DNA of 64,000 bases from a bacterium (lineage in GTDB: Bacteria; Patescibacteriota; Saccharimonadia; Saccharimonadales; Saccharimonadaceae). The stretch spans positions 626 through 64,625 of the forward strand of contig JAYSMZ010000018.1 in the NCBI GenBank assembly GCA_043724245.1. Reading direction: 5' to 3'. The translations under genes and the position numbers were made by a program. Positions 1 to 64,000 of this stretch are shown one piece after another; positions within the stretch are counted from its first letter, which is position 1, and each line of letters starts with the position of its first letter. Below the pieces are notes generated by a model that searched no databases, was not told the origin of the DNA, and saw only the letters and a program-made list of their open reading frames with translations.

Positions 1-382
1 CGAAATTGACGATTGCATAGGCCATAATCGCAACAACAAGCCCAACCACTGCATACAAAACCGTATCTTTGGCCGCTGTGACGTTTTTGGCATCACCGCC
101 CGAAATGGTATATCGGATACCTCCGTAAATAATCATTAGGACGCTGACTGCACCGATAATAAATAGAAAAACATTAACAATTGTCGTAAAAATACCAGAC
201 TTACAGGCGGCGGCGCCTGTTTTGCTGTTAGTAAACAGACAGACCTTATCGACACTGTCCCCCCGGGCAACTTTTGCGCCGTCAGTTAAATCTGACGCCG
301 AGGCAAATTGAGTAACACCCAACGCCAGCACTGGGATCATCAAAAGACCTGCTAACAAAATTCTGATTGATTTTATTTTCAT
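1..382 (-). CDS. T4SS pilin-like small membrane protein, paralog 1 (3' end runs off the window)
   Basis: Not in the ORF track because it is open at the window edge. ATG at 382-380. My translation: MKIKSIRILLAGLLMIPVLALGVTQFASASDLTDGAKVARGDSVDKVCLFTNSKTGAAACKSGIFTTIVN...IYGGIRYTISGGDAKNVTAAKDTVLYAVVGLVVAIMAYAIVNF. Signal peptide plus 2 TM helices, with the same C-terminal module as 409-819 and 954-1370. Confidence 0.75.
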   Translation of the reverse strand, partial: MKIKSIRILLAGLLMIPVLALGVTQFASASDLTDGAKVARGDSVDKVCLFTNSKTGAAACKSGIFTTIVNVFLFIIGAVSVLMIIYGGIRYTISGGDAKNVTAAKDTVLYAVVGLVVAIMAYAIVNF

Positions 383-408
383 ATTTTCCCCTTTTATTGT
401 TTTATAGA

Positions 409-819
409 TTATGCACCTGGTGTTAAGCTTGTGATAACAAAGTTGACGATTGCATAGGCCAAGATTGCAACAACAATCCCCACAATCGCATACAATATAG
501 TATTTTTGGCGGCGGTTACGTTTTTAGAATCACCGCCGGAAACTATATAGCGGATACCACCGTAAATCAGCATAAGGACACTGATTGCACCGATAAGGTA
601 AAGGGCGATGTTGGTAATTTTTTGAAAAATACCACCATTGCCAAATAAATCTGATGGTTGGCTTGATCCTTGCGCCGAGCTAGCACCACCAGCAGCTCCA
701 GTAGTAAAGTTTACAGCCGAAACAGTTTGCGACGTTGCTCCAGCTAAACTTAGCCCCAAAACCATTATAGGCACAGCCAAAATACCGGCAAAGATAGTTT
801 TTATTAATTTCATTTTCAT
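409..819 (-). CDS. T4SS pilin-like small membrane protein, paralog 2
   Basis: 136 aa. Signal peptide, short variable Gly/Ser-rich ectodomain, then two TM helices joined by IYGGIRYIVSGGDSKNVTAAKNTILYAIVG. This is TrbC/VirB2-like topology, within a tandem array of paralogs. Confidence 0.8.
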   Translation of the reverse strand: MKMKLIKTIFAGILAVPIMVLGLSLAGATSQTVSAVNFTTGAAGGASSAQGSSQPSDLFGNGGIFQKITNIALYLIGAISVLMLIYGGIRYIVSGGDSKNVTAAKNTILYAIVGIVVAILAYAIVNFVITSLTPGA

Positions 820-953
820 TTATTGCCTCCTTCTCGCTGTTCAAAAATGACCTGAAAGCGATTAATAACCTTGCTCTATTTATAACAGATAATCGCTTAT
901 ATTTAAATATCCGCCCATTAAGAAGGCGGATATTTTCTTTTTATCGGTAATTA

Positions 954-1370
954 TTATTTTGGAATCAATCCGGTAATAACAAAATTAACGATCGCATAAG
1001 CCAGAATTGCCACTATAAGACCTACGATTGCATATAAAATCGTGTCTTTGGCCGCTGTGACGTGTTTAGAATCACCGCCGGAAATCGTATAGCGAATGCC
1101 TCCGTAAATCAACATAATAACGGCAATTGCCCCGATTATGAATAAAAAGATGTTAACAATAGTTTGGAATATTCCACCGCTTCCAAAGAGTGTCGTCGGT
1201 GTATTATTGGTGTCGTCCCGCGTACATTCCACTCCATTTTCAAGTGTTGGATTGTCACAATTTGAATTTGCCGCAAAAGTGCTGGCTGGCATCATCATAC
1301 CAACCCCGACCGCCATTAGGGGCGCTGCCAATAACCCTGCTAGCATGATTTTGATTGATCGTATTTTCAT
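954..1370 (-). CDS. T4SS pilin-like small membrane protein, paralog 3
   Basis: 138 aa. Signal peptide, variable head containing a Cys pair (NCDNPTLENGVEC), and a conserved tail IYGGIRYTISGGDSKHVTAAKDTILYAIVGLIVAILAYAIVNFVIT. Confidence 0.8.
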   Translation of the reverse strand: MKIRSIKIMLAGLLAAPLMAVGVGMMMPASTFAANSNCDNPTLENGVECTRDDTNNTPTTLFGSGGIFQTIVNIFLFIIGAIAVIMLIYGGIRYTISGGDSKHVTAAKDTILYAIVGLIVAILAYAIVNFVITGLIPK

Positions 1371-1483
1371 TTAATTATTCCTTTCGCTATTTAGTATTTG
1401 TTCTTTACAAATTACATAAGCGGATTAGTTGTTAATACCTTTATAGCAGATAACCAATCTTTTGTTAATAGGTGTTTGGTTTA

Positions 1484-1873
1484 TTATGCCCCAAACTGTC
1501 CAATAATATAGTTTACGATTGCATATGCCATAATCGCAACTATCAGACCGACTACGGCGTACAGCAAGGTGTTTTTTGCCTTGGTTACCAGTGTCGCGTC
1601 CCCACCGGAAGTTGTGTAGGTAATGCCAGCTATAATTATGACGATAACTGAAACTGCCGCAAGAATAAACAACAAAGTATTGACTATTATCTTTACATAA
1701 TTTGGAAGTTTGTTTGTTGTTCTACTTTTACACAGGACAGAATTTGCTGCGGCTCCAGTACAGGAGTCCTTTAATGGGTCATAGGGAGCAGCACCGGCGT
1801 GTGCTGGTATCAAGAACAGACCAAAGCTTACGATAAAACCTAGAGTTAATATCAGATATTTAATTTTTTTCAT
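1484..1873 (-). CDS. T4SS pilin-like small membrane protein, paralog 4
   Basis: Same architecture, with head Cys pair (DSCTGAAANSVLC) and tail TYTTSGGDATLVTKAKNTLLYAVVGLIVAIMAYAIVNY. I prefer the internal ATG at 1873 (MKKIKYL..., preceded by a GGGGGA RBS-like run) over the track start at 1891. Confidence 0.75.
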   Translation of the reverse strand: MKKIKYLILTLGFIVSFGLFLIPAHAGAAPYDPLKDSCTGAAANSVLCKSRTTNKLPNYVKIIVNTLLFILAAVSVIVIIIAGITYTTSGGDATLVTKAKNTLLYAVVGLIVAIMAYAIVNYIIGQFGA

Positions 1874-1907
1874 CTTGCCGATGTCCCCCAATAATTTTTA
1901 TATGCCA

Positions 1908-2216
1908 TTAAAACTTTCCTGTCATTTTCCCTATCACAAATTGAGTTATAAAAAATGCCAGGATTACCACTATTAAACCGATAACGGAGTACAAGATGGC
2001 GTTCTTTGCCTTGGCTATTTTTGCCGGGTCGTACGATGCCGATGCAAATGAAAAACCGGAGAGAATAATAATTATTACCGCAACAGCCCCAACTATAAAA
2101 TATATCCCATCTAATACTCCTCCGAGTACGCTAACTGCGCTTGTGTGGGGAATACTGACTTCGGTAGTTTTAATCTTAACCGGATCTACTGCTGCTAATA
2201 TTTCTAATATCATCAT
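1908..2216 (-). CDS. Short divergent pilin-like two-TM protein, paralog 5
   Basis: 102 aa. Two TM helices with a linker ASASYDPAKIAKAKNAILYSVIGLIVVILAF that echoes the ..AAK.TILYA.VG.. module. There is no obvious signal peptide. 4-nt overlap with the upstream gene. Confidence 0.6.
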   Translation of the reverse strand: MMILEILAAVDPVKIKTTEVSIPHTSAVSVLGGVLDGIYFIVGAVAVIIIILSGFSFASASYDPAKIAKAKNAILYSVIGLIVVILAFFITQFVIGKMTGKF

Positions 2217-2653
2217 TTTATTACCTTATCAAATACAAAATTAACTAATGCTATCGCGGAAATCATCAAGACTAACCCCATAACGGCCATTGTCATTATC
2301 GAACGTGCCTTGGCGGCAGTTTCAGGTTTACCTTGGCTGATAATAAACATCCAGCCTCCAAACAAGAACATAAACCCAGACAAATAGGCGGCAACCACGA
2401 TTGCCATTTCAACTATATTAAGCACAATAAGCCAAATAAACCTACTTAACCCCCCGGCGCTGGCCGGACTTTTTATATTGCACTTGTTGTCAGTCAGGCC
2501 TCGGTACCATGACGGAAACCCCAAAAAGCCTTGATTACAACTATCAGAAAGGCCTGCAGCGCTTGTCGTTTGAGGCGTAGTAGTAACAACCATAACCCCG
2601 CCAACAGCCGCAATTATGACGAATGATGTTATCCAGTTACGTAAGCTTTTCAT
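2213..2653 (-). CDS. Divergent pilin-like membrane protein, paralog 6
   Basis: 146 aa. Signal peptide, Cys pair (DSCNQGF...NKC), two TM helices with a loop IISQGKPETAAKARSIMTMAVMGLVL. Overlaps neighbours by 4 nt on both sides. Confidence 0.65.
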   Translation of the reverse strand: MKSLRNWITSFVIIAAVGGVMVVTTTPQTTSAAGLSDSCNQGFLGFPSWYRGLTDNKCNIKSPASAGGLSRFIWLIVLNIVEMAIVVAAYLSGFMFLFGGWMFIISQGKPETAAKARSIMTMAVMGLVLMISAIALVNFVFDKVIK

Positions 2654-3039
2654 GGCGAAAACAGACCTCCTGGAATAATAAAATTCAAAAAGGCAAACAT
2701 GGCAGCGTATACTATTATGCCTAAAATTACATTCGATAAGAATATATTGGCTTTCTTAATCCTGTCAGGGCTGCCACCGGCCGTCATATACATAACAGAT
2801 CCAAACACTACTCCGCCAACAGCCGCAATCCCGACTCCGGCGGTAAGAAAATTTATTGCCATCAGTAACAATCCCCAAATACCAGTGTCCTTGATGTTTG
2901 TTTTAGATTTTCCCTCCGTACAAGATATTATCGAAGTCTTGACGCCACCACACGTCGCGGCAGATGCAACAGGGCCAACAAAAACACCAGTCAGCCCTAT
3001 TATTAACCCAATTAAAAGTATTGTTTGTTTTATTTTCAT
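2650..3039 (-). CDS. Divergent pilin-like membrane protein, paralog 7 (first gene of the array)
   Basis: Signal peptide MKIKQTILLIGL..., Cys pair (ATCGGVKTSIISC), two TM helices with a loop MTAGGSPDRIKKANIFLSNVILGIIV. I prefer the ATG at 3039, which matches the MK.K starts of the paralogs, over the track start at 3078. Confidence 0.65.
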   Translation of the reverse strand: MKIKQTILLIGLIIGLTGVFVGPVASAATCGGVKTSIISCTEGKSKTNIKDTGIWGLLLMAINFLTAGVGIAAVGGVVFGSVMYMTAGGSPDRIKKANIFLSNVILGIIVYAAMFAFLNFIIPGGLFSP

Positions 3040-3188
3040 GCCTATTAATAAAGTACGATAAAAACTAGTATTACGCAAGTGTTTTAGAAAAACGTTATCA
3101 GATTAGTATTGCATTTTTTGCGTTTTTAGTGTATAAATATCTGTAACAACTTGGTTACTAATTATTAGCGTATGAAGGGATATAAACC

Positions 3189-4019
3189 GTGAAAAGTGAA
3201 TCAATAACAGATTGTGGTCATGAACGTAAGAAGTTTTCACCAAAGAAAGCAGTTGCGTCTGTAGCCGCGTTTGCGGTTTTTGCTACAGCTGGTATAGGTT
3301 GCGGCAAAGAGTTAACCAAAAGCCAGCCTCAACCAAAACCGACAAAAACCGAAATTGCTAGCCCAAGTCCCGAAGCAACCCCTGCTAACGTAGATATGTT
3401 TACCAACGCCATGGAAAAATACAAGAGAATGGACGTTGAAACGTTCGATGAATTACCATTTGACGAACGATTGCAGTATTCACAGTACGCAATAGACCTT
3501 ACTGTTTTGTCTGGCGAATATAAAGTTCTCTATGGACAAGCAAAATCCCGCGAATACAAGATAAAACCCGAGCCAGTTTCTATTGACAGCAACGGACAAG
3601 AAATATTAGACGCTAATTTATACAACAGACAATTGGCATATATCAATGTCGGTGACGGTAAAAGCACAGGCGATTGGGCGGTTAATTATGATACCAGAGA
3701 CGGCGAAAAGATTTTTAATAGCGTTTATTATGAGACTAGAAAAGGTAAGATGGTTTCCGTTGATTATCTTGATAACGTAGCAGAGCTAGAAAAAATGGGG
3801 AAAAGCGAACAAGACATGTTCTTAAAAAATAAATGGACCGCAACAGGAACAAGCGATCTTATGTCGGGCAAGGATAGGCAAGGTAATACAATTCAGTATA
3901 AAAACGTCAAATTTCATAATCAAGACGGCAAGGATTTTGAGGGAAAGTTTATTTATAAAACATATGAAAATTATGACGGTAATGAACAAGGGGTCTGGTT
4001 ACTGGATTTTTTCTATTAA
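3189..4019 (+). CDS. Putative lipoprotein, unknown function
   Basis: 276 aa. The N-terminal hydrophobic segment ends in a lipobox-like ATAGIGC. It is followed by a Pro/Thr-rich linker and a soluble domain. Divergent from the pilin array. Confidence 0.55.
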   Translation: MKSESITDCGHERKKFSPKKAVASVAAFAVFATAGIGCGKELTKSQPQPKPTKTEIASPSPEATPANVDMFTNAMEKYKRMDVETFDELPFDERLQYSQYAIDLTVLSGEYKVLYGQAKSREYKIKPEPVSIDSNGQEILDANLYNRQLAYINVGDGKSTGDWAVNYDTRDGEKIFNSVYYETRKGKMVSVDYLDNVAELEKMGKSEQDMFLKNKWTATGTSDLMSGKDRQGNTIQYKNVKFHNQDGKDFEGKFIYKTYENYDGNEQGVWLLDFFY

Positions 4020-4136
4020 AAAATTTGTTTAATAAAATGTATAATCTAAATCGAGAAAAACAACTATTTTTTAAGTTGACATGAAATCTAATACATTCTT
4101 GTATAACCATAGCCCTTGTGGTTAAATGTAGATATC

Positions 4137-7100
4137 ATGTGGCGCAAACACACATTCAAAAAAATTATTCTATTCTCGATGATTACATTGATCACATTTG
4201 GAATGGTCGAGCCTCTATTTATGACTACCGTTCGGGCCTTTGGGTCAGGAGGAGGAAGTACTGGCGGAACCTCTACCCACCTCTCCGACAAATTCACTCC
4301 AGTAGATGGTGCTCGATCATGGCTGTACCTTCGAATGCTATCTTATTGTTTTTCAATTACTCCACTGATTGACGGTGATAAAATATCGGCGGAACACGCA
4401 GAAAAAATAAATTGGTTCAAGGATCCAGGATATCAACCTGTCTATAATAATGGTGTAGCTGGTCCACCTAAACTGGATTTGATTGAAGACAACAGTTTTC
4501 TATCTGAGGCCGGATTCACTAGTGGTGTTAGTTGTTACAAATTTGAAGACACTCCCTCCACCAATAAATCGAGTTGGATACGGAATGCTGTTAAATTGTG
4601 GGGATATGATTCGGCAGCCTCAGCACTTTGTGACTTTGGGTTTGTGCGCGCAAACAGCCCGAATGACAGTGGGAATGATTGTGTGAATGGCAGCGGAGAT
4701 TTTAAGAGCCCAAACGGCACTAGGCTTGATTCTGATAAATTCAGACTAAGCGTTCTGTCAAAGGTTTACGGTGGAAATTTTGGTAATGACCCAACATTAA
4801 CAAAAGCACAAAATTATACATTTAATTGGTATTCATTTAGAGACCGTTGTTTGGGACTTGCAAATAGTATGACGCCATCCAATGCTGGTCCTGCCGAGAG
4901 ACAATATCATGTCAATGTGGTAGATAATTCGACTGGTAGGGTATCTAGAGTGGCATTTGTTGGCATGAAACCAAGAACAGAAACAATTTACAATCTTACG
5001 TCTATACAATCTCCTCAACGAGGCAATCTGAGCGCCCAATGCGGTGCAATGGAAGCAGTAATAAATGCTAATGCCGCTGCTCTTTCGACATGGATCAAGA
5101 ACAATATAAAAAATGGTGGAGGTGGTAATGTAGTTGACCCAACAAGCAATGAGGCTTTGAATCCTAGCGGCGGCACGAATAATAACACAACAGATAACAG
5201 TTGCGGGGCACAGGTATCAGGGATTGGATGGATAATTTGTCCTATTATAAGTGCATTGACGAAATTAGATGACGGGATGTGGTCATTAGTGTCGGGTCTT
5301 TTAAACGTCAGCCCAATCAAACAATCCAACCAAGCCAAAAGTATTTACAGTGCTTGGGGTTCAATCCGAAGTATCGCAAATATTCTTTTTGTAATATTTT
5401 TCCTTGTCATTATATTTTCTCAATTAACAGGCGCCGGTATCACGAATTATGGTGTCAAAAAAATGTTGCCGAAGATAATTATTGCGGCAATCTTGGTTAA
5501 CGTTTCGTTCATTATTATTCAGCTTGCTGTGGATTTGGCTAATATCATAGGCTCGAGTCTTTATAACTTCATCGTTGGTATGGCACCAGCATACACAGTA
5601 GGATGGGGTAGTGCGTTAGACATACTGGTAGGTGTTGCGGGAGCCGGAGCTGCGGCTGTTGGTGTAGTGGCTTTAGCCGGAGGACCGACTGCCTTATTCT
5701 TTATCTTGTTGGGACTTGCCTTAATAAGCGCGCTTGGATTATTAACAGCGGTTCTTACGCTTATATTTCGTCAGGCCGCTATAATTGTCTTGGCTATACT
5801 TGCACCATTAGCCTTCGTAGCCTATCTGCTTCCAAATACCGAAAGTTGGTTTAAAAAATGGAGAGGATTACTGTTGTCAATGTTAATGATGTATCCGATG
5901 GCTGCACTTATTTTTGCTGGCGCACAATTTGCAGCAGCGACAATTATCGGCAATGGCAAAGACTTTTGGAATATAATGATTGGACTGACAATGATGGCCT
6001 TGCCACTATTTTCTTTGCCATTCATAGCCAGACAAGGTGGTTCAATATTATCCAGGGTCAACGGTGCGTTACAAGGCGTGGCTAATCGGGCGAACCAGCC
6101 GATAAGAGACACGGCCAAAAGCTTCTCGGACAGCGCCGCCGCCAGGTTTCGAGCCAACAACGCGGATCAACGTGGCGGAGTATTAGGGGGCTTCCAGCGA
6201 GTTGGTAGAGGCCTTAGCTATCCTTCACGACACCTTAGTAGGGCATGGGAGGGTGCACGACTAAACCGCGAAGCCCAAACCGAAACAGCACAAAGTGAGC
6301 TCAAATCACAACTAGGCCGTAATCAGGTTCGTGGTATGTTCGGCAGAAGAATCAGGGGCCAAGAGACGGACGTAGCAGCAGCCGCAGCCAAGGAGATGCT
6401 GGCCCAAAACGCAACAATGACAAGCACAAGATTGAAAGAACAAAACCCTACAATAAACGCCAGGCATGGTGAAACAATGGGGTTAAATGAGCGTGGATAT
6501 GCGGCAGAAGGGAATAAAAAGGTCGCTGAGGCAAGGGTTAAGGAGGGCTTAATGGAAAATAGAGGATTTGATGAACTCAGACGACAAATTGACCACTCTG
6601 AATCTATCGCGGGCGCCGCGGAAAATCGAGCCGCGGGACGAGTCGAACGAGACCCGACTACATTACAAGTACGAAGAGATGCTTTCGAAGCCGAGGCTGA
6701 CCTTAATACTGATAAAAAGTGGACTGAAACGGGAATTGGAATCGACTCCACGCTAGACGACACAAGAGCAAGATTAGAGGAAGCAACAGTGGCAGCAGAA
6801 GGTGCAACTAGCGACGCGGCAGCCCTCACTGAATTGGACCCTCGCGTCCAGACAATGAAATCCTATGCCGAAGGTGCAAAAATGAGACACGAGGCAGCCC
6901 AAGAAGTAACCAAACAAACGATTGCAGATGACCCAACATTAGATGCCGATAGAGATCGGCTTGAAAATGCAAAGACGATCGCAGATACAGCGACGAAACT
7001 TGCTAGTGACAGAACCGAAGCTAAACCTGAGATATTAAGGGCAAGGGCTGCGAATAAAGCTGCTGAGCGCAAACTGGACACAACTAAAAAGAATGTGCAG

Positions 7101-8267
7101 ACAACTATTACGAGTGCTAGTTCAGATACCCCATCGGCAGAAGCAATCGCAGGCATCGATGCGGCAACGAGACTCTCACTACATACCACTGCAGTTGAAG
7201 AGGAAAGAGCCAAGCAAGAAAGTGACGAGGCTACGGATACACTAGCAACTGACCTCGAAAATAATCTGACATTACAAGATGAGCGATTGGCAGCCGCAAC
7301 TGCCAAAAAGGAACATGAGGCAGCAACCTCACAAAATACTCAACTTGTCACTGAAGCAACGTCAGGAGTGAAAGCAGAACCAGGCTCGAGATTGGCCGGA
7401 GTTGACGCTACAATACGAACTAGGCTGCAAACGGCACAGTTTGCAGCCAGTAATGCAGCCAGCGCAACTAGCCAAGCGCAACGTGAAATAACCTATGACT
7501 ATACAGAGGAGTTGTTGGACGATTCAACAGGTGCCGCAACGGCGGCGGCTGGCATAGGCGGACAAGAGGCAGAGGTCCGAGTTAAAGCTGGTGCAACTGC
7601 CGCACAATCAAAGCAGATGCAGGAGGACGTATCTGCAAATAAAACATTATTCGCCGAAAGAGGCCTAACGACTGGTGACGATCCAAAAGAATCAGCCGAT
7701 AAGCACCAGATACTAGACATTATTGTAAATGGCGTAGTACCAGGTGTTGGCGGTGCCCCGCCGACCACGGCAACAACGGAAGAGTTAATAACGGCTGATG
7801 AAATGATGGTTGATACTACCTCGAGGATGGGCATGGCACAAACATGGGACGCGATTGCAGCTATGCCTGGAGGACCTACCGCGACAGAAGAACAAAGAAC
7901 GGCAAAACGACGTCGAGCACAGGCATTTCGAGATTCTCTTAAACGGTCCGGCAATAGTCCAAAGTTCATTGGTGGTGCCGCTATGGGCGATCTTGCTGCC
8001 GGCACACCAAGCGATACTTATATGACTCTGGCTAAAAAAGTCATGCAAAAAACAAAGATTTCCGCTGGCGACTTTCTTGGCTTAGATAAGGACGAAATTG
8101 GTATATACGGCGCCGTTCTTGCAGATGACCCTAGTGTATTGAGCAATGACCAGAAAGAAGCCCTTCGTGTATCTATAGAAGAAGCTTATGAAGATAAGGA
8201 CATCAGAGGTCATCTATCTCAGGAAAAAAGAGACCGGATGGACGCGCTTTACGGTCTCTTGTCGTAA
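4137..8267 (+). CDS. Giant VirB6/TrbL-like polytopic T4SS membrane protein with long Ala/Glu-rich C-terminal tail
   Basis: N-terminal signal/TM, then a ~380-aa Cys-containing ectodomain. A block of about 6-7 hydrophobic helices follows (e.g. ILFVIFFLVIIFSQL, AILVNVSFIIIQLAVDLANIIG, LAILAPLAFVAYLLPNTESWFKKW), as in VirB6/TrbL. After that comes a ~740-aa low-complexity, coiled-coil-like tail. ATG 4137 (MWRKHTFKK) is preferred over TTG 4116. Confidence 0.7.
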   Translation: MWRKHTFKKIILFSMITLITFGMVEPLFMTTVRAFGSGGGSTGGTSTHLSDKFTPVDGARSWLYLRMLSYCFSITPLIDGDKISAEHAEKINWFKDPGYQPVYNNGVAGPPKLDLIEDNSFLSEAGFTSGVSCYKFEDTPSTNKSSWIRNAVKLWGYDSAASALCDFGFVRANSPNDSGNDCVNGSGDFKSPNGTRLDSDKFRLSVLSKVYGGNFGNDPTLTKAQNYTFNWYSFRDRCLGLANSMTPSNAGPAERQYHVNVVDNSTGRVSRVAFVGMKPRTETIYNLTSIQSPQRGNLSAQCGAMEAVINANAAALSTWIKNNIKNGGGGNVVDPTSNEALNPSGGTNNNTTDNSCGAQVSGIGWIICPIISALTKLDDGMWSLVSGLLNVSPIKQSNQAKSIYSAWGSIRSIANILFVIFFLVIIFSQLTGAGITNYGVKKMLPKIIIAAILVNVSFIIIQLAVDLANIIGSSLYNFIVGMAPAYTVGWGSALDILVGVAGAGAAAVGVVALAGGPTALFFILLGLALISALGLLTAVLTLIFRQAAIIVLAILAPLAFVAYLLPNTESWFKKWRGLLLSMLMMYPMAALIFAGAQFAAATIIGNGKDFWNIMIGLTMMALPLFSLPFIARQGGSILSRVNGALQGVANRANQPIRDTAKSFSDSAAARFRANNADQRGGVLGGFQRVGRGLSYPSRHLSRAWEGARLNREAQTETAQSELKSQLGRNQVRGMFGRRIRGQETDVAAAAAKEMLAQNATMTSTRLKEQNPTINARHGETMGLNERGYAAEGNKKVAEARVKEGLMENRGFDELRRQIDHSESIAGAAENRAAGRVERDPTTLQVRRDAFEAEADLNTDKKWTETGIGIDSTLDDTRARLEEATVAAEGATSDAAALTELDPRVQTMKSYAEGAKMRHEAAQEVTKQTIADDPTLDADRDRLENAKTIADTATKLASDRTEAKPEILRARAANKAAERKLDTTKKNVQTTITSASSDTPSAEAIAGIDAATRLSLHTTAVEEERAKQESDEATDTLATDLENNLTLQDERLAAATAKKEHEAATSQNTQLVTEATSGVKAEPGSRLAGVDATIRTRLQTAQFAASNAASATSQAQREITYDYTEELLDDSTGAATAAAGIGGQEAEVRVKAGATAAQSKQMQEDVSANKTLFAERGLTTGDDPKESADKHQILDIIVNGVVPGVGGAPPTTATTEELITADEMMVDTTSRMGMAQTWDAIAAMPGGPTATEEQRTAKRRRAQAFRDSLKRSGNSPKFIGGAAMGDLAAGTPSDTYMTLAKKVMQKTKISAGDFLGLDKDEIGIYGAVLADDPSVLSNDQKEALRVSIEEAYEDKDIRGHLSQEKRDRMDALYGLLS

Positions 8268-8302
8268 GAGAAAAAATATTAATATCTTTCACGCCGAATT
8301 TT

Positions 8303-8334
8303 TTATACTATAAGCTGTATGGCGGTATATAAAG
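8303..8334 (+). repeat. Direct repeat copy 1 (32 bp; duplicate of the 5' end of the prgI-like gene)
   Basis: ttatactataagcTgtatggcggtatataaag, versus 9087-9118 ttatactataagcAgtatggcggtatataaag. That is 31/32 identical. Confidence 0.9.
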
Positions 8335-8382
8335 GTATACAAAATGGTAGATGTTAGTCAGTAGATAGTAATTAGCGAATGT

Positions 8383-8718
8383 TTATTTATTCAACCGACT
8401 AGCAACAGCAAACTGCATAAAATATCGCTCCAAGTTTTGGTCTTGACCCGATTTACCAGCATCACTTAATATGGCCGTTAGATACACTTCTTTAGCTCGT
8501 AATACTTCTTTGGATTTGGGGGATTTATTGGCAATTAACGTTGATATGGTCGCATCAAACAAATCAATCGCACGCCTTACGGCCTGCAAACAACCCTCAT
8601 TGTCATCGCGGCGCTTAGCACTAAAAGACCTGCCGACCTCGCTTGAAATATTGCCCATTTGGTTAAAAATATTCATTTTCGACCAGCGCTCCTGGTCAAC
8701 TGCGTATGACTCATTCAT
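8383..8718 (-). CDS. Hypothetical helical protein (cassette gene 2)
   Basis: 111-aa ORF with a 4-nt overlap with the upstream gene. I recognise no motif. Confidence 0.5.
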   Translation of the reverse strand: MNESYAVDQERWSKMNIFNQMGNISSEVGRSFSAKRRDDNEGCLQAVRRAIDLFDATISTLIANKSPKSKEVLRAKEVYLTAILSDAGKSGQDQNLERYFMQFAVASRLNK

Positions 8719-9056
8719 TGTTTGACTTTCTCGGCAACCAGCAATGTTATTTGTTTTCGAAGATTTTCATCATCAACGCCACGAGACATATTTTGTTGCC
8801 TTGGCCGGATATTTATCATCGAGTCAAATTCAATAAATTCGTCCGTACCAAACTTTGCAGGATATAGGTTGATACCCCATAAATCATCTTGTTTCGAGCC
8901 ACTTTCTAACAATTTTTGCTCGGCATCTACGTGCATTTCTACATCTACAACCATAGCCTTTTTCTCAAGGTCAACAACAGCCTTCACTAGATTGCCGTAC
9001 ATCTTTTGCGCCATTTCGTTCAATTCAACGGCTGTTATCATATCAATCTGTTTCAT
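8715..9056 (-). CDS. Small conserved hypothetical protein, DUF5674-like (cassette gene 1)
   Basis: 113 aa. The pattern ...GNLVKAVVDLEKKAMVVDVEMHVDAEQKLLESGSKQDDLWGINLYP...FDSMINIRP... matches my recollection of the DUF5674 family. The function is unknown. Confidence 0.5.
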   Translation of the reverse strand: MKQIDMITAVELNEMAQKMYGNLVKAVVDLEKKAMVVDVEMHVDAEQKLLESGSKQDDLWGINLYPAKFGTDEFIEFDSMINIRPRQQNMSRGVDDENLRKQITLLVAEKVKQ

Positions 9057-9086
9057 ATAGATAGTATACCAGAGCGGAAAGGTGAG

Positions 9087-9118
9087 TTATACTATAAGCA
9101 GTATGGCGGTATATAAAG
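9087..9118 (+). repeat. Direct repeat copy 2 (contains the -10-like TATACT and start codon of the prgI-like gene)
   Basis: See the 8303-8334 entry. Confidence 0.9.
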
Positions 9119-10077
9119 TCCCCCAAGATGTTGAAGCTGACGATAAATTAATCGGACCGTTTAGTTTTCGCCAGTTTATTTATCTGGTTATTGTCGCTTT
9201 GGCAATTATGATGGCGTGGGGATTGGCGCAGTTATTTGTCCCTCTTTTAGTTCTGCCGTTGCCAATCATCATATTTTTCGGTGCACTTGCCTTGCCACTG
9301 CGCAAAGACCAACCAATGGAAATATACATGGCGGCAATGGTGTCGTTTTTCCTGAAACCACACCGACGTTTATGGGACCCGGATGGTATTGATTCATTAA
9401 TTGAAATTACCGTACCAAAAATTATCGAATACAGCCGAACTAAAGATTTATCTATGTCCGAAGCCGAACGCCGTTTTAGTTATTTGGCTGAAATAGTCGA
9501 CAGCCAAGGGTGGGCTATCCGTGGACCCGGAGTCCAAGCACCAAATAGTGCTATGACAAGCGACGCATATTTTGAAGCTCAGTCTGTCGAGGACATATTG
9601 GATAACAACGCAACAACTTCGCTTTCACTATCTGATAAATTAAAACAAAGTGAAGCCCGCCTGCGCCAAGAGGCGGTCGACATTATGCATAAAAAAGTGT
9701 TCGCGCCCAAACCACAGCCTGTTGCTACAGCCCAGCCAAAGCAACTGGCTCAGCCTCAGCCTGTTCAACCAATGCCAAGTCCTGCCAGTTATTTTGGAGG
9801 CACACCACTTGTCGAACCGGCTATTGCCGCTGAGCCAACAGTCGCTACGCCGATCAACTATAACCCATACCCAGATATCAGACAGTCGGTCATCGAACCA
9901 ATCGGGCAACAAAAACCAGCGGCCAAACCAAAAACAACCACTAGCGCAAAGGTGGTACCAGCTGGTATAATAAACCTCGCTAGTAATACCGATCTAACAA
10001 TCGCGGCTATTGCTCGTGAAGCTGATAGAATTCAGAAAAAACAAGACGCACAAGAGGTAATAGTTAAACTTCGATAG
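9103..10077 (+). CDS. PrgI/VirB3-like T4SS membrane protein with Pro/Gln-rich C-terminal extension
   Basis: The N-terminus MAVYKVPQDVEADDKLIGPFSFRQFIYLVIVALAIMMAW is followed by a second TM helix. This matches the PrgI-family (VirB3-like) signature of Gram-positive T4SS. ATG 9103 is preferred over GTG 9082. Confidence 0.65.
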   Translation: MAVYKVPQDVEADDKLIGPFSFRQFIYLVIVALAIMMAWGLAQLFVPLLVLPLPIIIFFGALALPLRKDQPMEIYMAAMVSFFLKPHRRLWDPDGIDSLIEITVPKIIEYSRTKDLSMSEAERRFSYLAEIVDSQGWAIRGPGVQAPNSAMTSDAYFEAQSVEDILDNNATTSLSLSDKLKQSEARLRQEAVDIMHKKVFAPKPQPVATAQPKQLAQPQPVQPMPSPASYFGGTPLVEPAIAAEPTVATPINYNPYPDIRQSVIEPIGQQKPAAKPKTTTSAKVVPAGIINLASNTDLTIAAIAREADRIQKKQDAQEVIVKLR

Positions 10078-10108
10078 CAAATACTAAGGGGAGTGGGAAC
10101 GAACAAAC

Positions 10109-10939
10109 ATGCCGCCAAACAATCAAACGCCAGTACAACCGCCTGCCGCTCCGCCTGCAGGTAATTCTGCTATCCAGGGCTCTGGTACCAATGCTCCTGC
10201 ACCACAAAAGCCAAAAAACCCTAATTCTACCCAAAACACCCTGTTATTATCAGAGATCCGCGACAATATGGTCATCATGACTGATGGTTCGTTCCGCGCT
10301 GTTGTTGCCTGCAAATCAATAAACTTCGATTTGATGAGCAGTACCGAACGCGAAGGCGTCGAATACAGTTACCAAAATTTCCTGAATGCCCTAAACCATC
10401 CAGTTCAAATACTTATCCGTTCACAACGTATTGATATTGGCCCGTACATTGAACGTCTAGTCGAAATACGTCGCAACCAGGATAATATGCTGCTAAACGT
10501 TTTGATGGATGATTACATCGACTATATCGATATGCTGTCCCAAGAAGCGAATATTATGGACAAATCATTTTTTATCGCAATTCCATACTATGCGCAGGGC
10601 GATGTTAACAACCTGGTTGAACAAGGCAAGGGATTCTTTGGCAAGTTATTTGGCGGAAATAAAAATATTATTACTAAAATTGACACTATCACTTACGAAA
10701 AAGCCAAAACTGAAATAAAAAACAGAGTTGACGGTGTTATGGCCGGGTTGTTCCAATTGGGAATACAAAGCGTCCAATTAAACACCAAAGAACTTGGCGA
10801 ACTGTATTATAACTTTTATAACCCAGACACAGCAGTACGCGAACCACTAGGAGATTTTGACAACGTAACATCGATTTATACCAAAAAAGCAACTGCTGAT
10901 ACACCAGTCGAACAAGCAGGAACAGAGGTAACAGAATGA
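10109..10939 (+). CDS. T4SS protein resembling a detached VirB4 N-terminal domain
   Basis: 276 aa. A disordered Pro-rich N-terminus precedes IRDNMVIMTDGSFRAVVACKSINFDLMSSTEREGVEYSYQNFLNALNHPVQILIRSQRIDIGPYIERL. That pattern is like the CagE/TrbE/VirB4 N-terminal region. The stop overlaps the VirB4 start as ATGA. Confidence 0.5.
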   Translation: MPPNNQTPVQPPAAPPAGNSAIQGSGTNAPAPQKPKNPNSTQNTLLLSEIRDNMVIMTDGSFRAVVACKSINFDLMSSTEREGVEYSYQNFLNALNHPVQILIRSQRIDIGPYIERLVEIRRNQDNMLLNVLMDDYIDYIDMLSQEANIMDKSFFIAIPYYAQGDVNNLVEQGKGFFGKLFGGNKNIITKIDTITYEKAKTEIKNRVDGVMAGLFQLGIQSVQLNTKELGELYYNFYNPDTAVREPLGDFDNVTSIYTKKATADTPVEQAGTEVTE

Positions 10940-12837
10940 TGGCACGAAAAAAATCCGATGTTTCCGAAATCGCTGCCGAGCAACGCGAACGTGAACAAAT
11001 CGAAGTTGAACAAGCATTTTTAAAGGGCGTTACAACACTTCGTGATTTAATCGCCCCCAGTAGTATCGAAATTCATTCATCACATTTTAGACTGGGAACA
11101 AAATATGGACGGACGCTATATATATATGGATACCCGCGACAAATTTATACCGGTTGGCTGAGTTCGCTGATTAATATTGACGAGGTTTTAGATGTCAGTA
11201 TGTTTGTTTATCCGGTTGAAAGTCAGGTTGTTCTGAAAAACTTGCGTAAAAAAGTGACTCAGCTGGAAGCGTCAATGTCAATTAACAGCGAAAAAGGCCG
11301 GATTCGGGACCCAGGTCTGGAAGCCGCTATCGGCGACGCCGAAGAACTTCGCGACCAATTGCAGGTTGGAGCCGAAAGGTTTTTCCGCTTCGGACTTTAC
11401 ATAACACTATATGCCGACAGTATGGATGAACTAGGGTTTGTCCAACATAAAATTGAAACGATTTTTGGCCAGCAAATGGTTTTCAGCAAAGTCGCCAGCA
11501 GTCAGCAAGAACAGGGATTGAACAGCACTATACCGCAAATGTCAGACCAGTTACAAATTCGTCGCAACATGGACACGGGTGCAATCAGCACAAGTTTCCC
11601 ATTCACCAGCGCCGATTTGACCCAAGAAAACGGCATACTTTATGGAATTAATATGCATAACAATGGCCTAGTCATCTTTGACAGGTTTAGTTTAGAAAAT
11701 GCTAATATGGTGGTTTTTGCAAAGTCGGGTGCAGGCAAATCTTTCACGGTTAAACTTGAGGCTTTGCGAAGTTTGATGACTGGTACTGAAGTCATTATCA
11801 TCGATCCGGAAAGTGACTACAAAAAACTTTGTGATGCGGTAGGTGGCAGTTATATTCGCCTAAGCTTGAATTCGAACACCAGGATTAATCCTTTTGATTT
11901 ACCGCGTGTTATTGATACCGACGAAGCCGACAATGCTTTGCGTGCCAATTTAATTACCCTGCATGGACTATTAAAGCTTATGCTGGGCACTACTCAGCCG
12001 ACAACAACCGGCGTCCCAATGCCTTCGGCATTAACTCCTACAGAAGAGGCAGACCTAGATCAAGCATTAATTGATACTTATGCTCGTGTCGGGATTACAG
12101 CCGATCCGTTGACGCATAATTCACAACCGCCAACAATCAGCGACTTGTATGATACGCTTTTGCACATGGGTGGCAGTGGGCCAAGTTTGGCTCAGCGTTT
12201 GCGGAAATACACGTCTGGAACTTTTGCCGGGATATTCAGCCAGCAATCCAATACTGAAATAAATAATATGATGGTGGTATTTAATACTCGTGACCTAGAG
12301 GATGAATTGCGACCGGTTGCAATGTATATTATTCTCAGTCATATCTGGAATTTAATCCGTGCAGAAAAAAAGAAACGGCTTTTAATAATTGATGAGGCCT
12401 GGGAAATGATGAAATATGACGACTCGGCAAACTTTTTATTCAGTCTGGCCAAACGAGCTCGTAAATATTATTTGGGCCTGACGACAATCACACAGGATGT
12501 CGAAGATTTTATGAGCAGTAAAATGGGGCGCGCCATCGTTGCCAACAGTTCGATGTCGATTCTGTTAAAGCAATCGCCAAGTGCAGTTGATGTCATGTCG
12601 AATGTCTTTAAGTTAACAGATGAGGAAAAGAAGCGATTAGCAAATTTCCCAATCGGCCAAGGTTTGTTCTTTGCCGGACAAAGCCACGTCCATATACAAA
12701 TTGACGCCAGCGATGCTGAAAAACAAATAGCCAACACCAATCCTCAAATTGCCGACCAGCCAATAGGTCCACAACCAACTCAACCAAACAGTGGGCCCAG
12801 CGCTAGTAGTTATATTAACCCCGAATCAAGCGTGTAA
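10936..12837 (+). CDS. virB4: VirB4-family T4SS ATPase
   Basis: 633 aa. Walker A is FAKSGAGKSFTVK and Walker B-like is LLIIDEAWEMM. The upstream motif GRTLYIYGYPRQIYTGWLSSL is typical of Gram-positive VirB4/TrsE-type ATPases. Confidence 0.85.
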   Translation: MMARKKSDVSEIAAEQREREQIEVEQAFLKGVTTLRDLIAPSSIEIHSSHFRLGTKYGRTLYIYGYPRQIYTGWLSSLINIDEVLDVSMFVYPVESQVVLKNLRKKVTQLEASMSINSEKGRIRDPGLEAAIGDAEELRDQLQVGAERFFRFGLYITLYADSMDELGFVQHKIETIFGQQMVFSKVASSQQEQGLNSTIPQMSDQLQIRRNMDTGAISTSFPFTSADLTQENGILYGINMHNNGLVIFDRFSLENANMVVFAKSGAGKSFTVKLEALRSLMTGTEVIIIDPESDYKKLCDAVGGSYIRLSLNSNTRINPFDLPRVIDTDEADNALRANLITLHGLLKLMLGTTQPTTTGVPMPSALTPTEEADLDQALIDTYARVGITADPLTHNSQPPTISDLYDTLLHMGGSGPSLAQRLRKYTSGTFAGIFSQQSNTEINNMMVVFNTRDLEDELRPVAMYIILSHIWNLIRAEKKKRLLIIDEAWEMMKYDDSANFLFSLAKRARKYYLGLTTITQDVEDFMSSKMGRAIVANSSMSILLKQSPSAVDVMSNVFKLTDEEKKRLANFPIGQGLFFAGQSHVHIQIDASDAEKQIANTNPQIADQPIGPQPTQPNSGPSASSYINPESSV

Positions 12838-12856
12838 AGGATAATGCAAGGGAATT

Positions 12857-15800
12857 ATGGCTGAACCCGCACGAAAATTTGATCCTGATATTGAACATGA
12901 TATTACACCCCCTTTTCTAAAGGGTCTCGAGGGCGGTGGCGATACCAATTCAAGACGAGGAAACCTAGAGGCTGTTAAGAATTCAGAATCCAAACCAGGA
13001 AAACTAGGTACTGGTTCTGTCGCGGAACGCGAGGCAAAAGGCTCAAATGTTATCAAGGGACCGTGGAAAAGTAGTGTTACCGGCAATAAACCTGGCTCAT
13101 CTAAATTCGGCGGTCTTTATGCTGCAATTAAAAAAAAGAGTCCAGTCGCAGTAATTATCGCACTTATATTTGGTGGAGGAGCAACAATTTTCATGGGGAG
13201 CGGCATTCTTGCGCCAATTTCCTTTATTACAAATGTCGCTGACGACCTTAACGACCAACTTGCCTCTCTTGACATTCGCAATGAACACATGGGGAGAAAC
13301 AAGATACCAAGCGTAGAAAGAGACAAGGCAATAGCAGGTTGTAGAACACTATCTATTAGATGTAAGTTCCGTACTATGTCAAAAACTCAGGTAAAAAAAT
13401 TTGAAAAAGCCGGAATAAAAGTAATTGGCGAAAAAGGTGGAATATTTGGCAATAGAATAAAACCGACTGAATATGTGTTTGAAAATAAGTCATATGGACC
13501 AAAAGAGTTTGCTAAAGAGATTAATATAAAAAGCGGAAACAGTAGGATACGTTATGCATTAAGGCGTGGAATTAATATGAAGTATATCGGTTTTAGCGAT
13601 AAATCATTTATTAACATACTAGATAAATTTGGTATATCAAGAAAACCTCCAGAACTCAGAGGTACCAAAGAAGATCGGGTAAAAGCCCTTATGGATAGAA
13701 CTGGTGCGAATAGTATTGATGATCTTAAGTTTAAGCCTGTGGACAAAGAAGGTAATGCTGTCCCCGATGGGGAAGAGCCACATCATTATTTACTAGAGGG
13801 AGACACAGGCCCAAATCCAAGACAATATAGCAAAAAACAGGTGGGTACCATGAAAAAGGCTATCTCTGGGGTGCAGTCTGCTGTGAGGCCAACAAAACTA
13901 ACAGGCGCTGCCTTAAAGGGTTTGTCGGTTTTAGGGGCAGTAGACCTAGCTTGTTCAATAAAAAATACGATTGGGATGGCAGCTATTGCCCAAAAAGTTG
14001 CAAATTCAGTCCAACTTGCAAAATACGCAATGCCTGTTATGAGTCTTGCTGGTCAAATGAAAGCTGGCGATATATCAACAGCTGATTCCGAAGTACTAGG
14101 CGAGTTTTTTATGAATCCAGACAATCGAAAAACGATTTCAGAAATAGCGGGCTCATCAGCGAGCGATGCGTCGGTAAAGGACGTCGCCAACCCGAATTAT
14201 GGCAAGAACGCTATGGATTCAGATTTGTATAGTATGTCGACAACAGGAGAGGTTGCATCAAACCCAGTAAACACTACGTATTCTTTGGGTATGGGGGTAA
14301 GCCGATTATTATCGGGTGTAGCCTTTTCTGCAGCAATAATGGACACAATTCTTAACGTTGGCTCGGATAATGATATGACCTGTAGATTTGCGCAAAATTG
14401 GTTTGTGCGCGGAGCCGGAGTGGTAGTTGCAGCTGTCGGGGTAGTTACTAGTGGCGGTACCTCTTTAGTACCACAGGCTGCATTGTTTGGTGGTATGATG
14501 GCAGCATTTTTAGCAGTTAACTATGCTCTAAAATCTGCGTTAAGTGGGTCATTATTTGAAGGAGGTATGCAGGATTCGCCAGTTGAAAGAGGAGCAGCTA
14601 CTTGGACGGGTATGGCCGTAATAGAGGGAGAAACGGCAAAAAACCGAGGTATGATGCCTGGAAACAGCAAACAGATTGTCGCCTACAACCAATTACAGAA
14701 CAGCTCGAAACTAGATTATATTGCAATGGAGTCCCAGGACGTCAACCCTCTTGATGTTTCGAGTCAATATTCATTCCTTGGGTCATTCGTAAGATCAATT
14801 AGTGGCCACTTTAGTTCTTCGGCAAACTCATCTTCGTTAAGCGGTATATTGTCGTTAATTTCTAGTAGTATGTCGTCAGCCGTAAATCCTCAAGCAACGT
14901 ATGCAAAAAATATTGATTCTTCAAGGTTCACAAAATGTGACGATGATATATATAAAGACGCTGGTATTGACGCTGACGTACAATGTAATATTCGATACGT
15001 AATGCCGACTGAAGATTTGGCGCTTGACACTGACGAAGTGGCACGTTATATGGAAGATAACGGTTATGTAGAAAAAGACACTACAACAGGACTACCGGCA
15101 GGATACACCGAACCAGTCCCAAGTGAAACTCAAAACTTTGCAATGAATTTATTAAATGGAGCAGTTGATAGTTTTTACAATGACAGAAACTACGGAGACA
15201 CAACCGCGGGCAAAGAGTATGGTCAGTTCCTTGACTACTGCGCCTACCGTTCAATGCCATTTGGTCAAACATATGAAGAATCAGGAGCGTTTAACGCAGC
15301 AGATCCGAGTTGGGTTGACGGAAGTAACTGCATGAAACAAGGAGCTCCTTATAGTTATTTCCGCATATATACATTTGATAAAACCGTAAACGCGGCTATT
15401 GATGATGAATATGCCGAAGATGTCACTTCGCAGGATTCTACCGACCCTGTGGGTTCAAGTCCGAACGTTGGAAATATCGATATAGATTATACGGATAACG
15501 GAGCAAATATACCGTGTGCCGCCGGTACAACAAATACAAATCCTGCAATCCAACAAGGGTATTACGAAGACCCTAGTGGCCGCATTTCGTTAAGCTATGG
15601 TAGGTCTCGTTACCGTGTCACCACCGTAAAAGTCCGAACCTGCAATGTTGGTTCAGGCAAACCGGTAAACTCACAAATATCCGCATCGGCTAAACAGATG
15701 CTAAAAGACAATGACAGACTGAGTATATACTCTGGGTTCAGAGACATGGCGTTGCAAACACAACTATGGTTCGATAACGGCCAGGACCAAAGGTACGTGG

Positions 15801-15976
15801 CCAGGCCTGGTACTTCTAATCATCAAATGGGCATAGCGATGGATTTGGCATGCGACGGCATAAAGATAGGTGGTCATTCAAACCAATGTTTTGTGTGGTT
15901 AAAGAATAATGCTTCCAAATATGGCTTCAAGAATTATGATCCCGAACCGTGGCACTGGTCGGTGAATGGTAGTTGA
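12857..15976 (+). CDS. Large T4SS-associated membrane protein with C-terminal VanY/M15-type peptidoglycan peptidase domain
   Basis: 1039 aa. TM helix near aa 95-125 and further hydrophobic segments mid-protein. The C-terminus SGFRDMALQTQLW...ARPGTSNHQMGIAMDL...YDPEPWHW carries the SxHxxGxAxD and ExWH motifs of the zinc D-Ala-D-Ala carboxypeptidase (M15B/VanY) family. Confidence 0.75.
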   Translation: MAEPARKFDPDIEHDITPPFLKGLEGGGDTNSRRGNLEAVKNSESKPGKLGTGSVAEREAKGSNVIKGPWKSSVTGNKPGSSKFGGLYAAIKKKSPVAVIIALIFGGGATIFMGSGILAPISFITNVADDLNDQLASLDIRNEHMGRNKIPSVERDKAIAGCRTLSIRCKFRTMSKTQVKKFEKAGIKVIGEKGGIFGNRIKPTEYVFENKSYGPKEFAKEINIKSGNSRIRYALRRGINMKYIGFSDKSFINILDKFGISRKPPELRGTKEDRVKALMDRTGANSIDDLKFKPVDKEGNAVPDGEEPHHYLLEGDTGPNPRQYSKKQVGTMKKAISGVQSAVRPTKLTGAALKGLSVLGAVDLACSIKNTIGMAAIAQKVANSVQLAKYAMPVMSLAGQMKAGDISTADSEVLGEFFMNPDNRKTISEIAGSSASDASVKDVANPNYGKNAMDSDLYSMSTTGEVASNPVNTTYSLGMGVSRLLSGVAFSAAIMDTILNVGSDNDMTCRFAQNWFVRGAGVVVAAVGVVTSGGTSLVPQAALFGGMMAAFLAVNYALKSALSGSLFEGGMQDSPVERGAATWTGMAVIEGETAKNRGMMPGNSKQIVAYNQLQNSSKLDYIAMESQDVNPLDVSSQYSFLGSFVRSISGHFSSSANSSSLSGILSLISSSMSSAVNPQATYAKNIDSSRFTKCDDDIYKDAGIDADVQCNIRYVMPTEDLALDTDEVARYMEDNGYVEKDTTTGLPAGYTEPVPSETQNFAMNLLNGAVDSFYNDRNYGDTTAGKEYGQFLDYCAYRSMPFGQTYEESGAFNAADPSWVDGSNCMKQGAPYSYFRIYTFDKTVNAAIDDEYAEDVTSQDSTDPVGSSPNVGNIDIDYTDNGANIPCAAGTTNTNPAIQQGYYEDPSGRISLSYGRSRYRVTTVKVRTCNVGSGKPVNSQISASAKQMLKDNDRLSIYSGFRDMALQTQLWFDNGQDQRYVARPGTSNHQMGIAMDLACDGIKIGGHSNQCFVWLKNNASKYGFKNYDPEPWHWSVNGS

Positions 15977-15977
15977 T

Positions 15978-16478
15978 ATGAATAAGAAGATTATTATCAT
16001 CATATCTGCGATAATCATCATTGTTTCAGTCTGTGCTGTTTTTTATATTTTTCAACAAAATTCAAAAAAATCTGTTGAATCAGACTCGGGGAATGTCAGT
16101 ATCAAAATTGCTAAGGGCGCCGAAAAAGATACGAAAATCATACAACCTGCCGTTGAGGCCTATTTGTCCCAAAATGTCTCTGAAACTATTGCGTCAAGAA
16201 GCAAACGATTATCTGCTTACTTTACGTCTGACAGCCCGGTTCTAAGCCGTGACATTGAAATTCGTTCAATAAACTCAGCAGTCAAAACAAAAGGGAGTTT
16301 GACATCGGTATCGTTTATTGCGGGTGAAAGTCAATTACCAACCCTAATTGTTAAAGCAGATGTAACAAGTTATGCTGGGTCAAATAGTAATACTGTTTCA
16401 CAAACTTATTGGGTATCCATGAAGAATAATTCCATGAAAGTTCTTAAGGCCTATGATATAGGGTTGATGGATCAATAA
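15978..16478 (+). CDS. Small N-terminally membrane-anchored protein (VirB8-like scaffold or immunity candidate)
   Basis: A single TM (IIIIISAIIIIVSVCAVFYIF) plus a ~130-aa beta-rich ectodomain. ATG 15978 sits directly after the upstream stop. Confidence 0.45.
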   Translation: MNKKIIIIISAIIIIVSVCAVFYIFQQNSKKSVESDSGNVSIKIAKGAEKDTKIIQPAVEAYLSQNVSETIASRSKRLSAYFTSDSPVLSRDIEIRSINSAVKTKGSLTSVSFIAGESQLPTLIVKADVTSYAGSNSNTVSQTYWVSMKNNSMKVLKAYDIGLMDQ

Positions 16479-16479
16479 T

Positions 16480-19400
16480 ATGAAGATGTTAACTAAGAAT
16501 AATTTCAAAAAAACAAACATATACCTTTGTTTATTGATAATGGTTTTATCTACATTATTATTGCCTTTAAAAGTTTTGGCGGTTGATTTAGATTTTTTTT
16601 CCGCTAATGATATTTTGTTTTATATGCCTTGCGAAGTGCCAACCAGTTCTGACAACAGCAGCGCCGGCGCTGCTTCTAACGGGACAATTGTTTTAATAGG
16701 TGATTCTATCTCAGTTGGCTTACAAAATGTTGGGATAGCAAAAAAACTCAAAGATAACGGATATACAGACGTTACTATTGACGCCGCCGGTAGCCGCAGC
16801 ATGTTAAGCCCCGGAGACAGCACAACTAATGGTCTTCAGGCAGTAGATGCCAACAAAGACAAAATATCCTCTGCCGGAACAATCGTGGTAGGGCTTGGCA
16901 CAAATACTGAGCCTGAATTCGAATCAAATTTAAAGAAAATGGTCAAGAAAATTCGGAATATAAATAATAATATACGAATATTTTGGACAAATGTTGGCGT
17001 TACAAATACTGGCGCAAAAGCCAGTATGGATGAATACAATAAAATTATCGATAGAAACAAGTCCGCCTTAGACTATACAGTTATCGATTGGCACAAAGAG
17101 GTTATAGATAATCCTAGTTTAATACCTATCCCTGACGGAATTCACCCTGGCGCTAATGGTTATAATAAACTTGCGGCACTCGTTACAAAAAGCGTAGGAA
17201 AAGCTGGGGCAATTAGTAGTAGCGGAGGCGCGCCCATGGATGGCACTGGAAACATACCATACGATCTTCCTGCTACATCAGGCAAAACAGGTTTAGAATC
17301 TGCGATTGATGAAAACGGTAAGTTTATTCACTCTAGCGAAAAAGTTACTTTTTCAAGCCTTGCAAAAAAGGGCCAGGCTTATCGTGACTATTACATAACG
17401 ATGCGTTGGAATTATGTATCGTGGAATTGGGATGGGACGACAGCTGATGCCGATAATGAACAATATGCCTGGATGGCACGGACCCCTAGGATGGTTCTAG
17501 TAACAAACGAAAGGACTGGAAAAAGTATTTACGCCGCAGCCCTAGAAGCTGGGCCGGCTCCATGGGCTGGCGCGGCTAGTGGAACAAGCGGCGCTTCTCG
17601 TAATGGTTGGCATAACCCACAAAGAGGTACGCCATCTGAATACACCGGTCGCGTTTCCGGATTCCCACCAAAAGCATTTAGTGCGTTAGGCGCTAGACAG
17701 GGTATGAGTAGTGGCAGTGGTGATGTTTTGAAATATCAATGGGCCCCCAACCAAAACGCCACTCCTGGTCCCACTACTGACAAAGTTGGCTCTTCGAACA
17801 CTCAAGCCGTAAGTAGTAATCCTAACTGTGGATGTGCTTCTTCGTCTTCGCCTAGCGCCAGCACCAACGGTAAGTTTGATAAATATTTGAAGGCATTAGC
17901 ATATACGGAAAGTGGTGGAAGCTACACGGTTGTAAATAGTTCTGGTTTTGAGGGAAGATACCAAATTGGACCAAATTACTTCAATAGTTACGCTGATAAT
18001 TATCCTCCTGGAAAACAACTAGGTCCGCATGCCGCCACTATGCCGGGTGATGTGCAGGACGCAATGGTTTATCTTCATTTATACGAACAATACCTAAAAG
18101 TAGACAAAGACACATTGCGACTGGCGGCGGGTTGGATTTGGCCAGCGGCGGCGGATTCACCCAACGATCCGGCTATGGATATTGTTTTGCCGGGTAATAA
18201 CGGTGGCCTTACGCCGCGAAAATATGCACAAATTGTCCTTGGTAACATGAAAAAATCTGCTGCTCAAAAACTTGAATTAAAATACCTTGATGCTCCAGAG
18301 TTCGAAAAATATTACAAAAAACTGGATGGCAACAAAAACACACCATATGGGGCCTTTCCTGGTGGAGGATCAAGTGCAAGTACGGCAGGTTCCAGCACTG
18401 GTAATGGTAATGCTAATAATGCAGTCTCAGGTGCAAGCACGGGTACTAAGCCAAAAATTCTCATTAGTCCTGGGCATACTGGTCAAACTGATACTAAAAT
18501 GATGGGGAACCCAGCAATAATAGATCATATATCCCCCAACCCTACCGAAATGCAAAACGTGTGGGACGTCGCAGTTATCGTCAAACGAAAACTAGAAGCA
18601 AAGGGATACGAAGTGTTAATGACAAAAAATAGCGCCAACGGAGGAATATTCTCGTGGGACCGAGCTCAAATGGCGAACGATAACAATGTTGACCTGGCCT
18701 TCGAAATTCATACCGATACTGGAGCTACTTATAATCATGATTGGAAGGTTGGTGAAGTTTGGTCACAATGGAAGGACGGCTATAGGGAAGCTGGGCGCAA
18801 CGGGAATGGACAAAAAGTTAAGCTTGTTGCATCAGATGCTGTTATGGCTAAAAGTCAAGAATATGCAAAAAAAGTTGCCACCGCTAGACAAGAGGCCGGT
18901 CAAACTGGCGTAAAAGGTGTTGTTGGAACCGGTAAATTCGGTACCAGGCCAGCAAAGCCTTTTGATTCGAGCTATCCAACTCCCGCTGGAAATATCCCAC
19001 TAGTAATGCTGTGGTCAAAAGTACCGTGGATATACAACGAGGTAGGTGGGGCGTCAGGTGGACTTACTGATCAGCAAATACAAGTATATGCCGAAGGATT
19101 GGTAAATGGTGTTGTTGAATCAGTCCCACCAGGGAGTGGTGGTTCTACCTCTAGCGAATGTGGAAATACTTCTGGTGATGGTGATGCCACTGCCATCGTA
19201 GAGACTGCTATAAAATACTCCTGGGATAGTTTGGGTGCGGTTCATGGTTGTACGCCGCAAGACGCCTATAAGGAGCCCTGGAAGAAGTTATATTCTGGAT
19301 ATTCCGGAGCTTGTGGTAACCCAGACTATAGCCCGTGCAACCAGTTTGTTGGTACAGTTATGCGTTCTAGTGCAGCTGACAATAAATTTGAACCAAACGT

Positions 19401-19647
19401 AGTATCTTCTCAGGCAAGATATATGGAATCACATCCTGAAAAATATACCAAAATTCCAAACCCTCAATCAACCAGGGATTTAGAGCCGGGTGATATACTG
19501 GTTAAAAAGGACGAGAGTCATATTATGATTTATGTTGGCGACAAGCCTGGTGGTGATATAAGGAATGGCTCGTTGGGCAAATACGCACCGGCAGCTGCCA
19601 GCACGGGATGGTATATGGGTGATATAAAGGCTTACAGGTTAAAATGA
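16480..19647 (+). CDS. Four-module secreted cell-wall hydrolase (SGNH esterase + lysozyme-like transglycosylase + Amidase_3-like + NlpC/P60-like)
   Basis: 1055 aa with a signal/TM. SGNH blocks are LIGDSISVG, VGLGTNT and DGIHP. SLT-like motif: ALAYTESGGSYTVVNSSGFEGRYQIG. Amidase_3-like motifs: ILISPGHTGQTD ... NNVDLAFEIHTD. C-terminal Cys/His papain-like module: SPCNQFVGTVM ... GDILVKKDESHIMIYVG. Confidence 0.8.
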   Translation: MKMLTKNNFKKTNIYLCLLIMVLSTLLLPLKVLAVDLDFFSANDILFYMPCEVPTSSDNSSAGAASNGTIVLIGDSISVGLQNVGIAKKLKDNGYTDVTIDAAGSRSMLSPGDSTTNGLQAVDANKDKISSAGTIVVGLGTNTEPEFESNLKKMVKKIRNINNNIRIFWTNVGVTNTGAKASMDEYNKIIDRNKSALDYTVIDWHKEVIDNPSLIPIPDGIHPGANGYNKLAALVTKSVGKAGAISSSGGAPMDGTGNIPYDLPATSGKTGLESAIDENGKFIHSSEKVTFSSLAKKGQAYRDYYITMRWNYVSWNWDGTTADADNEQYAWMARTPRMVLVTNERTGKSIYAAALEAGPAPWAGAASGTSGASRNGWHNPQRGTPSEYTGRVSGFPPKAFSALGARQGMSSGSGDVLKYQWAPNQNATPGPTTDKVGSSNTQAVSSNPNCGCASSSSPSASTNGKFDKYLKALAYTESGGSYTVVNSSGFEGRYQIGPNYFNSYADNYPPGKQLGPHAATMPGDVQDAMVYLHLYEQYLKVDKDTLRLAAGWIWPAAADSPNDPAMDIVLPGNNGGLTPRKYAQIVLGNMKKSAAQKLELKYLDAPEFEKYYKKLDGNKNTPYGAFPGGGSSASTAGSSTGNGNANNAVSGASTGTKPKILISPGHTGQTDTKMMGNPAIIDHISPNPTEMQNVWDVAVIVKRKLEAKGYEVLMTKNSANGGIFSWDRAQMANDNNVDLAFEIHTDTGATYNHDWKVGEVWSQWKDGYREAGRNGNGQKVKLVASDAVMAKSQEYAKKVATARQEAGQTGVKGVVGTGKFGTRPAKPFDSSYPTPAGNIPLVMLWSKVPWIYNEVGGASGGLTDQQIQVYAEGLVNGVVESVPPGSGGSTSSECGNTSGDGDATAIVETAIKYSWDSLGAVHGCTPQDAYKEPWKKLYSGYSGACGNPDYSPCNQFVGTVMRSSAADNKFEPNVVSSQARYMESHPEKYTKIPNPQSTRDLEPGDILVKKDESHIMIYVGDKPGGDIRNGSLGKYAPAAASTGWYMGDIKAYRLK

Positions 19648-20012
19648 TTATTAATAAAAAGATTTATATCATAGCAATCGCAGCTGTTGCTGTTATATCC
19701 TTGTTCGCAATATTTATATTCTCACAAAAACCAGTTGATACAAATGTTGACAACGGAGAATCTAGCCTAAAATTTAACCAGGACAGCCAATCTGCCATCG
19801 CTGCCTATCCCATTATTGCTAACTTACCAAAGGATATGTCGCCCGTATTTAGAATTGATTACGGTGTTTCCCTTAAATATCCAAAATATTCGAAAAAAAT
19901 CGCACTGTATATCAGCTCTGACAGACCAGACAATAAATTGTCTGCAATAGAATACATTTATAAAATGGGGTATGACCCTTCTGAATACGAAATAATATTT
20001 AAGGGATTATAA
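19644..20012 (+). CDS. Small membrane-anchored protein, unknown function
   Basis: 122 aa with an N-terminal TM. ATGA overlap with the hydrolase gene. Confidence 0.45.
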   Translation: MIINKKIYIIAIAAVAVISLFAIFIFSQKPVDTNVDNGESSLKFNQDSQSAIAAYPIIANLPKDMSPVFRIDYGVSLKYPKYSKKIALYISSDRPDNKLSAIEYIYKMGYDPSEYEIIFKGL

Positions 20013-20016
20013 AACC

Positions 20017-20736
20017 ATGCAACCTATAATTGATTACTTCACAAAGATACCGAGGAAAAAATTAGTTGTTAGATTATTAGTCACATTTTTTGTTTTGGTT
20101 GCAATTATTTTTTCTGTTTCACTTGTCTGGAATAATTACAATAGTCAAAAAATTGTAACACTCAACCCATCGCCTGGTACAACTATTGCAATAGGCGAAC
20201 AATCCGGTGACGAACCCACAATAACAAAACAAATTGCTAGCACAAATACACTTAAAAAAGTAACTTTACCGGTTGGTAATTATGCTGTGAAATTTACGGG
20301 TTCGTCGGATTATCAAGACAAATATATCTCAATTTTTATTGATAAACCAACCGAGATAAAAACTCCTAACTTAATGTACACAAATGAAAAGCTAAACAAA
20401 TTATTAATTTCTGAAAAGCCAGCTATCCAAAGCGTCATCAAGCCAGTTTTACCGAACCAGGGTTACCAAATTGATCATGAAGCGCCGATGGAGAACGGTA
20501 ATTGGTATGGGGCAAGATTAATCCCTGGCGGGTGGTATGCGTCACCACTTTCATCAAATATTTTGCCTGGTTTAATTAACGAGGATAACACCGAAGATAT
20601 GTTGCTGGTTATTTTGAAAAAAGAGAATGGTGGATGGAAACTGATGGCAGGACCATCGATAATATTTTGGATTGACAACTACCCCAATATCCCTCAAGAT
20701 ATCATACGAGCAACAAATAAACTCGGTTTTTATTAA
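20017..20736 (+). CDS. Membrane-anchored protein, unknown function (last gene of T4SS operon)
   Basis: 239 aa with an N-terminal TM (LVVRLLVTFFVLVAIIFSVSLVW) and a soluble ectodomain. Confidence 0.45.
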   Translation: MQPIIDYFTKIPRKKLVVRLLVTFFVLVAIIFSVSLVWNNYNSQKIVTLNPSPGTTIAIGEQSGDEPTITKQIASTNTLKKVTLPVGNYAVKFTGSSDYQDKYISIFIDKPTEIKTPNLMYTNEKLNKLLISEKPAIQSVIKPVLPNQGYQIDHEAPMENGNWYGARLIPGGWYASPLSSNILPGLINEDNTEDMLLVILKKENGGWKLMAGPSIIFWIDNYPNIPQDIIRATNKLGFY

Positions 20737-21795
20737 TTATTTCAACATTATTAAATTAGTATTTTTCTTGAATCCCTTAATAACCACGTCGGCGTCGGTT
20801 GTTGTAATTATTGTTTGGTAATTTTTTAAATACTTCGTTATTGCTTGGCGACGCGATGCGTCTAGTTCACTGAAAACATCATCCAGCAAGATTATCGGTT
20901 TCGTGTTGGTTATTTGTTCGATGATTTCAACTTCCATGAATTTGATTGCTAGGACAATAGTTCGGACTTCACCACGTGAGGCAACGTCCAAAGCCGAGTA
21001 GTTATTAAACTTGAATATGACATCATGCCTGTGTGGACCCGTGCCGGTAAAGCCCAGAGATTTGTCTCGCTCAATATGGCTATGTAAGTCATTTAACAAT
21101 TTTTGTTTAATATCGCCGATATACGTATTGGAATAATGAACAGACGCAATATTGTGCGACATTGCGATTAAATTGTACTGATCGTTTAACTTACTGTTTA
21201 TTCGTTCAATAAATGCGATTCTTTTTTCAATAATATATGCGCCGTATTCACTAATCGCGATGTCCCACACAAATAATTCGTTTTGACCGACACCACGTTT
21301 TTTTAATAAATTATTTCTTTGTTTTAGCGCCCGATCGTATTTATGAATGGCGCTTTGATACATTGGGTCAAGTTGGCTGATAAAACGATCAATAAATTGG
21401 CGCCGTCTGGTGGGTGAGCCGTGTAGCAATCGCAAATCGTCCGGTTCAAATAATACGACTGGGTGTTTGAGTTTTGCAGGCAGCCGATACATTGTTTTAT
21501 CACCAACGACAATCTTTTTCCGACCAGTGGTTAGTTCCGGATTATAAGTTATTGTCCTTTTGATAAAATTATCAAACTCAATATCTATACGCCACCAGGG
21601 CGAATTGTAACGAAGAATATCATTGTCGGTTCCTTTGAATGACGTGCCCCGCAAACCAATATAGATCGCCTCGATTATCGAAGTTTTTCCGCTACCATTA
21701 TTACCGACAATTACCGTAACGGTCGGCGATAGGTTGATTTTAAATTTATCATGCGAACGAATGTTCTGAACAGATAATTTTTTTACCACCGTCAT
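20737..21795 (-). CDS. recF: DNA replication and repair protein RecF
   Basis: Walker A VGNNGSGKTSIIEAI, an SMC-like C-terminal LLDDVFSELD, and synteny dnaA-dnaN-recF. Confidence 0.9.
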   Translation of the reverse strand: MTVVKKLSVQNIRSHDKFKINLSPTVTVIVGNNGSGKTSIIEAIYIGLRGTSFKGTDNDILRYNSPWWRIDIEFDNFIKRTITYNPELTTGRKKIVVGDKTMYRLPAKLKHPVVLFEPDDLRLLHGSPTRRRQFIDRFISQLDPMYQSAIHKYDRALKQRNNLLKKRGVGQNELFVWDIAISEYGAYIIEKRIAFIERINSKLNDQYNLIAMSHNIASVHYSNTYIGDIKQKLLNDLHSHIERDKSLGFTGTGPHRHDVIFKFNNYSALDVASRGEVRTIVLAIKFMEVEIIEQITNTKPIILLDDVFSELDASRRQAITKYLKNYQTIITTTDADVVIKGFKKNTNLIMLK

Positions 21796-21807
21796 AACAG
21801 GTTATAA

Positions 21808-22908
21808 CTAGCTCTTTAGTGGCATAATAATATGATAGTAGTTGGTATCGGGTTTGGTTGAACGTAGTACACATGGTGCGATTTTACCGCTGAATTTAAA
21901 TTCGACTTCGTCACCGTCGATTACCGACAGCGCTTCACTTAGATACCGAGAATTCAACGTAATGTGACCGTCGTTGCTAACGTTTGCGTTGGTTTCTGAA
22001 TTATTTTCACCAAACTGTGAGGCGATGGAATGAACCGAAAGGGCTTTTTTCTCTTTGTCGGCTGTTATTGTAACACTGCCGCCGGATTCCCTGGCAAATA
22101 AACCAGCGATTTTGTTAATACGAATAAAATCATTTTTGTTTAAAGTCACGGTTGTTTCGGATGATTTTGGTACCAATTGGCGATAATTTGGGAAGTTTCC
22201 GTCAATTAAGCGGCTGATAATTTCAGCGTCGTTAATCCTAAATCTGACTTGGGTATTATCAAACAAAATGTCAATTTCACTTGTGTCATCGGTAATGTTT
22301 CGCATTACTTCGGACAGGGTTTGGGTTGGAATAATTGCTGATACATCACTTTTTGTTTCAACTAATCGTCTTTCTGATAGGCGATAACCATCGGTCGCAG
22401 CCAAATATAATTGTCCCTCAAAAGAATTCCAGTAAACCCCTGTTAAAATCGGTCTAGTAGAGTCATTGCTAGTGTTAATAATTGTTTGTGTTACCGCATG
22501 TTTAAAATCTTCGGTTTTAATACTGTATTGAATAGATGATGATTCATTGATTGTTGGTAGTTCTGGAAATTCATCGGCAATAAAACCATTAATTGTTGAT
22601 GTGTATGTACCACTCTTAATGTGCAAGTTGTCGTTTACTACTTTAAGTTCGATTGATTCTTTAGGTAAACTGCTGATGAACTCGGTCATTAGTTTTGCAG
22701 GAATTGTAATTGCTCCTTGTTTTGCAACTTTTGCTCCAATATATTGGGTTGATGCAATTTCAAGGTTGGTTGCGGCTACTAAAAGACGGTTTGCATCAGT
22801 TCGAAGTAAAATATTACTTAGGATTGGCAACTGTGTTTTTGTACTGGCAACACGCCCAACAGCCGAAAGAGCTCGGTTAAGATTTTCCTGGGTTACGGTT
22901 AGTTCCAT
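21808..22908 (-). CDS. dnaN: DNA polymerase III beta sliding clamp
   Basis: 366 aa. The N-terminus ...LNRALSAVGRVASTKTQLPILSNILL... is typical of DnaN, and the gene lies downstream of dnaA. Confidence 0.9.
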   Translation of the reverse strand: MELTVTQENLNRALSAVGRVASTKTQLPILSNILLRTDANRLLVAATNLEIASTQYIGAKVAKQGAITIPAKLMTEFISSLPKESIELKVVNDNLHIKSGTYTSTINGFIADEFPELPTINESSSIQYSIKTEDFKHAVTQTIINTSNDSTRPILTGVYWNSFEGQLYLAATDGYRLSERRLVETKSDVSAIIPTQTLSEVMRNITDDTSEIDILFDNTQVRFRINDAEIISRLIDGNFPNYRQLVPKSSETTVTLNKNDFIRINKIAGLFARESGGSVTITADKEKKALSVHSIASQFGENNSETNANVSNDGHITLNSRYLSEALSVIDGDEVEFKFSGKIAPCVLRSTKPDTNYYHIIMPLKS

Positions 22909-23184
22909 TATTATTACCTTTCTTTAATTTCATTTTTTAGGTTTGTTAATAGGTCTTGTGGAAACCTAGTAAAACTTTTATTCAACAGGTAAATACCACG
23001 TAAATCGGGTGTGTTTTCAGTTGTGGAAAGTTGTGGTAAAGAATGTTTATTAAAATACGCTTTTACTATTTGAATAACATATTTATATTGTTTATGTAAA
23101 CTAATAGGGGATAAATTGCCGTGTGTTGTACGGTCAAGTTTGCGCAGGTTGTTCACAATTTTTACCCATTGGCTGAATACAATA
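22909..23184. promoter_or_regulatory. dnaA-dnaN spacer with DnaA-box-like 9-mers and AT-rich tract (candidate oriC segment)
   Basis: TGTGGAAAC 22957-22965, TGTGGAAAG 23022-23030, TGTGGTAAA 23032-23040 and TTGTTCACA 23149-23157. Each is one mismatch from TTWTNCACA or its complement. There is an AT-rich stretch at about 23041-23100. Confidence 0.45.
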
Positions 23185-24555
23185 TTAGGCATATAACTTC
23201 TCCCTTATTGACGCTACTTGTTCGCGAATTAGAAAATCTAGTTTGATGGCTTTTTCAATTTTTTCAATCGAGTGAATAGCTGTGGTGTGATCTTTTCTCC
23301 CTAATTCACGCGCAATTTTTGGAAAACTTAGGTGTAATTCACTCCGCAACAGATACATTGCAATTTGCCTAGGAACAACAATATATTTATCCCTTTTTTC
23401 ACCACAAATCTCATCAAGTTCAAGTTGGAAGTGTTTAGCGGTTTTATCAATAATCTGCTTAGTTGACAAGTGTTGTGGTCTTGAATGACGAATATTGCCC
23501 AACAGTCCTTCAGCGGTCGAAATATCCGGTTCAATCCCGCGCATCTCGGCATAAGCCAAGAGTTGGTTCAAAGCCCCCTCTAGCTCGCGAATATTGGTTT
23601 TTATGTTTGTAGCCAGATATTCAGTTGTTTCGTGGTTAAGTGTAATACCAGACTGGGCGGCTTTGATATTCAAAATTGCACAGCGGGTTTCAAAATCGGG
23701 CATTTGAATATCGATCGCCATACCCATTTCAAAGCGGCTTCGCAAACGTTCGGTTAAGGTTGGGATGCTTTTAGGTGGTTTGTCGCTACTGATGATAATC
23801 TGTTTATTGTTTTGGTGTAGGTGGTTAAAGGTGTGAAAGAATTCTTCTTGGGTTTTTTCTTTGCCAGCAATAAATTGCATATCATCGACAATTAATACGT
23901 CAACATTGCGATATTTTTCAGAAAACCCCTTTTTCTTGAACCGGATATGGTCTAAAAACTCACTAACGAAGGTTTCTGAACTGATATACAAAACACGGAT
24001 TTTTGGGTCTTTTTTAATAATTTCGTTACCAATTGCCTGGGCCAGGTGAGTTTTACCAAGGCCGACTCCGCCGTATAAATAAAGCGGGTTATATTTAACA
24101 CCTGGATTAGCTGCCACCGCCTGGCTGGCTGTATATGCTAGGTCATTACTTGAACCGACGATAAAATTATCAAATGAATATCGTGGATTCAGGTTGCCGG
24201 CAGAAGTTTGGCCGATTTTGGATTTATTATTGACAGACAGCAGCCCCTCAATATCAGTTGTGAACGCTGTGGCTGTGGTTGTTTCGCGGCTGGAACGTGT
24301 GTTCCTTCCTGTTGTATTGATAGTATAGGTGATTTGTTTTGGATTAATGCCATTTTTTGACAAAACACCACGGACTTGATCGTTGAATTTAACTTCAAAC
24401 TGTTTTTTTGCAAATATATTTGGAACAGATATGACTATACCGGCTTCATTTTGGTCTAATAGCTCAGTGTTTTTAAACCATGTCGTGAAAGTTGCGTGCG
24501 AAACCGAAAGCTCGATCTCTCCAAGCACACTCTGCCACAACGCCGCATTTTGCAT
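23185..24555 (-). CDS. dnaA: Chromosomal replication initiator DnaA
   Basis: 456 aa. AAA+ Walker A LYGGVGLGKTHLAQA, a box VII region, and a C-terminal DNA-binding motif GRKDHTTAIHSIEKI. Confidence 0.95.
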   Translation of the reverse strand: MQNAALWQSVLGEIELSVSHATFTTWFKNTELLDQNEAGIVISVPNIFAKKQFEVKFNDQVRGVLSKNGINPKQITYTINTTGRNTRSSRETTTATAFTTDIEGLLSVNNKSKIGQTSAGNLNPRYSFDNFIVGSSNDLAYTASQAVAANPGVKYNPLYLYGGVGLGKTHLAQAIGNEIIKKDPKIRVLYISSETFVSEFLDHIRFKKKGFSEKYRNVDVLIVDDMQFIAGKEKTQEEFFHTFNHLHQNNKQIIISSDKPPKSIPTLTERLRSRFEMGMAIDIQMPDFETRCAILNIKAAQSGITLNHETTEYLATNIKTNIRELEGALNQLLAYAEMRGIEPDISTAEGLLGNIRHSRPQHLSTKQIIDKTAKHFQLELDEICGEKRDKYIVVPRQIAMYLLRSELHLSFPKIARELGRKDHTTAIHSIEKIEKAIKLDFLIREQVASIREKLYA

Positions 24556-24810
24556 ATTTATCCCTCTTCTTTAAACACGATTTATTACCTATAACTATAA
24601 CGAACATTGGGGTTTTCCACAACCCAATAGGTAGTGTAGAAACCACGACGAAATAGAGGTAGGTGTTATACACAGCAGACATCTACCCCAATAAATATGT
24701 GGAAAAACATTGGTTTTTAGGGGACAACTTTTTATATCAAACAATCCAATCCGCAAAATTTCAAGGCTTATCTTGCTAAAAGGGGTGATTTTAGGTAGAA
24801 TAGTACGGAT
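24556..24810. promoter_or_regulatory. dnaA/rpmH divergent region with three perfect DnaA boxes (candidate oriC segment) and rpmH promoter
   Basis: Perfect TTWTNCACA matches: TTTTCCACA 24613-24621, TTATACACA 24666-24674 and TGTGGAAAA 24698-24706 (complement orientation). Promoter-like TTGCTA 24773-24778, 17 nt, TAGAAT 24796-24801. Confidence 0.55.
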
Positions 24811-24948
24811 ATGCCAAAAAGAACGTTCCAGCCACACACTAGGCACCGCGCCAAAACTCACGGATTTCGTGCACGTATTTCGACCAAAGCCGGGCGAAAT
24901 GTTATTAAACGACGTCGCGTCAAAGGTCGCGCCAAGTTGACCGCCTAA
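24811..24948 (+). CDS. rpmH: 50S ribosomal protein L34
   Basis: Below the ORF-track size cutoff. My translation is [45 protein letters not shown]. This is the canonical L34 sequence, in the canonical position upstream of rnpA. Confidence 0.9.
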
Positions 24949-24985
24949 TTTGGCTATTAGAATTTAGAAGATAGCCAATAGCAAT

Positions 24986-25015
24986 AAATAGCAGCGCAAA
25001 GCTGCTTATTTGTTT
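24986..25015 (+). terminator. Possible intrinsic terminator after rpmH
   Basis: Stem GCAGC(24991-24995)/GCTGC(25001-25005), extendable by A/T pairs with one bulge, followed by ttatttgttt. Confidence 0.4.
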
Positions 25016-25037
25016 GGATTAACCTTAACTGGCAAAT

Positions 25038-25105
25038 GGAATATAGCTATTGGCTATTGGGACTTGTTTAATTAGCCATCTTCCAATAGCCAACTTCCAC
25101 ATTCC
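25038..25105. repeat. GGCTATTGG-family palindromic intergenic element, locus A (plus a satellite at 24951-24982)
   Basis: Left arm GGAATATAGCTATTGGCTATTGG (25038-25060). Right arm CCAATAGCCAACTTCCACATTCC (25083-25105). The arms share an inverted TTGGCTATTGG core plus GGAAT/ATTCC. Upstream satellite: TGGCTATTAGAAT...ATAGCCAATAGC at 24951-24982. Confidence 0.8.
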
Positions 25106-25126
25106 AAATACGATATACTTAATCAT

Positions 25127-25510
25127 ATGATTCCTTATACTAATCGCTTTCACGGTCACAGTAGTCTGAACTATGTTTACAAAAATGGCCAAGCTGTTCG
25201 TAGCCACTTGGTTACGATTAAATATGTATCAAACAAGCATCGTGAAGCGTCCAGGATAGCGGTAGTTATTAGCAAAAAAACCTTAAAAAGTGCCGTTCGA
25301 CGAAATCGTATTCGCCGGCGAGTATATGAACAGGTCAGGTTGCGACTACCAAACCTAAAAGCAGTTTACGATATCGTATTTATTGTTACTTCTGGTGAGT
25401 TTATTAATTTATCTTTTGAAGAAATGTCACAGCAAATTGATCAGCTTTTTGACGGGGCCAGGATAATTAACAAGAAAAAAATCGTAAAAACAGCGCCAAA
25501 AAATCCATAA
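25127..25510 (+). CDS. rnpA: Ribonuclease P protein component
   Basis: 127 aa, basic, with the motif KKTLKSAVRRNRIRRRVYE. Synteny rpmH-rnpA-yidC. Confidence 0.85.
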   Translation: MIPYTNRFHGHSSLNYVYKNGQAVRSHLVTIKYVSNKHREASRIAVVISKKTLKSAVRRNRIRRRVYEQVRLRLPNLKAVYDIVFIVTSGEFINLSFEEMSQQIDQLFDGARIINKKKIVKTAPKNP

Positions 25511-25562
25511 ACTGCTATAATATATACATAAATACTAGTGCCGGTTTGGAGTTATTAGGCCT

Positions 25563-26522
25563 GTGGATATTTTTCAAATTATTGTTGTTCAGCCAATATT
25601 TAACCTGTTGATCGCTCTTTACAGTATCATCCCAGGCGGTGATTTTGGCGTTGCCGTAATTATATTTACGGTTATTGTTCGGTTCGCAATGTGGCCACTG
25701 GTTAAAAAACAGCTTCACCAAACCAAAGCCATGCAAAAGATGCAACCCGAACTTGCCAGAATAAAACGTGAAACCAAGGGTAACAAACAACTTGAAGGCG
25801 TGCGCATGATGGAACTTTACAAAAAACACGATATCAGCCCGTTCCGTTCAATCGGTATTTTGTTAATCCAACTCCCGATTTTTATTGCGCTATATCAAGT
25901 GATTCAGATTTTTACCCTGCATCGTGACCAAATCGGTAAATATACCTATGAATTTCTTAAATTTTTGGAGCCTGTCAAGGATTTGATTGCTCATCCAAAT
26001 CATTTTAACGAAACATCGCTTGGTTTTATCAGCTTAACCGGACAAGCCCTTAGAACCAACCCGTTTGCAATTAACATCGCCTTAATGATTTTGGCAATCG
26101 GCGCGGCTTATACGCAGTACGTTATGGCTAGACAAATTACACCTAAAACTAAAAGCAAAAAACGTCTGCGAGACATTATGACCGAAGCGTCATCGGGTAA
26201 AGAAACCGACAAAAGCGAGATGAACTCAATCATGATGGGATCTATGACTAAATTCTTGCCAGTCATGATGTTCCTGATTATTATTAACCTTCCGGGGGCA
26301 ATTGCTCTTTATTACACCGTTCAAAACATTGTTGCGGTTATTCAACAGGGGAAAGTGTTAAAAGAAGACACAAGTGAAATGATTGAGATAGCCGACGAAG
26401 CACCCGTGACTGCACACAAAAAGGCAACCGCCAAAGCGCGCGCCAAAGACGCTAGGCAAGCAACAATAATTCGTATCAAAGCCAAAGACCAGGCAGGTTG
26501 GCAAGGTAAAAAGAAAGGTTAA
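25563..26522 (+). CDS. yidC: Membrane protein insertase YidC/Oxa1 family
   Basis: 319 aa, short Gram-positive-type YidC. Motif IIFTVIVRFAMWPLVKKQLHQTKAMQKMQPELARIK, multiple TM helices and a basic C-terminal tail. Confidence 0.85.
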   Translation: MDIFQIIVVQPIFNLLIALYSIIPGGDFGVAVIIFTVIVRFAMWPLVKKQLHQTKAMQKMQPELARIKRETKGNKQLEGVRMMELYKKHDISPFRSIGILLIQLPIFIALYQVIQIFTLHRDQIGKYTYEFLKFLEPVKDLIAHPNHFNETSLGFISLTGQALRTNPFAINIALMILAIGAAYTQYVMARQITPKTKSKKRLRDIMTEASSGKETDKSEMNSIMMGSMTKFLPVMMFLIIINLPGAIALYYTVQNIVAVIQQGKVLKEDTSEMIEIADEAPVTAHKKATAKARAKDARQATIIRIKAKDQAGWQGKKKG

Positions 26523-26525
26523 CCC

Positions 26526-26987
26526 ATGGACAAAGAAGAATCAGTTCAATTCGCACAAAAATATCTTGAAGATTTACTGTCTTTTTTCGGGGCCAATATT
26601 ACAGTTTCATCAACCTGCGACGAAGACGTTATCGAACTATCTGTGCCGTCAAACGAGCTAAACAGCTTGCTGATTGGCCGAAATGCCGAGACACTACGAA
26701 GCTTGCAATACATTGTATCGACGGTCCTGCGCAGCAAGGACGCGCTTCTAACGCGTGTTAATGTCGACATTGCCGACTATAAAAAGCAACGAGCCGACCG
26801 TATTGCTGTACAGGCACGTGAATGGATAGAAGAAGTCAAAAAGACCGGGGATTCGAAAGTTGTTAATATGAACGCCGCCGATAGGCGCATCGTCCACAAA
26901 GTTGCCAGCGAATATGGCGATATCCAGACATTTTCCGAAGGCGAGGGTTTTGATCGTAAACTTACAATTGCCCAAGCCGGCTCATAA
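26526..26987 (+). CDS. jag: Jag/KhpB-like RNA-binding protein (KH + R3H)
   Basis: 153 aa. The C-terminal R3H-like region is MNAADRRIVHKVASEYGDIQTFSEGEG. The gene sits in the canonical position after yidC. Confidence 0.8.
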   Translation: MDKEESVQFAQKYLEDLLSFFGANITVSSTCDEDVIELSVPSNELNSLLIGRNAETLRSLQYIVSTVLRSKDALLTRVNVDIADYKKQRADRIAVQAREWIEEVKKTGDSKVVNMNAADRRIVHKVASEYGDIQTFSEGEGFDRKLTIAQAGS

Positions 26988-26990
26988 TTA

Positions 26991-27066
26991 GCAAATGGAA
27001 TGTGGCTATTGGCTATTAGCGCGGATTAAATTCGCTATCTTCCATATTCCAATAGCTATTAGCTAG
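26991..27066. repeat. GGCTATTGG-family intergenic element, locus B
   Basis: gcaaatggaatgtggctattggctattagc...cttccatattccaatagctattagc. The first ~30 nt are nearly identical to 25032-25060. The element fills the whole jag/GT4 convergent spacer. Confidence 0.8.
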
Positions 27067-27067
27067 C

Positions 27068-28174
27068 CTACGGTCTGATATAGTTCCGTATCGCGTCGAT
27101 ATACACACTATAGGTTTGTTTTGCCATGCGTGCCCACGAATATTTTGCGATTTGTTTGTAGCCTTCTTTAATCAACTTTTTTCGCAAGTTTTCATCTGAT
27201 AGCACCTCATCAATTGCCTTTGCCATATCATCCGTGTCTAACGGATTAAAATAATGGGCTGCGTCATCATAAACCTCTGGCAAACAGGTGGCATTACTGC
27301 TGACCACGGGCGCTCCATACCCCATTGCCTCCAGTCCAGGCAACCCGAACCCTTCCAATAGCGAAGGGAATACGTACGCGGCTGTGTTTTGGTACAGCCA
27401 ATCACGCTGCGGGTTTGGCAAGAAATCGGTAAAATGAATGTTTTTGTAACCTTTGCTTTCAAAATATTTTTTGTTTATCAAGGCACTGGCGTTGATTTTA
27501 CCAACTAATATCAGCCCCAAATCCGGGTATTTTTTTAATAATTTCTGATGAGCTTCACCTAACCTTTTTATATTTTTATAATCACTTTGCTGGCCGACGT
27601 ACATAAGGTATTTCTTGAATGGGGTTTGGTAGGCTACAACTTCACTTATGAAAATATCAGCAGACTCGGGAGTTACGGCAATTTTATCCGGCGATAACTT
27701 TTTGTCAAACTTTAACAGCTCGTTTTTGGTGAATTTACTTGGCGTCAATATAAATCGGCTGGTTTTTAAAACGCGCCTGAAAACAAACTTGCCAATAAAC
27801 TGTTTAAAGTGAAAAATTAACCAGTTTTTATCGGAATTATAAGTTTTTAATAGCGACAAATCGTGAAAAGTAGTTACGTGGGCACCTTTATACAAAACCG
27901 GTTGCTGGGGCATGCAAAAATGCACTAAATCGGGGTGCAGTTCGTCCAAATAAAACTTGAACCCGATCTGTTCAGACAGCGAATAATTATTGTATTTAAT
28001 TGTCCTGACATGAAAATTATCGTTTGTTGGTTTCCAATAATCTTTGTCTTTTTCGGGTACCAAAACCGTGTAATAAGTGACCGAGTCGATTTTTTGCAGA
28101 TAATGCAACAGTCGCTCGACATACATTCCAGTCGAAGTATTGATAATTCTGGCATCGATAGCAATATGACGCAT
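27068..28174 (-). CDS. Glycosyltransferase family 4 (GT-B)
   Basis: 368 aa. C-terminal EX7E-type motif: FPSLLEGFGLPGLEAMGYGAPVVSSNATCLPEV. Confidence 0.8.
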   Translation of the reverse strand: MRHIAIDARIINTSTGMYVERLLHYLQKIDSVTYYTVLVPEKDKDYWKPTNDNFHVRTIKYNNYSLSEQIGFKFYLDELHPDLVHFCMPQQPVLYKGAHVTTFHDLSLLKTYNSDKNWLIFHFKQFIGKFVFRRVLKTSRFILTPSKFTKNELLKFDKKLSPDKIAVTPESADIFISEVVAYQTPFKKYLMYVGQQSDYKNIKRLGEAHQKLLKKYPDLGLILVGKINASALINKKYFESKGYKNIHFTDFLPNPQRDWLYQNTAAYVFPSLLEGFGLPGLEAMGYGAPVVSSNATCLPEVYDDAAHYFNPLDTDDMAKAIDEVLSDENLRKKLIKEGYKQIAKYSWARMAKQTYSVYIDAIRNYIRP

Positions 28175-28204
28175 TAATTCAAGTATATCATCAGGTGTGA
28201 TTAT

Positions 28205-28804
28205 CTATCGTTGAACAATTGATGATTTTACAGTATCCACTAGCCTTGCAGGGTGAATAACCCAAATGCCGTGACCCGCCGAAAGATGAGTTTCAGGGTT
28301 GTCGGTAGGCTTTTTTGTATAAACCTCTACATGGCCTGCTGGCTCATGGTTAACAACGCCAATCGATCCATCATAAGCTTGTGCGATAGAAAAATTAGTT
28401 TCGGATCCTTGCAAATCCAGGTTAAACGGACCTCGTTGGCCTGACCGTACATCAAGTTCCCCTTGTTTTCTGCTGAAATCCAATATTTCTGGGAACTCGT
28501 TGGGAATATGTCTGGCAAAACATGTGACGTCGACATATTCTGGTCGTCTCCAGCCTCTTGAATCTATTCTGGCCATCGCATCGATGATATAATACATTTC
28601 TTTTTCGGTTTTTATTACCGTCATTAGGTCCTGATAGATACCATCAAGTGTGTTCGAGCAACACGCCATACTTTGATCGCCGTGTGTCACGGGGGGGATT
28701 TCATGGATGACTTCGGGTTCAAGAAGTGTCGGTACATAAAGTCTTTTTAGTTCCGCGACCAACCCCTCGGTAGGTGATAATTCAACCTTTTGCTCAGGTG
28801 ACAT
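28205..28804 (-). CDS. Hypothetical protein (orphan)
   Basis: 199-aa ORF with no motif I recognise. It is divergent from the RHH/RelE pair. Confidence 0.5.
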   Translation of the reverse strand: MSPEQKVELSPTEGLVAELKRLYVPTLLEPEVIHEIPPVTHGDQSMACCSNTLDGIYQDLMTVIKTEKEMYYIIDAMARIDSRGWRRPEYVDVTCFARHIPNEFPEILDFSRKQGELDVRSGQRGPFNLDLQGSETNFSIAQAYDGSIGVVNHEPAGHVEVYTKKPTDNPETHLSAGHGIWVIHPARLVDTVKSSIVQR

Positions 28805-28943
28805 AGTGAAACTCCCTTTTATAAAACGTTACTAATATAATAGCATTTTTTATACACACTGTCGATTTGATGTTTACAGCTATACATATATGCATATTGA
28901 TGCATTGATGTAAGTATGTTATTATGTAAATAAGGAGAAAATT

Positions 28944-29162
28944 ATGCGTACAACAATCACAATTAACGACACATTATTCCGAGCCCTCAAGATGCGTGCC
29001 TTCGAAGCCGATGAAAGCATCTCTAAACTCGTCGAGGATGCTGTTAAATATCAAATTCTAGAGGATTTGGAAGATATCGAAGACGCCAAGGCCCGTGAAA
29101 ACGAGCCAAGCTATTCATTTGACAATCTTGTCGCTAGTTTCAAGGCCGAAGGTTTGCTTTAA
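28944..29162 (+). CDS. Ribbon-helix-helix-type antitoxin
   Basis: 72 aa. N-terminal MRTTITINDTLFRALKMRA (RHH-like beta-strand and helix) with an acidic C-terminus. AAGGAG RBS at 28932-28937. It lies directly upstream of the RelE-like toxin. Confidence 0.65.
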   Translation: MRTTITINDTLFRALKMRAFEADESISKLVEDAVKYQILEDLEDIEDAKARENEPSYSFDNLVASFKAEGLL

Positions 29163-29166
29163 TTAT

Positions 29167-29415
29167 ATGTACAAAAAATCAGTTGAAAAAGACCTGCGGA
29201 AGTTACCAAAATCTGTTTTAAAGCAGATTGTTAGAAAAATCCAAACACTTGCTAAAAACCCACTACAGAACAGCTCGGTCAAACTAAGGGGCGCCACAAA
29301 CCTGTATAGAATCAGGCATACGGATTATCGCATTATTTACAGCTTTAACAATGACGAGCTAGTAATACTAGTAATCAAAATTGCTCATCGTAAAGATGTT
29401 TATAAAGGTTTTTAA
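29167..29415 (+). CDS. RelE/ParE-family type II toxin
   Basis: 82 aa from ATG 29167: MYKKSVEKDLRKLPKSVLKQIVRKIQTLAKNPL...LYRIRHTDYRIIYSFNNDELVILVIKIAHRKDVY. This is the classic RelE/ParE pattern. The track ORF start at 29095 lies within the antitoxin gene. Confidence 0.75.
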   Translation: MYKKSVEKDLRKLPKSVLKQIVRKIQTLAKNPLQNSSVKLRGATNLYRIRHTDYRIIYSFNNDELVILVIKIAHRKDVYKGF

Positions 29416-29960
29416 GATTTATTTATAAAAACGAATTTTTTGTACATTAGATAATTCCAAGTCAATGATGCGGCAGTAGCCAGGCCCTTGCCAAGGAATA
29501 AGACCAAATACTTCGCTTTAAACCACGAACCCAGCGCTTCCCCTAGCCATTTTACAGGTTGACTATCGGTAAACCACGGACCCAATAGCATATTTACACC
29601 TTCGATGATAATCGGCTGGATAACCCACATGCCGATAACTGTAATAATCACAAAATAGATCATATGTCGTTTTGTAATGTTTTTGGCTTTGAATGTGAAC
29701 GATTTGTTGGTGAAAAAGCTAAAGACCATCGCGACCGAGGTCGAAAAGAAGTTACTGGGAAGATTTGGAAAACCGCCAAATACAACCAACGCGAACAAGA
29801 TTCCCCAATCAATCGCCGTTGCGGTCAGGCCGACCATCACAAAACGGATTTGTTCAGCGAATCTTTTTATCAGATTTTTCAATGTTGCTTTCCTCGATGT
29901 AATAAAGTGGGCGCTGTTTGACCTCTTTGAATATTCGTCCGATATATTCACCAATAACAC
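29412..29960 (-). CDS. GtrA-family membrane protein
   Basis: Four TM helices, with an N-terminal RF.MVGLTATAIDWGILF motif typical of GtrA. The real start is probably the internal TTG at 29882 or later, because the track start overlaps the GT2 gene by 107 nt. Confidence 0.65.
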   Translation of the reverse strand: MLLVNISDEYSKRSNSAHFITSRKATLKNLIKRFAEQIRFVMVGLTATAIDWGILFALVVFGGFPNLPSNFFSTSVAMVFSFFTNKSFTFKAKNITKRHMIYFVIITVIGMWVIQPIIIEGVNMLLGPWFTDSQPVKWLGEALGSWFKAKYLVLFLGKGLATAASLTWNYLMYKKFVFINKS

Positions 29961-30813
29961 CTAACGACAACAGCTGTACGCCCCCCAGGAACAGCACGAT
30001 TGCCATCAATGATGGGTATCCGGCGACGGAATCACCAAATAATGCGGCTTTGAAAACTACGACAATCAGGTAAATAAAGGCGACGGCGGATACAATTACG
30101 CCAAAAAATGAAGAAATCCTTAGAGGTGTTGTCGAAAACGATGTAATACCGTCAATTGCCAGATTTATCAGTTTTCGCCAGTTTTGTTTGACTTCGCCGG
30201 CAGCACGCGGATCGCGGTCATAAGTAATTTCCTTTTTCTTGAAACCAACCCAGCTGAACATTCCTTTGGTATAGCGCTCCGATTCGCGAAGCTGTTTTAA
30301 GGCCTCGACGCAGCGTTTATCCAGCAGGCGGAAATCACCGGTGTTTCGAGGGATTTTAATCAGTTGACCCTGGGTCATTTTGTTTAACAACCAGTAATAG
30401 GTATTAGCAGTCACTATTTTTATCCAAGTTTCACCTTCTCGACTGCTACGTTTGGCGTAAACGTCATCATATCCCTCTTCCCAGAATTTAATCATTTTCG
30501 GAATCAGTTCCGGCGGATCCTGCAAATCGGCATCAATAATCACCGTTGCATCACCTATCACATGGTCCAAACCGGCAATCATGCCGATTTCTTTGCCAAA
30601 ATTGCGCGACAAACTGACGTATTTAACGCGGTCGTCTTTTTTGGCGTAATCTTTGATTATTTCCAAGGTTTTATCGTGGCTACCATCATCGGCGAACAAA
30701 AACTCGAATTCATACGATTTATTATCGTTGGCTAGTTTACCAATGCGTTGATAAAGGTGGCCCAAAACTTCTTGCTCGTTATAAGCGGGGATAAGAATAC
30801 TAATTTTTTTCAT
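29854..30813 (-). CDS. GT2 polyprenyl-phosphate hexosyltransferase (GtrB/DPM1-like)
   Basis: 319 aa. Motifs ISILIPAYNEQ, FADDGSHDKT, IIDADLQDPPE and two C-terminal TM helices. Confidence 0.85.
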   Translation of the reverse strand: MKKISILIPAYNEQEVLGHLYQRIGKLANDNKSYEFEFLFADDGSHDKTLEIIKDYAKKDDRVKYVSLSRNFGKEIGMIAGLDHVIGDATVIIDADLQDPPELIPKMIKFWEEGYDDVYAKRSSREGETWIKIVTANTYYWLLNKMTQGQLIKIPRNTGDFRLLDKRCVEALKQLRESERYTKGMFSWVGFKKKEITYDRDPRAAGEVKQNWRKLINLAIDGITSFSTTPLRISSFFGVIVSAVAFIYLIVVVFKAALFGDSVAGYPSLMAIVLFLGGVQLLSLGVIGEYIGRIFKEVKQRPLYYIEESNIEKSDKKIR

Positions 30814-30944
30814 CAGTACCAGTATAACGCAAGTTGGTAGGTAGTAGGTAGTAGTTGGTGTTTGGGAATTAGAGACAATACAATCAGGCTTATTAATTGA
30901 TGATAAAGTTATGTGTTTATGCTTAGCTCTGATATATTGATATT

Positions 30945-31550
30945 ATGACCCCAAAACAAATCAAGGTTTATCTTGCTAAATACACAGACAAGAAATCTAG
31001 GACAATCGTTATTGTTGATTTTGGGAACGTTGAAAAATGGAAAAAAAGTTTGGGTTGGCTTGTAGGGATACAAGAACTAGCGACACTTGCAAAGAACTTC
31101 TCTTCTGGTCAAAAATTCCTAAGACGATTTTATTACGGGATAGATTATGGTAGTTCAGAGTCCAGTAATGCACCTACGCCGTGGTCTGACGGCATCCTAA
31201 AGCGTGCTGACGCTAATGGTATGCATGTTATAAAAAAGAGGGTAAAGTACATTCATTCAACAGACAATCGTAAAGGGTTTGAGAAAAAATGCGACCTTGA
31301 CGTTGAGATGACAGTCGATTTGATTCGCGAGCGCGATAATTACGATACAATAGTTTTGTTTTCTGGGGATGGTGACTTAGCTTATGCTATAAACTATCTG
31401 CATCAGGAGTATGGGAAAAGCTGCATTGTTTTTGGTGCACGCGATCACGTCGGTAGGGAAATATTTGATGCAAAAACGTCAGGTTCAGTGACGGATATAT
31501 TTTTTGCCGAAGATTTTGAGTATAGATTGAACAAAGATCGTAAAAAGTAG
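30945..31550 (+). CDS. NYN/LabA-like (PIN-fold) domain protein
   Basis: 201 aa. Motifs VIVDFGNVEKW ... DLDVEMTVDLI ... IVLFSGDGDLAYAINYL, matching the acidic residue pattern of the NYN domain. Confidence 0.7.
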   Translation: MTPKQIKVYLAKYTDKKSRTIVIVDFGNVEKWKKSLGWLVGIQELATLAKNFSSGQKFLRRFYYGIDYGSSESSNAPTPWSDGILKRADANGMHVIKKRVKYIHSTDNRKGFEKKCDLDVEMTVDLIRERDNYDTIVLFSGDGDLAYAINYLHQEYGKSCIVFGARDHVGREIFDAKTSGSVTDIFFAEDFEYRLNKDRKK

Positions 31551-31560
31551 TGATAATTCA

Positions 31561-31584
31561 AAAGCTCACCTTGCGGTGAGCTTT
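31561..31584. terminator. Strong hairpin terminator between convergent genes
   Basis: AAAGCTCACC (31561-31570), loop TTGC, GGTGAGCTTT (31575-31584). This is a perfect 10-bp stem flanked by A/T runs on both sides. Confidence 0.7.
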
Positions 31585-31766
31585 GATCAAAATCCGGTGA
31601 ACCTAATGTCCACTCAGTATTATATACTGAATATGAACATAAATCAATATACCTGTCAAATTATACATAACTTTATATGTATAACAGATTATAAATTATT
31701 GATAATAATACAACACTTAATGCTAATGTTTATAAAAAAACAAATGGAGTTAATTTTCGCTATTTT

Positions 31767-33062
31767 CTAATACCTATAATGGTCTGATTTGAAAGGTCCG
31801 TTTTCAGGAATATTTAGGTATTCACTCTGTGTTTTGGTAAGTTTCGTCAGCTTTGCGCCCAGTTGATCTAAATGTAACCTTGCAACCTTTTCGTCCAAAT
31901 GTTTTGGCAACATATATACGCCAATTTTATATTTTTTGGTGAACAACTCGATTTGCGCCAGAACCTGGTTAGTAAACGAATTTGACATCACAAACGAAGG
32001 GTGACCAGTTGCACATCCCAGATTTACTAACCTACCTTCTGCCAGTAGGATAATTCGATGGCCATCAGGGAAGGTGTACATATCTACTTGCGGCTTGATA
32101 ACCTCTTTTTTAATACCCTTGAACTTATTTAGTTCAGCAACTTGTATTTCGATATCAAAATGTCCAATATTGCATACTATCGCCGTATCCTTCATTTTTG
32201 CCATATGTTCGATTCTAATGATGTCACGACAACCAGTGGTCGTTACGAAAATGTCACCAACCTTGACGGCTTCCTCCATAGTAACGACTTGGTGACCCTC
32301 CATTAATGCCTGTAGGGCGCATATCGGATCAATTTCGGTAACTAACACGCGACAGCCGTAGGCTGCAAGCGACTTGACGCTGCCCTTGCCGACATCACCA
32401 TATCCCGCTACAACCGCAACTTTGCCGGCCAGCATAATATCTGTTGCTCGTTTAATGCCGTCAACTAATGATTCACGGCAGCCATATAAATTGTCAAACT
32501 TAGATTTAGTGACGCTGTCGTTCACATTTATCGCTGGTATTTTTAATTCGCCTTTTTCAAGCATCGTGTACAAATGATGGACTCCGGTAGTTGTTTCTTC
32601 GGATACGCCTTTGATGTCTTTCAATAGCTCTGGGTGTTTTTGATGAATCAGGCCAGTTACATCTCCGCCATCATCCAACAGTATATTTGGGCCTTTGCCA
32701 CCTGCAAACTTTAATGTCTGCTCGGTGCACCACCAATATTCTTCTTCGGTTTCACCTTTCCAGGCAAAAACAGGTACGCCGGCCTTTGCTATTGCTGCCG
32801 CTGCGTGGTCTTGGGTCGAAAATATATTACATGAAGCCCAACGGACATCTGCGCCTAGTGCGACCAACGTTTCTATTAAAACCGCAGTCTGTATGGTCAT
32901 ATGTAGCGATCCGGCAATTCTGGCGCCCTTTAGGGGTTTGGATTTGCCATATTCAGTCCTTAAGCTCATTAGCCCTGGCATTTCTTTTTCAGCTAAGTTA
33001 ATTTCTTTTCTACCCCAATCAGCCAGAGAAATGTCACGAATTTTATAATCTGTATTTGCCAT
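31767..33062 (-). CDS. ahcY: Adenosylhomocysteinase
   Basis: 431 aa. Motifs [26 protein letters not shown]-binding GYGDVGKG, and C-terminal YRY. Confidence 0.95.
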
Positions 33063-33076
33063 AATGCTCCTTTGTC

Positions 33077-34030
33077 CTATATTATTATTTTCTCGTTAAA
33101 GTTATCTGCGTATCTCTTTATATACTCAGTTTTGGTGAACGTAAAATCTTGGGTTCCGTGAGTTTCAACGGCGTAAACAGACGAAACGGCGCCTAACTTA
33201 CCGCACATTTCTAAATCCAAACCTCGAACGTAGCCCATTAAAAACCCCGCCCTAAATGAATCGCCAGCGCCGGTTGGGTCTACGGCGCTAATCGGACGGG
33301 CGACTGGTACTTCGATTTTGCGCTTTACGTTTTTCCCGGTAATTTCGGAACCGTTTTTGCCTTTCGTGACAACGACAACCGGTATTTTTTTCAGGATTTC
33401 ATCTGTTGTCATGTCAACTCGTTCGGCCAGCATCGAAATTTCGTATTCGTTTAGAATCAACAACTCGGCTGTGTTGATAGCATCAACTAAATCTTTTTTA
33501 GGCACGGTTATTACTTGTTGGCCGATATCATAAAACATTCTTAAGTTATACTTTTTACATTCGGCCACTCGACGTCGCATTGCCACAGGGTCGTGGGGTG
33601 AAATTACGATAAAGACATCATCGCCTTTCCATTTTTCCAACGACTGATTGTCGCCATCAGACATTGCGCCCGGGTGGAACCCGCCAATTTGATTTTGGTC
33701 AGAATCGGTAAGTACATTAAAACTTGCCGTTGGTTTTTTGCTGCGGTTAACGTGTTCGACATCAACACCGGTTTTCGACAACTTTTCCATATATTGTTCG
33801 GCGTCGGGACCGACCGATCCTACTAAAATTGGCTTTTCGCCCAGTAGTGCCAGGGTGCGGCTGATATTGGCGCCAACTCCGCCGTGTTTATCTACGACCT
33901 TGTCCAAAAACATACTAATTGACAGAACATGAATTTTTTCAGGCTTAATAATATCCTGGTATCGTCCAGAGAAATTCATTATTCGATCGATGGCAATCGA
34001 CCCACAAATTATTATTTTCGGTAAACTCAC
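33077..34030 (-). CDS. PfkB-family carbohydrate/nucleoside kinase (adenosine kinase candidate)
   Basis: 317 aa. PfkB signature [16 protein letters not shown] start. Adjacent to ahcY. Confidence 0.75.
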
Positions 34031-34104
34031 TTAACTAATAATACCATTTTTAATAATCTACTTAAAACAGACAATAATTTTTTGTAATGTATAATAATAT
34101 AATT

Positions 34105-34653
34105 ATGTCAGAATTATTGCATGAATTATCAAAAATCAATACCAGCGTATCGGTTAGCAAATCACTGTTAGTTGATGGTATCGAACGCCGAATGACCGAC
34201 TATGGCTATACGGTAGTTGATCGGAATGACCAAAAACCTTGGGGTGCATATTTAAGGTTTTCTAATGATGAGGCAGATTCATTTGTTGAAGAATTTTTCC
34301 CAGAATTAACCCCGTCTGAAGCTAGGCTTGGGAACAAGGGCGCCGAACTAAGCCCTAAAATCTTGATAGTGTCACCGAATCAAAGATTAAGTTGGCAGTA
34401 TCATAACCTACGAGCTGAACGCTGGGCTTTTTTGACTGACGGGCTTTATGATAAAAGCATGACAGACCAAGAAGAAGGTGTTCAGACCGTACGCGCTGGT
34501 GAAACCGTACAATTTGCTGCAGAGGAACGTCATCGACTTATCGGCCGTGCAGCTGCTTACACGTTGGTCACCGAAATATGGAAACACCTAGATTCAAATA
34601 ACCTATCAAGTGAAGACGATGTTGTTCGACTAGCAGACGATTATTCGCGTTAA
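34105..34653 (+). CDS. Cupin protein resembling the type II phosphomannose isomerase domain
   Basis: KPWGAYLRF ... QRLSWQYHNLRAERWAFL ... ERHRLIG resembles the C-terminal cupin of bifunctional ManC/PMI. ATG 34105 (MSELLHEL) is preferred over 34087. Confidence 0.6.
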   Translation: MSELLHELSKINTSVSVSKSLLVDGIERRMTDYGYTVVDRNDQKPWGAYLRFSNDEADSFVEEFFPELTPSEARLGNKGAELSPKILIVSPNQRLSWQYHNLRAERWAFLTDGLYDKSMTDQEEGVQTVRAGETVQFAAEERHRLIGRAAAYTLVTEIWKHLDSNNLSSEDDVVRLADDYSR

Positions 34654-34714
34654 CAATGATATAATATTAATTACGATTTATTAGTTACAAGCTAACTTGG
34701 GGGAGATATTTCAA

Positions 34715-35710
34715 ATGGCAAAAAAGAAACGAGCATTAATTACTGGTATTACCGGCCAAGATGGTGGTCATCTGGCTCAACTTCTTCACGAAAAAGGTTA
34801 TGAGGTTTTCGGAATTATACGCGGACAACACAATCCAAAACGCGAAAAAGTTATGGCTGAATATCCATACGTTAACCTGGTTGAAGCCGATTTGACCGAC
34901 CAGTCATCATTAGTTCGTGCCATGATTGTCGCAAAGCCTGGCGAGGTTTATAACCTGGCTGCGATTAGCCATGTTGGTTATTCATTCAAAAACCCACAGC
35001 TGACATTTGAAGTAACTGGCAAGGGTGTGCTAAATATGTTGGAGGCTATTCGTTTAACTGACCCCGAAAATAAAGTTCGGTTTTACCAGGCATCAACCTC
35101 TGAAATGTTTGGCGGACTTGACTATAATCGTCCAAAAAATGGCTATAACGAAGAAGCATTATTTCACCCTCGTAGCCCGTACGGTGTAGCAAAGTTGTAT
35201 GGTTTCTGGATTACAAAAAATTATCGTGAAAGTTATAAGATGTTTGCAGTTTCGGGTATCCTGTTCAACCACGAAGGCGAACGACGCGGTGATGAGTTTG
35301 TGACTCGTAAAATTTCCAAAGCCGTCGCGCGCATTAAACTTGGCCTTCAGGATCATATTGAACTAGGTGATTTATGGCCAAAGCGAGACTGGGGCTATGC
35401 CGGTGATTACGTCGAAGGAATGTGGCGTATGTTACAGCAAGAAAAGCCGGATGATTATGTCCTGGCAACAGGTGAAACCCATTCTATTGAGGATTTCTTG
35501 GCCGAAGCATTCAAACAGATTGGAATTGATGACTGGCATCCTTACGTGAAACAAAACCCAGCTTTCATGCGTCCAGCAGAAGTTGACATTTTGCTTGGCG
35601 ATCCTTCAAAAGCAGAAAAAGTGTTGGGCTGGAGGCGTAAAGTAGACTTCAAAGGCCTGGTTGCACTGATGGTTAAAAACGACATTACAATTGAATCTGA
35701 AAAGATATAA
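34715..35710 (+). CDS. gmd: GDP-mannose 4,6-dehydratase
   Basis: ALITGITGQDGGHLAQLL, SPYGVAKLYGFW (YxxxK), and ILFNHEGERRGDEFVTRKI. ATG 34715 follows a GGGGAG RBS. Confidence 0.92.
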   Translation: MAKKKRALITGITGQDGGHLAQLLHEKGYEVFGIIRGQHNPKREKVMAEYPYVNLVEADLTDQSSLVRAMIVAKPGEVYNLAAISHVGYSFKNPQLTFEVTGKGVLNMLEAIRLTDPENKVRFYQASTSEMFGGLDYNRPKNGYNEEALFHPRSPYGVAKLYGFWITKNYRESYKMFAVSGILFNHEGERRGDEFVTRKISKAVARIKLGLQDHIELGDLWPKRDWGYAGDYVEGMWRMLQQEKPDDYVLATGETHSIEDFLAEAFKQIGIDDWHPYVKQNPAFMRPAEVDILLGDPSKAEKVLGWRRKVDFKGLVALMVKNDITIESEKI

Positions 35711-35721
35711 TATTCCGGTTC

Positions 35722-36273
35722 ATGAACCACTATAACCAATCTTGGGAAAGGAAATCTCGTCGCGTCGTTTATGACACGCCATATATGCAAGTGTATGAGG
35801 ATCGTGTATGTCTTCCTGACGGTCATATTATCGATGACTACAGCATTACAAAGCTCCCTGATGGCATTATCATCATAGCGACCGATAAAGATCATAATTT
35901 AATAATTTTTGACGAGTATAAATATGCTGTTAATGAAACTATTCTTACGCTCCCAGCAGGTGGAGTTGATTGTGACGAAACCCCAATTCAAGCCGCCGCC
36001 AGGGAACTACTCGAGGAAACAGGGTACAAGTCGACTGACCTTGAACTAATTGGTGAGTTCTATGTTTACCCTTCTAAGATACAGCATACTAACTTTATGA
36101 TTCGTGCCAAGAACGCAAAGAAGATAACAAATATTGAACATGAAGCTACGGAAACAATAGGTGAGGTTCAACTTATCCCTGTAAATAAACTAAAAGAACT
36201 TAGGCTGGCTGGAAAATTTAACACCACTCCACTATTTACAGCACTTGCCCTGGCATTCCCTGAGACCTTTTAA
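35722..36273 (+). CDS. NUDIX hydrolase
   Basis: 183 aa. Nudix box GGVDCDETPIQAAARELLEETGY. Confidence 0.8.
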   Translation: MNHYNQSWERKSRRVVYDTPYMQVYEDRVCLPDGHIIDDYSITKLPDGIIIIATDKDHNLIIFDEYKYAVNETILTLPAGGVDCDETPIQAAARELLEETGYKSTDLELIGEFYVYPSKIQHTNFMIRAKNAKKITNIEHEATETIGEVQLIPVNKLKELRLAGKFNTTPLFTALALAFPETF

Positions 36274-36279
36274 ATACGA

Positions 36280-37200
36280 TTACAGTTTAGACTTAACGAA
36301 ATCTCTAACCGTTTGGCGGATATCAATTTTTGGTCTCCAGCCAAGCTCGTTTTTTAAGCGAGATGCATCACCAACATTGTCTTTGATGTCATTCGGTCGA
36401 ACAAGTGATTGATCGATTTTATATTCGACGTCTTTTATGTGCATTTCATTTTTTAATAAATCAAATATTTCTGATCCTGACAGGCTTATTCCAGAGCATA
36501 TATTGTATTTATCGTCTTTTAAATTTTTTGATGTGGCTAATTGACGATATGCCCGGACAATATCTCTTACATCAGTATAATCACGTTTTGTCTCTAGGTC
36601 TCCAGTGACTATCGTATCTTCGCCCTCTTTTAATAACACCAGGCGACTATGCAAATCGGGTATAATAAAGCCCTTTGATTGGCCGGGCCCTATGTGGTTG
36701 AAGGGGCGAGCGATAACGCAATCTAACCCTCGGTTTCGATAATAAGCAACTTGGTTTTCAATCAAAACCTTACTAACTACATATGGGGATGAAAAACCAA
36801 TCTCGCCACTTTCATCTATTGGGAGAGGTTGATCTGGGCTGTATATTGCCCCACTGCTGACAATAACAATTCTAGGCCGTTTTTCCTGTTTCAGATAATA
36901 TTCGCATAGATTGGTTACCATAGAGCTATTTGCACTTATATAAGCCTGGGGCTTATCAAATGACGGACCCACAAAAGCTAGTCCGGCTAGGTGGATGACA
37001 GCTTTGATATCTGGAATATTTGGCCAACCTTCAATAAGGTTAGCTTTATGGTATTCACTAATAATATCTGAGACATCAGGATTGACATTTGTCTCTTGCC
37101 CAATCCCTACAACCGCCAAACCTGCATTATTCAGTTCTCGGGCCAAATGATGTCCGACAAAACCATTTACACCGGAAATGACAACTTTTTCTTTGTTCAC
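36280..37200 (-). CDS. Extended-SDR NAD(P)-dependent reductase, GDP-4-keto-6-deoxy-D-mannose reductase (Rmd)-like
   Basis: 306 aa with a GTG start. Motifs ISGVNGFVGHHL (GxxGxxG), SPYVVSK (YxxxK), ARPFNHIGPGQ, and TKRDYTDVRDIVRAY. As I recall it, this resembles Rmd rather than Fcl/ColC-type enzymes. Confidence 0.6.
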   Translation of the reverse strand: MNKEKVVISGVNGFVGHHLARELNNAGLAVVGIGQETNVNPDVSDIISEYHKANLIEGWPNIPDIKAVIHLAGLAFVGPSFDKPQAYISANSSMVTNLCEYYLKQEKRPRIVIVSSGAIYSPDQPLPIDESGEIGFSSPYVVSKVLIENQVAYYRNRGLDCVIARPFNHIGPGQSKGFIIPDLHSRLVLLKEGEDTIVTGDLETKRDYTDVRDIVRAYRQLATSKNLKDDKYNICSGISLSGSEIFDLLKNEMHIKDVEYKIDQSLVRPNDIKDNVGDASRLKNELGWRPKIDIRQTVRDFVKSKL

Positions 37201-37254
37201 TAATACAGTATAACATTGATTTAAGGGGATATTACCACTATAATAAGGGCTACT

Positions 37255-38076
37255 GTGGAATTTTTCAGAAAACTAAAAATACGATATCGTTATTCAGTTA
37301 TTTTACTTAGACAACTCGTGATAACCGACTTTAAAATTCGGTATAAAGGCTCTGTGCTTGGATATGTCTGGACATTATTACGACCACTTGCTCTGTTTGT
37401 GGTGCTTTATGTTGTATTTGTAAATTTTCTCAAAGTAGGTAGCAACGTTCCTCATTATGCGGTGTATTTATTATTAGGTGTGGTTTTTTGGAATTATTTT
37501 GTGGAAGTAACAATGAACGGAGTCTCTGCTATCGTAGGGAAGGGTGAACTGCTCCGAAAAATGGCCTTTCCTCGTTATGTTGTCGTGGTGGCCGGGTCTT
37601 TTTCAGCACTAATTAGTTTAATCATTAATCTGTTTGTATTTGCGGTCTTTATGATTATCAACGGAGTGCCATTTACGTTAAATATTCTGTGGCTAATCCC
37701 ACTAATTTTTGAGTTATTCGTGTTTTCACTATCTGTTTCATTTATACTCAGCGCGTTATATGTTCGTTTTAGGGATATAAATTATGTTTGGGAGGTAGTT
37801 CTACAGGCTGGCTTTTATGCAACTCCAATACTCTACCCAATTGCATTGGTTTATACCATGTCTCCAATTGTTGCAAAAATTATGATGTTGAATCCGGTAG
37901 CCCAGATAATACAAGACGCTCGTCATTTAGTAATAACCCAAGAGGCTGTAAATATTGGGGGTATTTATGGAAGTTCTTATGCCCGTTTGTTACCGATAGC
38001 GATTGTAATTGTAACAGCTATAGTTGGAGTTTGGTATTTCAGGAAAAAATCACCAAGCTTTGCGGAGGAAATATAA
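37255..38076 (+). CDS. wzm: ABC-2 polysaccharide export permease (Wzm/TagG-like)
   Basis: 273 aa, 6 TM helices. N-terminal LVITDFKIRYKGSVLGYVWTLLRPL is typical of ABC-2 type transporters. Confidence 0.8.
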   Translation: MEFFRKLKIRYRYSVILLRQLVITDFKIRYKGSVLGYVWTLLRPLALFVVLYVVFVNFLKVGSNVPHYAVYLLLGVVFWNYFVEVTMNGVSAIVGKGELLRKMAFPRYVVVVAGSFSALISLIINLFVFAVFMIINGVPFTLNILWLIPLIFELFVFSLSVSFILSALYVRFRDINYVWEVVLQAGFYATPILYPIALVYTMSPIVAKIMMLNPVAQIIQDARHLVITQEAVNIGGIYGSSYARLLPIAIVIVTAIVGVWYFRKKSPSFAEEI

Positions 38077-38077
38077 G

Positions 38078-39280
38078 ATGGCAGAAGATGAAATAGCAAT
38101 CAGTGTAAAACATGTTTCAAAGAACTTCAAATTGCCACACGAAAGAGCAGACAGCGTCAAAAGTCTTTTTGTAAATCCTTTCAATAACAATCGTAATAAA
38201 TTTGAAGTTCAGCATGCTTTGCGGGACATTTCTTTTGATATTAAAAAAGGTGATTTTTTTGGAATCGTTGGCAGAAACGGTAGCGGTAAAAGCACTTTAT
38301 TAAAAATAATTGCCGGTATTTACCAGCCCAACAAAGGTAGCGTTTCAATTAACGGCAGACTCGTCCCGTTTATCGAGCTGGGTGTTGGCTTTAATCCGGA
38401 ACTTACTGGGCGTGAAAATGTTTATCTTAACGGCGCACTTTTGGGATTTTCTGAAAAGGAAGTCGACAATAAATATTCAGCAATTGTTGACTTTGCCGAA
38501 CTAGACCGATTCATGGACCAAAAACTAAAAAATTACAGTAGTGGCATGCAGGTTCGTTTGGCCTTTTCTGTCGCAACAATACTTGCCGAATCAGAGATTT
38601 TGTTAATTGATGAGGTACTAGCTGTAGGCGATGCTGATTTTCAACGAAAATGCTTTGAATATTTTAAGAAACTTAAAAGGGAAAATAAAACCGTCGTTTT
38701 CGTGAGCCATGACATGCTTGCTATACGTGAATACTGTGACAGGGCATTGTTGATTGATGAAAGTAAAGTGATTAAACAAGGAAAAGCAGACGACGTGGCG
38801 TCGGCATATGCAAAACAATTCATGTCAGGTGATCTGAATTCTAAACCCAAGCTATCCAGCGAAAAACGGTGGGGCAACAAAGATATAATATTTACCGAGG
38901 TGGTTTTCGATAAAAATATATATCACTCAGACGATAAGTATATTGAGATTGAGACAAAATATAAAGTTATCAAGAACACAGCCAAACCAATTTTCGGTAT
39001 CGTGGTAAAAAATTCAATAGGAACCACGCTGACAGGCGTCAATACGCGCATTCAGCATATAAATACTGGTGTTTTTAAATCAGGAAATGCGGGCTCTATC
39101 GTTTGGAAGATTCCAAATATATTTAATGATGGGAAGTATTCAATAGATTTAGCTATAATACATGAAGATACGATAACACAATATGACTGGTGGGAGGATG
39201 CAAATGATTTTACCGTGTATAGGGAAGAACACACATCTTATCTAGTTGAGCCTTCTATTAAAATTAGCATAAGTAGGTAA
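38078..39280 (+). CDS. wzt: Polysaccharide ABC transporter ATP-binding protein with C-terminal glycan-binding domain (Wzt-like)
   Basis: ATG 38078 follows GGAGGA. Walker A GRNGSGKST, signature YSSGMQVRL, Walker B LLIDEVL. A ~150-aa beta-rich C-terminal extension resembles the Wzt carbohydrate-binding module. Confidence 0.85.
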   Translation: MAEDEIAISVKHVSKNFKLPHERADSVKSLFVNPFNNNRNKFEVQHALRDISFDIKKGDFFGIVGRNGSGKSTLLKIIAGIYQPNKGSVSINGRLVPFIELGVGFNPELTGRENVYLNGALLGFSEKEVDNKYSAIVDFAELDRFMDQKLKNYSSGMQVRLAFSVATILAESEILLIDEVLAVGDADFQRKCFEYFKKLKRENKTVVFVSHDMLAIREYCDRALLIDESKVIKQGKADDVASAYAKQFMSGDLNSKPKLSSEKRWGNKDIIFTEVVFDKNIYHSDDKYIEIETKYKVIKNTAKPIFGIVVKNSIGTTLTGVNTRIQHINTGVFKSGNAGSIVWKIPNIFNDGKYSIDLAIIHEDTITQYDWWEDANDFTVYREEHTSYLVEPSIKISISR

Positions 39281-39285
39281 TTATT

Positions 39286-40314
39286 ATGAACAAATATATG
39301 AATAAAATATTTCAAATATCAAAAAAAATTAAATTGCCAATAGAGGCAAAAAGTTGGGAGACTATTCTTCTGACAGAATCACCGTTTGTTAAATCAGAAT
39401 CAGAAAGAGCAGACATGACCATATCTTGCCATGATACAGATAGTATCTATAAGGTTAAAGACGCTGGGAAAATAATTCGTGAAGGTAAAAATGAGTTGCA
39501 AATTATGCACAATGGATTAAAAGTGTTGGCCGGTGGCTATTATGGTGATTGGATGGTTGATATTATTAAAAAGTTGCGGGGTCATCATGAGCCACAAGAA
39601 GAATTTGCGTTTTTTAAAATTCTAAAAGAGATAGACACAAAAAGACCAAACTATATGATAGAACTCGGTTCTTTTTGGTCATACTACAGCCTATGGTTCG
39701 CGAAGGAAAACCAGAATAATCATAATATCTGCTGTGAGCCTGATCCAAACAACATACAAATAGGTAAAAATAATGCAAAAATTAACAAGCTAAATGGTGT
39801 AAAATTTATTCAATCAGCCGCTGGTAGTCAAGACGGAAAATCTATTACATTAGAGATGGACTCAGACAAAAATCGTACTATCGAGGCGCCCGTCAGGTCC
39901 GTAGACTCTTTAATGCAAGAGAATAATTGGCCAAGGCTGGATATATTACATATGGACGTTCAGGGCCAAGAGATAGACGCACTGATAGGTGCTGTAAATA
40001 CAATTAAAAACGGAAAACTTAGGTTTCTTTTCGTATCAACCCACCACTACATTTTTTCTGGAGACCCGCTGACACATAAAAAATGTCTAGATTTTATCAC
40101 TCAAAACGGAGGTAACATTATAGCTCAGCATAGTGTTCTGGAATCTTTTAGCGGGGACGGTCTAATTGTGGCGTCATTCTATGATAATGATAATGGTATT
40201 AATATACACCTAAGTGTTAATAGCAGTCAAGATTCACTTTTCCGACCATTTGAGGTCGATCTTTCACTTATGATTAATGCATATGAGCGTGCGATAAAAG
40301 AAAGGGATAATTGA
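39286..40314 (+). CDS. FkbM-family methyltransferase-like protein
   Basis: 342 aa. MIELGSFWSYYSLWF ... CCEPDPNN ... LDILHMDVQGQEIDALIGA parallels the FkbM D.GA/EP/K.D.EG.E blocks. Confidence 0.6.
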   Translation: MNKYMNKIFQISKKIKLPIEAKSWETILLTESPFVKSESERADMTISCHDTDSIYKVKDAGKIIREGKNELQIMHNGLKVLAGGYYGDWMVDIIKKLRGHHEPQEEFAFFKILKEIDTKRPNYMIELGSFWSYYSLWFAKENQNNHNICCEPDPNNIQIGKNNAKINKLNGVKFIQSAAGSQDGKSITLEMDSDKNRTIEAPVRSVDSLMQENNWPRLDILHMDVQGQEIDALIGAVNTIKNGKLRFLFVSTHHYIFSGDPLTHKKCLDFITQNGGNIIAQHSVLESFSGDGLIVASFYDNDNGINIHLSVNSSQDSLFRPFEVDLSLMINAYERAIKERDN

Positions 40315-40348
40315 CTCTGGTGTCGATACGAGAGCCTGAAAAAATCTA

Positions 40349-41239
40349 ATGAATAAACCCATTAACCCAAACAATTTATCAAACACATTTATTTCTTATG
40401 CTCAATACAATGAAGATACCATACTATTTGCCCTTTTATCAGATGTTAGAGAAGGGGTTTACGTAGATGTTGGGGCAAACTACCCAACAATAGATTCAGT
40501 TACAAAACTATTTTATGAAAAGGGATGGCACGGAATCAACATTGAACCCATCCCTTGGGTCTATAAACTTGTTCAGGAGGAAAGACCCGACGATATCAAT
40601 TTAAATATAGGTATCGGTAATAAAGCGGATGAAATAGATTTTTTTGAAAACACTGAGATGTCCGGACACTCTGGTTTTAACCAAAAGGAACTAGGTGATG
40701 TTAAATTAAAAAAGTATAAAGTAAAAATAAATACCTTAAAACAGGTTTTTATTTCTAATAAAATTCAAAAAATAAATTTTCTAAAAATCGATGTAGAAGG
40801 TTTTGAAGACGAAGCCATAAATGGTAACGACTGGTCTATCTATCGTCCAGAGGTTGTGTGCATCGAGTCTAACCATAACAAGGCCAAAACCTCATGGCAA
40901 CGGGTGCTAACTGACAATCGTTACAAACTGTTTATAATGGATGGGTTAAACGAGTACTATGTGGCTGAAGAATCGTGGTATCGAACAAATGGTTTTGCCG
41001 ATAGGGCTGTGAGTATCGATTACAAATCACTGAGGCAACACCAATACTATGCATGGGTTGACGATATTAAACAGCTAAATAATGCTACAAAGCTGAATAA
41101 GGATTATTATAATCGTATACAGAAATTGAATGATGATAATAAACTATCTTTAAGAGGTGTGGGGTACCGAGAAAGGCTAAAGCGAAGCCTGAAGGGTTTA
41201 ACTGTTGATTGGGTACGACACAAACGTAGTAAAAATTGA
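40349..41239 (+). CDS. FkbM-family methyltransferase
   Basis: 296 aa. Motifs YVDVGANYPTIDSVT, INIEPIP and NFLKIDVEGFEDEAING. Confidence 0.7.
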   Translation: MNKPINPNNLSNTFISYAQYNEDTILFALLSDVREGVYVDVGANYPTIDSVTKLFYEKGWHGINIEPIPWVYKLVQEERPDDINLNIGIGNKADEIDFFENTEMSGHSGFNQKELGDVKLKKYKVKINTLKQVFISNKIQKINFLKIDVEGFEDEAINGNDWSIYRPEVVCIESNHNKAKTSWQRVLTDNRYKLFIMDGLNEYYVAEESWYRTNGFADRAVSIDYKSLRQHQYYAWVDDIKQLNNATKLNKDYYNRIQKLNDDNKLSLRGVGYRERLKRSLKGLTVDWVRHKRSKN

Positions 41240-41284
41240 TTTGTCACATTTTCCGCAATGTTTTTTGAGTATTGACCTGATAAG

Positions 41285-42514
41285 TCATTTTTTAACTAAT
41301 ATATTCATTGTTTCACGTCCCGTATCACCCCAAGAATAATCTGCGCATTTTTTTAGACCTTTATCAATAAGTATTTTACGCTTTTTGCTATCGTTTATTA
41401 ATATAACCACTGATTCATATATACCCAGACCATCCATTGTCTTTGTGTACAGGGCGGCATCACCGGCGATTTCCTTTGTTGCCTTGTTATCGAACGTTAT
41501 TACAGGGCATGATGATACCATTGCTTCTAAAATCGGCAAGCCAAAGCCCTCGTAAAGGGTTGGGTATACAAAGGCGAGAGCGTGTTTCAGTAAAAAACTT
41601 TTATCTGCTTCACTAATCCTGCCCAATATGTATATCTTGTCTTTATATGAACTTGACTCAATAGCTTTCTTAACTACATTGTCAAGCTCGTGGCTATCTT
41701 CAACAAATTCATTACCTGCGAGTACAAGATTTATGTCGCAACCTCTCGCATTTAATAAGTTAAAGGCATGTATGAGTTCGTCAACCTTACGTCGTTGATC
41801 TGTCCCGCCGATAAAAATAAGGTAATTGCCGTCAATTTTACTAACTAACTTTGTAATCTCTGCAGAACTTTTTATCTGATAATTCTCTGCGAATGAGGGC
41901 GCAAGATATATAGTTGAAATCTTCTTCTTGTCAATTTTGGCGATATTCACTAGGTCACTCGTGGTTGTGTTCGATATACTTATTATTTTGTCTGCCCTTT
42001 TTAAAGTTTTTATCCCATTTTTGTATTTTTTTCCATAATAATAAGCTCTTAGCGATGATAGGGCACGCTTTCTAAGGCGTAGGTTTCTAAGGTGCCATGA
42101 TTTTTTCCAACTCGGTAAATACATATCCCTAAGGATGAAAGGTATCAAATCATAGGAAACGACAATATTTGTAATTTTATTAGACCAAGGTATACCAAGC
42201 AAATAATCGGGTTGGAAAAAAATATCGACATGGTGCTTTGCTAGCCCAATATATTTAGGTCTCAAAAGGCTAATCCCAAACAATATTGCTCCTTTTGGGC
42301 TTTTCTTGAACTTTACTCTCTTATATATAATCTCAGAATAATCTCTATCAACACCAAAAGAATAATCAACTATCGGGTTTGACTCATCAAAGCGCAGGAA
42401 CACATATTCAACTCCGTCCTTTGGGAAATATTGCATAATATTAATTAAATAGCTTCCTATGCCACGGTTCTGATGACCAATTTGTAAAGGCCTTAGGTCT
42501 ATTGCTATTTTCAT
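41285..42514 (-). CDS. Glycosyltransferase family 4
   Basis: 409 aa. Motif VYPTLYEGFGLPILEAMVSSCPVITFDNKATKEI. Confidence 0.8.
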   Translation of the reverse strand: MKIAIDLRPLQIGHQNRGIGSYLINIMQYFPKDGVEYVFLRFDESNPIVDYSFGVDRDYSEIIYKRVKFKKSPKGAILFGISLLRPKYIGLAKHHVDIFFQPDYLLGIPWSNKITNIVVSYDLIPFILRDMYLPSWKKSWHLRNLRLRKRALSSLRAYYYGKKYKNGIKTLKRADKIISISNTTTSDLVNIAKIDKKKISTIYLAPSFAENYQIKSSAEITKLVSKIDGNYLIFIGGTDQRRKVDELIHAFNLLNARGCDINLVLAGNEFVEDSHELDNVVKKAIESSSYKDKIYILGRISEADKSFLLKHALAFVYPTLYEGFGLPILEAMVSSCPVITFDNKATKEIAGDAALYTKTMDGLGIYESVVILINDSKKRKILIDKGLKKCADYSWGDTGRETMNILVKK

Positions 42515-43680
42515 TGTTTAGACGCCTTTTCTATAGTATCTATAAACGCCCTAGCAGATGATTTAACATTAAACTTTATTGCTTGTTCGTATCCATCTCG
42601 GGTCAACTTGTTAGTACTTGTCAACGATTTCTCGATAGCGTGAGCAATCTCTTTTTGGTAAATAGCATCTACGTATATGGCTGCTTTACCGCATGCCTCT
42701 GGTAGTGAAGAGTTATTGCTGACGACAACGGGTACGCCACATGACATAGCCTCTACCGGAGGAATCCCAAACCCTTCATATATGCTAACGTAGGCAAAGG
42801 TGCTTGCTCCGGAGATTATTGCAGGTAAGTCCTCGTCTGTAACGTAATCTACTGGTTGAATAACACGCAGTCCATTCATACGCATCAACTGAATTTTGTT
42901 ATGTATTTCTCCGTCTTTCCAGCCTTTGGCCCCGACAAGCAATAGAGCGTACTTTTTTTGTATTTCTTGGGGTAATAGTTCATATGCTGCCAATAGAGTT
43001 ATTAGATTTTTCCTAGGCTCCAGGTTTCCCACAAATAAAATATAATCATCAAAAATACCATATTTTGCTTTTACCTGTTTAATTTCCATACTAGACCTTC
43101 TGTAAAATAACTTAGTGTCGATTATTGGATAAATAATATCAATCCTATTTGGGTCGTAGTCGTACTGTTTATGGATTTCATTCTTGCTATTTGTTGAAAT
43201 TGTTATTAATCTATCAGACCGTTTTGCAGATAAATTTACTTGGTCCACAAGGAATTCCATATTTTTTGAATCACCGAACTGAGGATATTTGATAAATGAT
43301 AAATCATAAATAATCGATATTGATTTACTAATGAATGTTGTTGGCCAAGAACTGTAATTTGGAAATATATATATTTTTTTCCCAAAAAGTATATCTATTG
43401 GTGGCAGAAGATGTCTTCTTTTTAAACCGTTAATCCTATGTGCCGACAATGGCATCAGTTTTACTTTAAAATTATTGAATTCAAATTTAGTTAGTTTGTC
43501 TTTGTCGTGATGAGGAACGCCTATTGTTATTTTAAGGTGTGAATATTCATCAAGATTCAATAAATTATCGACAGCCTTTAACAAAGACAACATATAATGA
43601 CCAATTCCAGAAAAATGTTTAAAAACAATAACTTCTGCGTCAATAAATATTTTGATATTATTTTTCTTGTAGTTTTTCAT
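42511..43680 (-). CDS. Glycosyltransferase family 4
   Basis: 389 aa. Motif AYVSIYEGFGIPPVEAMSCGVPVVVSNNSSLPEA. 4-nt overlap with the downstream GT4. Confidence 0.8.
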   Translation of the reverse strand: MKNYKKNNIKIFIDAEVIVFKHFSGIGHYMLSLLKAVDNLLNLDEYSHLKITIGVPHHDKDKLTKFEFNNFKVKLMPLSAHRINGLKRRHLLPPIDILFGKKIYIFPNYSSWPTTFISKSISIIYDLSFIKYPQFGDSKNMEFLVDQVNLSAKRSDRLITISTNSKNEIHKQYDYDPNRIDIIYPIIDTKLFYRRSSMEIKQVKAKYGIFDDYILFVGNLEPRKNLITLLAAYELLPQEIQKKYALLLVGAKGWKDGEIHNKIQLMRMNGLRVIQPVDYVTDEDLPAIISGASTFAYVSIYEGFGIPPVEAMSCGVPVVVSNNSSLPEACGKAAIYVDAIYQKEIAHAIEKSLTSTNKLTRDGYEQAIKFNVKSSARAFIDTIEKASKQ

Positions 43681-43819
43681 ATATTTAGTTGTACACCATT
43701 ATATATCATGTCGTAGAGTAACCCAAAAGAGTAATATCTTCCTGTTATGGGTATAAAACACATATATAAAAAGTTAACGATGCCTAGAAAAAGATGTCTC
43801 AAGGGGTTGGTTTTTGCTA

Positions 43820-45859
43820 TTAAATACCATATGTTGCTGAATACCAAGTTGGTTGCCATGGTTGCGCATAAACAACAAGGTTACCGTCCGATTGAAGTAT
43901 TAATCTTGAAGAGCCCCTGCCTCCACCATGTGAATCCCAAACCGGTACCCAGTCTGTGCGGTATAGCACCAAATTGCCGTCACTCTGCATAACTAACTTA
44001 GTGCCACTCTTGCCTACAGTCCAGCTTGCCCAGACTGCTCTTGTGGGCGAATAAAGTACCAGGTTCCCATCACCCTGGAGGTCTAAATGGTATCTTTCAT
44101 CACTAGACATTAAGGCTTGGCCAACCTCTAGGGTTTGGTTTGCGTTTAATACTAACGGTGGGCGTTGTAGCGTCTGAATGGAAACTTGTCCGATATTATC
44201 ACTTAGCCATCTGTTACCCTCTATAACCAGTCCATATTGTTCTTGGTTTCGCGCTTGTGGTGTACCTGGAGAAGTGAGAGAAAAGGTAAAGGTCCCAGTT
44301 TTTCCGGGTAATATGTTTCCCTCTTGAGCCTTGGCTGCCCGACTATGGGATGGAGCTAGCCAACTACTATCGCTATATATACTTGCATGGTCGAGTGGAT
44401 TTGTCGTGGCAATTTGAGTTAAATCAGCCGGTAGCGTTTGGTTTCCAGTGTTATTAATTATTGCTTTTACATAAACTTTTGACCCCGTATAGTTTGTTAT
44501 ATTTTTGGGACTAAGCTTGCGTGACATTAAACTATCAGCGTACGTCTCAAATGATAAGATCTGAGTTGAATAATATGGACTTGACGATGCAACTGTGATT
44601 GGCATATTAAATGTCCCGTCCAGCCAACGTTGTCCTTCAATCAGTACGCTAAACGTTTCTTGGTAACTTGCGATAGATGGGGGAGCTTTCATTTTAAAAG
44701 AAAAGGTTGCCGTACCGCCACCGCCTACGGTGTTTTCGTTCATTGCGGCGGGCCTGGTAGGGCTTAACCACCCATCCTCAAAGACAGATATTCTTTCTTT
44801 TGGATTTTCCGTACCTATGCGCAGGGTTTCTTTGTTCCACGTCTGGTTGCCAGTATTTTTTACAGAAAGTTTTATATAAACCTCCTGATTAGGTTCAATT
44901 GTTGGCGAATCGGATAGTTTATTTTGGTATCCACTATCAGAATAAACTTCTTTCGAAATTATGCTATAACCATAAGTCGCCGCTGTAGTTGTTCCGCCAA
45001 ACCAATCACTAAAATATAAATAAAAATTACGGTTGCCGTGTGAACTACACGAATCACCGGTGCCATAGCCTGCATTTAATGACGCCTGATTTGGTTGGTA
45101 GGTTGTGTAATTATAGAGTGCTTGTGTTGCTCGGTTTTGAATGTTCACCGTACTACCGCCACATGCGGTATTTGGGTTATATAATATGTAATTATTACCT
45201 AAAACATATGGTGTATACCAACTTGTCCCAGAACGATAAGGATTAGACCAATTTTGGTTATTCGTTTCAATAGCATGGAACATTGTTGCCGCCCAATATA
45301 GTTGGGCAGTTAAGCCATAATACTGGCTATCGCATGCCGCACCGTCGGGGCATCCATACCCGGTTGCTGAACGGTATTGTACAGGCAGTGGCCATGTATC
45401 TGTAACCAAGCCCTGTTCTTTTTGCAGAAGGACAATTAAAACCTGCGGATTAATCTGGTACTGTTGGGCAACATTATAAATAATTTGAGCAGTACCCAAG
45501 CCATTTTCATTATAATCTTTCAGGCAAGGATAAGGCGGTGCTGGCCACCCCCTGGTAGCGGCGTATTGTGCGTGAGTTAAGTCTGAACGCCCAAAATCAG
45601 ATGCTGGGTGTGTTCCGTTTGTATCACAATCTGGTACTTTATTATTAAGAAAAACTTGTATTTGGTTAACGCTCATTGAATTATTGTTAGTAAAAATTAT
45701 ATCATCAATAATTCTACCGGGGTCAAAGCCAATTACTGCCGTGGCATGGCTAACACCGGCAAGCACTAATACTAATAGGGTAACGACTGTCAAAGCCATC
45801 AAGATAAGTGAGGCTTTGTTTTTTATTGATTTTGTCGATAAACCCATTCTAGCTACCAT
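43820..45859 (-). CDS. Secreted multidomain protein with C-terminal bulb-type (B-lectin) mannose-binding domain
   Basis: 679 aa with a signal peptide. The N-terminal Cys-rich domain (INPQVLIVLLQKEQGLV...GYGCPDGAACD) has unknown function. Two Ig-like repeats are each marked by NTGNQT. The C-terminus has three intact QxDxNxVxY motifs: LQGDGNLVLY, MQSDGNLVLY and LQSDGNLVVY. Confidence 0.75.
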   Translation of the reverse strand: MVARMGLSTKSIKNKASLILMALTVVTLLVLVLAGVSHATAVIGFDPGRIIDDIIFTNNNSMSVNQIQVFLNNKVPDCDTNGTHPASDFGRSDLTHAQYAATRGWPAPPYPCLKDYNENGLGTAQIIYNVAQQYQINPQVLIVLLQKEQGLVTDTWPLPVQYRSATGYGCPDGAACDSQYYGLTAQLYWAATMFHAIETNNQNWSNPYRSGTSWYTPYVLGNNYILYNPNTACGGSTVNIQNRATQALYNYTTYQPNQASLNAGYGTGDSCSSHGNRNFYLYFSDWFGGTTTAATYGYSIISKEVYSDSGYQNKLSDSPTIEPNQEVYIKLSVKNTGNQTWNKETLRIGTENPKERISVFEDGWLSPTRPAAMNENTVGGGGTATFSFKMKAPPSIASYQETFSVLIEGQRWLDGTFNMPITVASSSPYYSTQILSFETYADSLMSRKLSPKNITNYTGSKVYVKAIINNTGNQTLPADLTQIATTNPLDHASIYSDSSWLAPSHSRAAKAQEGNILPGKTGTFTFSLTSPGTPQARNQEQYGLVIEGNRWLSDNIGQVSIQTLQRPPLVLNANQTLEVGQALMSSDERYHLDLQGDGNLVLYSPTRAVWASWTVGKSGTKLVMQSDGNLVLYRTDWVPVWDSHGGGRGSSRLILQSDGNLVVYAQPWQPTWYSATYGI

Positions 45860-45863
45860 AACC

Positions 45864-46436
45864 CTATTTTATCACTACGTCTTTGGCGGCAGACCCGGTT
45901 AGTGTAGAACTAGAATATTCAAGAAGAATATGCCAAGTACCGACAGAGAGTTCAGATGCCGGTATGTCAAAACCCTGACAGGTCGAAGTGCTAGCAAGGG
46001 CCTGTACCCCGGCAGTTTTCGTAACATTTGTTTCTTCTGCTTTTGTTAGTGTGAGGGTACATGTACCACTATCCACAACAGCTCCTATTTGAGAGCTAAT
46101 TACAAGTGGTGAACCACTCTGATTTTGATTCGCAGAAGTGATTAATACTTGAACGCTTTTCTGGTTGCTTCCTGGGATTGGGGCTGGAGCGGGCGGGGTT
46201 TCTTTTGAACCGGACTTAGCTGCAGAACCGGCTTTCTGTTGTTCTGAAGTAGCGGGGCCATTATTTACAGTACCTTGGTTATTTGATTTATTCTGTGCCT
46301 TTTGAGCTTCCCAGCCGAACAATTTACCATTCATGGCATAAACATATGTAAAAGCACTTGCCGTGACCAATAACACTATCGCAACAACAATTATGACAAC
46401 TGTTCTTTTTTTACTTTTTCTTTTTTCAATTTTCAT
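45864..46436 (-). CDS. Membrane-anchored protein with low-complexity linker, unknown function
   Basis: 190 aa. N-terminal TM, a Pro/Ser/Gln-rich linker, and a C-terminal beta-rich domain with 2 Cys. It lies 4 nt upstream of the lectin gene, so the two are probably co-transcribed. Confidence 0.5.
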   Translation of the reverse strand: MKIEKRKSKKRTVVIIVVAIVLLVTASAFTYVYAMNGKLFGWEAQKAQNKSNNQGTVNNGPATSEQQKAGSAAKSGSKETPPAPAPIPGSNQKSVQVLITSANQNQSGSPLVISSQIGAVVDSGTCTLTLTKAEETNVTKTAGVQALASTSTCQGFDIPASELSVGTWHILLEYSSSTLTGSAAKDVVIK

Positions 46437-46526
46437 AGTGATATGTTTATTTTCTTATATTATGGGCTTATTATACCATATGTATTAGATATAATCTAAA
46501 TAATAGAAACAGGCGTATATCGGAGC

Positions 46527-47618
46527 CTAATGAGTGATTATATTTAGAAAGTCTCGGTATGAGTTTTCAAACGTAAACTCTTTGCTCCATTGCCAGGCAT
46601 TTTTTCTCAATAACTCGTATTTATTTGTATCAGACAATAAACTTACTATTTGATTTCCCATTGATTGGTAGTTCGCATCGGGGGACAAAAGGCCGGTTTC
46701 ACCACTTTTAATACTATCCCTTAACCCGTCTACGTCATATGCGATAGCTGGCGTTCCTTGGCTGTTTGCCTCTGTCACGATTAATCCCCAACCTTCTTTC
46801 ACGGATGTTACTAATATGATGCCGGCTTGTTGCATCAATTCATTTTTTTTTGCACTTGATACCCGCCCCATGACCTTGATTGCGCTTGCGTGACGTGATT
46901 TATCTATATATTTAATTACATTTCTAGCATATAATCCCATATTATCCCCCGCAACAATCATTCGTAAGCTACTATTTTTGTCTCTCGCAATCTCGAACGC
47001 TTTTACGGCATGCAACGTGCGCTTCATCGGCCTAACTGCTCCCAAAGAAAGAATAATATTACTCTTTTTAATCCCCAATTTTCTTAATGGTTGTAGTGCC
47101 ATACCAACGCGAAATGTTTTTACATTTCGAAAACCGTACTTTTCCATATCCTTCTTGGTGCTTTGTGATTCGGTAATTGTAGTAGGGTAGCCTTTGGATA
47201 ATCTACGAAGCATATAAGGTTCTGACATGTAACCAATCCTGGACAAGGGAAATACCATTTGATGAAACCATACCTCGCGAGCCAGCTGGTAGCACAATAG
47301 GAAATTTTTTGTTTTATTATAAAAACCACTCCAAAAGGGCAGAGTATTCATTTCATCGATTACAATATCAGCCCATCCGTCTAAGTCTTTCTTATATAGG
47401 TTTCTAGCCTTTGCATATACGCTGTATCGATTACCAACTCGCAATATTGTTATACCGCCAATAGTTTCTTGAACCGATGAACTGGCATATCTGGCAGTGA
47501 TGACTTTAACTTCGTGACCATCACGTACTAATCGATCCATAATTTCACCGGAAACGATCTCAGCTCCACCCGCGAGAGGGTGTAGCCTATCTTTCCATGT
47601 CAACCAAAGGATTTTCAC
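46527..47618 (-). CDS. Glycosyltransferase family 4
   Basis: 363 aa. Motif VTSVKEGWGLIVTEANSQGTPAIAYDVDGLRDS. It contains an A9 homopolymer on the coding strand at 46843-46851. Confidence 0.8.
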   Translation of the reverse strand: MKILWLTWKDRLHPLAGGAEIVSGEIMDRLVRDGHEVKVITARYASSSVQETIGGITILRVGNRYSVYAKARNLYKKDLDGWADIVIDEMNTLPFWSGFYNKTKNFLLCYQLAREVWFHQMVFPLSRIGYMSEPYMLRRLSKGYPTTITESQSTKKDMEKYGFRNVKTFRVGMALQPLRKLGIKKSNIILSLGAVRPMKRTLHAVKAFEIARDKNSSLRMIVAGDNMGLYARNVIKYIDKSRHASAIKVMGRVSSAKKNELMQQAGIILVTSVKEGWGLIVTEANSQGTPAIAYDVDGLRDSIKSGETGLLSPDANYQSMGNQIVSLLSDTNKYELLRKNAWQWSKEFTFENSYRDFLNIITH

Positions 47619-48577
47619 TCACACTCTTCTCGAATTATATAAAGCGGTCGATTTTGGGTTTCGTAATATATGTTTTCAATATACAGTGCCAACAAACCTT
47701 GGCAAGCTAACACAACCCCAACTAAAAAGCTAAGGAACATCGCTAAAAACGCAGTCCCTGTTACCGCTAGGTTCAATGGGTCAGCAAATACATATTTTTC
47801 AATTAAAAGGGATATCATCAGCAGTATAGACACGGCAGAAATTAACAACCCCAAGACGCCGATTAGCTTTAACGGACGTGTTGAATGTTTGATTGTCCCA
47901 TCAATGGCTAGTTTTACAAGCTTATTGTATGAATAACTGGCTTTTCCGGCATGTCGAGCGTTTGCGCGAAAAGGTATGGTAGAGCGTTTATATCCAAGCC
48001 AGTCAATTAGATTTCTCGATATTCGATTTCGTTCAGTGAGTGCATTGTATTGGTCAACTACTTTGCGGTCAATAAGGCGAAAATCCGTAGAAGAGGGTAT
48101 TGTTTCTCGACTATTATCGACTATTTTTAACAGCAGGTAAAAAAGCTTTGATCCAATGGATTTTATGAACCCCTCACCCTGGTTACTTTCTCTAACTCCT
48201 ATAACAACTTCGTACCCACTTCGCCATTTTTCAATAAACTTATCGATTAGTCCTATTGGGTACTGGCCGTCTGCATCAACTATAAACACCGCATCGCCAA
48301 CTGCTTTTTTCATTGCGGCAGAGATTGCTGCTTCTTTACCAAAGTTTCTAGAAAAAGACGTATATTTAACTCGTCTATCCTGTTTCGAGAAAATTTTTAT
48401 TATGTCCAAAGAATCATCACTACTCCCATCGTCGATGTATATAATTTCGTATTTAATCTCAACTGCATCTAACGTATTAACGATTATTTTGTGATGCCAT
48501 TCAAGGTTTTCTCTTTCATTACAGACAGGGATGATGACGCTAATCAGTGGTAATTGGTTTTCTTTCATAATATCCAC
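47615..48577 (-). CDS. GT2 polyprenyl-phosphate hexosyltransferase (second GtrB/DPM1-like copy)
   Basis: 320 aa. Motifs ISVIIPVCNE, IDDGSSDDS, VDADGQYP and two C-terminal TM helices. Confidence 0.85.
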   Translation of the reverse strand: MDIMKENQLPLISVIIPVCNERENLEWHHKIIVNTLDAVEIKYEIIYIDDGSSDDSLDIIKIFSKQDRRVKYTSFSRNFGKEAAISAAMKKAVGDAVFIVDADGQYPIGLIDKFIEKWRSGYEVVIGVRESNQGEGFIKSIGSKLFYLLLKIVDNSRETIPSSTDFRLIDRKVVDQYNALTERNRISRNLIDWLGYKRSTIPFRANARHAGKASYSYNKLVKLAIDGTIKHSTRPLKLIGVLGLLISAVSILLMISLLIEKYVFADPLNLAVTGTAFLAMFLSFLVGVVLACQGLLALYIENIYYETQNRPLYIIREECE

Positions 48578-48645
48578 TATTGTAACAATTTTATCTTTAA
48601 CTGTATAATGGCTATTAATTAATTTGTTTAATAATTGGGGTAAGA

Positions 48646-49467
48646 ATGAGTAAATTGACAGCGTTGCACTATATAAAAAACCTTAAGCTTATTAGACGTA
48701 ATAAGGAATGGCTGCAAGTTAATGGTGTGAGAAGAGGGGATAAGTTTTCATATTACGGTAGCATAGTCTTGTCGTATGTTATGCGAAAAAAGAAAATCAA
48801 ATACCTTGGCTCAACACTATATTATGATAATATTGCTACCCCCTTAATACTACAAAGCTATCCTTATGAAGTTTATACGAGTGTAATTGCAAATATGCAT
48901 AAACACCCCAAAACCGTTTTAGATATAGGAGGGAACCTAGGTCAGTTTACTCTTACTATAAATTATATACTAAAGGGTAAAACACTAATTGATGTGTTTG
49001 AGCCGAACAGATATGCATATAAATTATTAATGAAAAATGTTGAATTCAAAAAAAATATTACTCTTTTTAATTATGGACTTGGCGATTCTGATACAAAAGA
49101 GGTATTGCATTTTAATCCGAACCGTACAAGTATTGGATCTGTTCTAGAACAGAATGCTGGCGAAGATGCCAGTATATCTCAAGAGATTAGCATAACTTCA
49201 AGCCCGCAAATTTTAACAAAGCGAAAGAAATATGATTTAGTTAAAGTAGACGTCGAAGGATACGAATTCCACGCGATAAAAGGGCTCGCTGGTATCAGTT
49301 GCAAATATCTTTTTATGGAATTTTCAGGCTTAACGAGGGAAAAAGATTACATGCATTCTGAGATGATGACGTTAATGGAGAAACAGTGGGGGGAGTATGA
49401 TATTTGTTATTGTAGTGGTCTTGGGTCTGAAGATGATATATTTGATATGTTGATAAGGTTCAAGTAA
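48646..49467 (+). CDS. FkbM-family methyltransferase
   Basis: 273 aa. Motifs VLDIGGNLGQFTL, VFEPN and DLVKVDVEGYEFHAIKG. Confidence 0.65.
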   Translation: MSKLTALHYIKNLKLIRRNKEWLQVNGVRRGDKFSYYGSIVLSYVMRKKKIKYLGSTLYYDNIATPLILQSYPYEVYTSVIANMHKHPKTVLDIGGNLGQFTLTINYILKGKTLIDVFEPNRYAYKLLMKNVEFKKNITLFNYGLGDSDTKEVLHFNPNRTSIGSVLEQNAGEDASISQEISITSSPQILTKRKKYDLVKVDVEGYEFHAIKGLAGISCKYLFMEFSGLTREKDYMHSEMMTLMEKQWGEYDICYCSGLGSEDDIFDMLIRFK

Positions 49468-49490
49468 AATTAATAATTATTAAAAGATTT

Positions 49491-50687
49491 TTATTTTAAA
49501 TATCTGACTAAGTCATCAATGACTTTTTGGTGATCAAATTGTTTTGCTTGTTCAACAGCCTCTTCGGCCATCTTTTTTCTTTTAGAATCATTTTTAAATA
49601 ATTTAATAATCTCATTAGCAAAACTATCCGTATCAAACAAGCCAACGCTTTTGAATCCTTTTTTATACACTCCACCAAAGATATCAAGGTTATAAGACAC
49701 CACAGGGAGTCCAGACGACATTGCTTCACAAACAGCCAGTCCCCACCCATTTTCGTGATCGGGGCACAAAAAAACTTTGGCGCTTTTTAATATACTATAA
49801 ACCTCATCTTTATCGATGAACCCCAATAAAGAAAAGCTATCCTCTAGGGAGTTTTCTTCTAATTGTTTGGACAACTGTTTTCTATAATTATCGCCCCCGC
49901 CACCAATCCAAGCTAATTTGAGTTTAGGGTTTGAAGCGTGAACTATTTTCCATATTTTTACAGTATCAAAGATTCCTTTTACTGGGGCAATTCGTCCTAA
50001 AACGACAACGTCGTAAGGATACTTTTTCTTGGAAGTGAAATTATTTATTGCTTGAAAATCAATCCCAGCACTCAAAATATCAAGCTTTTCTTTTGGGAAA
50101 TTTAGGGCAATTACTTCATCGTAAAGCTTTAAGTTCAGTGCTAGTATCTTGGTGCTTCTTTTTTTCATCATCCAAAAACTAAGCCTTTGTAGGCTATAAG
50201 CAAGTGCATTTACTGCATAATTTCCTTGTCGTTTTTTAGGAGGTAATATTATATGATAAATTCTACTTAACCACCTAATCCCAGATTTTTTCCTGGTAAT
50301 AAAAAAAGCAGGCCAAATATCCGCATATGCAATATCAGAACAAGAGTAAATTGTTTGAATATCTTCTTTCTTTAATATCCAAAATACCTGCCATGCCCTG
50401 ACTACATAAGATAGGAAAATGTATATCGGGTTATCTTCACACTCAAATCTATTATGGGGTAATAACCTAAACTCAATATTTGATTGGTCAACATTATCCC
50501 AATGGGCTTTTGCAAAGTGTGGTGTGATAATTATAATTTTTATCTCTTTCGGAAGGCGTGGAGCAATGTCAATAAAAAGTTGATCTCCTCCGGTCAGTAC
50601 TTTTGGAGAAACTAAACCCGTAAACAATACATGCATACTTTTTTTGTCGGGAATTGATTTCTTTTTCGAATTTATCATAACTATCAA
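49491..50687 (-). CDS. Glycosyltransferase family 4
   Basis: 398 aa. Motif LCPDHENGWGLAVCEAMSSGLPVVSYN. Confidence 0.75.
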   Translation of the reverse strand: MIVMINSKKKSIPDKKSMHVLFTGLVSPKVLTGGDQLFIDIAPRLPKEIKIIIITPHFAKAHWDNVDQSNIEFRLLPHNRFECEDNPIYIFLSYVVRAWQVFWILKKEDIQTIYSCSDIAYADIWPAFFITRKKSGIRWLSRIYHIILPPKKRQGNYAVNALAYSLQRLSFWMMKKRSTKILALNLKLYDEVIALNFPKEKLDILSAGIDFQAINNFTSKKKYPYDVVVLGRIAPVKGIFDTVKIWKIVHASNPKLKLAWIGGGGDNYRKQLSKQLEENSLEDSFSLLGFIDKDEVYSILKSAKVFLCPDHENGWGLAVCEAMSSGLPVVSYNLDIFGGVYKKGFKSVGLFDTDSFANEIIKLFKNDSKRKKMAEEAVEQAKQFDHQKVIDDLVRYLK

Positions 50688-50702
50688 GTAGATCAGAAAA
50701 TA

Positions 50703-51875
50703 TCATGAAAATATTGCGATAATCTCATTCTTCTCCTCATCAGTTAACTCCGGATTGTTTCCGAAATACAAACCTTGTTCATGTATTAACCCGGCGTTTG
50801 AATCATTTGGGAAATCACCCTTTTCGTATTTATTGAAAAATGGTTGTTTCGTCATATCTCCACCTACGATTGGTCTTAATTCTAGTTTTCCGATACATTT
50901 TTCCACTAATTCATCACGAATCTCTTTAGTTTTGCATATGACAGGGAATGCGAAATTTGAGACTAAATCGATATGGTTGTATCGGACCGGATAGAACCTA
51001 TCCTTTTGTGTATAAATCTTGTCAGCGATTTCCAAGAAAGTTTCTTGACGTTTTTGAACAATTTCATCCAGGTATGGGACTTGAGTGTTACCAATAAAGC
51101 CGTTTATTTCCGTTGGTCGTAAATTATAACCTAAATCGTAAAAAGTATATCGTGAGTAAAATGAGCTATTTACATTATGTTTATCACGAATCTCTTGTTG
51201 GGTTTTTTCGGCTAGGTTACGATCCCAACCATGTGCTCGGACAAGGCTTAACATCTCGGCTATTTCATCATCGTCTGTGCAAACGGCGCCGCCCTCGACA
51301 GTAGACATATGATGACCGACATAAAATGAAAAAGTACTGGCTTGGCCATAATTACCAAGTTTTTCACCTTTGTAGATAGTGCCAAGTGATTCACAGTTAT
51401 CTTCGATTAGTACAATATTATCTTTTTCGCAAATATCACGTATTTTATCAATGTCATCACAAAAACCAAGTAAATTGGTTAAAAAGAGCATTTTTATTTC
51501 AGTTTTTTTGAGTGTTTTTTGTAATTGATTACTAGAAACATTTAAAGTATCAATTTCAACATCAATAGGGACGACAGTTAATCCTAATTCGATTAATGGC
51601 ATTATATTCGTAGACCATGTGAGCGCAGAAACACCAATGTTATCGCCCTTTTTAATTTTGCCGATATTAAGCAATGCCTGAACAGTGGCTAGGTTTGCTG
51701 AACTACCACTATTAACAAATATACAATGCCTGCGTCCTTGCCATTTAGCAAATCTTTTTTCAAACTCTCTGCACTGTTGACCAAAACTAAGCATTTCGGC
51801 ACTTTTAATAAAAGAAATCAACTTATCTTTCGTGTCTGATTCATTATAAAATGTTGTTTTAATAAGCTTTATCAT
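50703..51875 (-). CDS. colD: PLP/PMP-dependent GDP-4-keto-6-deoxy-D-mannose 3-dehydratase (ColD-like), DegT/DnrJ/EryC1 fold
   Basis: 390 aa. VNSGSSANL, LIEDNCESLG, and FSFYVGHHMSTVEGG with His188-His189 where aminotransferases carry the Schiff-base Lys. It is followed by VRAHGWDRNL. This closely parallels E. coli ColD as I recall it. Confidence 0.75.
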   Translation of the reverse strand: MIKLIKTTFYNESDTKDKLISFIKSAEMLSFGQQCREFEKRFAKWQGRRHCIFVNSGSSANLATVQALLNIGKIKKGDNIGVSALTWSTNIMPLIELGLTVVPIDVEIDTLNVSSNQLQKTLKKTEIKMLFLTNLLGFCDDIDKIRDICEKDNIVLIEDNCESLGTIYKGEKLGNYGQASTFSFYVGHHMSTVEGGAVCTDDDEIAEMLSLVRAHGWDRNLAEKTQQEIRDKHNVNSSFYSRYTFYDLGYNLRPTEINGFIGNTQVPYLDEIVQKRQETFLEIADKIYTQKDRFYPVRYNHIDLVSNFAFPVICKTKEIRDELVEKCIGKLELRPIVGGDMTKQPFFNKYEKGDFPNDSNAGLIHEQGLYFGNNPELTDEEKNEIIAIFS

Positions 51876-51929
51876 GCTCTGAATATTATATATAATATCC
51901 CTATAAAAGCAAAATCTGAACGGGTTACT

Positions 51930-53177
51930 TTAATCTTTAATTATCTGCGTATGGGCATTTATCACGAAGATAATACCGACAATTGCAATGGCGCATGTAA
52001 TGGCATCAAGACCAACCAAGGCTGTAGACATATTAGAATATTTTCCAATAACCTCAGAAAAGATAAATATCGAACCACCGGTTGCGGCAGATATCCAAAC
52101 TGCAATATATTTTCGTAGGACTACAAAATATAAAACAACAGCAGTGATGATTAGTAAAAAGAATTTATAAAGAAATGAGAGTATGCCTATAGTGCTAATC
52201 AGTTGTGGGCTATAATTTACTCCGAATAGTGCAGAGGCCAGTAGGTTCCCAAAAAAGAACAACACAATAATTGCGACCAGTGTGATAACAGTAAAGTAGC
52301 TAATTACTTTAGCAAATGGCTTACGATTTAAGGGGTAATTATTTATATTTATTTCTCCAAGGAATGGCCAAATAAATATCATGCCAGCAAAAAAGACAAC
52401 ACGACTAATCACATAAATATCAGTGTAAAATTTAATATCAATATGTTCGAGGTTCTGCATAATTAGTAAATCAGCTACTTGGGTCAAGCCTATAACCATT
52501 ATTGCAACGGAAGTCAACGCAGCATACCTGATAATAGGACCCATATGTTTATTCCTAAGTTCACTGATCGGGGTTTTTAACGACTTGGTTATTTTAGGAA
52601 GTTGTTCACTGGAAAACAAGTAGAAAATTATTATAATTGTAATAATTTGTGCAATTGTCATAGACAGCATCGTTATCAAACCATTATGGCTGATAATCGA
52701 AGTCGTAATTCCGATTAGGAATTGACAGCTAGCAGAAATCAAGGCAACCAAACCTAATTTAACCATTTTGTTTTTACCGTTAAAGTACCCGGATATTATT
52801 ACGATAGGGATTGAAAAAAGCATCATCAAAGATATTGGTAATGCAAAGAGCACAGGCGTGTGTATTTTGTCCATTACAAATGGAGAAATTATTAAAAAGA
52901 TTACAGCCACCAATAGGAATATTTTAAATAAAAACGCTTGTAGCAACTCAATCTTATTGTTTGTTTGACTATTATTTTCACTTTTTGATAAGCCGATTGT
53001 TATTGCCAAAATTGATGACAAGAATGTTGATATTTGAGTAAATAAAGATAAAGAAACTGTGATAATAACGTATTCAGGTGGAGGCAAGATACGGCCAAAT
53101 AACGGGTAAGCCGTATAATTTAGCGCCGAAGCAACGATGCTAAGGATAACAAATATAAATATACTTTTTTTCATCAT
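51930..53177 (-). CDS. Polytopic membrane protein, MOP/Wzx-type flippase candidate
   Basis: 415 aa with about 12-14 hydrophobic helices and no soluble domain. It lies in a glycan operon with a 4-nt overlap with the GT2. Confidence 0.55.
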   Translation of the reverse strand: MMKKSIFIFVILSIVASALNYTAYPLFGRILPPPEYVIITVSLSLFTQISTFLSSILAITIGLSKSENNSQTNNKIELLQAFLFKIFLLVAVIFLIISPFVMDKIHTPVLFALPISLMMLFSIPIVIISGYFNGKNKMVKLGLVALISASCQFLIGITTSIISHNGLITMLSMTIAQIITIIIIFYLFSSEQLPKITKSLKTPISELRNKHMGPIIRYAALTSVAIMVIGLTQVADLLIMQNLEHIDIKFYTDIYVISRVVFFAGMIFIWPFLGEININNYPLNRKPFAKVISYFTVITLVAIIVLFFFGNLLASALFGVNYSPQLISTIGILSFLYKFFLLIITAVVLYFVVLRKYIAVWISAATGGSIFIFSEVIGKYSNMSTALVGLDAITCAIAIVGIIFVINAHTQIIKD

Positions 53178-54031
53178 TTTTTTTGTATTTTAGCCCTCAA
53201 GTAACCGGCACCACCAAAACCAAACTCACAGGTTTTCATAAATAACATCCCTATGCCAATTATTGGGTTTTTGAATAACCTTTTTGGGTTTGAAAAAAAG
53301 AGTCGATATCGACCGATAATACTGGTTTGTTGACTAACATTTGCTGCCGATTTATTCGAATATTTATATTTTGTAAATTTTTCAGCGTAGTAAAACTTCT
53401 TTTTTATTGATTTCCAAAGAGAAATGCGTCCCTCGTTATGATAGATAAAACTACCGACGCGATCAATCTCTCCTAATTCTTCGATTCTTTGCGACAAATC
53501 CCAATCCTCGCCACTTGTCATTTTTTCATTATAACCACCAACTTTTAAATAATCACTTCTTTTGAAAAATCGAGCAGCTTCCATATATGGTATCCCGACA
53601 TAGAAACTTCTTTCTAGTTTTTTACATCGAGCCCAAAAACCCTCACCAAAAGATTCTTCCGGTATTACCAAGCCTGTAATTTTGCGATTGTCCTCCATTA
53701 CTTTTACGCATTCTTGGATGACATTCGAGGATAGGTTCATATCACTATCTATAATGATGACATATTTACCAGTTGCCGTACTCACGCCAAAATTTCTTTG
53801 GGCACTTCGTTCAGGGCCTTTCGAGTAGAATAGTTTTGTATATTTTTTTGCAATGTTCGGTGTTTTGTCTGACGAAAAGTTATCTATGACAATTATCTCT
53901 ATGTGTTCGTAGGTTTGATTTTTGATTGACTCAAGACAAGCCCCCAGCGTTTTTGCTGAGTTTTTCGTAGGCACAATAACTGATACAATAGTGGTTAGCA
54001 TTAAGAGAATTATAACATTATAAGGTATCAT
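53174..54031 (-). CDS. Glycosyltransferase family 2
   Basis: 285 aa. Motifs VSVIVPTKNSAKTL, IDNFSSDKT, IIIDSDM and GEDWDL. Confidence 0.8.
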   Translation of the reverse strand: MIPYNVIILLMLTTIVSVIVPTKNSAKTLGACLESIKNQTYEHIEIIVIDNFSSDKTPNIAKKYTKLFYSKGPERSAQRNFGVSTATGKYVIIIDSDMNLSSNVIQECVKVMEDNRKITGLVIPEESFGEGFWARCKKLERSFYVGIPYMEAARFFKRSDYLKVGGYNEKMTSGEDWDLSQRIEELGEIDRVGSFIYHNEGRISLWKSIKKKFYYAEKFTKYKYSNKSAANVSQQTSIIGRYRLFFSNPKRLFKNPIIGIGMLFMKTCEFGFGGAGYLRAKIQKK

Positions 54032-54087
54032 GTGCTTTCATATATTCACAATTGTTCAATAATTAATTTACATAAGGATTTGGTCTA

Positions 54088-56310
54088 GTGACTAAAACAA
54101 AATTCGATTTAAGAATCATATATTCTTTCTTGAAAAAAAATTGGTTCATATTATTTACAATTTTAACTTATATGTTTTTTACCTTTTATTATTTGGGACC
54201 GTCAGTTACCTCGTGCGCTAATACCGTGTATGGTTTTGGCGACAACACTGCCGGACCGATATGGAGGGCTACTTTACCGGAGGACCAGGGTTTAATCGGT
54301 TCATACACAAACATGACAAATGCTCCTTTTGGTGACAATCTGAATAGCCCTATCGGCTATAGTCTTATTGGCCAAACCGCTCTTATCAGGACTTCGATGG
54401 CGGTAGCCGGTCCTGTGTGTGGTTATAACATAATAAATATGATTGGCTTCTTATTGAGCGCCTTAGCGATGTTTGGGTTTATTTTTGCCGTTACTCGTAA
54501 AAGATGGATTGCACTTCTTGCTGGTTATGCGGTGTCATTTACACCGTATTATCAAATGAAAATTGGAGGGCATCCGAGTTACGGATATCAAGCAATTTTT
54601 ATAGGAATCATATGGTTGTTTTATAGATTACTAAAATTAAAAAGGAAAAGAGACGTTGCTTACTTAAGCATCGTGTTCGCAATTGCAGTTTATTTTGACC
54701 CATATTTTTCCCTCTTAGCAGCAATAACCTTAGGATCTTTAGGTTTGGCCTGGCTAATAGTGTATAGAAAAATCATTACTATTAACTTTTGGAAGTTAAA
54801 TAATAAAATAAAAAATATAGAGACGATAAAACAATTCAGGCTCTTGTTGCTTTCATTATTATTAATAGTACTCCTTGTGCTGCCCCTCGCTTTTGTGTTC
54901 TCGTCACAGGCAGGACAGATTAACTCAAACGTAGCTTCCTCGCGTGGCAATGTCTTATTTGAAGCGAAGGCTTGTAGTAATTGGCCTCATGAATATTTAG
55001 TACCATTTGTTTTAAACCCAGTTTTTGAAAAAGTGATTGGGAAAGACCGCTATATTGGGACAATTAATAATTTAAGAGATAATTTTTCGTGCGGGATTGG
55101 CGAAGATTCTGTAGGATTAAGTTTGACGTTAGTTTTTATTACTACAGTAGGGTTTATCATATTTCTTTGGGAAATGCTAAATAAGAGAAGACTGGGTCTT
55201 GATAAGAGGTTTGGCTATAACCCTAAAATGGTTGTTGTTGGAATGATTTCTTTGGCAGTTATTTCTATAGCAATCGGCTTCCCGCCACTTATCTATCATA
55301 ATATTATTCCCACCCCGTCGTTCATAATTCTTTCAATAACTTCAACCTGGAGAACACTAGCTAGGGTCTATGTGTTAGTAAATATTTCCCTGGTCGTATT
55401 ATCTTCAATTGTAATAGCATATTTTTATCAGCATTTTGATCTGAAAAAATATTATCGTTTAATTGCAATTCTGTTTGCTCTAATTTGCCTAGGGGTAATG
55501 GTTGAGTATCAAGCATTTATGCCATTTAGCGGAAATAGTTTGAGTACGTTTAATTACAACAAAGATGTTCCTCCAGCTTATACGTGGTTGAAAAATCAAA
55601 ATGGTATAAAGACTTTAGCAGAATATCCTCTAGAGAGGAGTGGGGGTGAATCGAATGCAACAGCCTACTATTTGACAATGCAAGTAGTTCATAAGAAAAA
55701 AGTATTTAACAGTGCTTTGTCATATAGTCCTCAAGAGACATTAAAATCTGGGTTAAAAAACCTATCAGACCCTCAAACCCTACCAGTTTTAAGGGCTTTA
55801 GGGGTGGACGCTGTAGTGATCCACGGATATGATAAAAAACAGATCGAGAAAATTCCTAATGCAAATGTAATATACACAGCAACGAAACCACAATTTAATA
55901 TTTCAGAATTTACTCCAACTGTGAAGAATGACGATGTTGCGGTTTTGAGTCTAATTAATGTGACCCCATCAACTTTTGTTATTGAACTTGGGGAAGGATT
56001 TGCCCGCAATACGACCATAATTAACTCAGTATTTGATTGGCAATATGAAGCCATGCAGGGGTCTATTTTTAATATTCAATCCAATCGAGGGAAAATGTTA
56101 AATACTGCAACGGACGTTTGTTTTGATATAAAAATGTCCGTACCGACTGAAACAGCATTTTTGGACCCAAAAGTTGACGGAATCTCCAGTGGAACCAACC
56201 CTATAAATGGTGTATACAAAACAATAAAACTAAATGTAAAAAGCACCATAGAATTACATAATAGCACTGGTCATAATATGAGGGTAACAAAAATAGGGTG
56301 CAACCCCTAG
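54088..56310 (+). CDS. Large polytopic membrane protein with C-terminal soluble domain (GT-C-fold glycosyltransferase / YfhO-like candidate)
   Basis: 740 aa with a GTG start. About 11-13 TM helices in the first ~480 aa, then a ~260-aa extracytoplasmic domain. It is located among polyprenyl-phosphate sugar synthase genes. Confidence 0.5.
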   Translation: MTKTKFDLRIIYSFLKKNWFILFTILTYMFFTFYYLGPSVTSCANTVYGFGDNTAGPIWRATLPEDQGLIGSYTNMTNAPFGDNLNSPIGYSLIGQTALIRTSMAVAGPVCGYNIINMIGFLLSALAMFGFIFAVTRKRWIALLAGYAVSFTPYYQMKIGGHPSYGYQAIFIGIIWLFYRLLKLKRKRDVAYLSIVFAIAVYFDPYFSLLAAITLGSLGLAWLIVYRKIITINFWKLNNKIKNIETIKQFRLLLLSLLLIVLLVLPLAFVFSSQAGQINSNVASSRGNVLFEAKACSNWPHEYLVPFVLNPVFEKVIGKDRYIGTINNLRDNFSCGIGEDSVGLSLTLVFITTVGFIIFLWEMLNKRRLGLDKRFGYNPKMVVVGMISLAVISIAIGFPPLIYHNIIPTPSFIILSITSTWRTLARVYVLVNISLVVLSSIVIAYFYQHFDLKKYYRLIAILFALICLGVMVEYQAFMPFSGNSLSTFNYNKDVPPAYTWLKNQNGIKTLAEYPLERSGGESNATAYYLTMQVVHKKKVFNSALSYSPQETLKSGLKNLSDPQTLPVLRALGVDAVVIHGYDKKQIEKIPNANVIYTATKPQFNISEFTPTVKNDDVAVLSLINVTPSTFVIELGEGFARNTTIINSVFDWQYEAMQGSIFNIQSNRGKMLNTATDVCFDIKMSVPTETAFLDPKVDGISSGTNPINGVYKTIKLNVKSTIELHNSTGHNMRVTKIGCNP

Positions 56311-56386
56311 CTTAACTTCGCTTCCCATTATAAAATCAAAAATAATTTTTCGAGGCTATGTGAAGCACATGGGTTATAATAAAACA

Positions 56387-57430
56387 ATGATTACAGTTAT
56401 TATTGCCGGTGGGTCCGGGACCCGCCTATGGCCACTATCAACCCCTAAATACCCAAAACATTTATTAAAATTAACAGGCAAACGCACGTTGTTGCAGACG
56501 GCATATGACCGAGCATCAAAAATTAGCGAAACAATATATGTCGTTACCGAAGCTGGTCATTCGGATTTGGTCCGCGCTCAACTGCCAGAATTACCTGAAA
56601 GTGCATTTTTAATCGAACCTGGTCGACGCGGTACTGCCCATTGCATATTGTTTGCGTTGGATGTTATCGGAAGATATCACGACCATGACGAGCCGATTGC
56701 TTTTATTCATTCTGACCATCATATCCGCGATGTCGGCGGATTTACACGTTCGTTTTCGACAGCAGCAAAGGTATCAAGCGCTGAAAATCAGGTTACTTTA
56801 ATTGGCATCGAGCCAACCTTTCCATCAACCGGATTCGGGTATATTGAACGCAACGGTGTCATAAACGCCGGCAACGGGGTTTTTAATGTCAAATCTTTCA
56901 AGGAAAAACCAGACTTTGAAAAAGCAAAGCGGTATATGGAATCAGGCAATTATTTGTGGAACTGCGGATATTTTGTTGGTTCAGTCAATACTTTTCTGGA
57001 TGAGATGAAACTATCTGCTCCGGACTTACAGAAACATTTTGAAAAGCTTGAATCAATCGCAAAAATTGGGAGTAAGGAATATAACGATGTATATCTGGCG
57101 TTTGACAGCCAAGTTATTGATATTGCACTGATTGAAAAAGCCAAAAGCCTAGCCGTTGTTGCTGCCAGCTTTGACTGGATGGATATCGGGTCATTCAAGG
57201 ATTTACACGATGTCGTACCTCAGGACGAAAAAGGTAATTACTTTTATGGCGAAAACATTCACGCCATCGATGTCGAAAACGTATTTGTCAGAAACGAAGA
57301 GAGCGAAAAACCGATCGCTGTTATTGGCCTGGACAATGTTGTTGTCGTAAATACGCCAGACGGCATATTAATATCTAGGAAGGATGTCAGTCATCGGACG
57401 GGGGAAGTGGCTAAAAAATTACATCAGTAA
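56387..57430 (+). CDS. manC: Mannose-1-phosphate guanylyltransferase (no fused PMI cupin)
   Basis: MITVIIAGGSGTRLWPLSTPKYPKHLL is the canonical NTP-transferase N-terminus. The track start is 56360. ATG 56387 gives the canonical N-terminus and sits 6 nt after TATAAT (56375-56380). Confidence 0.85.
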   Translation: MITVIIAGGSGTRLWPLSTPKYPKHLLKLTGKRTLLQTAYDRASKISETIYVVTEAGHSDLVRAQLPELPESAFLIEPGRRGTAHCILFALDVIGRYHDHDEPIAFIHSDHHIRDVGGFTRSFSTAAKVSSAENQVTLIGIEPTFPSTGFGYIERNGVINAGNGVFNVKSFKEKPDFEKAKRYMESGNYLWNCGYFVGSVNTFLDEMKLSAPDLQKHFEKLESIAKIGSKEYNDVYLAFDSQVIDIALIEKAKSLAVVAASFDWMDIGSFKDLHDVVPQDEKGNYFYGENIHAIDVENVFVRNEESEKPIAVIGLDNVVVVNTPDGILISRKDVSHRTGEVAKKLHQ

Positions 57431-57431
57431 T

Positions 57432-57447
57432 TTCGCCGTACGGCGAA
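57432..57447. terminator. Perfect 16-nt palindrome immediately after manC stop (possible terminator hairpin)
   Basis: TTCGCC-GTAC-GGCGAA. It has no T-run, so it is weak as an intrinsic terminator. Confidence 0.35.
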
Positions 57448-57479
57448 TAGAATATAGCTGTTAGCTATTGGAATATGGC
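57448..57479. repeat. GGCTATTGG-family intergenic element, locus C
   Basis: tagaatatagctgttagctattggaatatggc shares the GAATATAGCT and GCTATTGGAATATGG words with loci A, B and D. Confidence 0.7.
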
Positions 57480-57592
57480 ATTGAGCGGAATGAACCCATG
57501 GGAGTGTATTTTAGAGTATATTAAAACTAGCTTAAAAAAAGGTTAATGACTTACTAATTCGTGGTATAATCATATTAGAGTAGTGAGGGAAT

Positions 57593-58438
57593 ATGACAAA
57601 TCAATCAATCACAATCTTTGGTGATTCACAAATACGCCGTCATTGGGATGCAGATAATGAGTTTTGGTATTTTTCCGTTGTTGACGTTATTTCGGTTCTA
57701 ACGAATAGTAATAATCCTCAGGTATACTGGCGTGTTCTGAAAAAACGACTAATTGACGAAGGCTCAAATGAAACCGTTACAAAATGTAACGGTTTGAAGA
57801 TGCTGGCTGAAGACGGTAAAATGCGCATAACCGATGTCGCCGATACCGAAACTATGCTTCGTCTAATTCAATCAATTCCTTCGCCAAATGCTGAACCATT
57901 CAAATTATGGCTGGCTCGTGTCGGATACGAACGATTGGAAGAAACGGCAGATCCCGAATTGGCGATAAGTCGCGCACTTAAAACATACCTACAAAAGGGC
58001 TATAGTAGAGAATGGATAAACCAACGACTTAAAAGTATCGAAATCCGCAAAGATCTGACTGACGAATGGGATAATCGAGGTGTCAAAGAGGGTCTGGAAT
58101 ATGCTATTTTAACAAATGAGATTACCAAAGCGTGGGCGGGGCTTACGACAAAAGAGTACAAGCAACTAAAGGGATTAAAAAAAGAAAATCTGCGTGATAA
58201 TATGACTAATCTGGAATTAGTCTTGAATATGCTGGCCGAAACGGCAACGACAGAAATATCTAAAAAAGAAAAACCTGATAATATGCCTGCAAACAAAAAT
58301 GTGGCGAAACGCGGCGGATCAGTCGCCGGCAAAGCCCGCACAGAAACTGAGAAAGAATTAGGAAGAAGTGTAATATCAGACAAAAATTATTTACAATCGA
58401 AACGACCATTAAAAAAATTTGATAAATCAAATCTTTGA
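57593..58438 (+). CDS. BRO-N domain protein (DinD/antirepressor-like)
   Basis: 281 aa. The N-terminus FGDSQIRRHWDADNEFWYFSVVDVISVLTNSNNP...YWRVLKKRL matches the Bro-N pattern. GAGGGA RBS. An upstream TATAAT lies at 57565-57570. Confidence 0.6.
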   Translation: MTNQSITIFGDSQIRRHWDADNEFWYFSVVDVISVLTNSNNPQVYWRVLKKRLIDEGSNETVTKCNGLKMLAEDGKMRITDVADTETMLRLIQSIPSPNAEPFKLWLARVGYERLEETADPELAISRALKTYLQKGYSREWINQRLKSIEIRKDLTDEWDNRGVKEGLEYAILTNEITKAWAGLTTKEYKQLKGLKKENLRDNMTNLELVLNMLAETATTEISKKEKPDNMPANKNVAKRGGSVAGKARTETEKELGRSVISDKNYLQSKRPLKKFDKSNL

Positions 58439-58489
58439 TTGATAATATTACAGGGTAATAGGAAATACGGAAAAACATAAACGAAATGA

Positions 58490-58518
58490 TTGAAATTAGT
58501 AAGGTTTTATAGTATAAT
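58490..58518 (+). promoter_or_regulatory. Near-consensus sigma70-type promoter for the vbhA/fic module
   Basis: TTGAAA (58490-58495), 17 nt, TATAAT (58513-58518). The first ATG (58522) is too close to be transcribed, which favours ATG 58528 on a leaderless mRNA. Confidence 0.5.
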
Positions 58519-58527
58519 AGTATGAGC

Positions 58528-58731
58528 ATGAAAAAACAAAACACCGCAAACAACGGTCGCGAGCAGGCCACTAGGGCAGCTATAGGATCTATCCGCTGCG
58601 AAGGGCTGCGACCGAGTGCCAGCACCAGTAAACATTTGCGAAATTATTCATCAGGTAAGATATCGGCCAGCCAGTTGCACGAAAGTGTAATGGGCGAAGT
58701 CGAGTCTATTTTAGCGCGTTCCAACAGGTAG
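58528..58731 (+). CDS. VbhA-like antitoxin of Fic toxin
   Basis: About 67 aa. It contains SIRCEG, matching the inhibitory (S/T)xxxE(G/N) motif of class I Fic antitoxins. It lies immediately upstream of the fic gene. The track start is 58522. Confidence 0.6.
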   Translation: MKKQNTANNGREQATRAAIGSIRCEGLRPSASTSKHLRNYSSGKISASQLHESVMGEVESILARSNR

Positions 58732-58737
58732 CAGATT

Positions 58738-59340
58738 ATGGCTTACCAGCTAGAAAAAGACCCGTATATCGATTCAGTAACGGGGATATTAAGGAATCTA
58801 TTCGGGGCCAAAGATTTAAAAACTTTAGAACAAATCGAAGCTGAAATAACGGTTGCAGTCATTGCAACATTAAACGATCACCCAATACCAGGTAGTTTTG
58901 ATCTGGAACATCTGCAAGCCATTCATAAACGTCTGTTTGCCAGTATTTATGATTGGGCCGGAAAACTACGTACTGTTGAAATGGCCAAAGACAATACACG
59001 ATTTGCACCAATTGAGTATTTGGTGCAGGCGGCCGAAAATTTATTTGATGAACTAAAGTCGGAAAAATATTTAGATAACTTGGACGATAAAAAATATATA
59101 GCCAGATTTGCTCATTATTATTCCGAAGTTAATATATTACACCCGTTTCGCGAAGGTAATGGACGAGCTGAACGCGTGTTTTTTTCACTGTTAGCTGGGC
59201 GCAGTGGACGTCATGTTGCATGGGACGAGTTGGACCCCGGCCAGGCGATCCAGGCTTCAATAAAAGCGTATAATGGTGACGAGGGACAATTGATTAAACT
59301 TCTGTCCCCTCTTTTTTCAAAAGTTAATAGTCGAGGATAA
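58738..59340 (+). CDS. fic: Fic-domain protein (AMPylase-type toxin)
   Basis: 200 aa. The Fic motif HPFREGNGRAER is intact, matching HxFx(D/E)GNGRxxR. Confidence 0.85.
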   Translation: MAYQLEKDPYIDSVTGILRNLFGAKDLKTLEQIEAEITVAVIATLNDHPIPGSFDLEHLQAIHKRLFASIYDWAGKLRTVEMAKDNTRFAPIEYLVQAAENLFDELKSEKYLDNLDDKKYIARFAHYYSEVNILHPFREGNGRAERVFFSLLAGRSGRHVAWDELDPGQAIQASIKAYNGDEGQLIKLLSPLFSKVNSRG

Positions 59341-59342
59341 TT

Positions 59343-61178
59343 ATGTGCGGAATAGTCGGATACGTTGGTGAAAAATCAGCAAAGAACTATTTAATCAGCG
59401 GACTGCATCGTTTGGAATACCGCGGTTATGATTCCGCTGGGATTGTTACAATTAGCGCGGATAACAAGGCAACCATGATACGAGCAAAGGGAAAGGTTGC
59501 AAAATTAGAAGAACTGACAAATTCAATTCGCCGTACGGCGAAATTTTCGACCGATAAAATTGGGATTGGTCATACGCGGTGGGCGACACACGGCGAACCA
59601 TCTGAAAGAAATGCTCATCCGCACAAAGCCGGCGATATTTATTTGGTTCATAATGGCATTATCGAAAATTACAAAGAATTAAAAGCCACGTTAATAAAAC
59701 ATAAATTTATTACAGATACTGATACCGAAGTTTTAGCGGCACTGATTAATTCGCTTTACGACCAAAATACTACTTTGGCGGATGCTGTGAACCAAGCACT
59801 AAAACTGGTTGTTGGTACATACGGTATTGCAGTTATATCGGTTCGTAATCCGGAAGAAATCGTCGTTGCACGATCGGGTAGCCCGCTAATTATCGGTGTT
59901 GGCGACAATGTAACATATATAGCCAGTGACGCATCTGCCTTAATCGGGTTTACCGATAAGGCTATTTATTTAAATGACGGCGAAATGGCGATCTGCAGTG
60001 GGGGCGGTGTAGAATTACGCGACATGTCAGCACAACCGATTTCATGTAAAGTCGAAACCATTGAAACGGACATGCAAGCAATCCAAAAACAAGGCTACGA
60101 CCACTTTTTGCTAAAAGAAATTTGCGAGCAGCCATCGACTCTGCAATCGACCCTAAGCGGACGAATTAATGTAAAAGATAAAGTCGCGAATTTGGGTGGA
60201 TTAAACCTAAGTCCCGACGAGCTGCGAAAAATCGAGCACATTGTTATTATCGGTTGCGGAACGGCCTATTACGCCGGACTGCTGGGGTTATATTATTTGG
60301 AACAATTAGTCGATGGGCTGACAATTGACGTGGTCGCGGCATCAGAATTTCGTTACAGGTCATTCCATTTGCCCAAAAATACAGTTGCGCTAGTTATCTC
60401 ACAGTCTGGCGAGACGGCTGATACATTGGCTTGCCTGCGCGAAATAAAACGGCGGGGTATTAAAACGTTGGGAATCGTTAATGCTGTCGGATCAACTATT
60501 GCCCGCGAAGTTGACGGCGGCGTTTACGTACATGCCGGTCCGGAAATATCTGTGGCGTCGACCAAGGCGTTTACATCACAAATCGCGACAATTATTATGT
60601 TTGGCATTCAGTTGGCCCAAGCCAAAGGCGCTGATAAAAAAGAAGTCTCAAAGTATATCCAGGAACTTTCAAAACTGCCTGATGAAATTGAAAAAATTGT
60701 AAGTAAAGACAAAGATAAAATTGCTAGTATTGCAAAGCGCTATGCAATGTACGAACATGCGCTATATTTCGGACGTGATACTCTTTATCCGGTTGCAATG
60801 GAGGGTGCGCTTAAACTTAAAGAAATCTCGTACATTCAAGCCGAAGGATATGCATCGGGTGAGTTAAAACACGGACCGATTGCATTAATAGACGATTCGT
60901 TTTTTGAAGTAGCACTGCTAATTGATAATTGGCTGTTTGATAAAAGCCTTAGTACGTTAGAAGAGGTAAATGCCAGGGGCGGACATATTTTTGTTATAAC
61001 AAACAGCAAAAAATCGATAAAGTCCGAAGAAATTATTCGAGTTAATACTCAACTGGATATTCTGGCACCAATCTTAATAAATGTTGTACAACAATTATTT
61101 GCATATTATATAGCTGTGGCACGCGGCAACGATGTTGATCAACCGCGCAATTTGGCTAAGAGCGTCACTGTTGAGTGA
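59343..61178 (+). CDS. glmS: Glutamine--fructose-6-phosphate aminotransferase
   Basis: 611 aa. N-terminal MCGIVGY with the catalytic Cys2, HTRWATHG, two SIS domains, and C-terminal LAKSVTVE. Confidence 0.95.
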   Translation: MCGIVGYVGEKSAKNYLISGLHRLEYRGYDSAGIVTISADNKATMIRAKGKVAKLEELTNSIRRTAKFSTDKIGIGHTRWATHGEPSERNAHPHKAGDIYLVHNGIIENYKELKATLIKHKFITDTDTEVLAALINSLYDQNTTLADAVNQALKLVVGTYGIAVISVRNPEEIVVARSGSPLIIGVGDNVTYIASDASALIGFTDKAIYLNDGEMAICSGGGVELRDMSAQPISCKVETIETDMQAIQKQGYDHFLLKEICEQPSTLQSTLSGRINVKDKVANLGGLNLSPDELRKIEHIVIIGCGTAYYAGLLGLYYLEQLVDGLTIDVVAASEFRYRSFHLPKNTVALVISQSGETADTLACLREIKRRGIKTLGIVNAVGSTIAREVDGGVYVHAGPEISVASTKAFTSQIATIIMFGIQLAQAKGADKKEVSKYIQELSKLPDEIEKIVSKDKDKIASIAKRYAMYEHALYFGRDTLYPVAMEGALKLKEISYIQAEGYASGELKHGPIALIDDSFFEVALLIDNWLFDKSLSTLEEVNARGGHIFVITNSKKSIKSEEIIRVNTQLDILAPILINVVQQLFAYYIAVARGNDVDQPRNLAKSVTVE

Positions 61179-61180
61179 CG

Positions 61181-61265
61181 CTTGGCTATTAGAATATAGA
61201 ATCTGGAATATAGAGATTGGAATATGGAAGGTGGCTTGTGGCTATTGGCCAAATTCTAATAGCAA
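61181..61265. repeat. GGCTATTGG-family palindromic intergenic element, locus D
   Basis: cttGGCTATTAGAATatagaatctGGAATATagagattGGAATATGGAAGGTGGCTtgtGGCTATTGGccaaATTCTAATAGC. An 11-bp inverted repeat GCTATTAGAAT/ATTCTAATAGC lies at the ends. The element fills the glmS/GT4 convergent spacer. Confidence 0.8.
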
Positions 61266-61281
61266 AATGCCAAACGCCAGA

Positions 61282-62436
61282 CTAAGAGTTGTCTTTGACA
61301 ATCTTGGTTATCTTGGTGATGAATAAACTTTTATCGAAGCGTTTGGCTTTGCGACGGAGTGTGCCTGGTAAAAATTCAATTTGCTGAGCGCGCCGAATGG
61401 CATCAACGACAGATTCAACTGATTGTTTATCGAAAAGTACGCCACTTTCGCCGTCCTCAACAATATCAAGTGCTCCGCCTTTGCTGTATGCAATTACCGG
61501 TGCACCGGCTGCCAATGCTTCAACCTGAACAATGCCAAAATCTTCTTCGGCTGGGAAAATGTAGCCACGGGCACTATTTAACGCATTCGTTACGGCGTCA
61601 TCGGACGCATCACCAAATCGGTCAGTGTAAAATTTAACTGTCGGTCCAGCCATATCGACGAGCCGCTGATGCTCGCTACCATTACCGTAAACATACAGCG
61701 GAACTGATAGTTTCGTGGCGGCCGCTACTGCTAAATCAATTCGTTTATATGGAACTTGGCGACCCAGTGCAACATAATGGTCACCACGAGTCCTGTCGGG
61801 TTCAAATCTGTCGACATCAACCGGCGGGTGAATGACTGTAGAAAATTTGTTGTAATACTTTTTTATCCTTTTTTGAGTTTCGGTGCTGTTTGCTATAAAA
61901 ACATCGATTTTTTGGGCTGCCTTGTAATCAGCTTTTTTTAATCGTGGGACCATCAATGGCATTGCTAAACGGACGACCCAGTTTAATCGGCCAAAGCCAG
62001 GATCACGACGGTATTCATCGTAATGACTCCAGTAATACCGGATTGGCGTGTGACAGTAACAGATGTGAGTTTGGTCTTCGCGTGTCTTTTGAACTTGTTT
62101 TGATTCGGCGCTGGCACTGCTGAGGATAATATCAAACCGCGACAAATCTAGTTTATTAAATGCGTTGACGCGAAGCATTGGAAAAAATTTGTGAAGTTTG
62201 CGCAGTGGCCCGGGTAGTTTTTGCAAATAAGTTGTTCGAACATCCAATTTTTTAAAAGCTGGCATTTTTTCAGGCGTATAGGTTGATGTGTAAATTGGTG
62301 CATCCGGAAAGGCATCATGCATAGCCAAAACGACATTTTCGGCGCCGCCCATATTAGTCAACCAATCGTGCACAATCACCACGCGTGGTGATTGTTTGGC
62401 TATTGGAATTTGGCTATTGGAATTTGGCGTGCTCAT
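61282..62436 (-). CDS. Glycosyltransferase family 4
   Basis: 384 aa. Motifs VVIVHDWLTNMGGAENVV and FPAEEDFGIVQVEALAAGAPVIAYSKGGALDIV. The first ~14 codons are encoded by repeat locus E. Confidence 0.8.
   Translation of the reverse strand: MSTPNSNSQIPIAKQSPRVVIVHDWLTNMGGAENVVLAMHDAFPDAPIYTSTYTPEKMPAFKKLDVRTTYLQKLPGPLRKLHKFFPMLRVNAFNKLDLSRFDIILSSASAESKQVQKTREDQTHICYCHTPIRYYWSHYDEYRRDPGFGRLNWVVRLAMPLMVPRLKKADYKAAQKIDVFIANSTETQKRIKKYYNKFSTVIHPPVDVDRFEPDRTRGDHYVALGRQVPYKRIDLAVAAATKLSVPLYVYGNGSEHQRLVDMAGPTVKFYTDRFGDASDDAVTNALNSARGYIFPAEEDFGIVQVEALAAGAPVIAYSKGGALDIVEDGESGVLFDKQSVESVVDAIRRAQQIEFLPGTLRRKAKRFDKSLFITKITKIVKDNS
62395..62427. repeat. GGCTATTGG-family element, locus E: 14-bp tandem (2 full units + partial)
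   Basis: tttggctattggaa (62395-62408), tttggctattggaa (62409-62422), tttgg. Confidence 0.85.
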
Positions 62437-62798
62437 TTAGATAATCCTGACTTGAAGGCATTTATTAGTTTTTGACAACTAATGCTATGAGTTATTAGTA
62501 AATCTAAATCTGATTTTTGTAAATACCCAAGCTTTTCTGATAAATACAGAAAGTTTTTGACCTCGAGTAGCGATCCGTACACCATTGTATAAAAGCGGAG
62601 CTTATCCTTTATTGATGAGCGACCGAACCCTTCGGCTATGTTTGCAGATATCGAACTTGCTGCCCGTCGTAATTGGCTTGTTACTGCAAATATTTCTTCT
62701 TTGGGGAAATGTTTTGTTATTTTGTATACTCCGACAGCAAACAGTTGGCTTTCTTGCCAAACCGTTAAGTCTTCAAATGAAGTTATGTTATTTGCCAT
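62433..62798 (-). CDS. Four-helix-bundle protein (23S rRNA intervening-sequence protein family)
   Basis: 121 aa. FEDLTVWQESQLFAVGVYKITKHFPKEEIFAVTSQLRRAASSISANIAEGFGR is the hallmark of the TIGR02436/PF05635 family. ATGA overlap with the downstream GT4. Confidence 0.8.
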   Translation of the reverse strand: MANNITSFEDLTVWQESQLFAVGVYKITKHFPKEEIFAVTSQLRRAASSISANIAEGFGRSSIKDKLRFYTMVYGSLLEVKNFLYLSEKLGYLQKSDLDLLITHSISCQKLINAFKSGLSK

Positions 62799-62822
62799 AT
62801 TCTAATAGCCACCTTCCAATTG
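62796..62822. repeat. GGCTATTGG-family element, locus F
   Basis: catATTCTAATAGCCACCTTCCAATtgc. Its reverse complement GGAAGGTGGCTATTAGAAT matches words in locus D. It spans the spacer and the start codon of the four-helix-bundle gene. Confidence 0.75.
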
Positions 62823-64000
62823 CTACTTTGCGCCCTTCTTGTGTAATACCACTCCAATTGTTTTGAACATGATTTTTATGTCCAGCCAAAATGTCCAGTT
62901 CTGGGCGTAATATAGTTCTAGTTCGATTCGTTCATCAAATGACAGTTGACTGCGGCCAGATACTTGCCAGATTCCTGTCATGCCGGATTTGACACTGTGA
63001 AGCAACGAGGCACGGCCTTTTATCAGTTTTGATTCTTGGGGTAAAATCGGCCTGGGACCAACTAAACTAAGATCTCCGCGCAGTACATTAAATATCTGAG
63101 GAAGTTCGTCAAGCGATGTCTTTCGCAAAAAACTACCAAATCTAGTAACACGAGGGTCATTTTCGACTTTGCGATTTTTTTCGTATTCGACAACTAAATC
63201 ATTGCGTCCCATTGCACGAAACTCTTCGGCTGCGTCCTTTAATTCATATCCGGGCAAATGTTTCATTGTGCGGAATTTAATTAAGTCGATTGGTTCTGAA
63301 AAACGACTAAGACGTGGGCTGATATAAAGTGCCGGGCCTGGATCGGTAAGTTTCATTATTAAATATATTACTAGTAAAACGGGCGATAGGATAATAGTAA
63401 TCAATACGCCTGCAACTAAATCGAAAATTCGTTTGGCAATCGATCCCCAGCCTATTAACGGTGTTTGATAAACGGAAATCATTGGATAGCCCAAAAAGAC
63501 ATCGATTGTATTTTTACCCGAATAGAACTCGGCTTCACCTGGAATAAAGTTATAACTGATGTGATTTGATTGAGCGGCGCTGAGAATTAGTTGGTTCCTG
63601 TCGGTTGAATCATATAGATCAGTCTGTATAATTGCGGTAATATTGTTTGTTTCAATGTCGCGTAAAGCTGTTTCTACTGATGAATAATGATGGACTTTTA
63701 ATTCTGCCGGTACTATTTTTTTAGGCCCGGCGATTGCAATAATATGGTAACCACTTTTTACAGTATTAGCCAGATTTAAGGCAATATCGCTGGTTGCAAT
63801 AGAGGAACCGATTAACAGGACGCGGTTAACGCCTTTGCCATACCTGAACATCAGACTTCGAATCAATCGCAGTATTTCGCGCTCGACCAAAATCAAAACA
63901 AAAGCGGCAACCAGGCCATAAACCGCAACTAACCTGGCGGGCATGATAGTCTTATCGCTGACATATTGCCAGCCAATAATTAATAAGATGCCGATAAACG
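62823..64000 (-). CDS. Polyprenyl-phosphate glycosyl-1-phosphate transferase (WbaP/EpsE-type bacterial sugar transferase), 5' end beyond window
   Basis: C-terminal catalytic domain: DELPQIFNVLRGDLSLVGPRP ... GMTGIWQVSGRS. The reading frame stays open upstream of the track ATG (63944) to the window edge (FIGILLIIGWQYVSDKTI-M...). The true start is therefore probably outside the window. Confidence 0.85.
   Translation of the reverse strand, partial: FIGILLIIGWQYVSDKTIMPARLVAVYGLVAAFVLILVEREILRLIRSLMFRYGKGVNRVLLIGSSIATSDIALNLANTVKSGYHIIAIAGPKKIVPAELKVHHYSSVETALRDIETNNITAIIQTDLYDSTDRNQLILSAAQSNHISYNFIPGEAEFYSGKNTIDVFLGYPMISVYQTPLIGWGSIAKRIFDLVAGVLITIILSPVLLVIYLIMKLTDPGPALYISPRLSRFSEPIDLIKFRTMKHLPGYELKDAAEEFRAMGRNDLVVEYEKNRKVENDPRVTRFGSFLRKTSLDELPQIFNVLRGDLSLVGPRPILPQESKLIKGRASLLHSVKSGMTGIWQVSGRSQLSFDERIELELYYAQNWTFWLDIKIMFKTIGVVLHKKGAK

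Follow-up and report, generated by a model that had tools for sequence, protein, structure and literature searches.

Two giant predicted wall hydrolases in a hypervariable island beside the T4SS ATPase gene of a Saccharibacterium

An ultrasmall Saccharibacterium, a bacterium which lives on other bacteria, encodes two giant secreted or membrane proteins, P1 and P2, next to the gene of its T4SS ATPase, and together they contain six predicted wall-cutting modules. The question is which wall they would cut, that of the producer or that of its host. The first-pass annotation had read them as an arsenal for breaching the host wall or for harvesting muropeptides, possibly delivered by the T4SS-like machine. 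In the 64,000-nucleotide stretch of DNA analysed (the window), the relevant features are:

4116–8267, + strand: membrane protein of 1383 aa, rich in hydrophobic segments at aa ~365–640 and with a long Ala/Glu/Arg-rich tail
9082–12837, + strand: T4SS core 5' of P1 (Pfam and NCBIfam), consisting of the next three genes
9082–10077, + strand: PrgI/VirB3-like protein
10109–10939, + strand: TrsD-like protein
10936–12837, + strand: VirB4 ATPase, CD1110-type (E=1e-109)
12854–20747, + strand: five-gene island P1, s170, P2, s122, s239, between the conserved virB4 and recF
12857–15976, + strand: P1, 1039 aa, an N-terminal part of ~860 aa of no known family and a swappable C-terminal wall peptidase
15966–16478, + strand: s170, small protein with a hydrophobic N-terminal membrane segment (1–34)
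16480–19647, + strand: P2, 1055 aa, predicted secreted wall hydrolase
19644–20012, + strand: s122, small protein, membrane segment at its N-terminus
20017–20736, + strand: s239, small protein, membrane segment at its N-terminus, the last gene of the island
20737–24555, - strand: recF, dnaN and dnaA, the 3' flank (Pfam)
59343–61178: GlmS, with GATase and two SIS stretches

The two large ORFs were located where the first-pass annotation had placed them, and the T4SS setting it had proposed holds, with PrgI, the TrsD-like protein and VirB4 directly 5' of P1. VirB4 is matched best by the conjugal transfer ATPases of the CD1110 family, and the median share of identical residues over the query length among the 74–80 matching loci of related species is 81% for VirB4, 68% for TrsD and 55% for PrgI. 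As the Pfam scan gave no match to the 1383-aa protein, we infer from its sequence that it is probably an extended VirB6/TrbL-like subunit; in Southlakia epibionticum ML1, prgI likewise has on this side a large protein, SEML1_0013, annotated as TrbL/VirB6-like. Neither a coupling protein nor a relaxase was recognised among the scanned window ORFs, and both are likewise reported absent from ML1. The recF-dnaN-dnaA flank, which recurs in ML1 and in almost every one of 56 related loci, places the locus at a chromosomal site adjoining the replication origin. By its type, the machine would belong with the T4SSs of Gram-positive conjugation. Saccharibacteria as a whole share the gene order virB4, P1, small gene, P2, small genes, recF-dnaN-dnaA, and the slot directly 3' of virB4 was found with this order kept in each of the 56 loci of related species whose flank was long enough.

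The closest known system is that of ML1, where dnaA, dnaN, recF, two small genes, a hydrolase, a large protein, virB4, a TrsD-like gene and prgI are arranged alike, s239 corresponding in position to SEML1_0004. Like P1, SEML1_0007 ends in a Hedgehog/DD-peptidase fold (951–1105), and SEML1_0006 shares with P2 a C-terminal cysteine-proteinase fold (ECOD e7bk8A1; 7bk8 is also a top fold match of P2). SEML1_0006 differs in having 643 aa and glucosaminidase, phage tail lysozyme and cysteine protease domains; judged by its annotation table and not by sequence comparison, the SGNH, RlpA-like barrel, SLT/Rpf-like and Amidase_3 modules are unlisted there, whereas P2, with its six-module count, is devoid of the phage tail lysozyme. 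Essential peptidase and lysozyme homologues 3' of virB4 were described by Quinonero-Coronel et al. 2025, and SEML1_0006 and SEML1_0007 are essential in Tn-seq of S. epibionticum on its host (Wang et al. 2023, Cell; PMC10633639), so the class is already known. Since all ML1 growth is host-dependent, this essentiality does not tell whether the proteins act on the wall of ML1 or on that of its host.

P1 carries the first of the predicted enzymes:

15686–15961, + strand: VanY/M15B zinc peptidase domain of P1, aa 944–1035 (Pfam VanY)

The N-terminal part of P1 was matched by nothing in Pfam, NCBIfam or PDB; it contains about five hydrophobic segments (including ~94–128, 348–368, 477–502 and 515–558) and conserved cysteines. 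It is common to 46 homologues with varying C-termini, namely VanY, M15_4, M23, CHAP or none, the census of the P1 slot giving 17 VanY, 17 M23, 4 M15_4 and 3 CHAP. The VanY domain scores well over the Pfam cut-off (E=5.8e-15, 55.7 bits against 25) and matches VanY and LdcB carboxypeptidases in PDB with E=5e-8 to 7e-7. The motifs SNHQMGIAMD (987–996) and EPWHW (1030–1034) picked out earlier are present, and S987, H989 and D996 of SxHxxGxAxD as well as E1030 and H1033 of ExxH are kept across 17 homologues. P1 is probably a membrane protein showing its VanY/M15B zinc peptidase outside the cell, its topology, like the cleavage of the P2 signal peptide, being predicted solely from hydropathy.

P2 has a six-module count, and the following parts are named in it:

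16480–16635, + strand: Sec-type signal peptide, aa 1–34 ending VLA, then the conserved motif DLDFFSANDILFYMPC
16681–17199, + strand: SGNH/GDSL esterase, aa ~68–240 (Pfam Lipase_GDSL_2)
17242–17784, + strand: RlpA-like double-psi beta-barrel core, aa ~255–435 (homologues, AlphaFold2, Foldseek)
17866–18279, + strand: lysozyme-like (SLT/Rpf-type) module, aa ~463–600, with E477 in the motif YTESGG
18451–19119, + strand: Amidase_3 (N-acetylmuramoyl-L-alanine amidase) module, aa ~658–880 (Pfam)
19177–19644, + strand: NlpC/P60-like cysteine peptidase module, C-terminal, aa ~900–1055 (homologues, profile, model)

The only hydrophobic segment of P2 is 9–41, and an F[YF]SxNDILFY-like motif immediately follows the leader in 30 of the 57 P2-slot proteins; the protein is probably exported via Sec. 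Together with the membrane-spanning segments of P1, this leader leaves the suggested delivery by the T4SS unsupported. The related idea that P1 and P2 are toxins sent through the channel into the host, killing or lysing it, seems to us very improbable: effector delivery by the Saccharibacterial T4SS is a published speculation, and other contact-dependent systems deliver amidase effectors and effectors of NlpC/P60 fold, among them Tse1, one of the fold matches of P2, but peptidoglycan hydrolases work outside the membrane and need no channel leading to the cytoplasm, and it also speaks against the idea that neither coupling protein nor relaxase was recognised among the scanned ORFs and that both are reported absent from ML1.

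Five peptidoglycan hydrolase modules had been claimed for the two proteins and all five are backed, VanY/M15B, SGNH and Amidase_3 by matches over the Pfam thresholds, and the SLT/Rpf-like and NlpC/P60-like modules only via homologues, profiles and a structure model; that inventory had overlooked a sixth, the RlpA-like barrel. The motifs GDS (74–76), GTN (140–142), DGIH (219–222), TESGG (476–480), GRYQIG (492–497), SPGHTG (663–668) and FEIHTD (741–746) were all found. Lipase_GDSL_2 is barely over its threshold (E=7e-8, 33.6 bits against 32.9), with G74-D75-S76, G140-T141-N142 and H222 kept across 17 homologues. Amidase_3 is matched at E=1e-9 (39.1 bits against 27) and, weakly, by the PDB amidase 7agl; H666, E690, H744 and E854 are kept across 9 homologues. 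Both SLT-like and NlpC-like modules stay under the Pfam thresholds in P2 and their structural matches are weak (E 0.009–0.1). For the former, PF06737 (Transglycosylase-like) reaches E=0.0012–0.0056 and 17.7–19.9 bits against 27, while one homologue, P0005, is over the thresholds for SLT and PF06737, and E477, S478, G479, G480, Y494 and Q495 are invariant in an alignment of three sequences. The C-terminal module has no Pfam match of its own, and its homologues give sub-threshold NlpC/P60 matches at the equivalent position. C953 is kept in all but one of 19 aligned homologues, and H1014 as well as the PGD motif are invariant; NlpC/P60 proteins account for 14 of the 18 PDB matches listed for the family profile, all weak (E>=0.003). 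Its AlphaFold2 model (pLDDT 90.4) gives P60/NlpC as best Foldseek match with probability 0.89–0.99 and E of just 0.035–0.1, other best matches being a diffocin baseplate protein, MagC and Tse1. The residues named for the SGNH, Amidase_3, NlpC-like and VanY modules are catalytic or ligand residues and are kept across homologues, save for the one replacement of C953.

The barrel was not matched in sequence searches of Pfam and PDB. It is the sole region common to 29 of 30 non-identical homologues (45–67% identity), with 25 invariant columns in the 30 sequences, and its AlphaFold2 model (pLDDT 88, pTM 0.85) matches PA4485, the p97 N domain and loosenin in Foldseek against PDB, with probability 0.99 for 4avr. 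In the viral library, phage RlpA-like proteins are matched with probability 0.96–1.0, and an uncharacterised Rhodococcus phage Weasels2 protein with E=2.4e-4. The modelled fold matches that of RlpA and other double-psi beta-barrel wall proteins (PA4485, expansin/loosenin, the MltA 3D domain), whereas the size is about twice that of a minimal barrel, Pfam DPBB_1 is unmatched and TM-scores are only 0.3–0.6. RlpA cuts peptide-stripped glycan strands, which would suit the neighbouring amidase; the barrel may serve for glycan binding alone, without catalysis. The core defines a small family always fused to peptidoglycan hydrolase domains: 80 representatives of it bear M23, C39_2, phage lysozyme, NlpC/P60, Amidase_2, CHAP, beta-lactamase-fold and other wall-enzyme domains, and all three core proteins looked up occupy the slot of P2.

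As had been proposed, the targets of the predicted set are the glycan, the amide bond between MurNAc and L-Ala, the stem peptide and ester-linked decorations. P1 and P2 could strip ester decorations, cut glycan strands, remove stem peptides and trim the peptides or cleave inside them, and these combined cuts would give the T4SS and its pilus a local path across thick peptidoglycan. They would also break peptidoglycan into small fragments, which fits a host wall digested mainly for muropeptides, amino sugars and amino acids taken up by an epibiont with a reduced genome; moreover, TM7x is reported to be without UDP-GlcNAc synthesis, the wall of its host thickens in symbiosis, and one homologous slot contains a GH3 (NagZ-like) module. 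This harvesting reading is weakened by the GlmS of the window, with which amino-sugar synthesis is not obviously missing, and we give it little credence, as the class-wide tight linkage to the T4SS ATPase favours a machine role and a non-systematic look beside the locus identified no muropeptide transporter or recycling genes.

A more serious alternative, though one we still consider unlikely, is that P1 and P2 open only the peptidoglycan of the epibiont for assembly of T4SS and pilus, like VirB1, PrgK, TraG and CwlT, their variability being relaxed constraint or phage-driven surface variation without host adaptation. Their operon position is that of the cwlT/orf14-type hydrolases in Gram-positive T4SSs, and a Sec-type leader and membrane anchoring hold the enzymes close to the producer. 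CwlT (ICEBs1) and Orf14 (Tn916) are two-domain T4SS wall hydrolases combining a muramidase with an NlpC/P60 DL-endopeptidase, encoded 3' of a VirB4-type ATPase in Gram-positive-type T4SSs. They resemble the lysozyme plus cysteine peptidase protein (Phage_lysozyme2 with an NlpC/C39-like domain) which fills the P2 slot in most Saccharibacteria, whereas P2 has four further modules and a different glycan-cleaving domain, and its locus is chromosomal, beside the origin, with neither relaxase nor coupling protein recognised nearby. PrgK (pCF10; LytM, SLT and CHAP) and TraG (pIP501; SLT and CHAP) are VirB1-like proteins of T4SS operons which likewise combine metallopeptidase, SLT and cysteine peptidase domains, begin with a membrane or signal segment and are required for transfer; they possess two or three modules against six and no SGNH, Amidase_3 or RlpA-like part. 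With such multi-domain hydrolases known and the ML1 orthologues having four wall-hydrolase domains between them, the premise that a T4SS normally needs one lytic enzyme was overstated, and what the window encodes takes a known pattern to its extreme and does not depart from it. No T4SS hydrolase is known to reach six modules, which counts against action on the own wall only, and PrgK and TraG are not known to undergo cassette exchange between close relatives.

Such exchange is what the flanks reveal here. The locus holds a sharply bounded hypervariable island of ~8 kb (12854–20747), wholly different in the nearest related species: in BLASTN against the locus of that species, L004, homology covers 9086–12853, breaks and resumes at 20748. 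Protein identity is 93% for VirB4, 91% for RecF and 93% for both DnaN and DnaA, against 26% for P1 and 12% over 23% of the length for P2, and the small ORFs of the island have no match among the L004 proteins. s170 is present in just 4 of 80 related loci (30–35% identity) and s122 in few. The VirB6-like and pilin genes 5' of the island are also divergent, and fast evolution of surface-exposed T4SS parts is common for other causes, such as phage or immune pressure. Between species 91–93% identical in DnaA, DnaN, RecF and VirB4, a similar wall chemistry would be expected, yet the five-gene block is wholly replaced, which makes an attack on the host wall plausible.

The same is suggested by slot-by-slot domain substitution among the homologues, of which P2 is an extreme six-module version. 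Among 57 P2-slot proteins, Phage_lysozyme2 was found in 46, Peptidase_C39_2 in 13, CHAP in 7, Amidase_3 in 3 and GDSL in 3. The homologue P0147 (SGNH, beta-barrel core, Phage_lysozyme2, Beta-lactamase2, NlpC-like) follows the five-slot plan of P2 with two slots exchanged. In homologous slots the peptidase type changes and GH43, GH3, GDPD and EEP domains also occur, which are aimed at wall polymers other than peptidoglycan and are hard to reconcile with remodelling of the own peptidoglycan. Modular phage endolysins and tail lysins likewise shuffle Amidase_2/3, CHAP, NlpC/P60, M23, glucosaminidase and phage tail lysozyme domains round a constant part, and their shuffling tracks host wall type. 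Unlike these, P1 and P2 are encoded in a secretion-system operon on the chromosome of a cellular epibiont, and the chain has up to six modules and a constant barrel in place of the typical wall-binding domain.

At the contact site, an epibiont must cross two Gram-positive walls, its own and that of the host. Given these two walls and a block swapped between close relatives with a conserved ATPase core, the likeliest reading is a cassette fitted to the host wall and acting there at least partly. We favour, with moderate confidence, the reading of P1 and P2 as wall-cutting components of a chromosomal T4SS, and the island is a candidate for the part of that machine fitted to the wall of the host.

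P1 (1039 aa) and P2 (a 1055-aa multi-module protein) are encoded in a T4SS operon beside virB4 and carry peptidoglycan (PG) hydrolase domains, as do members of the VirB1/PrgK/TraG/CwlT functional class. T4SS pilin-like genes are located further upstream, and P2 is followed by two small membrane-anchored proteins and then by recF, dnaN and dnaA on the opposite strand, so the locus is chromosomal and adjoins the replication origin. The named members of the 90%-identity clusters that include DnaA and VirB4 are Candidatus Saccharibacteria, and the best 80 VirB4 loci from species-representative genomes belong almost exclusively to Saccharibacteria/Saccharimonadales metagenome-assembled genomes.

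Genes of the T4SS locus and the amino acid identity of their products to L004, the locus of the nearest species
9082-10077, upstream of P1: PrgI/VirB3-like protein, 82%
10109-10939, upstream of P1: TrsD-like protein, 87%
10936-12837: VirB4 ATPase of the CD1110 family of conjugal transfer ATPases (E=1e-109), 93%
12857-15976, + strand: P1, C-terminal VanY/M15B domain, 26%
16480-19647, + strand: P2, 12% across 23% of its length
s170, s122 and s239: three small island proteins, no match in L004
RecF, opposite strand: 91%
DnaN, opposite strand: 93%
DnaA, opposite strand: 93%

DNA similarity to L004 ends at position 12853 and restarts at 20748, and from these sharp edges it follows that all five genes, P1 through s239, were replaced in one piece. 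Median identity over the related species loci is 81% for VirB4 (80 loci), 20% for P1 (66 loci) and 5% for P2 (16 loci), expressed as identical residues divided by the query length and including only those loci with a match. Three metagenome contigs harboring P1 were compared for strain-level variation, and all are 100% identical to the window.

Both ORFs were recovered as the first-pass annotation had described them, together with every motif quoted for P2, and for P1 the motifs SNHQMGIAMD (987-996) and EPWH (1030-1033). The VanY/M15 peptidase proposed for the P1 C-terminus is borne out by Pfam PF02557 (55.7 bits against a cut-off of 25, E=5.8e-15, aa 944-1035), with the VanY motifs SxHxxGxAxD and ExxH represented by S987, H989, D996, E1030 and H1033, all kept in 17 homologues. 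In a PDB profile search this segment aligns through SxHxxGxAxD with solved VanY and LdcB carboxypeptidases, which score alike (5hnm and 5zhf for VanY, 4ox5 for LdcB), and its NCBIfam scores are far under the equivalog cut-offs. The N-terminal part of about 860 aa forms a conserved family among the homologues and has no match in any library, including the PDB profile search; NCBIfam matches in 31 P1 homologues are confined to the C-terminal peptidases. P1 also contains hydrophobic segments indicative of membrane insertion. Its identification as a VirB6/ConG equivalent was considered and dropped as unproven, with a separate upstream protein of 1383 aa with many membrane segments fitting VirB6 better.

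We take this 1383-aa protein (4116-8267) to be an extended VirB6-like subunit. Its N-terminal domain is exported and precedes about eight hydrophobic segments (aa 365-640) and an Ala/Thr/Glu/Arg-rich tail of about 740 aa, and the protein is strongly diverged from the nearest species; its coding region accounts for a local rise of G+C to 0.505 and of AT skew to 0.33. Between the VirB6-like gene and prgI there is a gene coding for a DUF5674 protein (8715-9056, - strand, E=1e-29). The VirB4 function is apparently split: mycoplasma-type VirB4 is matched in its N-terminal part by the 276-aa TrsD-like protein, whose gene shares a 4-base overlap with that of the 633-aa ATPase. No RNA families were found in the window with Rfam. 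A probable surface polysaccharide cluster lies in a low-G+C stretch (0.34-0.36) at about 38000-53200, with genes for a Wzt-type ABC transporter ATPase, three GT4 glycosyltransferases and a DegT-type aminotransferase.

The SGNH esterase proposed for P2 passes the Pfam threshold marginally (PF13472, Lipase_GDSL_2, 33.6 bits against 32.9). Blocks I (GDS), III (GxN) and V (DxxH, here D219-G-I-H222) are all present, and S76, G140, N142 and H222 are kept in 17 homologues. Other matches are weak and limited to acetylxylan esterase AxeA1 (NCBIfam) and the putative hydrolase 4h08; the module may be an Ape-type PG O-acetylesterase. The Amidase_3 module likewise holds (PF01520, 39.1 bits against 27, profile positions 1-117 of 174), with H666, E690, H744 and E854 kept in nine homologues; by motif comparison, we take the first three to be the His-Glu-His zinc ligands and E854 the catalytic glutamate. 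The catalytic or metal-binding residues of the VanY, SGNH and Amidase_3 domains thus came through the alignment check across homologues.

The two remaining modules named in the first-pass annotation are upheld in part. The lysozyme-like segment of P2 itself stays under the curated cut-offs (19.9 bits against 27 for PF06737 and 14.1 against 21.3 for SLT, PF01464), and a PDB profile search with it gave nothing useful, whereas the database homologue P0005, 31% identical, clears both (26.9 against 21.3 for SLT and 27.8 against 27 for PF06737). The putative catalytic glutamate E477 is located in YTESGG at the start of the domain, and the E, S, G, G, Y and Q residues are invariant in a three-sequence alignment. 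The C-terminal segment, described earlier as a Cys/His endopeptidase of the NlpC/P60 type, has no Pfam match of its own and does not reach the PF00877 cut-off, but homologue, profile, fold and Cys/His evidence all point towards this assignment. Since a homologue search with this module by itself found none, its homologues were collected from related loci and other database matches; their equivalent region repeatedly matches NlpC/P60 at 14-20 bits against a cut-off of 23. With the family profile, 14 of 18 among the PDB matches listed are NlpC/P60 proteins, all weak. The nearly invariant C953 and the invariant H1014 are 61 residues apart, and the third catalytic residue is not conserved. The AlphaFold2 model (pLDDT 90.4) has as its best Foldseek matches P60/NlpC domains, the diffocin baseplate, MagC and the amidase effector Tse1, the top P60/NlpC matches reaching TM-scores of 0.44-0.57 and probabilities to 0.99, yet E-values of only 0.035-0.1. 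Formal family membership aside, we accept the module as a predicted NlpC/P60-like peptidase with a papain fold.

A sixth module, overlooked in the first-pass annotation, occupies P2 aa 255-435, approximately. It is the sole region common to 29 of 30 non-identical database homologues, at 45-67% identity, while the sequence on both sides varies from protein to protein, and its alignment contains 25 invariant columns across 30 sequences and the conserved acidic residues E273 and E356. No Pfam entry, DPBB_1 included, matches it at E up to 0.1, and a profile search of PDB returned only a chance P-selectin match. The predicted structure (pLDDT 88, pTM 0.85) has the fold of a double-psi beta-barrel, with PDB matches to PA4485, the p97/Cdc48 N domain and a fungal loosenin, and in a viral library to several RlpA-like phage proteins and to an uncharacterised protein of a Rhodococcus phage (E=2.4e-4); TM-scores of the fold matches are modest, 0.3-0.6. 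When 1.84 billion representative proteins were searched exhaustively with its profile, the barrel core turned up in no more than 242 clusters (E up to 0.001), 107 of them reaching 1e-30. The domains beside it (80 of 242 clusters) are almost all wall enzymes, namely M23, C39_2, phage tail lysozyme, NlpC/P60, Amidase_2, CHAP, beta-lactamase fold, Amidase_3, glucosaminidase, GDSL and VanY. RlpA cuts glycan, and the barrel core may do the same or may bind glycan alone. Its presence throughout the closest lineage was ruled out, as it is missing from all 80 related species loci fetched; in other Saccharibacteria it occupies the same second slot in the three proteins looked up (3/3).

All 56 related species loci with enough flank have the same gene order: virB4 is followed by a large protein (460-1568 aa, most at least 750 aa), in some loci by a small one, then by the second protein (312-978 aa) and by small membrane proteins, with recF-dnaN-dnaA coming next in nearly all. 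The first and second large-protein positions, hereafter the P1 and P2 slots, have varied occupants. In the P2 slot the commonest domain is phage tail lysozyme (46/57), accompanied by a C39_2, CHAP or NlpC-like cysteine peptidase, the same design as in CwlT of ICEBs1. The C-termini of the P1-slot proteins are VanY (17), M23 (17), M15_4 (4) or CHAP (3). The database homologue P0147 has the order SGNH, barrel, phage lysozyme, beta-lactamase fold and NlpC-like, which is the P2 plan of the window with two slots swapped.

Further slot occupants bring GH43, GH3, GDPD or endonuclease/phosphatase-fold domains. The last (PF03372) is fused to wall hydrolases in three of 57 P2-slot proteins (L053:15806-18739, L083:11611-13686 and L031:15190-17880, where the L-numbers denote related species loci) and in the C-terminal parts of four of 57 P1-slot proteins, L031 additionally possessing a GDPD phosphodiesterase; these domains could act on teichoic acids or nucleic acids. 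GH43 (arabinanase/arabinofuranosidase-type) and GH3 (NagZ-like) modules precede the phage tail lysozyme in L044:15747-17942 and L076:15913-18231, which hints at targets such as arabinogalactan, or at GlcNAc release. Right after the signal peptide, 30 of 57 P2-slot proteins carry the motif F[YF]SxNDILFY followed by a Cys, whatever their catalytic domains (16582-16635 in the window; P2-slot N-termini in L004-L027), and it could be a docking segment. In L084, toxin-antitoxin pairs (RelE/MqsA-type, YafQ and PhdYeFM/PIN) are inserted in and beside the T4SS locus at 919-1594, 6484-6741 and 14932-15574, one of them separating virB4 from the P1-slot gene. L086 has a second, divergently placed T4SS set (pilin, TrbL_3, PrgI, TraC-like and VirB4; 17501-21845) on the other side of dnaA, and its first-copy virB4 is apparently broken into small ORFs.

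On the likeliest reading, P1 and P2 would be the wall-cutting parts of the T4SS, P2 being exported by Sec and P1 anchored in the membrane, and an epibiont of a Gram-positive host has two thick walls to cross. That they are such parts and act at least partly on the host wall is, in our judgement, somewhat probable. Action on the host wall is favoured because an epibiont crosses two walls and the block has been swapped in otherwise near-identical genomic backgrounds, and also because the homologous slots hold enzymes for wall polymers the epibiont is unlikely to make. That P1 and P2 cut just the epibiont's own PG is rather doubtful. The suggestion that the enzymes are delivered by the T4SS does not agree with the Sec-type leader of P2 and the membrane segments of P1, and the scanned ORFs of the window include no recognisable coupling protein; as the leader also contradicts a role as translocated toxins, we regard this role as very improbable. 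Harvesting of nutrients from the host wall appears unlikely, being weakened by a gene in the window for a GlmS-type glutamine-fructose-6-phosphate aminotransferase (59343-61178), which comprises a GATase and two SIS stretches and is mentioned here since TM7x was reported to be without UDP-GlcNAc synthesis.

More tentatively, the five-gene island 3' of virB4 could be the host-range determinant of Saccharibacteria, a wall-breaching cassette organised in slots and swapped by recombination. The slots would comprise an esterase or polymer hydrolase, the RlpA-like barrel, a glycan cleaver, an amidase or DD-peptidase and a cysteine endopeptidase, along with the P1 metallopeptidase, the choice of modules matching the envelope chemistry of each Actinobacterial host. 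The barrel core would then be a new lytic transglycosylase family or a glycan clamp by which the enzyme stays attached to the host wall where the T4SS makes contact.

The first-pass observation stands and is extended here, and its interpretation is upheld in part. T4SS-linked wall hydrolases of Saccharibacteria are an already known class, and the earlier statement that a single lytic enzyme is the T4SS norm was too strong. Genetic manipulation is, to our knowledge, feasible in one system, Southlakia epibionticum ML1. The T4SS cluster SEML1_0006-0019 of this strain was shown by Wang et al. 2023 (PMC10633639) to be essential for growth on the host, and their supplementary tables list as essential both SEML1_0006 (glucosaminidase, phage tail lysozyme and cysteine proteinase fold) and SEML1_0007 (C-terminal DD-peptidase fold), which are the syntenic counterparts of P2 and P1, respectively. 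Essential peptidase and lysozyme homologues just 3' of virB4, as well as the position near dnaA, were described by Quinonero-Coronel et al. 2025. In the literature searched, we found neither the six-module form nor the barrel family described, and likewise no account of slot-wise substitution or of where the island ends.

If the cassette serves the own wall only, it is still a clear case of a VirB1-type hydrolase with extreme modular expansion. Should it instead be the component that varies and is fitted to the host while the remaining machine is conserved, the island would supply modular lytic enzymes active against Actinobacteria, and a small, previously undescribed barrel family would be added to the repertoire of PG enzymes. 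This matters as the role of the Saccharibacterial T4SS, though essential for growth on the host, was still called "completely unknown" in a 2024 perspective.

Follow-up and report, generated by a model that had tools for sequence, protein, structure and literature searches.

The six repeat loci A to F in the 64,000-nt stretch of Saccharibacteria DNA analysed here (the window), together with a seventh array at 30835-30876, probably belong to a selfish foldback family that extends across the Saccharibacteria, resembles REP sequences, MITEs and Rickettsia palindromic elements (RPEs), and has the 23S rRNA intervening-sequence protein IVP (S23p) as its likely partner protein. Bacteria of the candidate phyla radiation have tiny genomes, and yet they would carry about a hundred copies of such a selfish repeat, some of which, judging from their in-frame position, are apparently translated inside essential genes. 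A literature search found no report of a foldback repeat of this kind for Saccharibacteria.

With respect to word frequencies, the first-pass annotation of this DNA had counted at least 15 copies of a repeat word and placed all of them at six gene boundaries. The count is borne out, as GCTATTRG has 19 exact matches in the window compared to 3.79 expected (sd 1.84), a number reached by none of 100 shuffles. The placement holds for the 16 matches inside loci A to F, but not for the remaining three (24456, 27355 and 29582), which are isolated and lie within ORFs. Likewise, GGCTATTRGAAT is found 24 times in the window at up to two mismatches versus 13.1 times expected (1/100 shuffles), and while the repeat family itself is confirmed, GGAATAT, which had been listed among its words, is by itself only weakly enriched (20 vs 12.5 expected in the window). 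A detector for phased T-R-G triplets reports 11 arrays in the window versus 0.48 in shuffles, comprising exactly the loci already noted plus 30835-30876; it was used in place of a plain lag-7 autocorrelation, which missed dialect 1 because the dialect-1 units alternate with a 14-nt period. Outside the window, clustered copies occur in many Saccharibacteria MAGs, and in loci fetched through proteins dispersed ORF-less elements reach a density of about 1.7 per 10 kb, approximately ten times the value of 0.18 arrays per 10 kb obtained for 783 kb from other bacteria. A compositional or chance artefact, in favour of which one might cite the behaviour of GGAATAT or the mostly single chance matches of a 16-mer scan of the genome collection, where loci with several clustered words are the informative ones, is refuted by the shuffles, the array counts and this difference in density.

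The basic unit of the repeat is a heptamer of the form T-R-G-N4 in strict 7-nt phasing. About five phased heptamers make up one arm of approximately 35 nt with the position-specific consensus TGGCTAT TGGAATW TGGCTAT TRGAATW TGGC, and a foldback element consists of two such convergent arms with a centre between them that varies from about 15 to 105 nt. Array length peaks sharply at five heptamers (118 of 171 unique dialect-1 arrays, with six heptamers in another 16), although many of the collected copies were fetched by the exact repeat pattern, which biases length and conservation statistics. The assumption of a single dialect per genome had to be rejected, since three dialects occur together within genomes and one of the arrays in the window is mixed.

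Most copies in the window are located at gene 3' ends, and the gene names given to the boundaries in the first-pass annotation (L34/rpmH, RNase P protein, YidC, Jag, GT4, ManC-like, BRO, Fic, GlmS and a further GT4) proved correct. Locus A starts directly after the rpmH stop codon with A1 (24951-24985, plus strand), whose five phased heptamers TGGCTAT TAGAATT TAGAAGA TAGCCAA TAGCAAT fold as a small hairpin. It is followed by A2, with a left arm at 25030-25064 (plus strand; TGGCAAA TGGAATA TAGCTAT TGGCTAT TGGGACT) and a right arm of five heptamers at 25072-25106 (minus strand), which ends 20 nt before the rnpA ATG; in agreement with the palindromic structure noted for A, these inverted 35-nt arms are 71% complementary. 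In locus B, the left arm (26989-27023, plus strand, five heptamers) begins 2 nt past the jag stop codon and the right arm (27031-27065, minus strand, five heptamers) directly adjoins the convergent GT4 gene at its stop codon. The near-identity of about 30 nt between A and B amounts to 87% over 30 nt and 78% over 60 nt, and further copies of the 30-mer family common to both are present at C, D and E. Locus C (57448-57482, plus strand) is a single arm of five heptamers after manC, directly preceded by the 16-nt palindrome TTCGCCGTACGGCGAA (57432-57447). Locus D comprises a long left array that follows the glmS stop codon (61183-61266, plus strand, 11 phased heptamers) and a right arm of five heptamers (61238-61279, minus strand) that ends where the convergent GT4 gene has its stop codon. 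The additional array at 30835-30876 (plus strand) has six heptamers of mixed dialect (TGGTAGG TAGTAGG TAGTAGT TGGTGTT TGGGAAT TAGAGAC) and sits in a divergent gap upstream of an NYN-domain gene starting at 30945. This array, the heptamer phasing and the relationship of E to F and the gene between them described below were absent from the first-pass annotation, although the heptamer architecture and this gene are central to the finding. Rfam yields no family match anywhere in the window, which contains no rRNA.

Loci E and F belong together as the inverted arms of a single element, in the centre of which lies the gene for IVP (62433-62798, minus strand), a four-helix bundle of 121 aa (PF05635 23S_rRNA_IVP, E = 2e-33; TIGR02436, E = 4e-31; PDB 2gsc). 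Arm F (62791-62825, minus strand) lies upstream of IVP and spans the gap between the Bac_transf stop codon and the IVP start, the ATG being located inside its last heptamer (TAGAATA TGGCAAA), while arm E (62397-62431, plus strand) lies downstream of the IVP stop codon and is the perfect 14-nt tandem already noted (62395-62428, 2.4 copies, 100%). On the minus strand, arm E reads in frame as PNSNSQIPIA, a would-be N-terminal extension of GT4, and it is intergenic only if GT4 starts at an internal GTG near 62383. The cassette resides within a polysaccharide-synthesis operon in a Bac_transf-IVP-GT4 slot that is conserved across species. S23p/IVP has been known from rRNA intervening sequences since the 1990s and is still a protein without a function.

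The association of this gene with the arrays is not restricted to the window. In the fetched loci (about 30, of which roughly 17 are distinct once duplicate retrievals are removed), word-detected arrays flank on both sides every complete IVP gene with an identity of 69% or more. Furthermore, no gene other than IVP turned up between convergent arms in about 830 kb, a count that covers all pairs except two wider ones about 1.9 and 2.5 kb apart. The gene is under purifying selection (pN 0.06-0.23, pS 0.67-0.92, dN/dS about 0.1 or lower), and the non-coding arms are 72-97% identical, these figures being the unbiased counterpart of the conservation statistics from exact-pattern copies. IVP and arms are also exchanged together: in L194, GT4 has 83% identity and IVP 54%, and the arms are of the type TGGGAAA. 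One locus (L208) carries two IVP genes whose arms differ in dialect. The idea that the IVP clade determines the arm dialect is unsupported, since IVP proteins with 73-78% identity differ in the dialect of their arms and one cassette (L226) is mixed in this respect; P0086, with GGTAG arms, is 78% identical to P0014, a protein with a MAGV N-terminus like those from dialect-1 cassettes.

As for the arms themselves, it is their sequence that is conserved and not arm-to-arm pairing. The assumption that arms are kept complementary was rejected, as arms are no more alike to their own partner (70.3%) than to random partners from different elements (69.6%, p = 0.48), and therefore the arms are most likely recognition sites for a protein. 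The best candidate for this protein is IVP, with its gene lying in arrays wherever examined, and it may bind or maintain the arrays, contribute to the spread of copies and affect transcripts. Against this, we know of no catalytic or sequence-specific binding activity of IVP.

An alternative reading places the function at the level of RNA, the arms of the transcript pairing as in rRNA intervening sequences and providing RNase III sites, 3'-end stabilisers or terminators, with IVP being a passenger in the loop. The location of most window copies at gene 3' ends would agree with it, as would the predicted hairpins of A1 plus terminator (z = -4.0), A2 (z = -3.8) and D (z = -2.6 and -4.6), which are more stable than those of shuffles, the predicted closing F/E stem of about 30 bp in the IVP transcript, which buries the start codon (z = -4.1), and the cleavage by RNase III of the stem of the Coxiella intervening sequence (PMC4990558). 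We nevertheless consider it rather unlikely, given the lack of covariation between arms, the poorly complementary arms of L226, the existence of single arms (C, 30835 and half-elements within ORFs), the minus strand of B, which is predicted to fold no better than shuffles, and the direct rather than inverted arrays at some cyanobacterial IVP genes (L221); in addition, cutting within ORFs would destroy essential mRNAs. Terminator or insulator activity, which the first-pass annotation had put forward, is unsupported as a defining property, since the elements lack a T-run and a terminator scan called none of the arrays, its sole call being the canonical terminator at 24990-25006, a separate hairpin between A1 and A2. 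Among the sequencing runs searched, no RNA-seq run contains the sequence, and the DNA runs that do are exclusively sediment metagenomes.

Comparisons at orthologous junctions, which had been suggested at the outset, show that occupancy is variable. At junctions A and B, L204 has no element while L205 and L207 have other dialects, and the whole D element is missing in four relatives (L126, L128, L136 and L193). These observations also bear on the possibility that a host DNA-binding protein with no relation to IVP uses the arrays as operators or for organising the nucleoid, in which case they would form a regulon, or insulators where transcription units end. Phasing of short repeats is a typical sign of cooperative protein binding, the arms often end just 5' of -10 boxes or start codons, and conservation of sequence rather than of pairing would be expected here, too. 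However, the orthologous promoters work without arrays in L204, the same junction carries different dialects in different species, copies lie in frame within housekeeping ORFs, and no genetic neighbour other than IVP is constant, which taken together make such a role improbable.

In-frame copies were found inside LepA, MnmA, TsaD, PrmC, TopA, RmlD, an Fpg-like protein and a methyltransferase. These are insertions into conserved ORFs with the flanking motifs intact, as in RPEs, E being the only candidate of this type in the window. Within ORFs, the nucleotides of the elements are identical between species while flanking third codon positions are just 37-50% identical, a difference to be read with the bias of loci fetched by the exact repeat pattern. 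RPEs were reportedly described by Ogata et al. in 2000 as lying in frame in conserved protein-coding genes and as being apparently translated. Taken by this description, they share with the present family the palindromic repeats in frame within conserved genes, but differ in host lineage and sequence, which are unrelated, and in the heptamer-based architecture seen here. To our knowledge, RPEs have no link to a specific gene such as IVP.

The elements also resemble MITEs in having less than 200 nt and terminal inverted repeats, in their high copy number and in being polymorphic for presence or absence. Unlike for MITEs, the approximately 830 kb outside the two wider pairs mentioned above yielded no parent element that has these ends and encodes a transposase, and no transposase or recombinase linked to the elements was detected. 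The comparison of filled and empty sites for target-site duplications involved species too diverged for the boundaries to be read, and viral contigs contained no copy of the strict pattern.

The first-pass annotation had further considered recombination sites marking cassette boundaries. Site-specific recombination, with attC-like sites delimiting exchangeable cassettes, would account for the exchange of IVP and arms as a unit in a fixed slot, for the copies that border the variable BRO-Fic insertion and for D at a variable junction. But there is no transposase, integrase or recombinase domain in the window ORFs scanned (those outside 41-51 kb), most copies enclose nothing and many lie inside ORFs, so that the joint exchange of IVP and arms is the one indirect hint and this explanation appears highly improbable.

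Of the possibilities raised in the first-pass annotation, selfish REP/MITE-like palindromes are thus best supported, namely by the many near-identical copies at unrelated sites, by their presence or absence at orthologous junctions and by the in-frame copies. In this reading, the ORF-less copies are selfish, non-autonomous derivatives that are gained and lost at orthologous junctions and accumulate between the end of a gene and the next promoter, and copies within essential genes survive when the reading frame is kept. The family shares with REP/REPIN-RAYT systems the dispersed, short and mostly extragenic palindromic doublets as well as a single-copy, vertically inherited gene that has these repeats on either side, inverted relative to each other. 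It differs from them in that the flanked gene codes for a four-helix bundle and not for an IS200/IS605-like tyrosine (Y1) transposase, in that the arms in Saccharibacteria consist of phased heptamers, and in that copies also occur inside ORFs.

The layout of the IVP cassette is the same as that of the ORF-bearing 23S rRNA intervening sequences of Coxiella burnetii and Leptospira. The cassette and these sequences both enclose a gene of the PF05635 family between terminal inverted repeats that can pair over about 28-30 bp (predicted here), and in Coxiella, where the terminal stem has 28 bp, tandem GACAGAT heptamers extend as far as the start codon of S23p (PMC4990558), with no good Shine-Dalgarno sequence in either case. 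However, the window element resides in a protein-coding operon and not in helix 25 or 45 of the 23S rRNA, many ORF-less copies are scattered over the Saccharibacteria genomes, and the ORF is under strong purifying selection, whereas that of Coxiella is described as decaying, the authors arguing that the protein is not even expressed (PMC4990558).

The same pairing of S23p/IVP, the constant genetic partner of the repeat, with heptamers is found in Xanthomonas and on cyanobacterial plasmids. In Xanthomonas, five GGGAATC-type heptamers lie on each side of an IVP gene located between accB and accC, and the start codon falls within the array. Of 12 cyanobacterial plasmid IVP genes, 10 have one or both flanks with a strong 7-nt period, and in eight of them it is present on both. 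Heptamer arrays of the Xanthomonas GGGAATC, Nostoc GGGGAYT and cyanobacterial STRR types have been described previously (Rehm et al. 2015, PMC4692102), including 70 convergent inverted pairs in X. campestris, without a connection being made to S23p. Like the present repeats, they are intergenic tandem heptamers with many convergent inverted pairs and array lengths varying between relatives. In contrast, their unit sequence is different, and the dialect-1 consensus lacks G3 runs; the G-quadruplex reading is therefore inapplicable to dialect 1, although dialect 3 (TGGGAAA) does contain G3 runs.

It is therefore tempting to regard S23p/IVP and the dispersed heptamer arrays as one cross-phylum two-component system, a possibility that we raise tentatively and hold to be somewhat short of an even chance. 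IVP has been reported as a homopentamer, and a pentameric ring might recognise about five phased heptamers and maintain, regulate or spread the arrays, in analogy to RAYT-REPIN but with a non-transposase protein; this would take in the present family, the Xanthomonas GGGAATC arrays, the cyanobacterial STRR-like repeats and the heptamers of the rRNA intervening sequences. Such a pairing may link two long-unexplained features of bacterial genomes and, if this proposal is true, would explain an orphan protein family together with an orphan repeat class. If the link is functional, the two puzzles of the role of the intervening-sequence protein and the identity of the tandem heptamers become one, which can be tested in a tractable organism, e.g., Xanthomonas with its S23p gene XCC0516. 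A match of five heptamers to a pentamer is true for dialect 1 and Xanthomonas but not everywhere, as several cyanobacterial arrays have 3 to 13 units.

Finally, the TAACTGA direct repeats of the Beggiatoaceae are tandem heptamers as well (MacGregor 2015, PMC4679880). They are mostly direct and one-sided, unlike the elements described here, and have no reported link to S23p, but they are mostly intergenic and often end 1 nt before a start codon, and the IVP-proximal arm likewise runs up to the start codon.

The degenerate word GCTATTRG occurs 19 times in the window, as compared with 3.8 matches expected, a count which none of 100 shuffles attained. Sixteen of the 19 matches lie inside the six loci at which a GGCTATT(A/G)G-type word had been reported in the first-pass annotation from the sequence alone, i.e., between rpmH and rnpA (A), jag and a GT4 gene (B), manC and a BRO gene (C), glmS and a GT4 gene (D), and at E and F, and the gene names given for these boundaries are correct. 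When up to two mismatches are allowed, the 12-mer GGCTATTRGAAT has 24 matches in the window (13 expected), and GGAATAT alone is scarcely enriched there. According to a repeat finder, loci A to E share one 30-nt family (77–87% identity), so that the near identity over about 30 nt noticed for A and B extends to three further loci, and A and B in addition share a 60-nt family (78%); the same program resolved A2, one of the two sub-elements of A, into inverted arms of 35 nt. With Tandem Repeats Finder, E was recovered as the perfect 14-nt tandem it had been taken for (62395-62428), and a 7/14-nt period was also found in D.

Read in register, the loci consist of contiguous heptamers each starting with T-(G/A)-G, e.g., TGGCTAT, TGGAATW, TAGAATA or TGGAAGG. 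When a run of at least four in-phase T-R-G heptamers was the sole requirement, 11 arrays were detected in the window versus 0.48 in shuffled sequence, namely A1, both arms of A2, B and D, the arrays C, E and F, and a previously missed array of mixed units at 30835-30876. The arrays form convergent pairs, in which T-R-G reads on the top strand in the left arm and on the bottom strand in the right arm, and about 15–105 nt separate the two. Among 171 unique arrays of the main dialect (GGCTA/GGAAT), 118 have five heptamers, 32 have four and 16 have six, giving a sharp peak at five, the low side of which is biased because the collection was partly retrieved by a four-heptamer pattern, while the fall from five to six is unbiased. 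The arm has a position-specific consensus, running T(G/A)GCTAT, TGGAATW, TGGCTAT, T(G/A)GAATW, TGGC, and two other dialects, GGTAG/AGTAG and GGGAAA, coexist with the main one within genomes. In other fetched loci, very long arrays of up to 11–12 perfect TAGTAGG or TGGGAAA units (L140 13019-13174, L156 7012-7146, L161 8516-8595), in some cases with two arms of different dialect, show microsatellite-like expansion past the usual five units.

This family of phased-heptamer foldback repeats is real and lineage-wide. In loci that were fetched through proteins and not through the repeat there are 1.7 elements per 10 kb, as opposed to an array density of 0.18 per 10 kb over 783 kb from unrelated bacteria. 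The homologues of RnpA and of the IVP protein described below are labelled Candidatus Saccharibacteria or Saccharimonadales, and the sequencing runs containing window sequence are sediment metagenomes. A scan of genome collections gave largely chance single matches, with clustered copies in at least seven Saccharibacteria MAGs; a stricter two-unit pattern was present at 65 metagenome loci, with one sample contributing at least 16 copies, spread over four contigs (about 0.88 Mb combined), and had no copy in viral contigs. Rfam holds no family matching the arrays, and a literature search of incomplete coverage returned no paper on repeats in Saccharibacteria, which is absence of evidence only.

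With respect to orthologous junctions, where a comparison of presence and absence had been proposed, copies have been both gained and lost. In the relative locus L204 (RnpA 79% identical) the rpmH–rnpA and jag–GT4 junctions lack the element; a terminator and a -10 box are all that is present, and jag and the GT4 gene overlap. At the same two junctions L205 and L207 carry GGTAG-dialect hairpins or long one-sided arrays, and in L206 junction B is occupied by a canonical element and junction A by a TGGGAAA array. Element D is absent from four relatives (L126, L128, L136 and L193), present in L194, and represented by another dialect in L183. As a side observation, a conserved -10-like box (TATACT or TATAAT) lies about 8–12 nt before the rnpA ATG in five of five species (window 25108-25129, and L204-L207), a position which suggests that the rnpA transcript is leaderless or nearly so.

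Copies also reside in frame within essential genes. Many were found inside LepA, MnmA, TsaD, an Fpg-like glycosylase, a THUMP-type methyltransferase, PrmC, TopA and RmlD, the adjoining catalytic motifs being undamaged, and RmlD orthologues without the insert exist. In these ORFs the right arm always reads PNSNSQIPIA, the sole open frame through two 14-nt units, and the left arm (A)IGIWNME.G. In a set ascertained via the repeat pattern, the inserted 30 nt are 93–100% identical between species whose flanking third codon positions are 37–50% identical, and such an identical insert at one site in several diverged lineages requires constraint, homogenisation or repeated targeted insertion.

RNA folding, suggested as a check in the first-pass annotation, gave a divided result: A2 (-24.2 kcal/mol, z = -3.8), D (z = -2.6 and -4.6) and A1 together with the canonical terminator (z = -4.0) are predicted to be stable, but the predicted fold of B is weak. 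For the IVP transcript a closing stem of about 30 bp is predicted, with the start codon buried (z = -4.1). The two arms of a hairpin are no more alike than arms taken from different elements (0.703 vs 0.696, p = 0.48), and the same holds for the IVP cassettes (0.799 vs 0.798), so each arm fits a common consensus without compensatory change. This comparison of sequences argues for arms that would serve as protein recognition sites, like transposon ends, rather than as selected base pairs, and the ability to form hairpins may be incidental, following from the inverted placement of the arms. The terminator function that had been considered is not supported as what defines the elements: the arrays have no T-run, none was called as a terminator, and rpmH has a terminator hairpin of its own, lying between A1 and A2.

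E and F are inverted relative to each other around an ORF of 121 aa, 62433-62798(-), the product of which matches PF05635 ('23S rRNA-intervening sequence protein', E = 2e-33; hence IVP or S23p) and TIGR02436 ('four helix bundle protein'), its closest solved structure being XCC0516 of Xanthomonas campestris (PDB 2gsc). Arm F occupies all of the sequence separating the upstream sugar-transferase stop codon from the IVP start, with the ATG within its last heptamer, and arm E starts directly after the IVP stop codon. Translated in frame on the coding strand, E gives MSTPNSNSQIPIA... before a typical GT4 start (VVIVHDWL) and is therefore annotated by gene callers as an N-terminal extension of GT4, with an ATGA stop/start overlap that is also seen in L126 and L128. 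The slot Bac_transf-IVP-GT4(-glmS) is conserved across species with IVPs 69–100% identical. In the fetched loci, all complete IVP genes of the window clade have word-detected arrays on both flanks (about 30 loci, or about 17 distinct cassettes once duplicate retrievals are removed), and IVP is the sole gene found between convergent arms, two wider pairs about 1.9 and 2.5 kb apart not being included. The one constant enclosed gene is under strong purifying selection, with pN of 0.06–0.23 versus a saturated pS of 0.67–0.92; the non-coding arms of loci fetched by protein are 72–97% identical.

Gene and arms move jointly. The neighbouring GT4 in L194 has 83% identity to that of the window but the IVP just 54%, and the IVP arms are TGGGAAA arrays; of the two IVP genes in L208, one occupies the slot and has GGTAG/CCACCTA arms, and the other lies outside it, beside a LexA-like gene, with canonical arms. 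The coupling of IVP to dialect is loose, since IVP proteins 73–78% identical can have different arm dialects and the L226 cassette combines a GGTAG-type upstream arm with a canonical downstream arm.

The association of IVP with heptamers recurs in three further lineages. In Coxiella, three tandem GACAGAT heptamers, the number of which differs among strains, are reported to precede the S23p ORF of the IVS, with a degenerate one just 5' of the ATG, and the ends of the IVS pair in a 28-bp stem that RNase III cleaves (PMC4990558). Of 12 IVP genes from cyanobacterial plasmids, 10 have a strong 7-nt period on one flank or more and eight on both, such scores being rare or absent in control windows within these loci: in Nostoc punctiforme, Aulosira, Scytonema and Trichormus, TCAGGAG arrays run up to the ATG and CTCCTGA extends over the stop codon, Nostoc edaphicum has GTAGGGA/TCCCTAC arrays and Geminocystis GGGAA/TTCCC arrays. 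The arrays of Pseudanabaena are direct, not inverted, and by the same score the loci of Anabaena 90 and Picosynechococcus have no clear array. The S23p gene of X. campestris and X. citri, located between accB and accC, has five inverted GGGAATC-type heptamers per side, the GTG start (per crystal-structure numbering) lying inside the second. Rehm et al. (PMC4692102) reported GGGAATC from about 186 X. campestris loci, 70 of them as convergent pairs, and read it as quadruplex-forming, with S23p unmentioned, as it is in the paper on the Beggiatoaceae TAACTGA heptamer (PMC4679880). A literature search of incomplete coverage found no paper tying the IVP/S23p family to heptamer arrays, again absence of evidence only. 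The IVP gene also sits tightly in conserved same-strand operons, flanked by cas10 and cmr3 in one case and by cas6 and cas4 in two on cyanobacterial plasmids (L210, L221, L223) and by accB and accC in Xanthomonas (L213, L216), mirroring the Bac_transf-IVP-GT4 slot.

The window family behaves like REP/REPIN elements but without a RAYT gene, like MITEs but without a transposase parent, and like RPEs; the copy with the ORF shares its layout with S23p-type rRNA intervening sequences but is not in rRNA, and, as opposed to G-quadruplex repeats, its main dialect is not quadruplex-prone. No transposase or recombinase was seen among those window ORFs that were scanned. We infer that copies lacking the ORF derive from the IVP-bearing form and are non-autonomous, that the arms would be recognised by the IVP protein, and that the elements would be selfish rather than regulatory. 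Xanthomonas S23p is reported to be a homopentameric toroid (PMC4990558), and a match of a five-subunit ring to five heptamers is suggestive, yet not general; on a stronger, unproven reading, S23p proteins and heptamer arrays would constitute one system across phyla.

Several other features of the window were observed. Between manC and glmS, which are adjacent in L136, a BRO-N and a Fic gene are inserted (57593-59340), matching the PADLOC candidate defence families PDC-S13 (E = 1.5e-133) and PDC-S04 (E = 3e-70). The 16-nt GC-rich palindrome TTCGCCGTACGGCGAA follows manC at 57432-57447, adjoining element C, and recurs at 59525-59540 in frame in glmS, where the protein has five extra residues relative to three orthologues; in L072 (2883-2898) it breaks up a heptamer array, possibly as a nested mini-repeat of a second kind. 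The minus strand at 1-2650 is occupied by five tandem paralogous ORFs of about 102–146 aa (61–76% nucleotide identity). A type-IV-secretion-like cluster (9082-19647) encodes a PrgI-family protein, a VirB4/TraG-type ATPase and large proteins with VanY, amidase and GDSL domains, and a 32-nt direct repeat (97%), TTATACTATAAGC.GTATGGCGGTATATAAAG, lies at the start of the PrgI-family gene (9087-9118) and in the upstream intergenic gap (8303-8334). The gap between the divergent dnaA(-) and rpmH(+) genes (24556-24810), which holds no heptamer array, is probably the replication origin region. Finally, the glycosyltransferase cluster contains a ParE-family toxin gene (29095-29415), upstream of which L204 and L205 have a small RHH-like gene.
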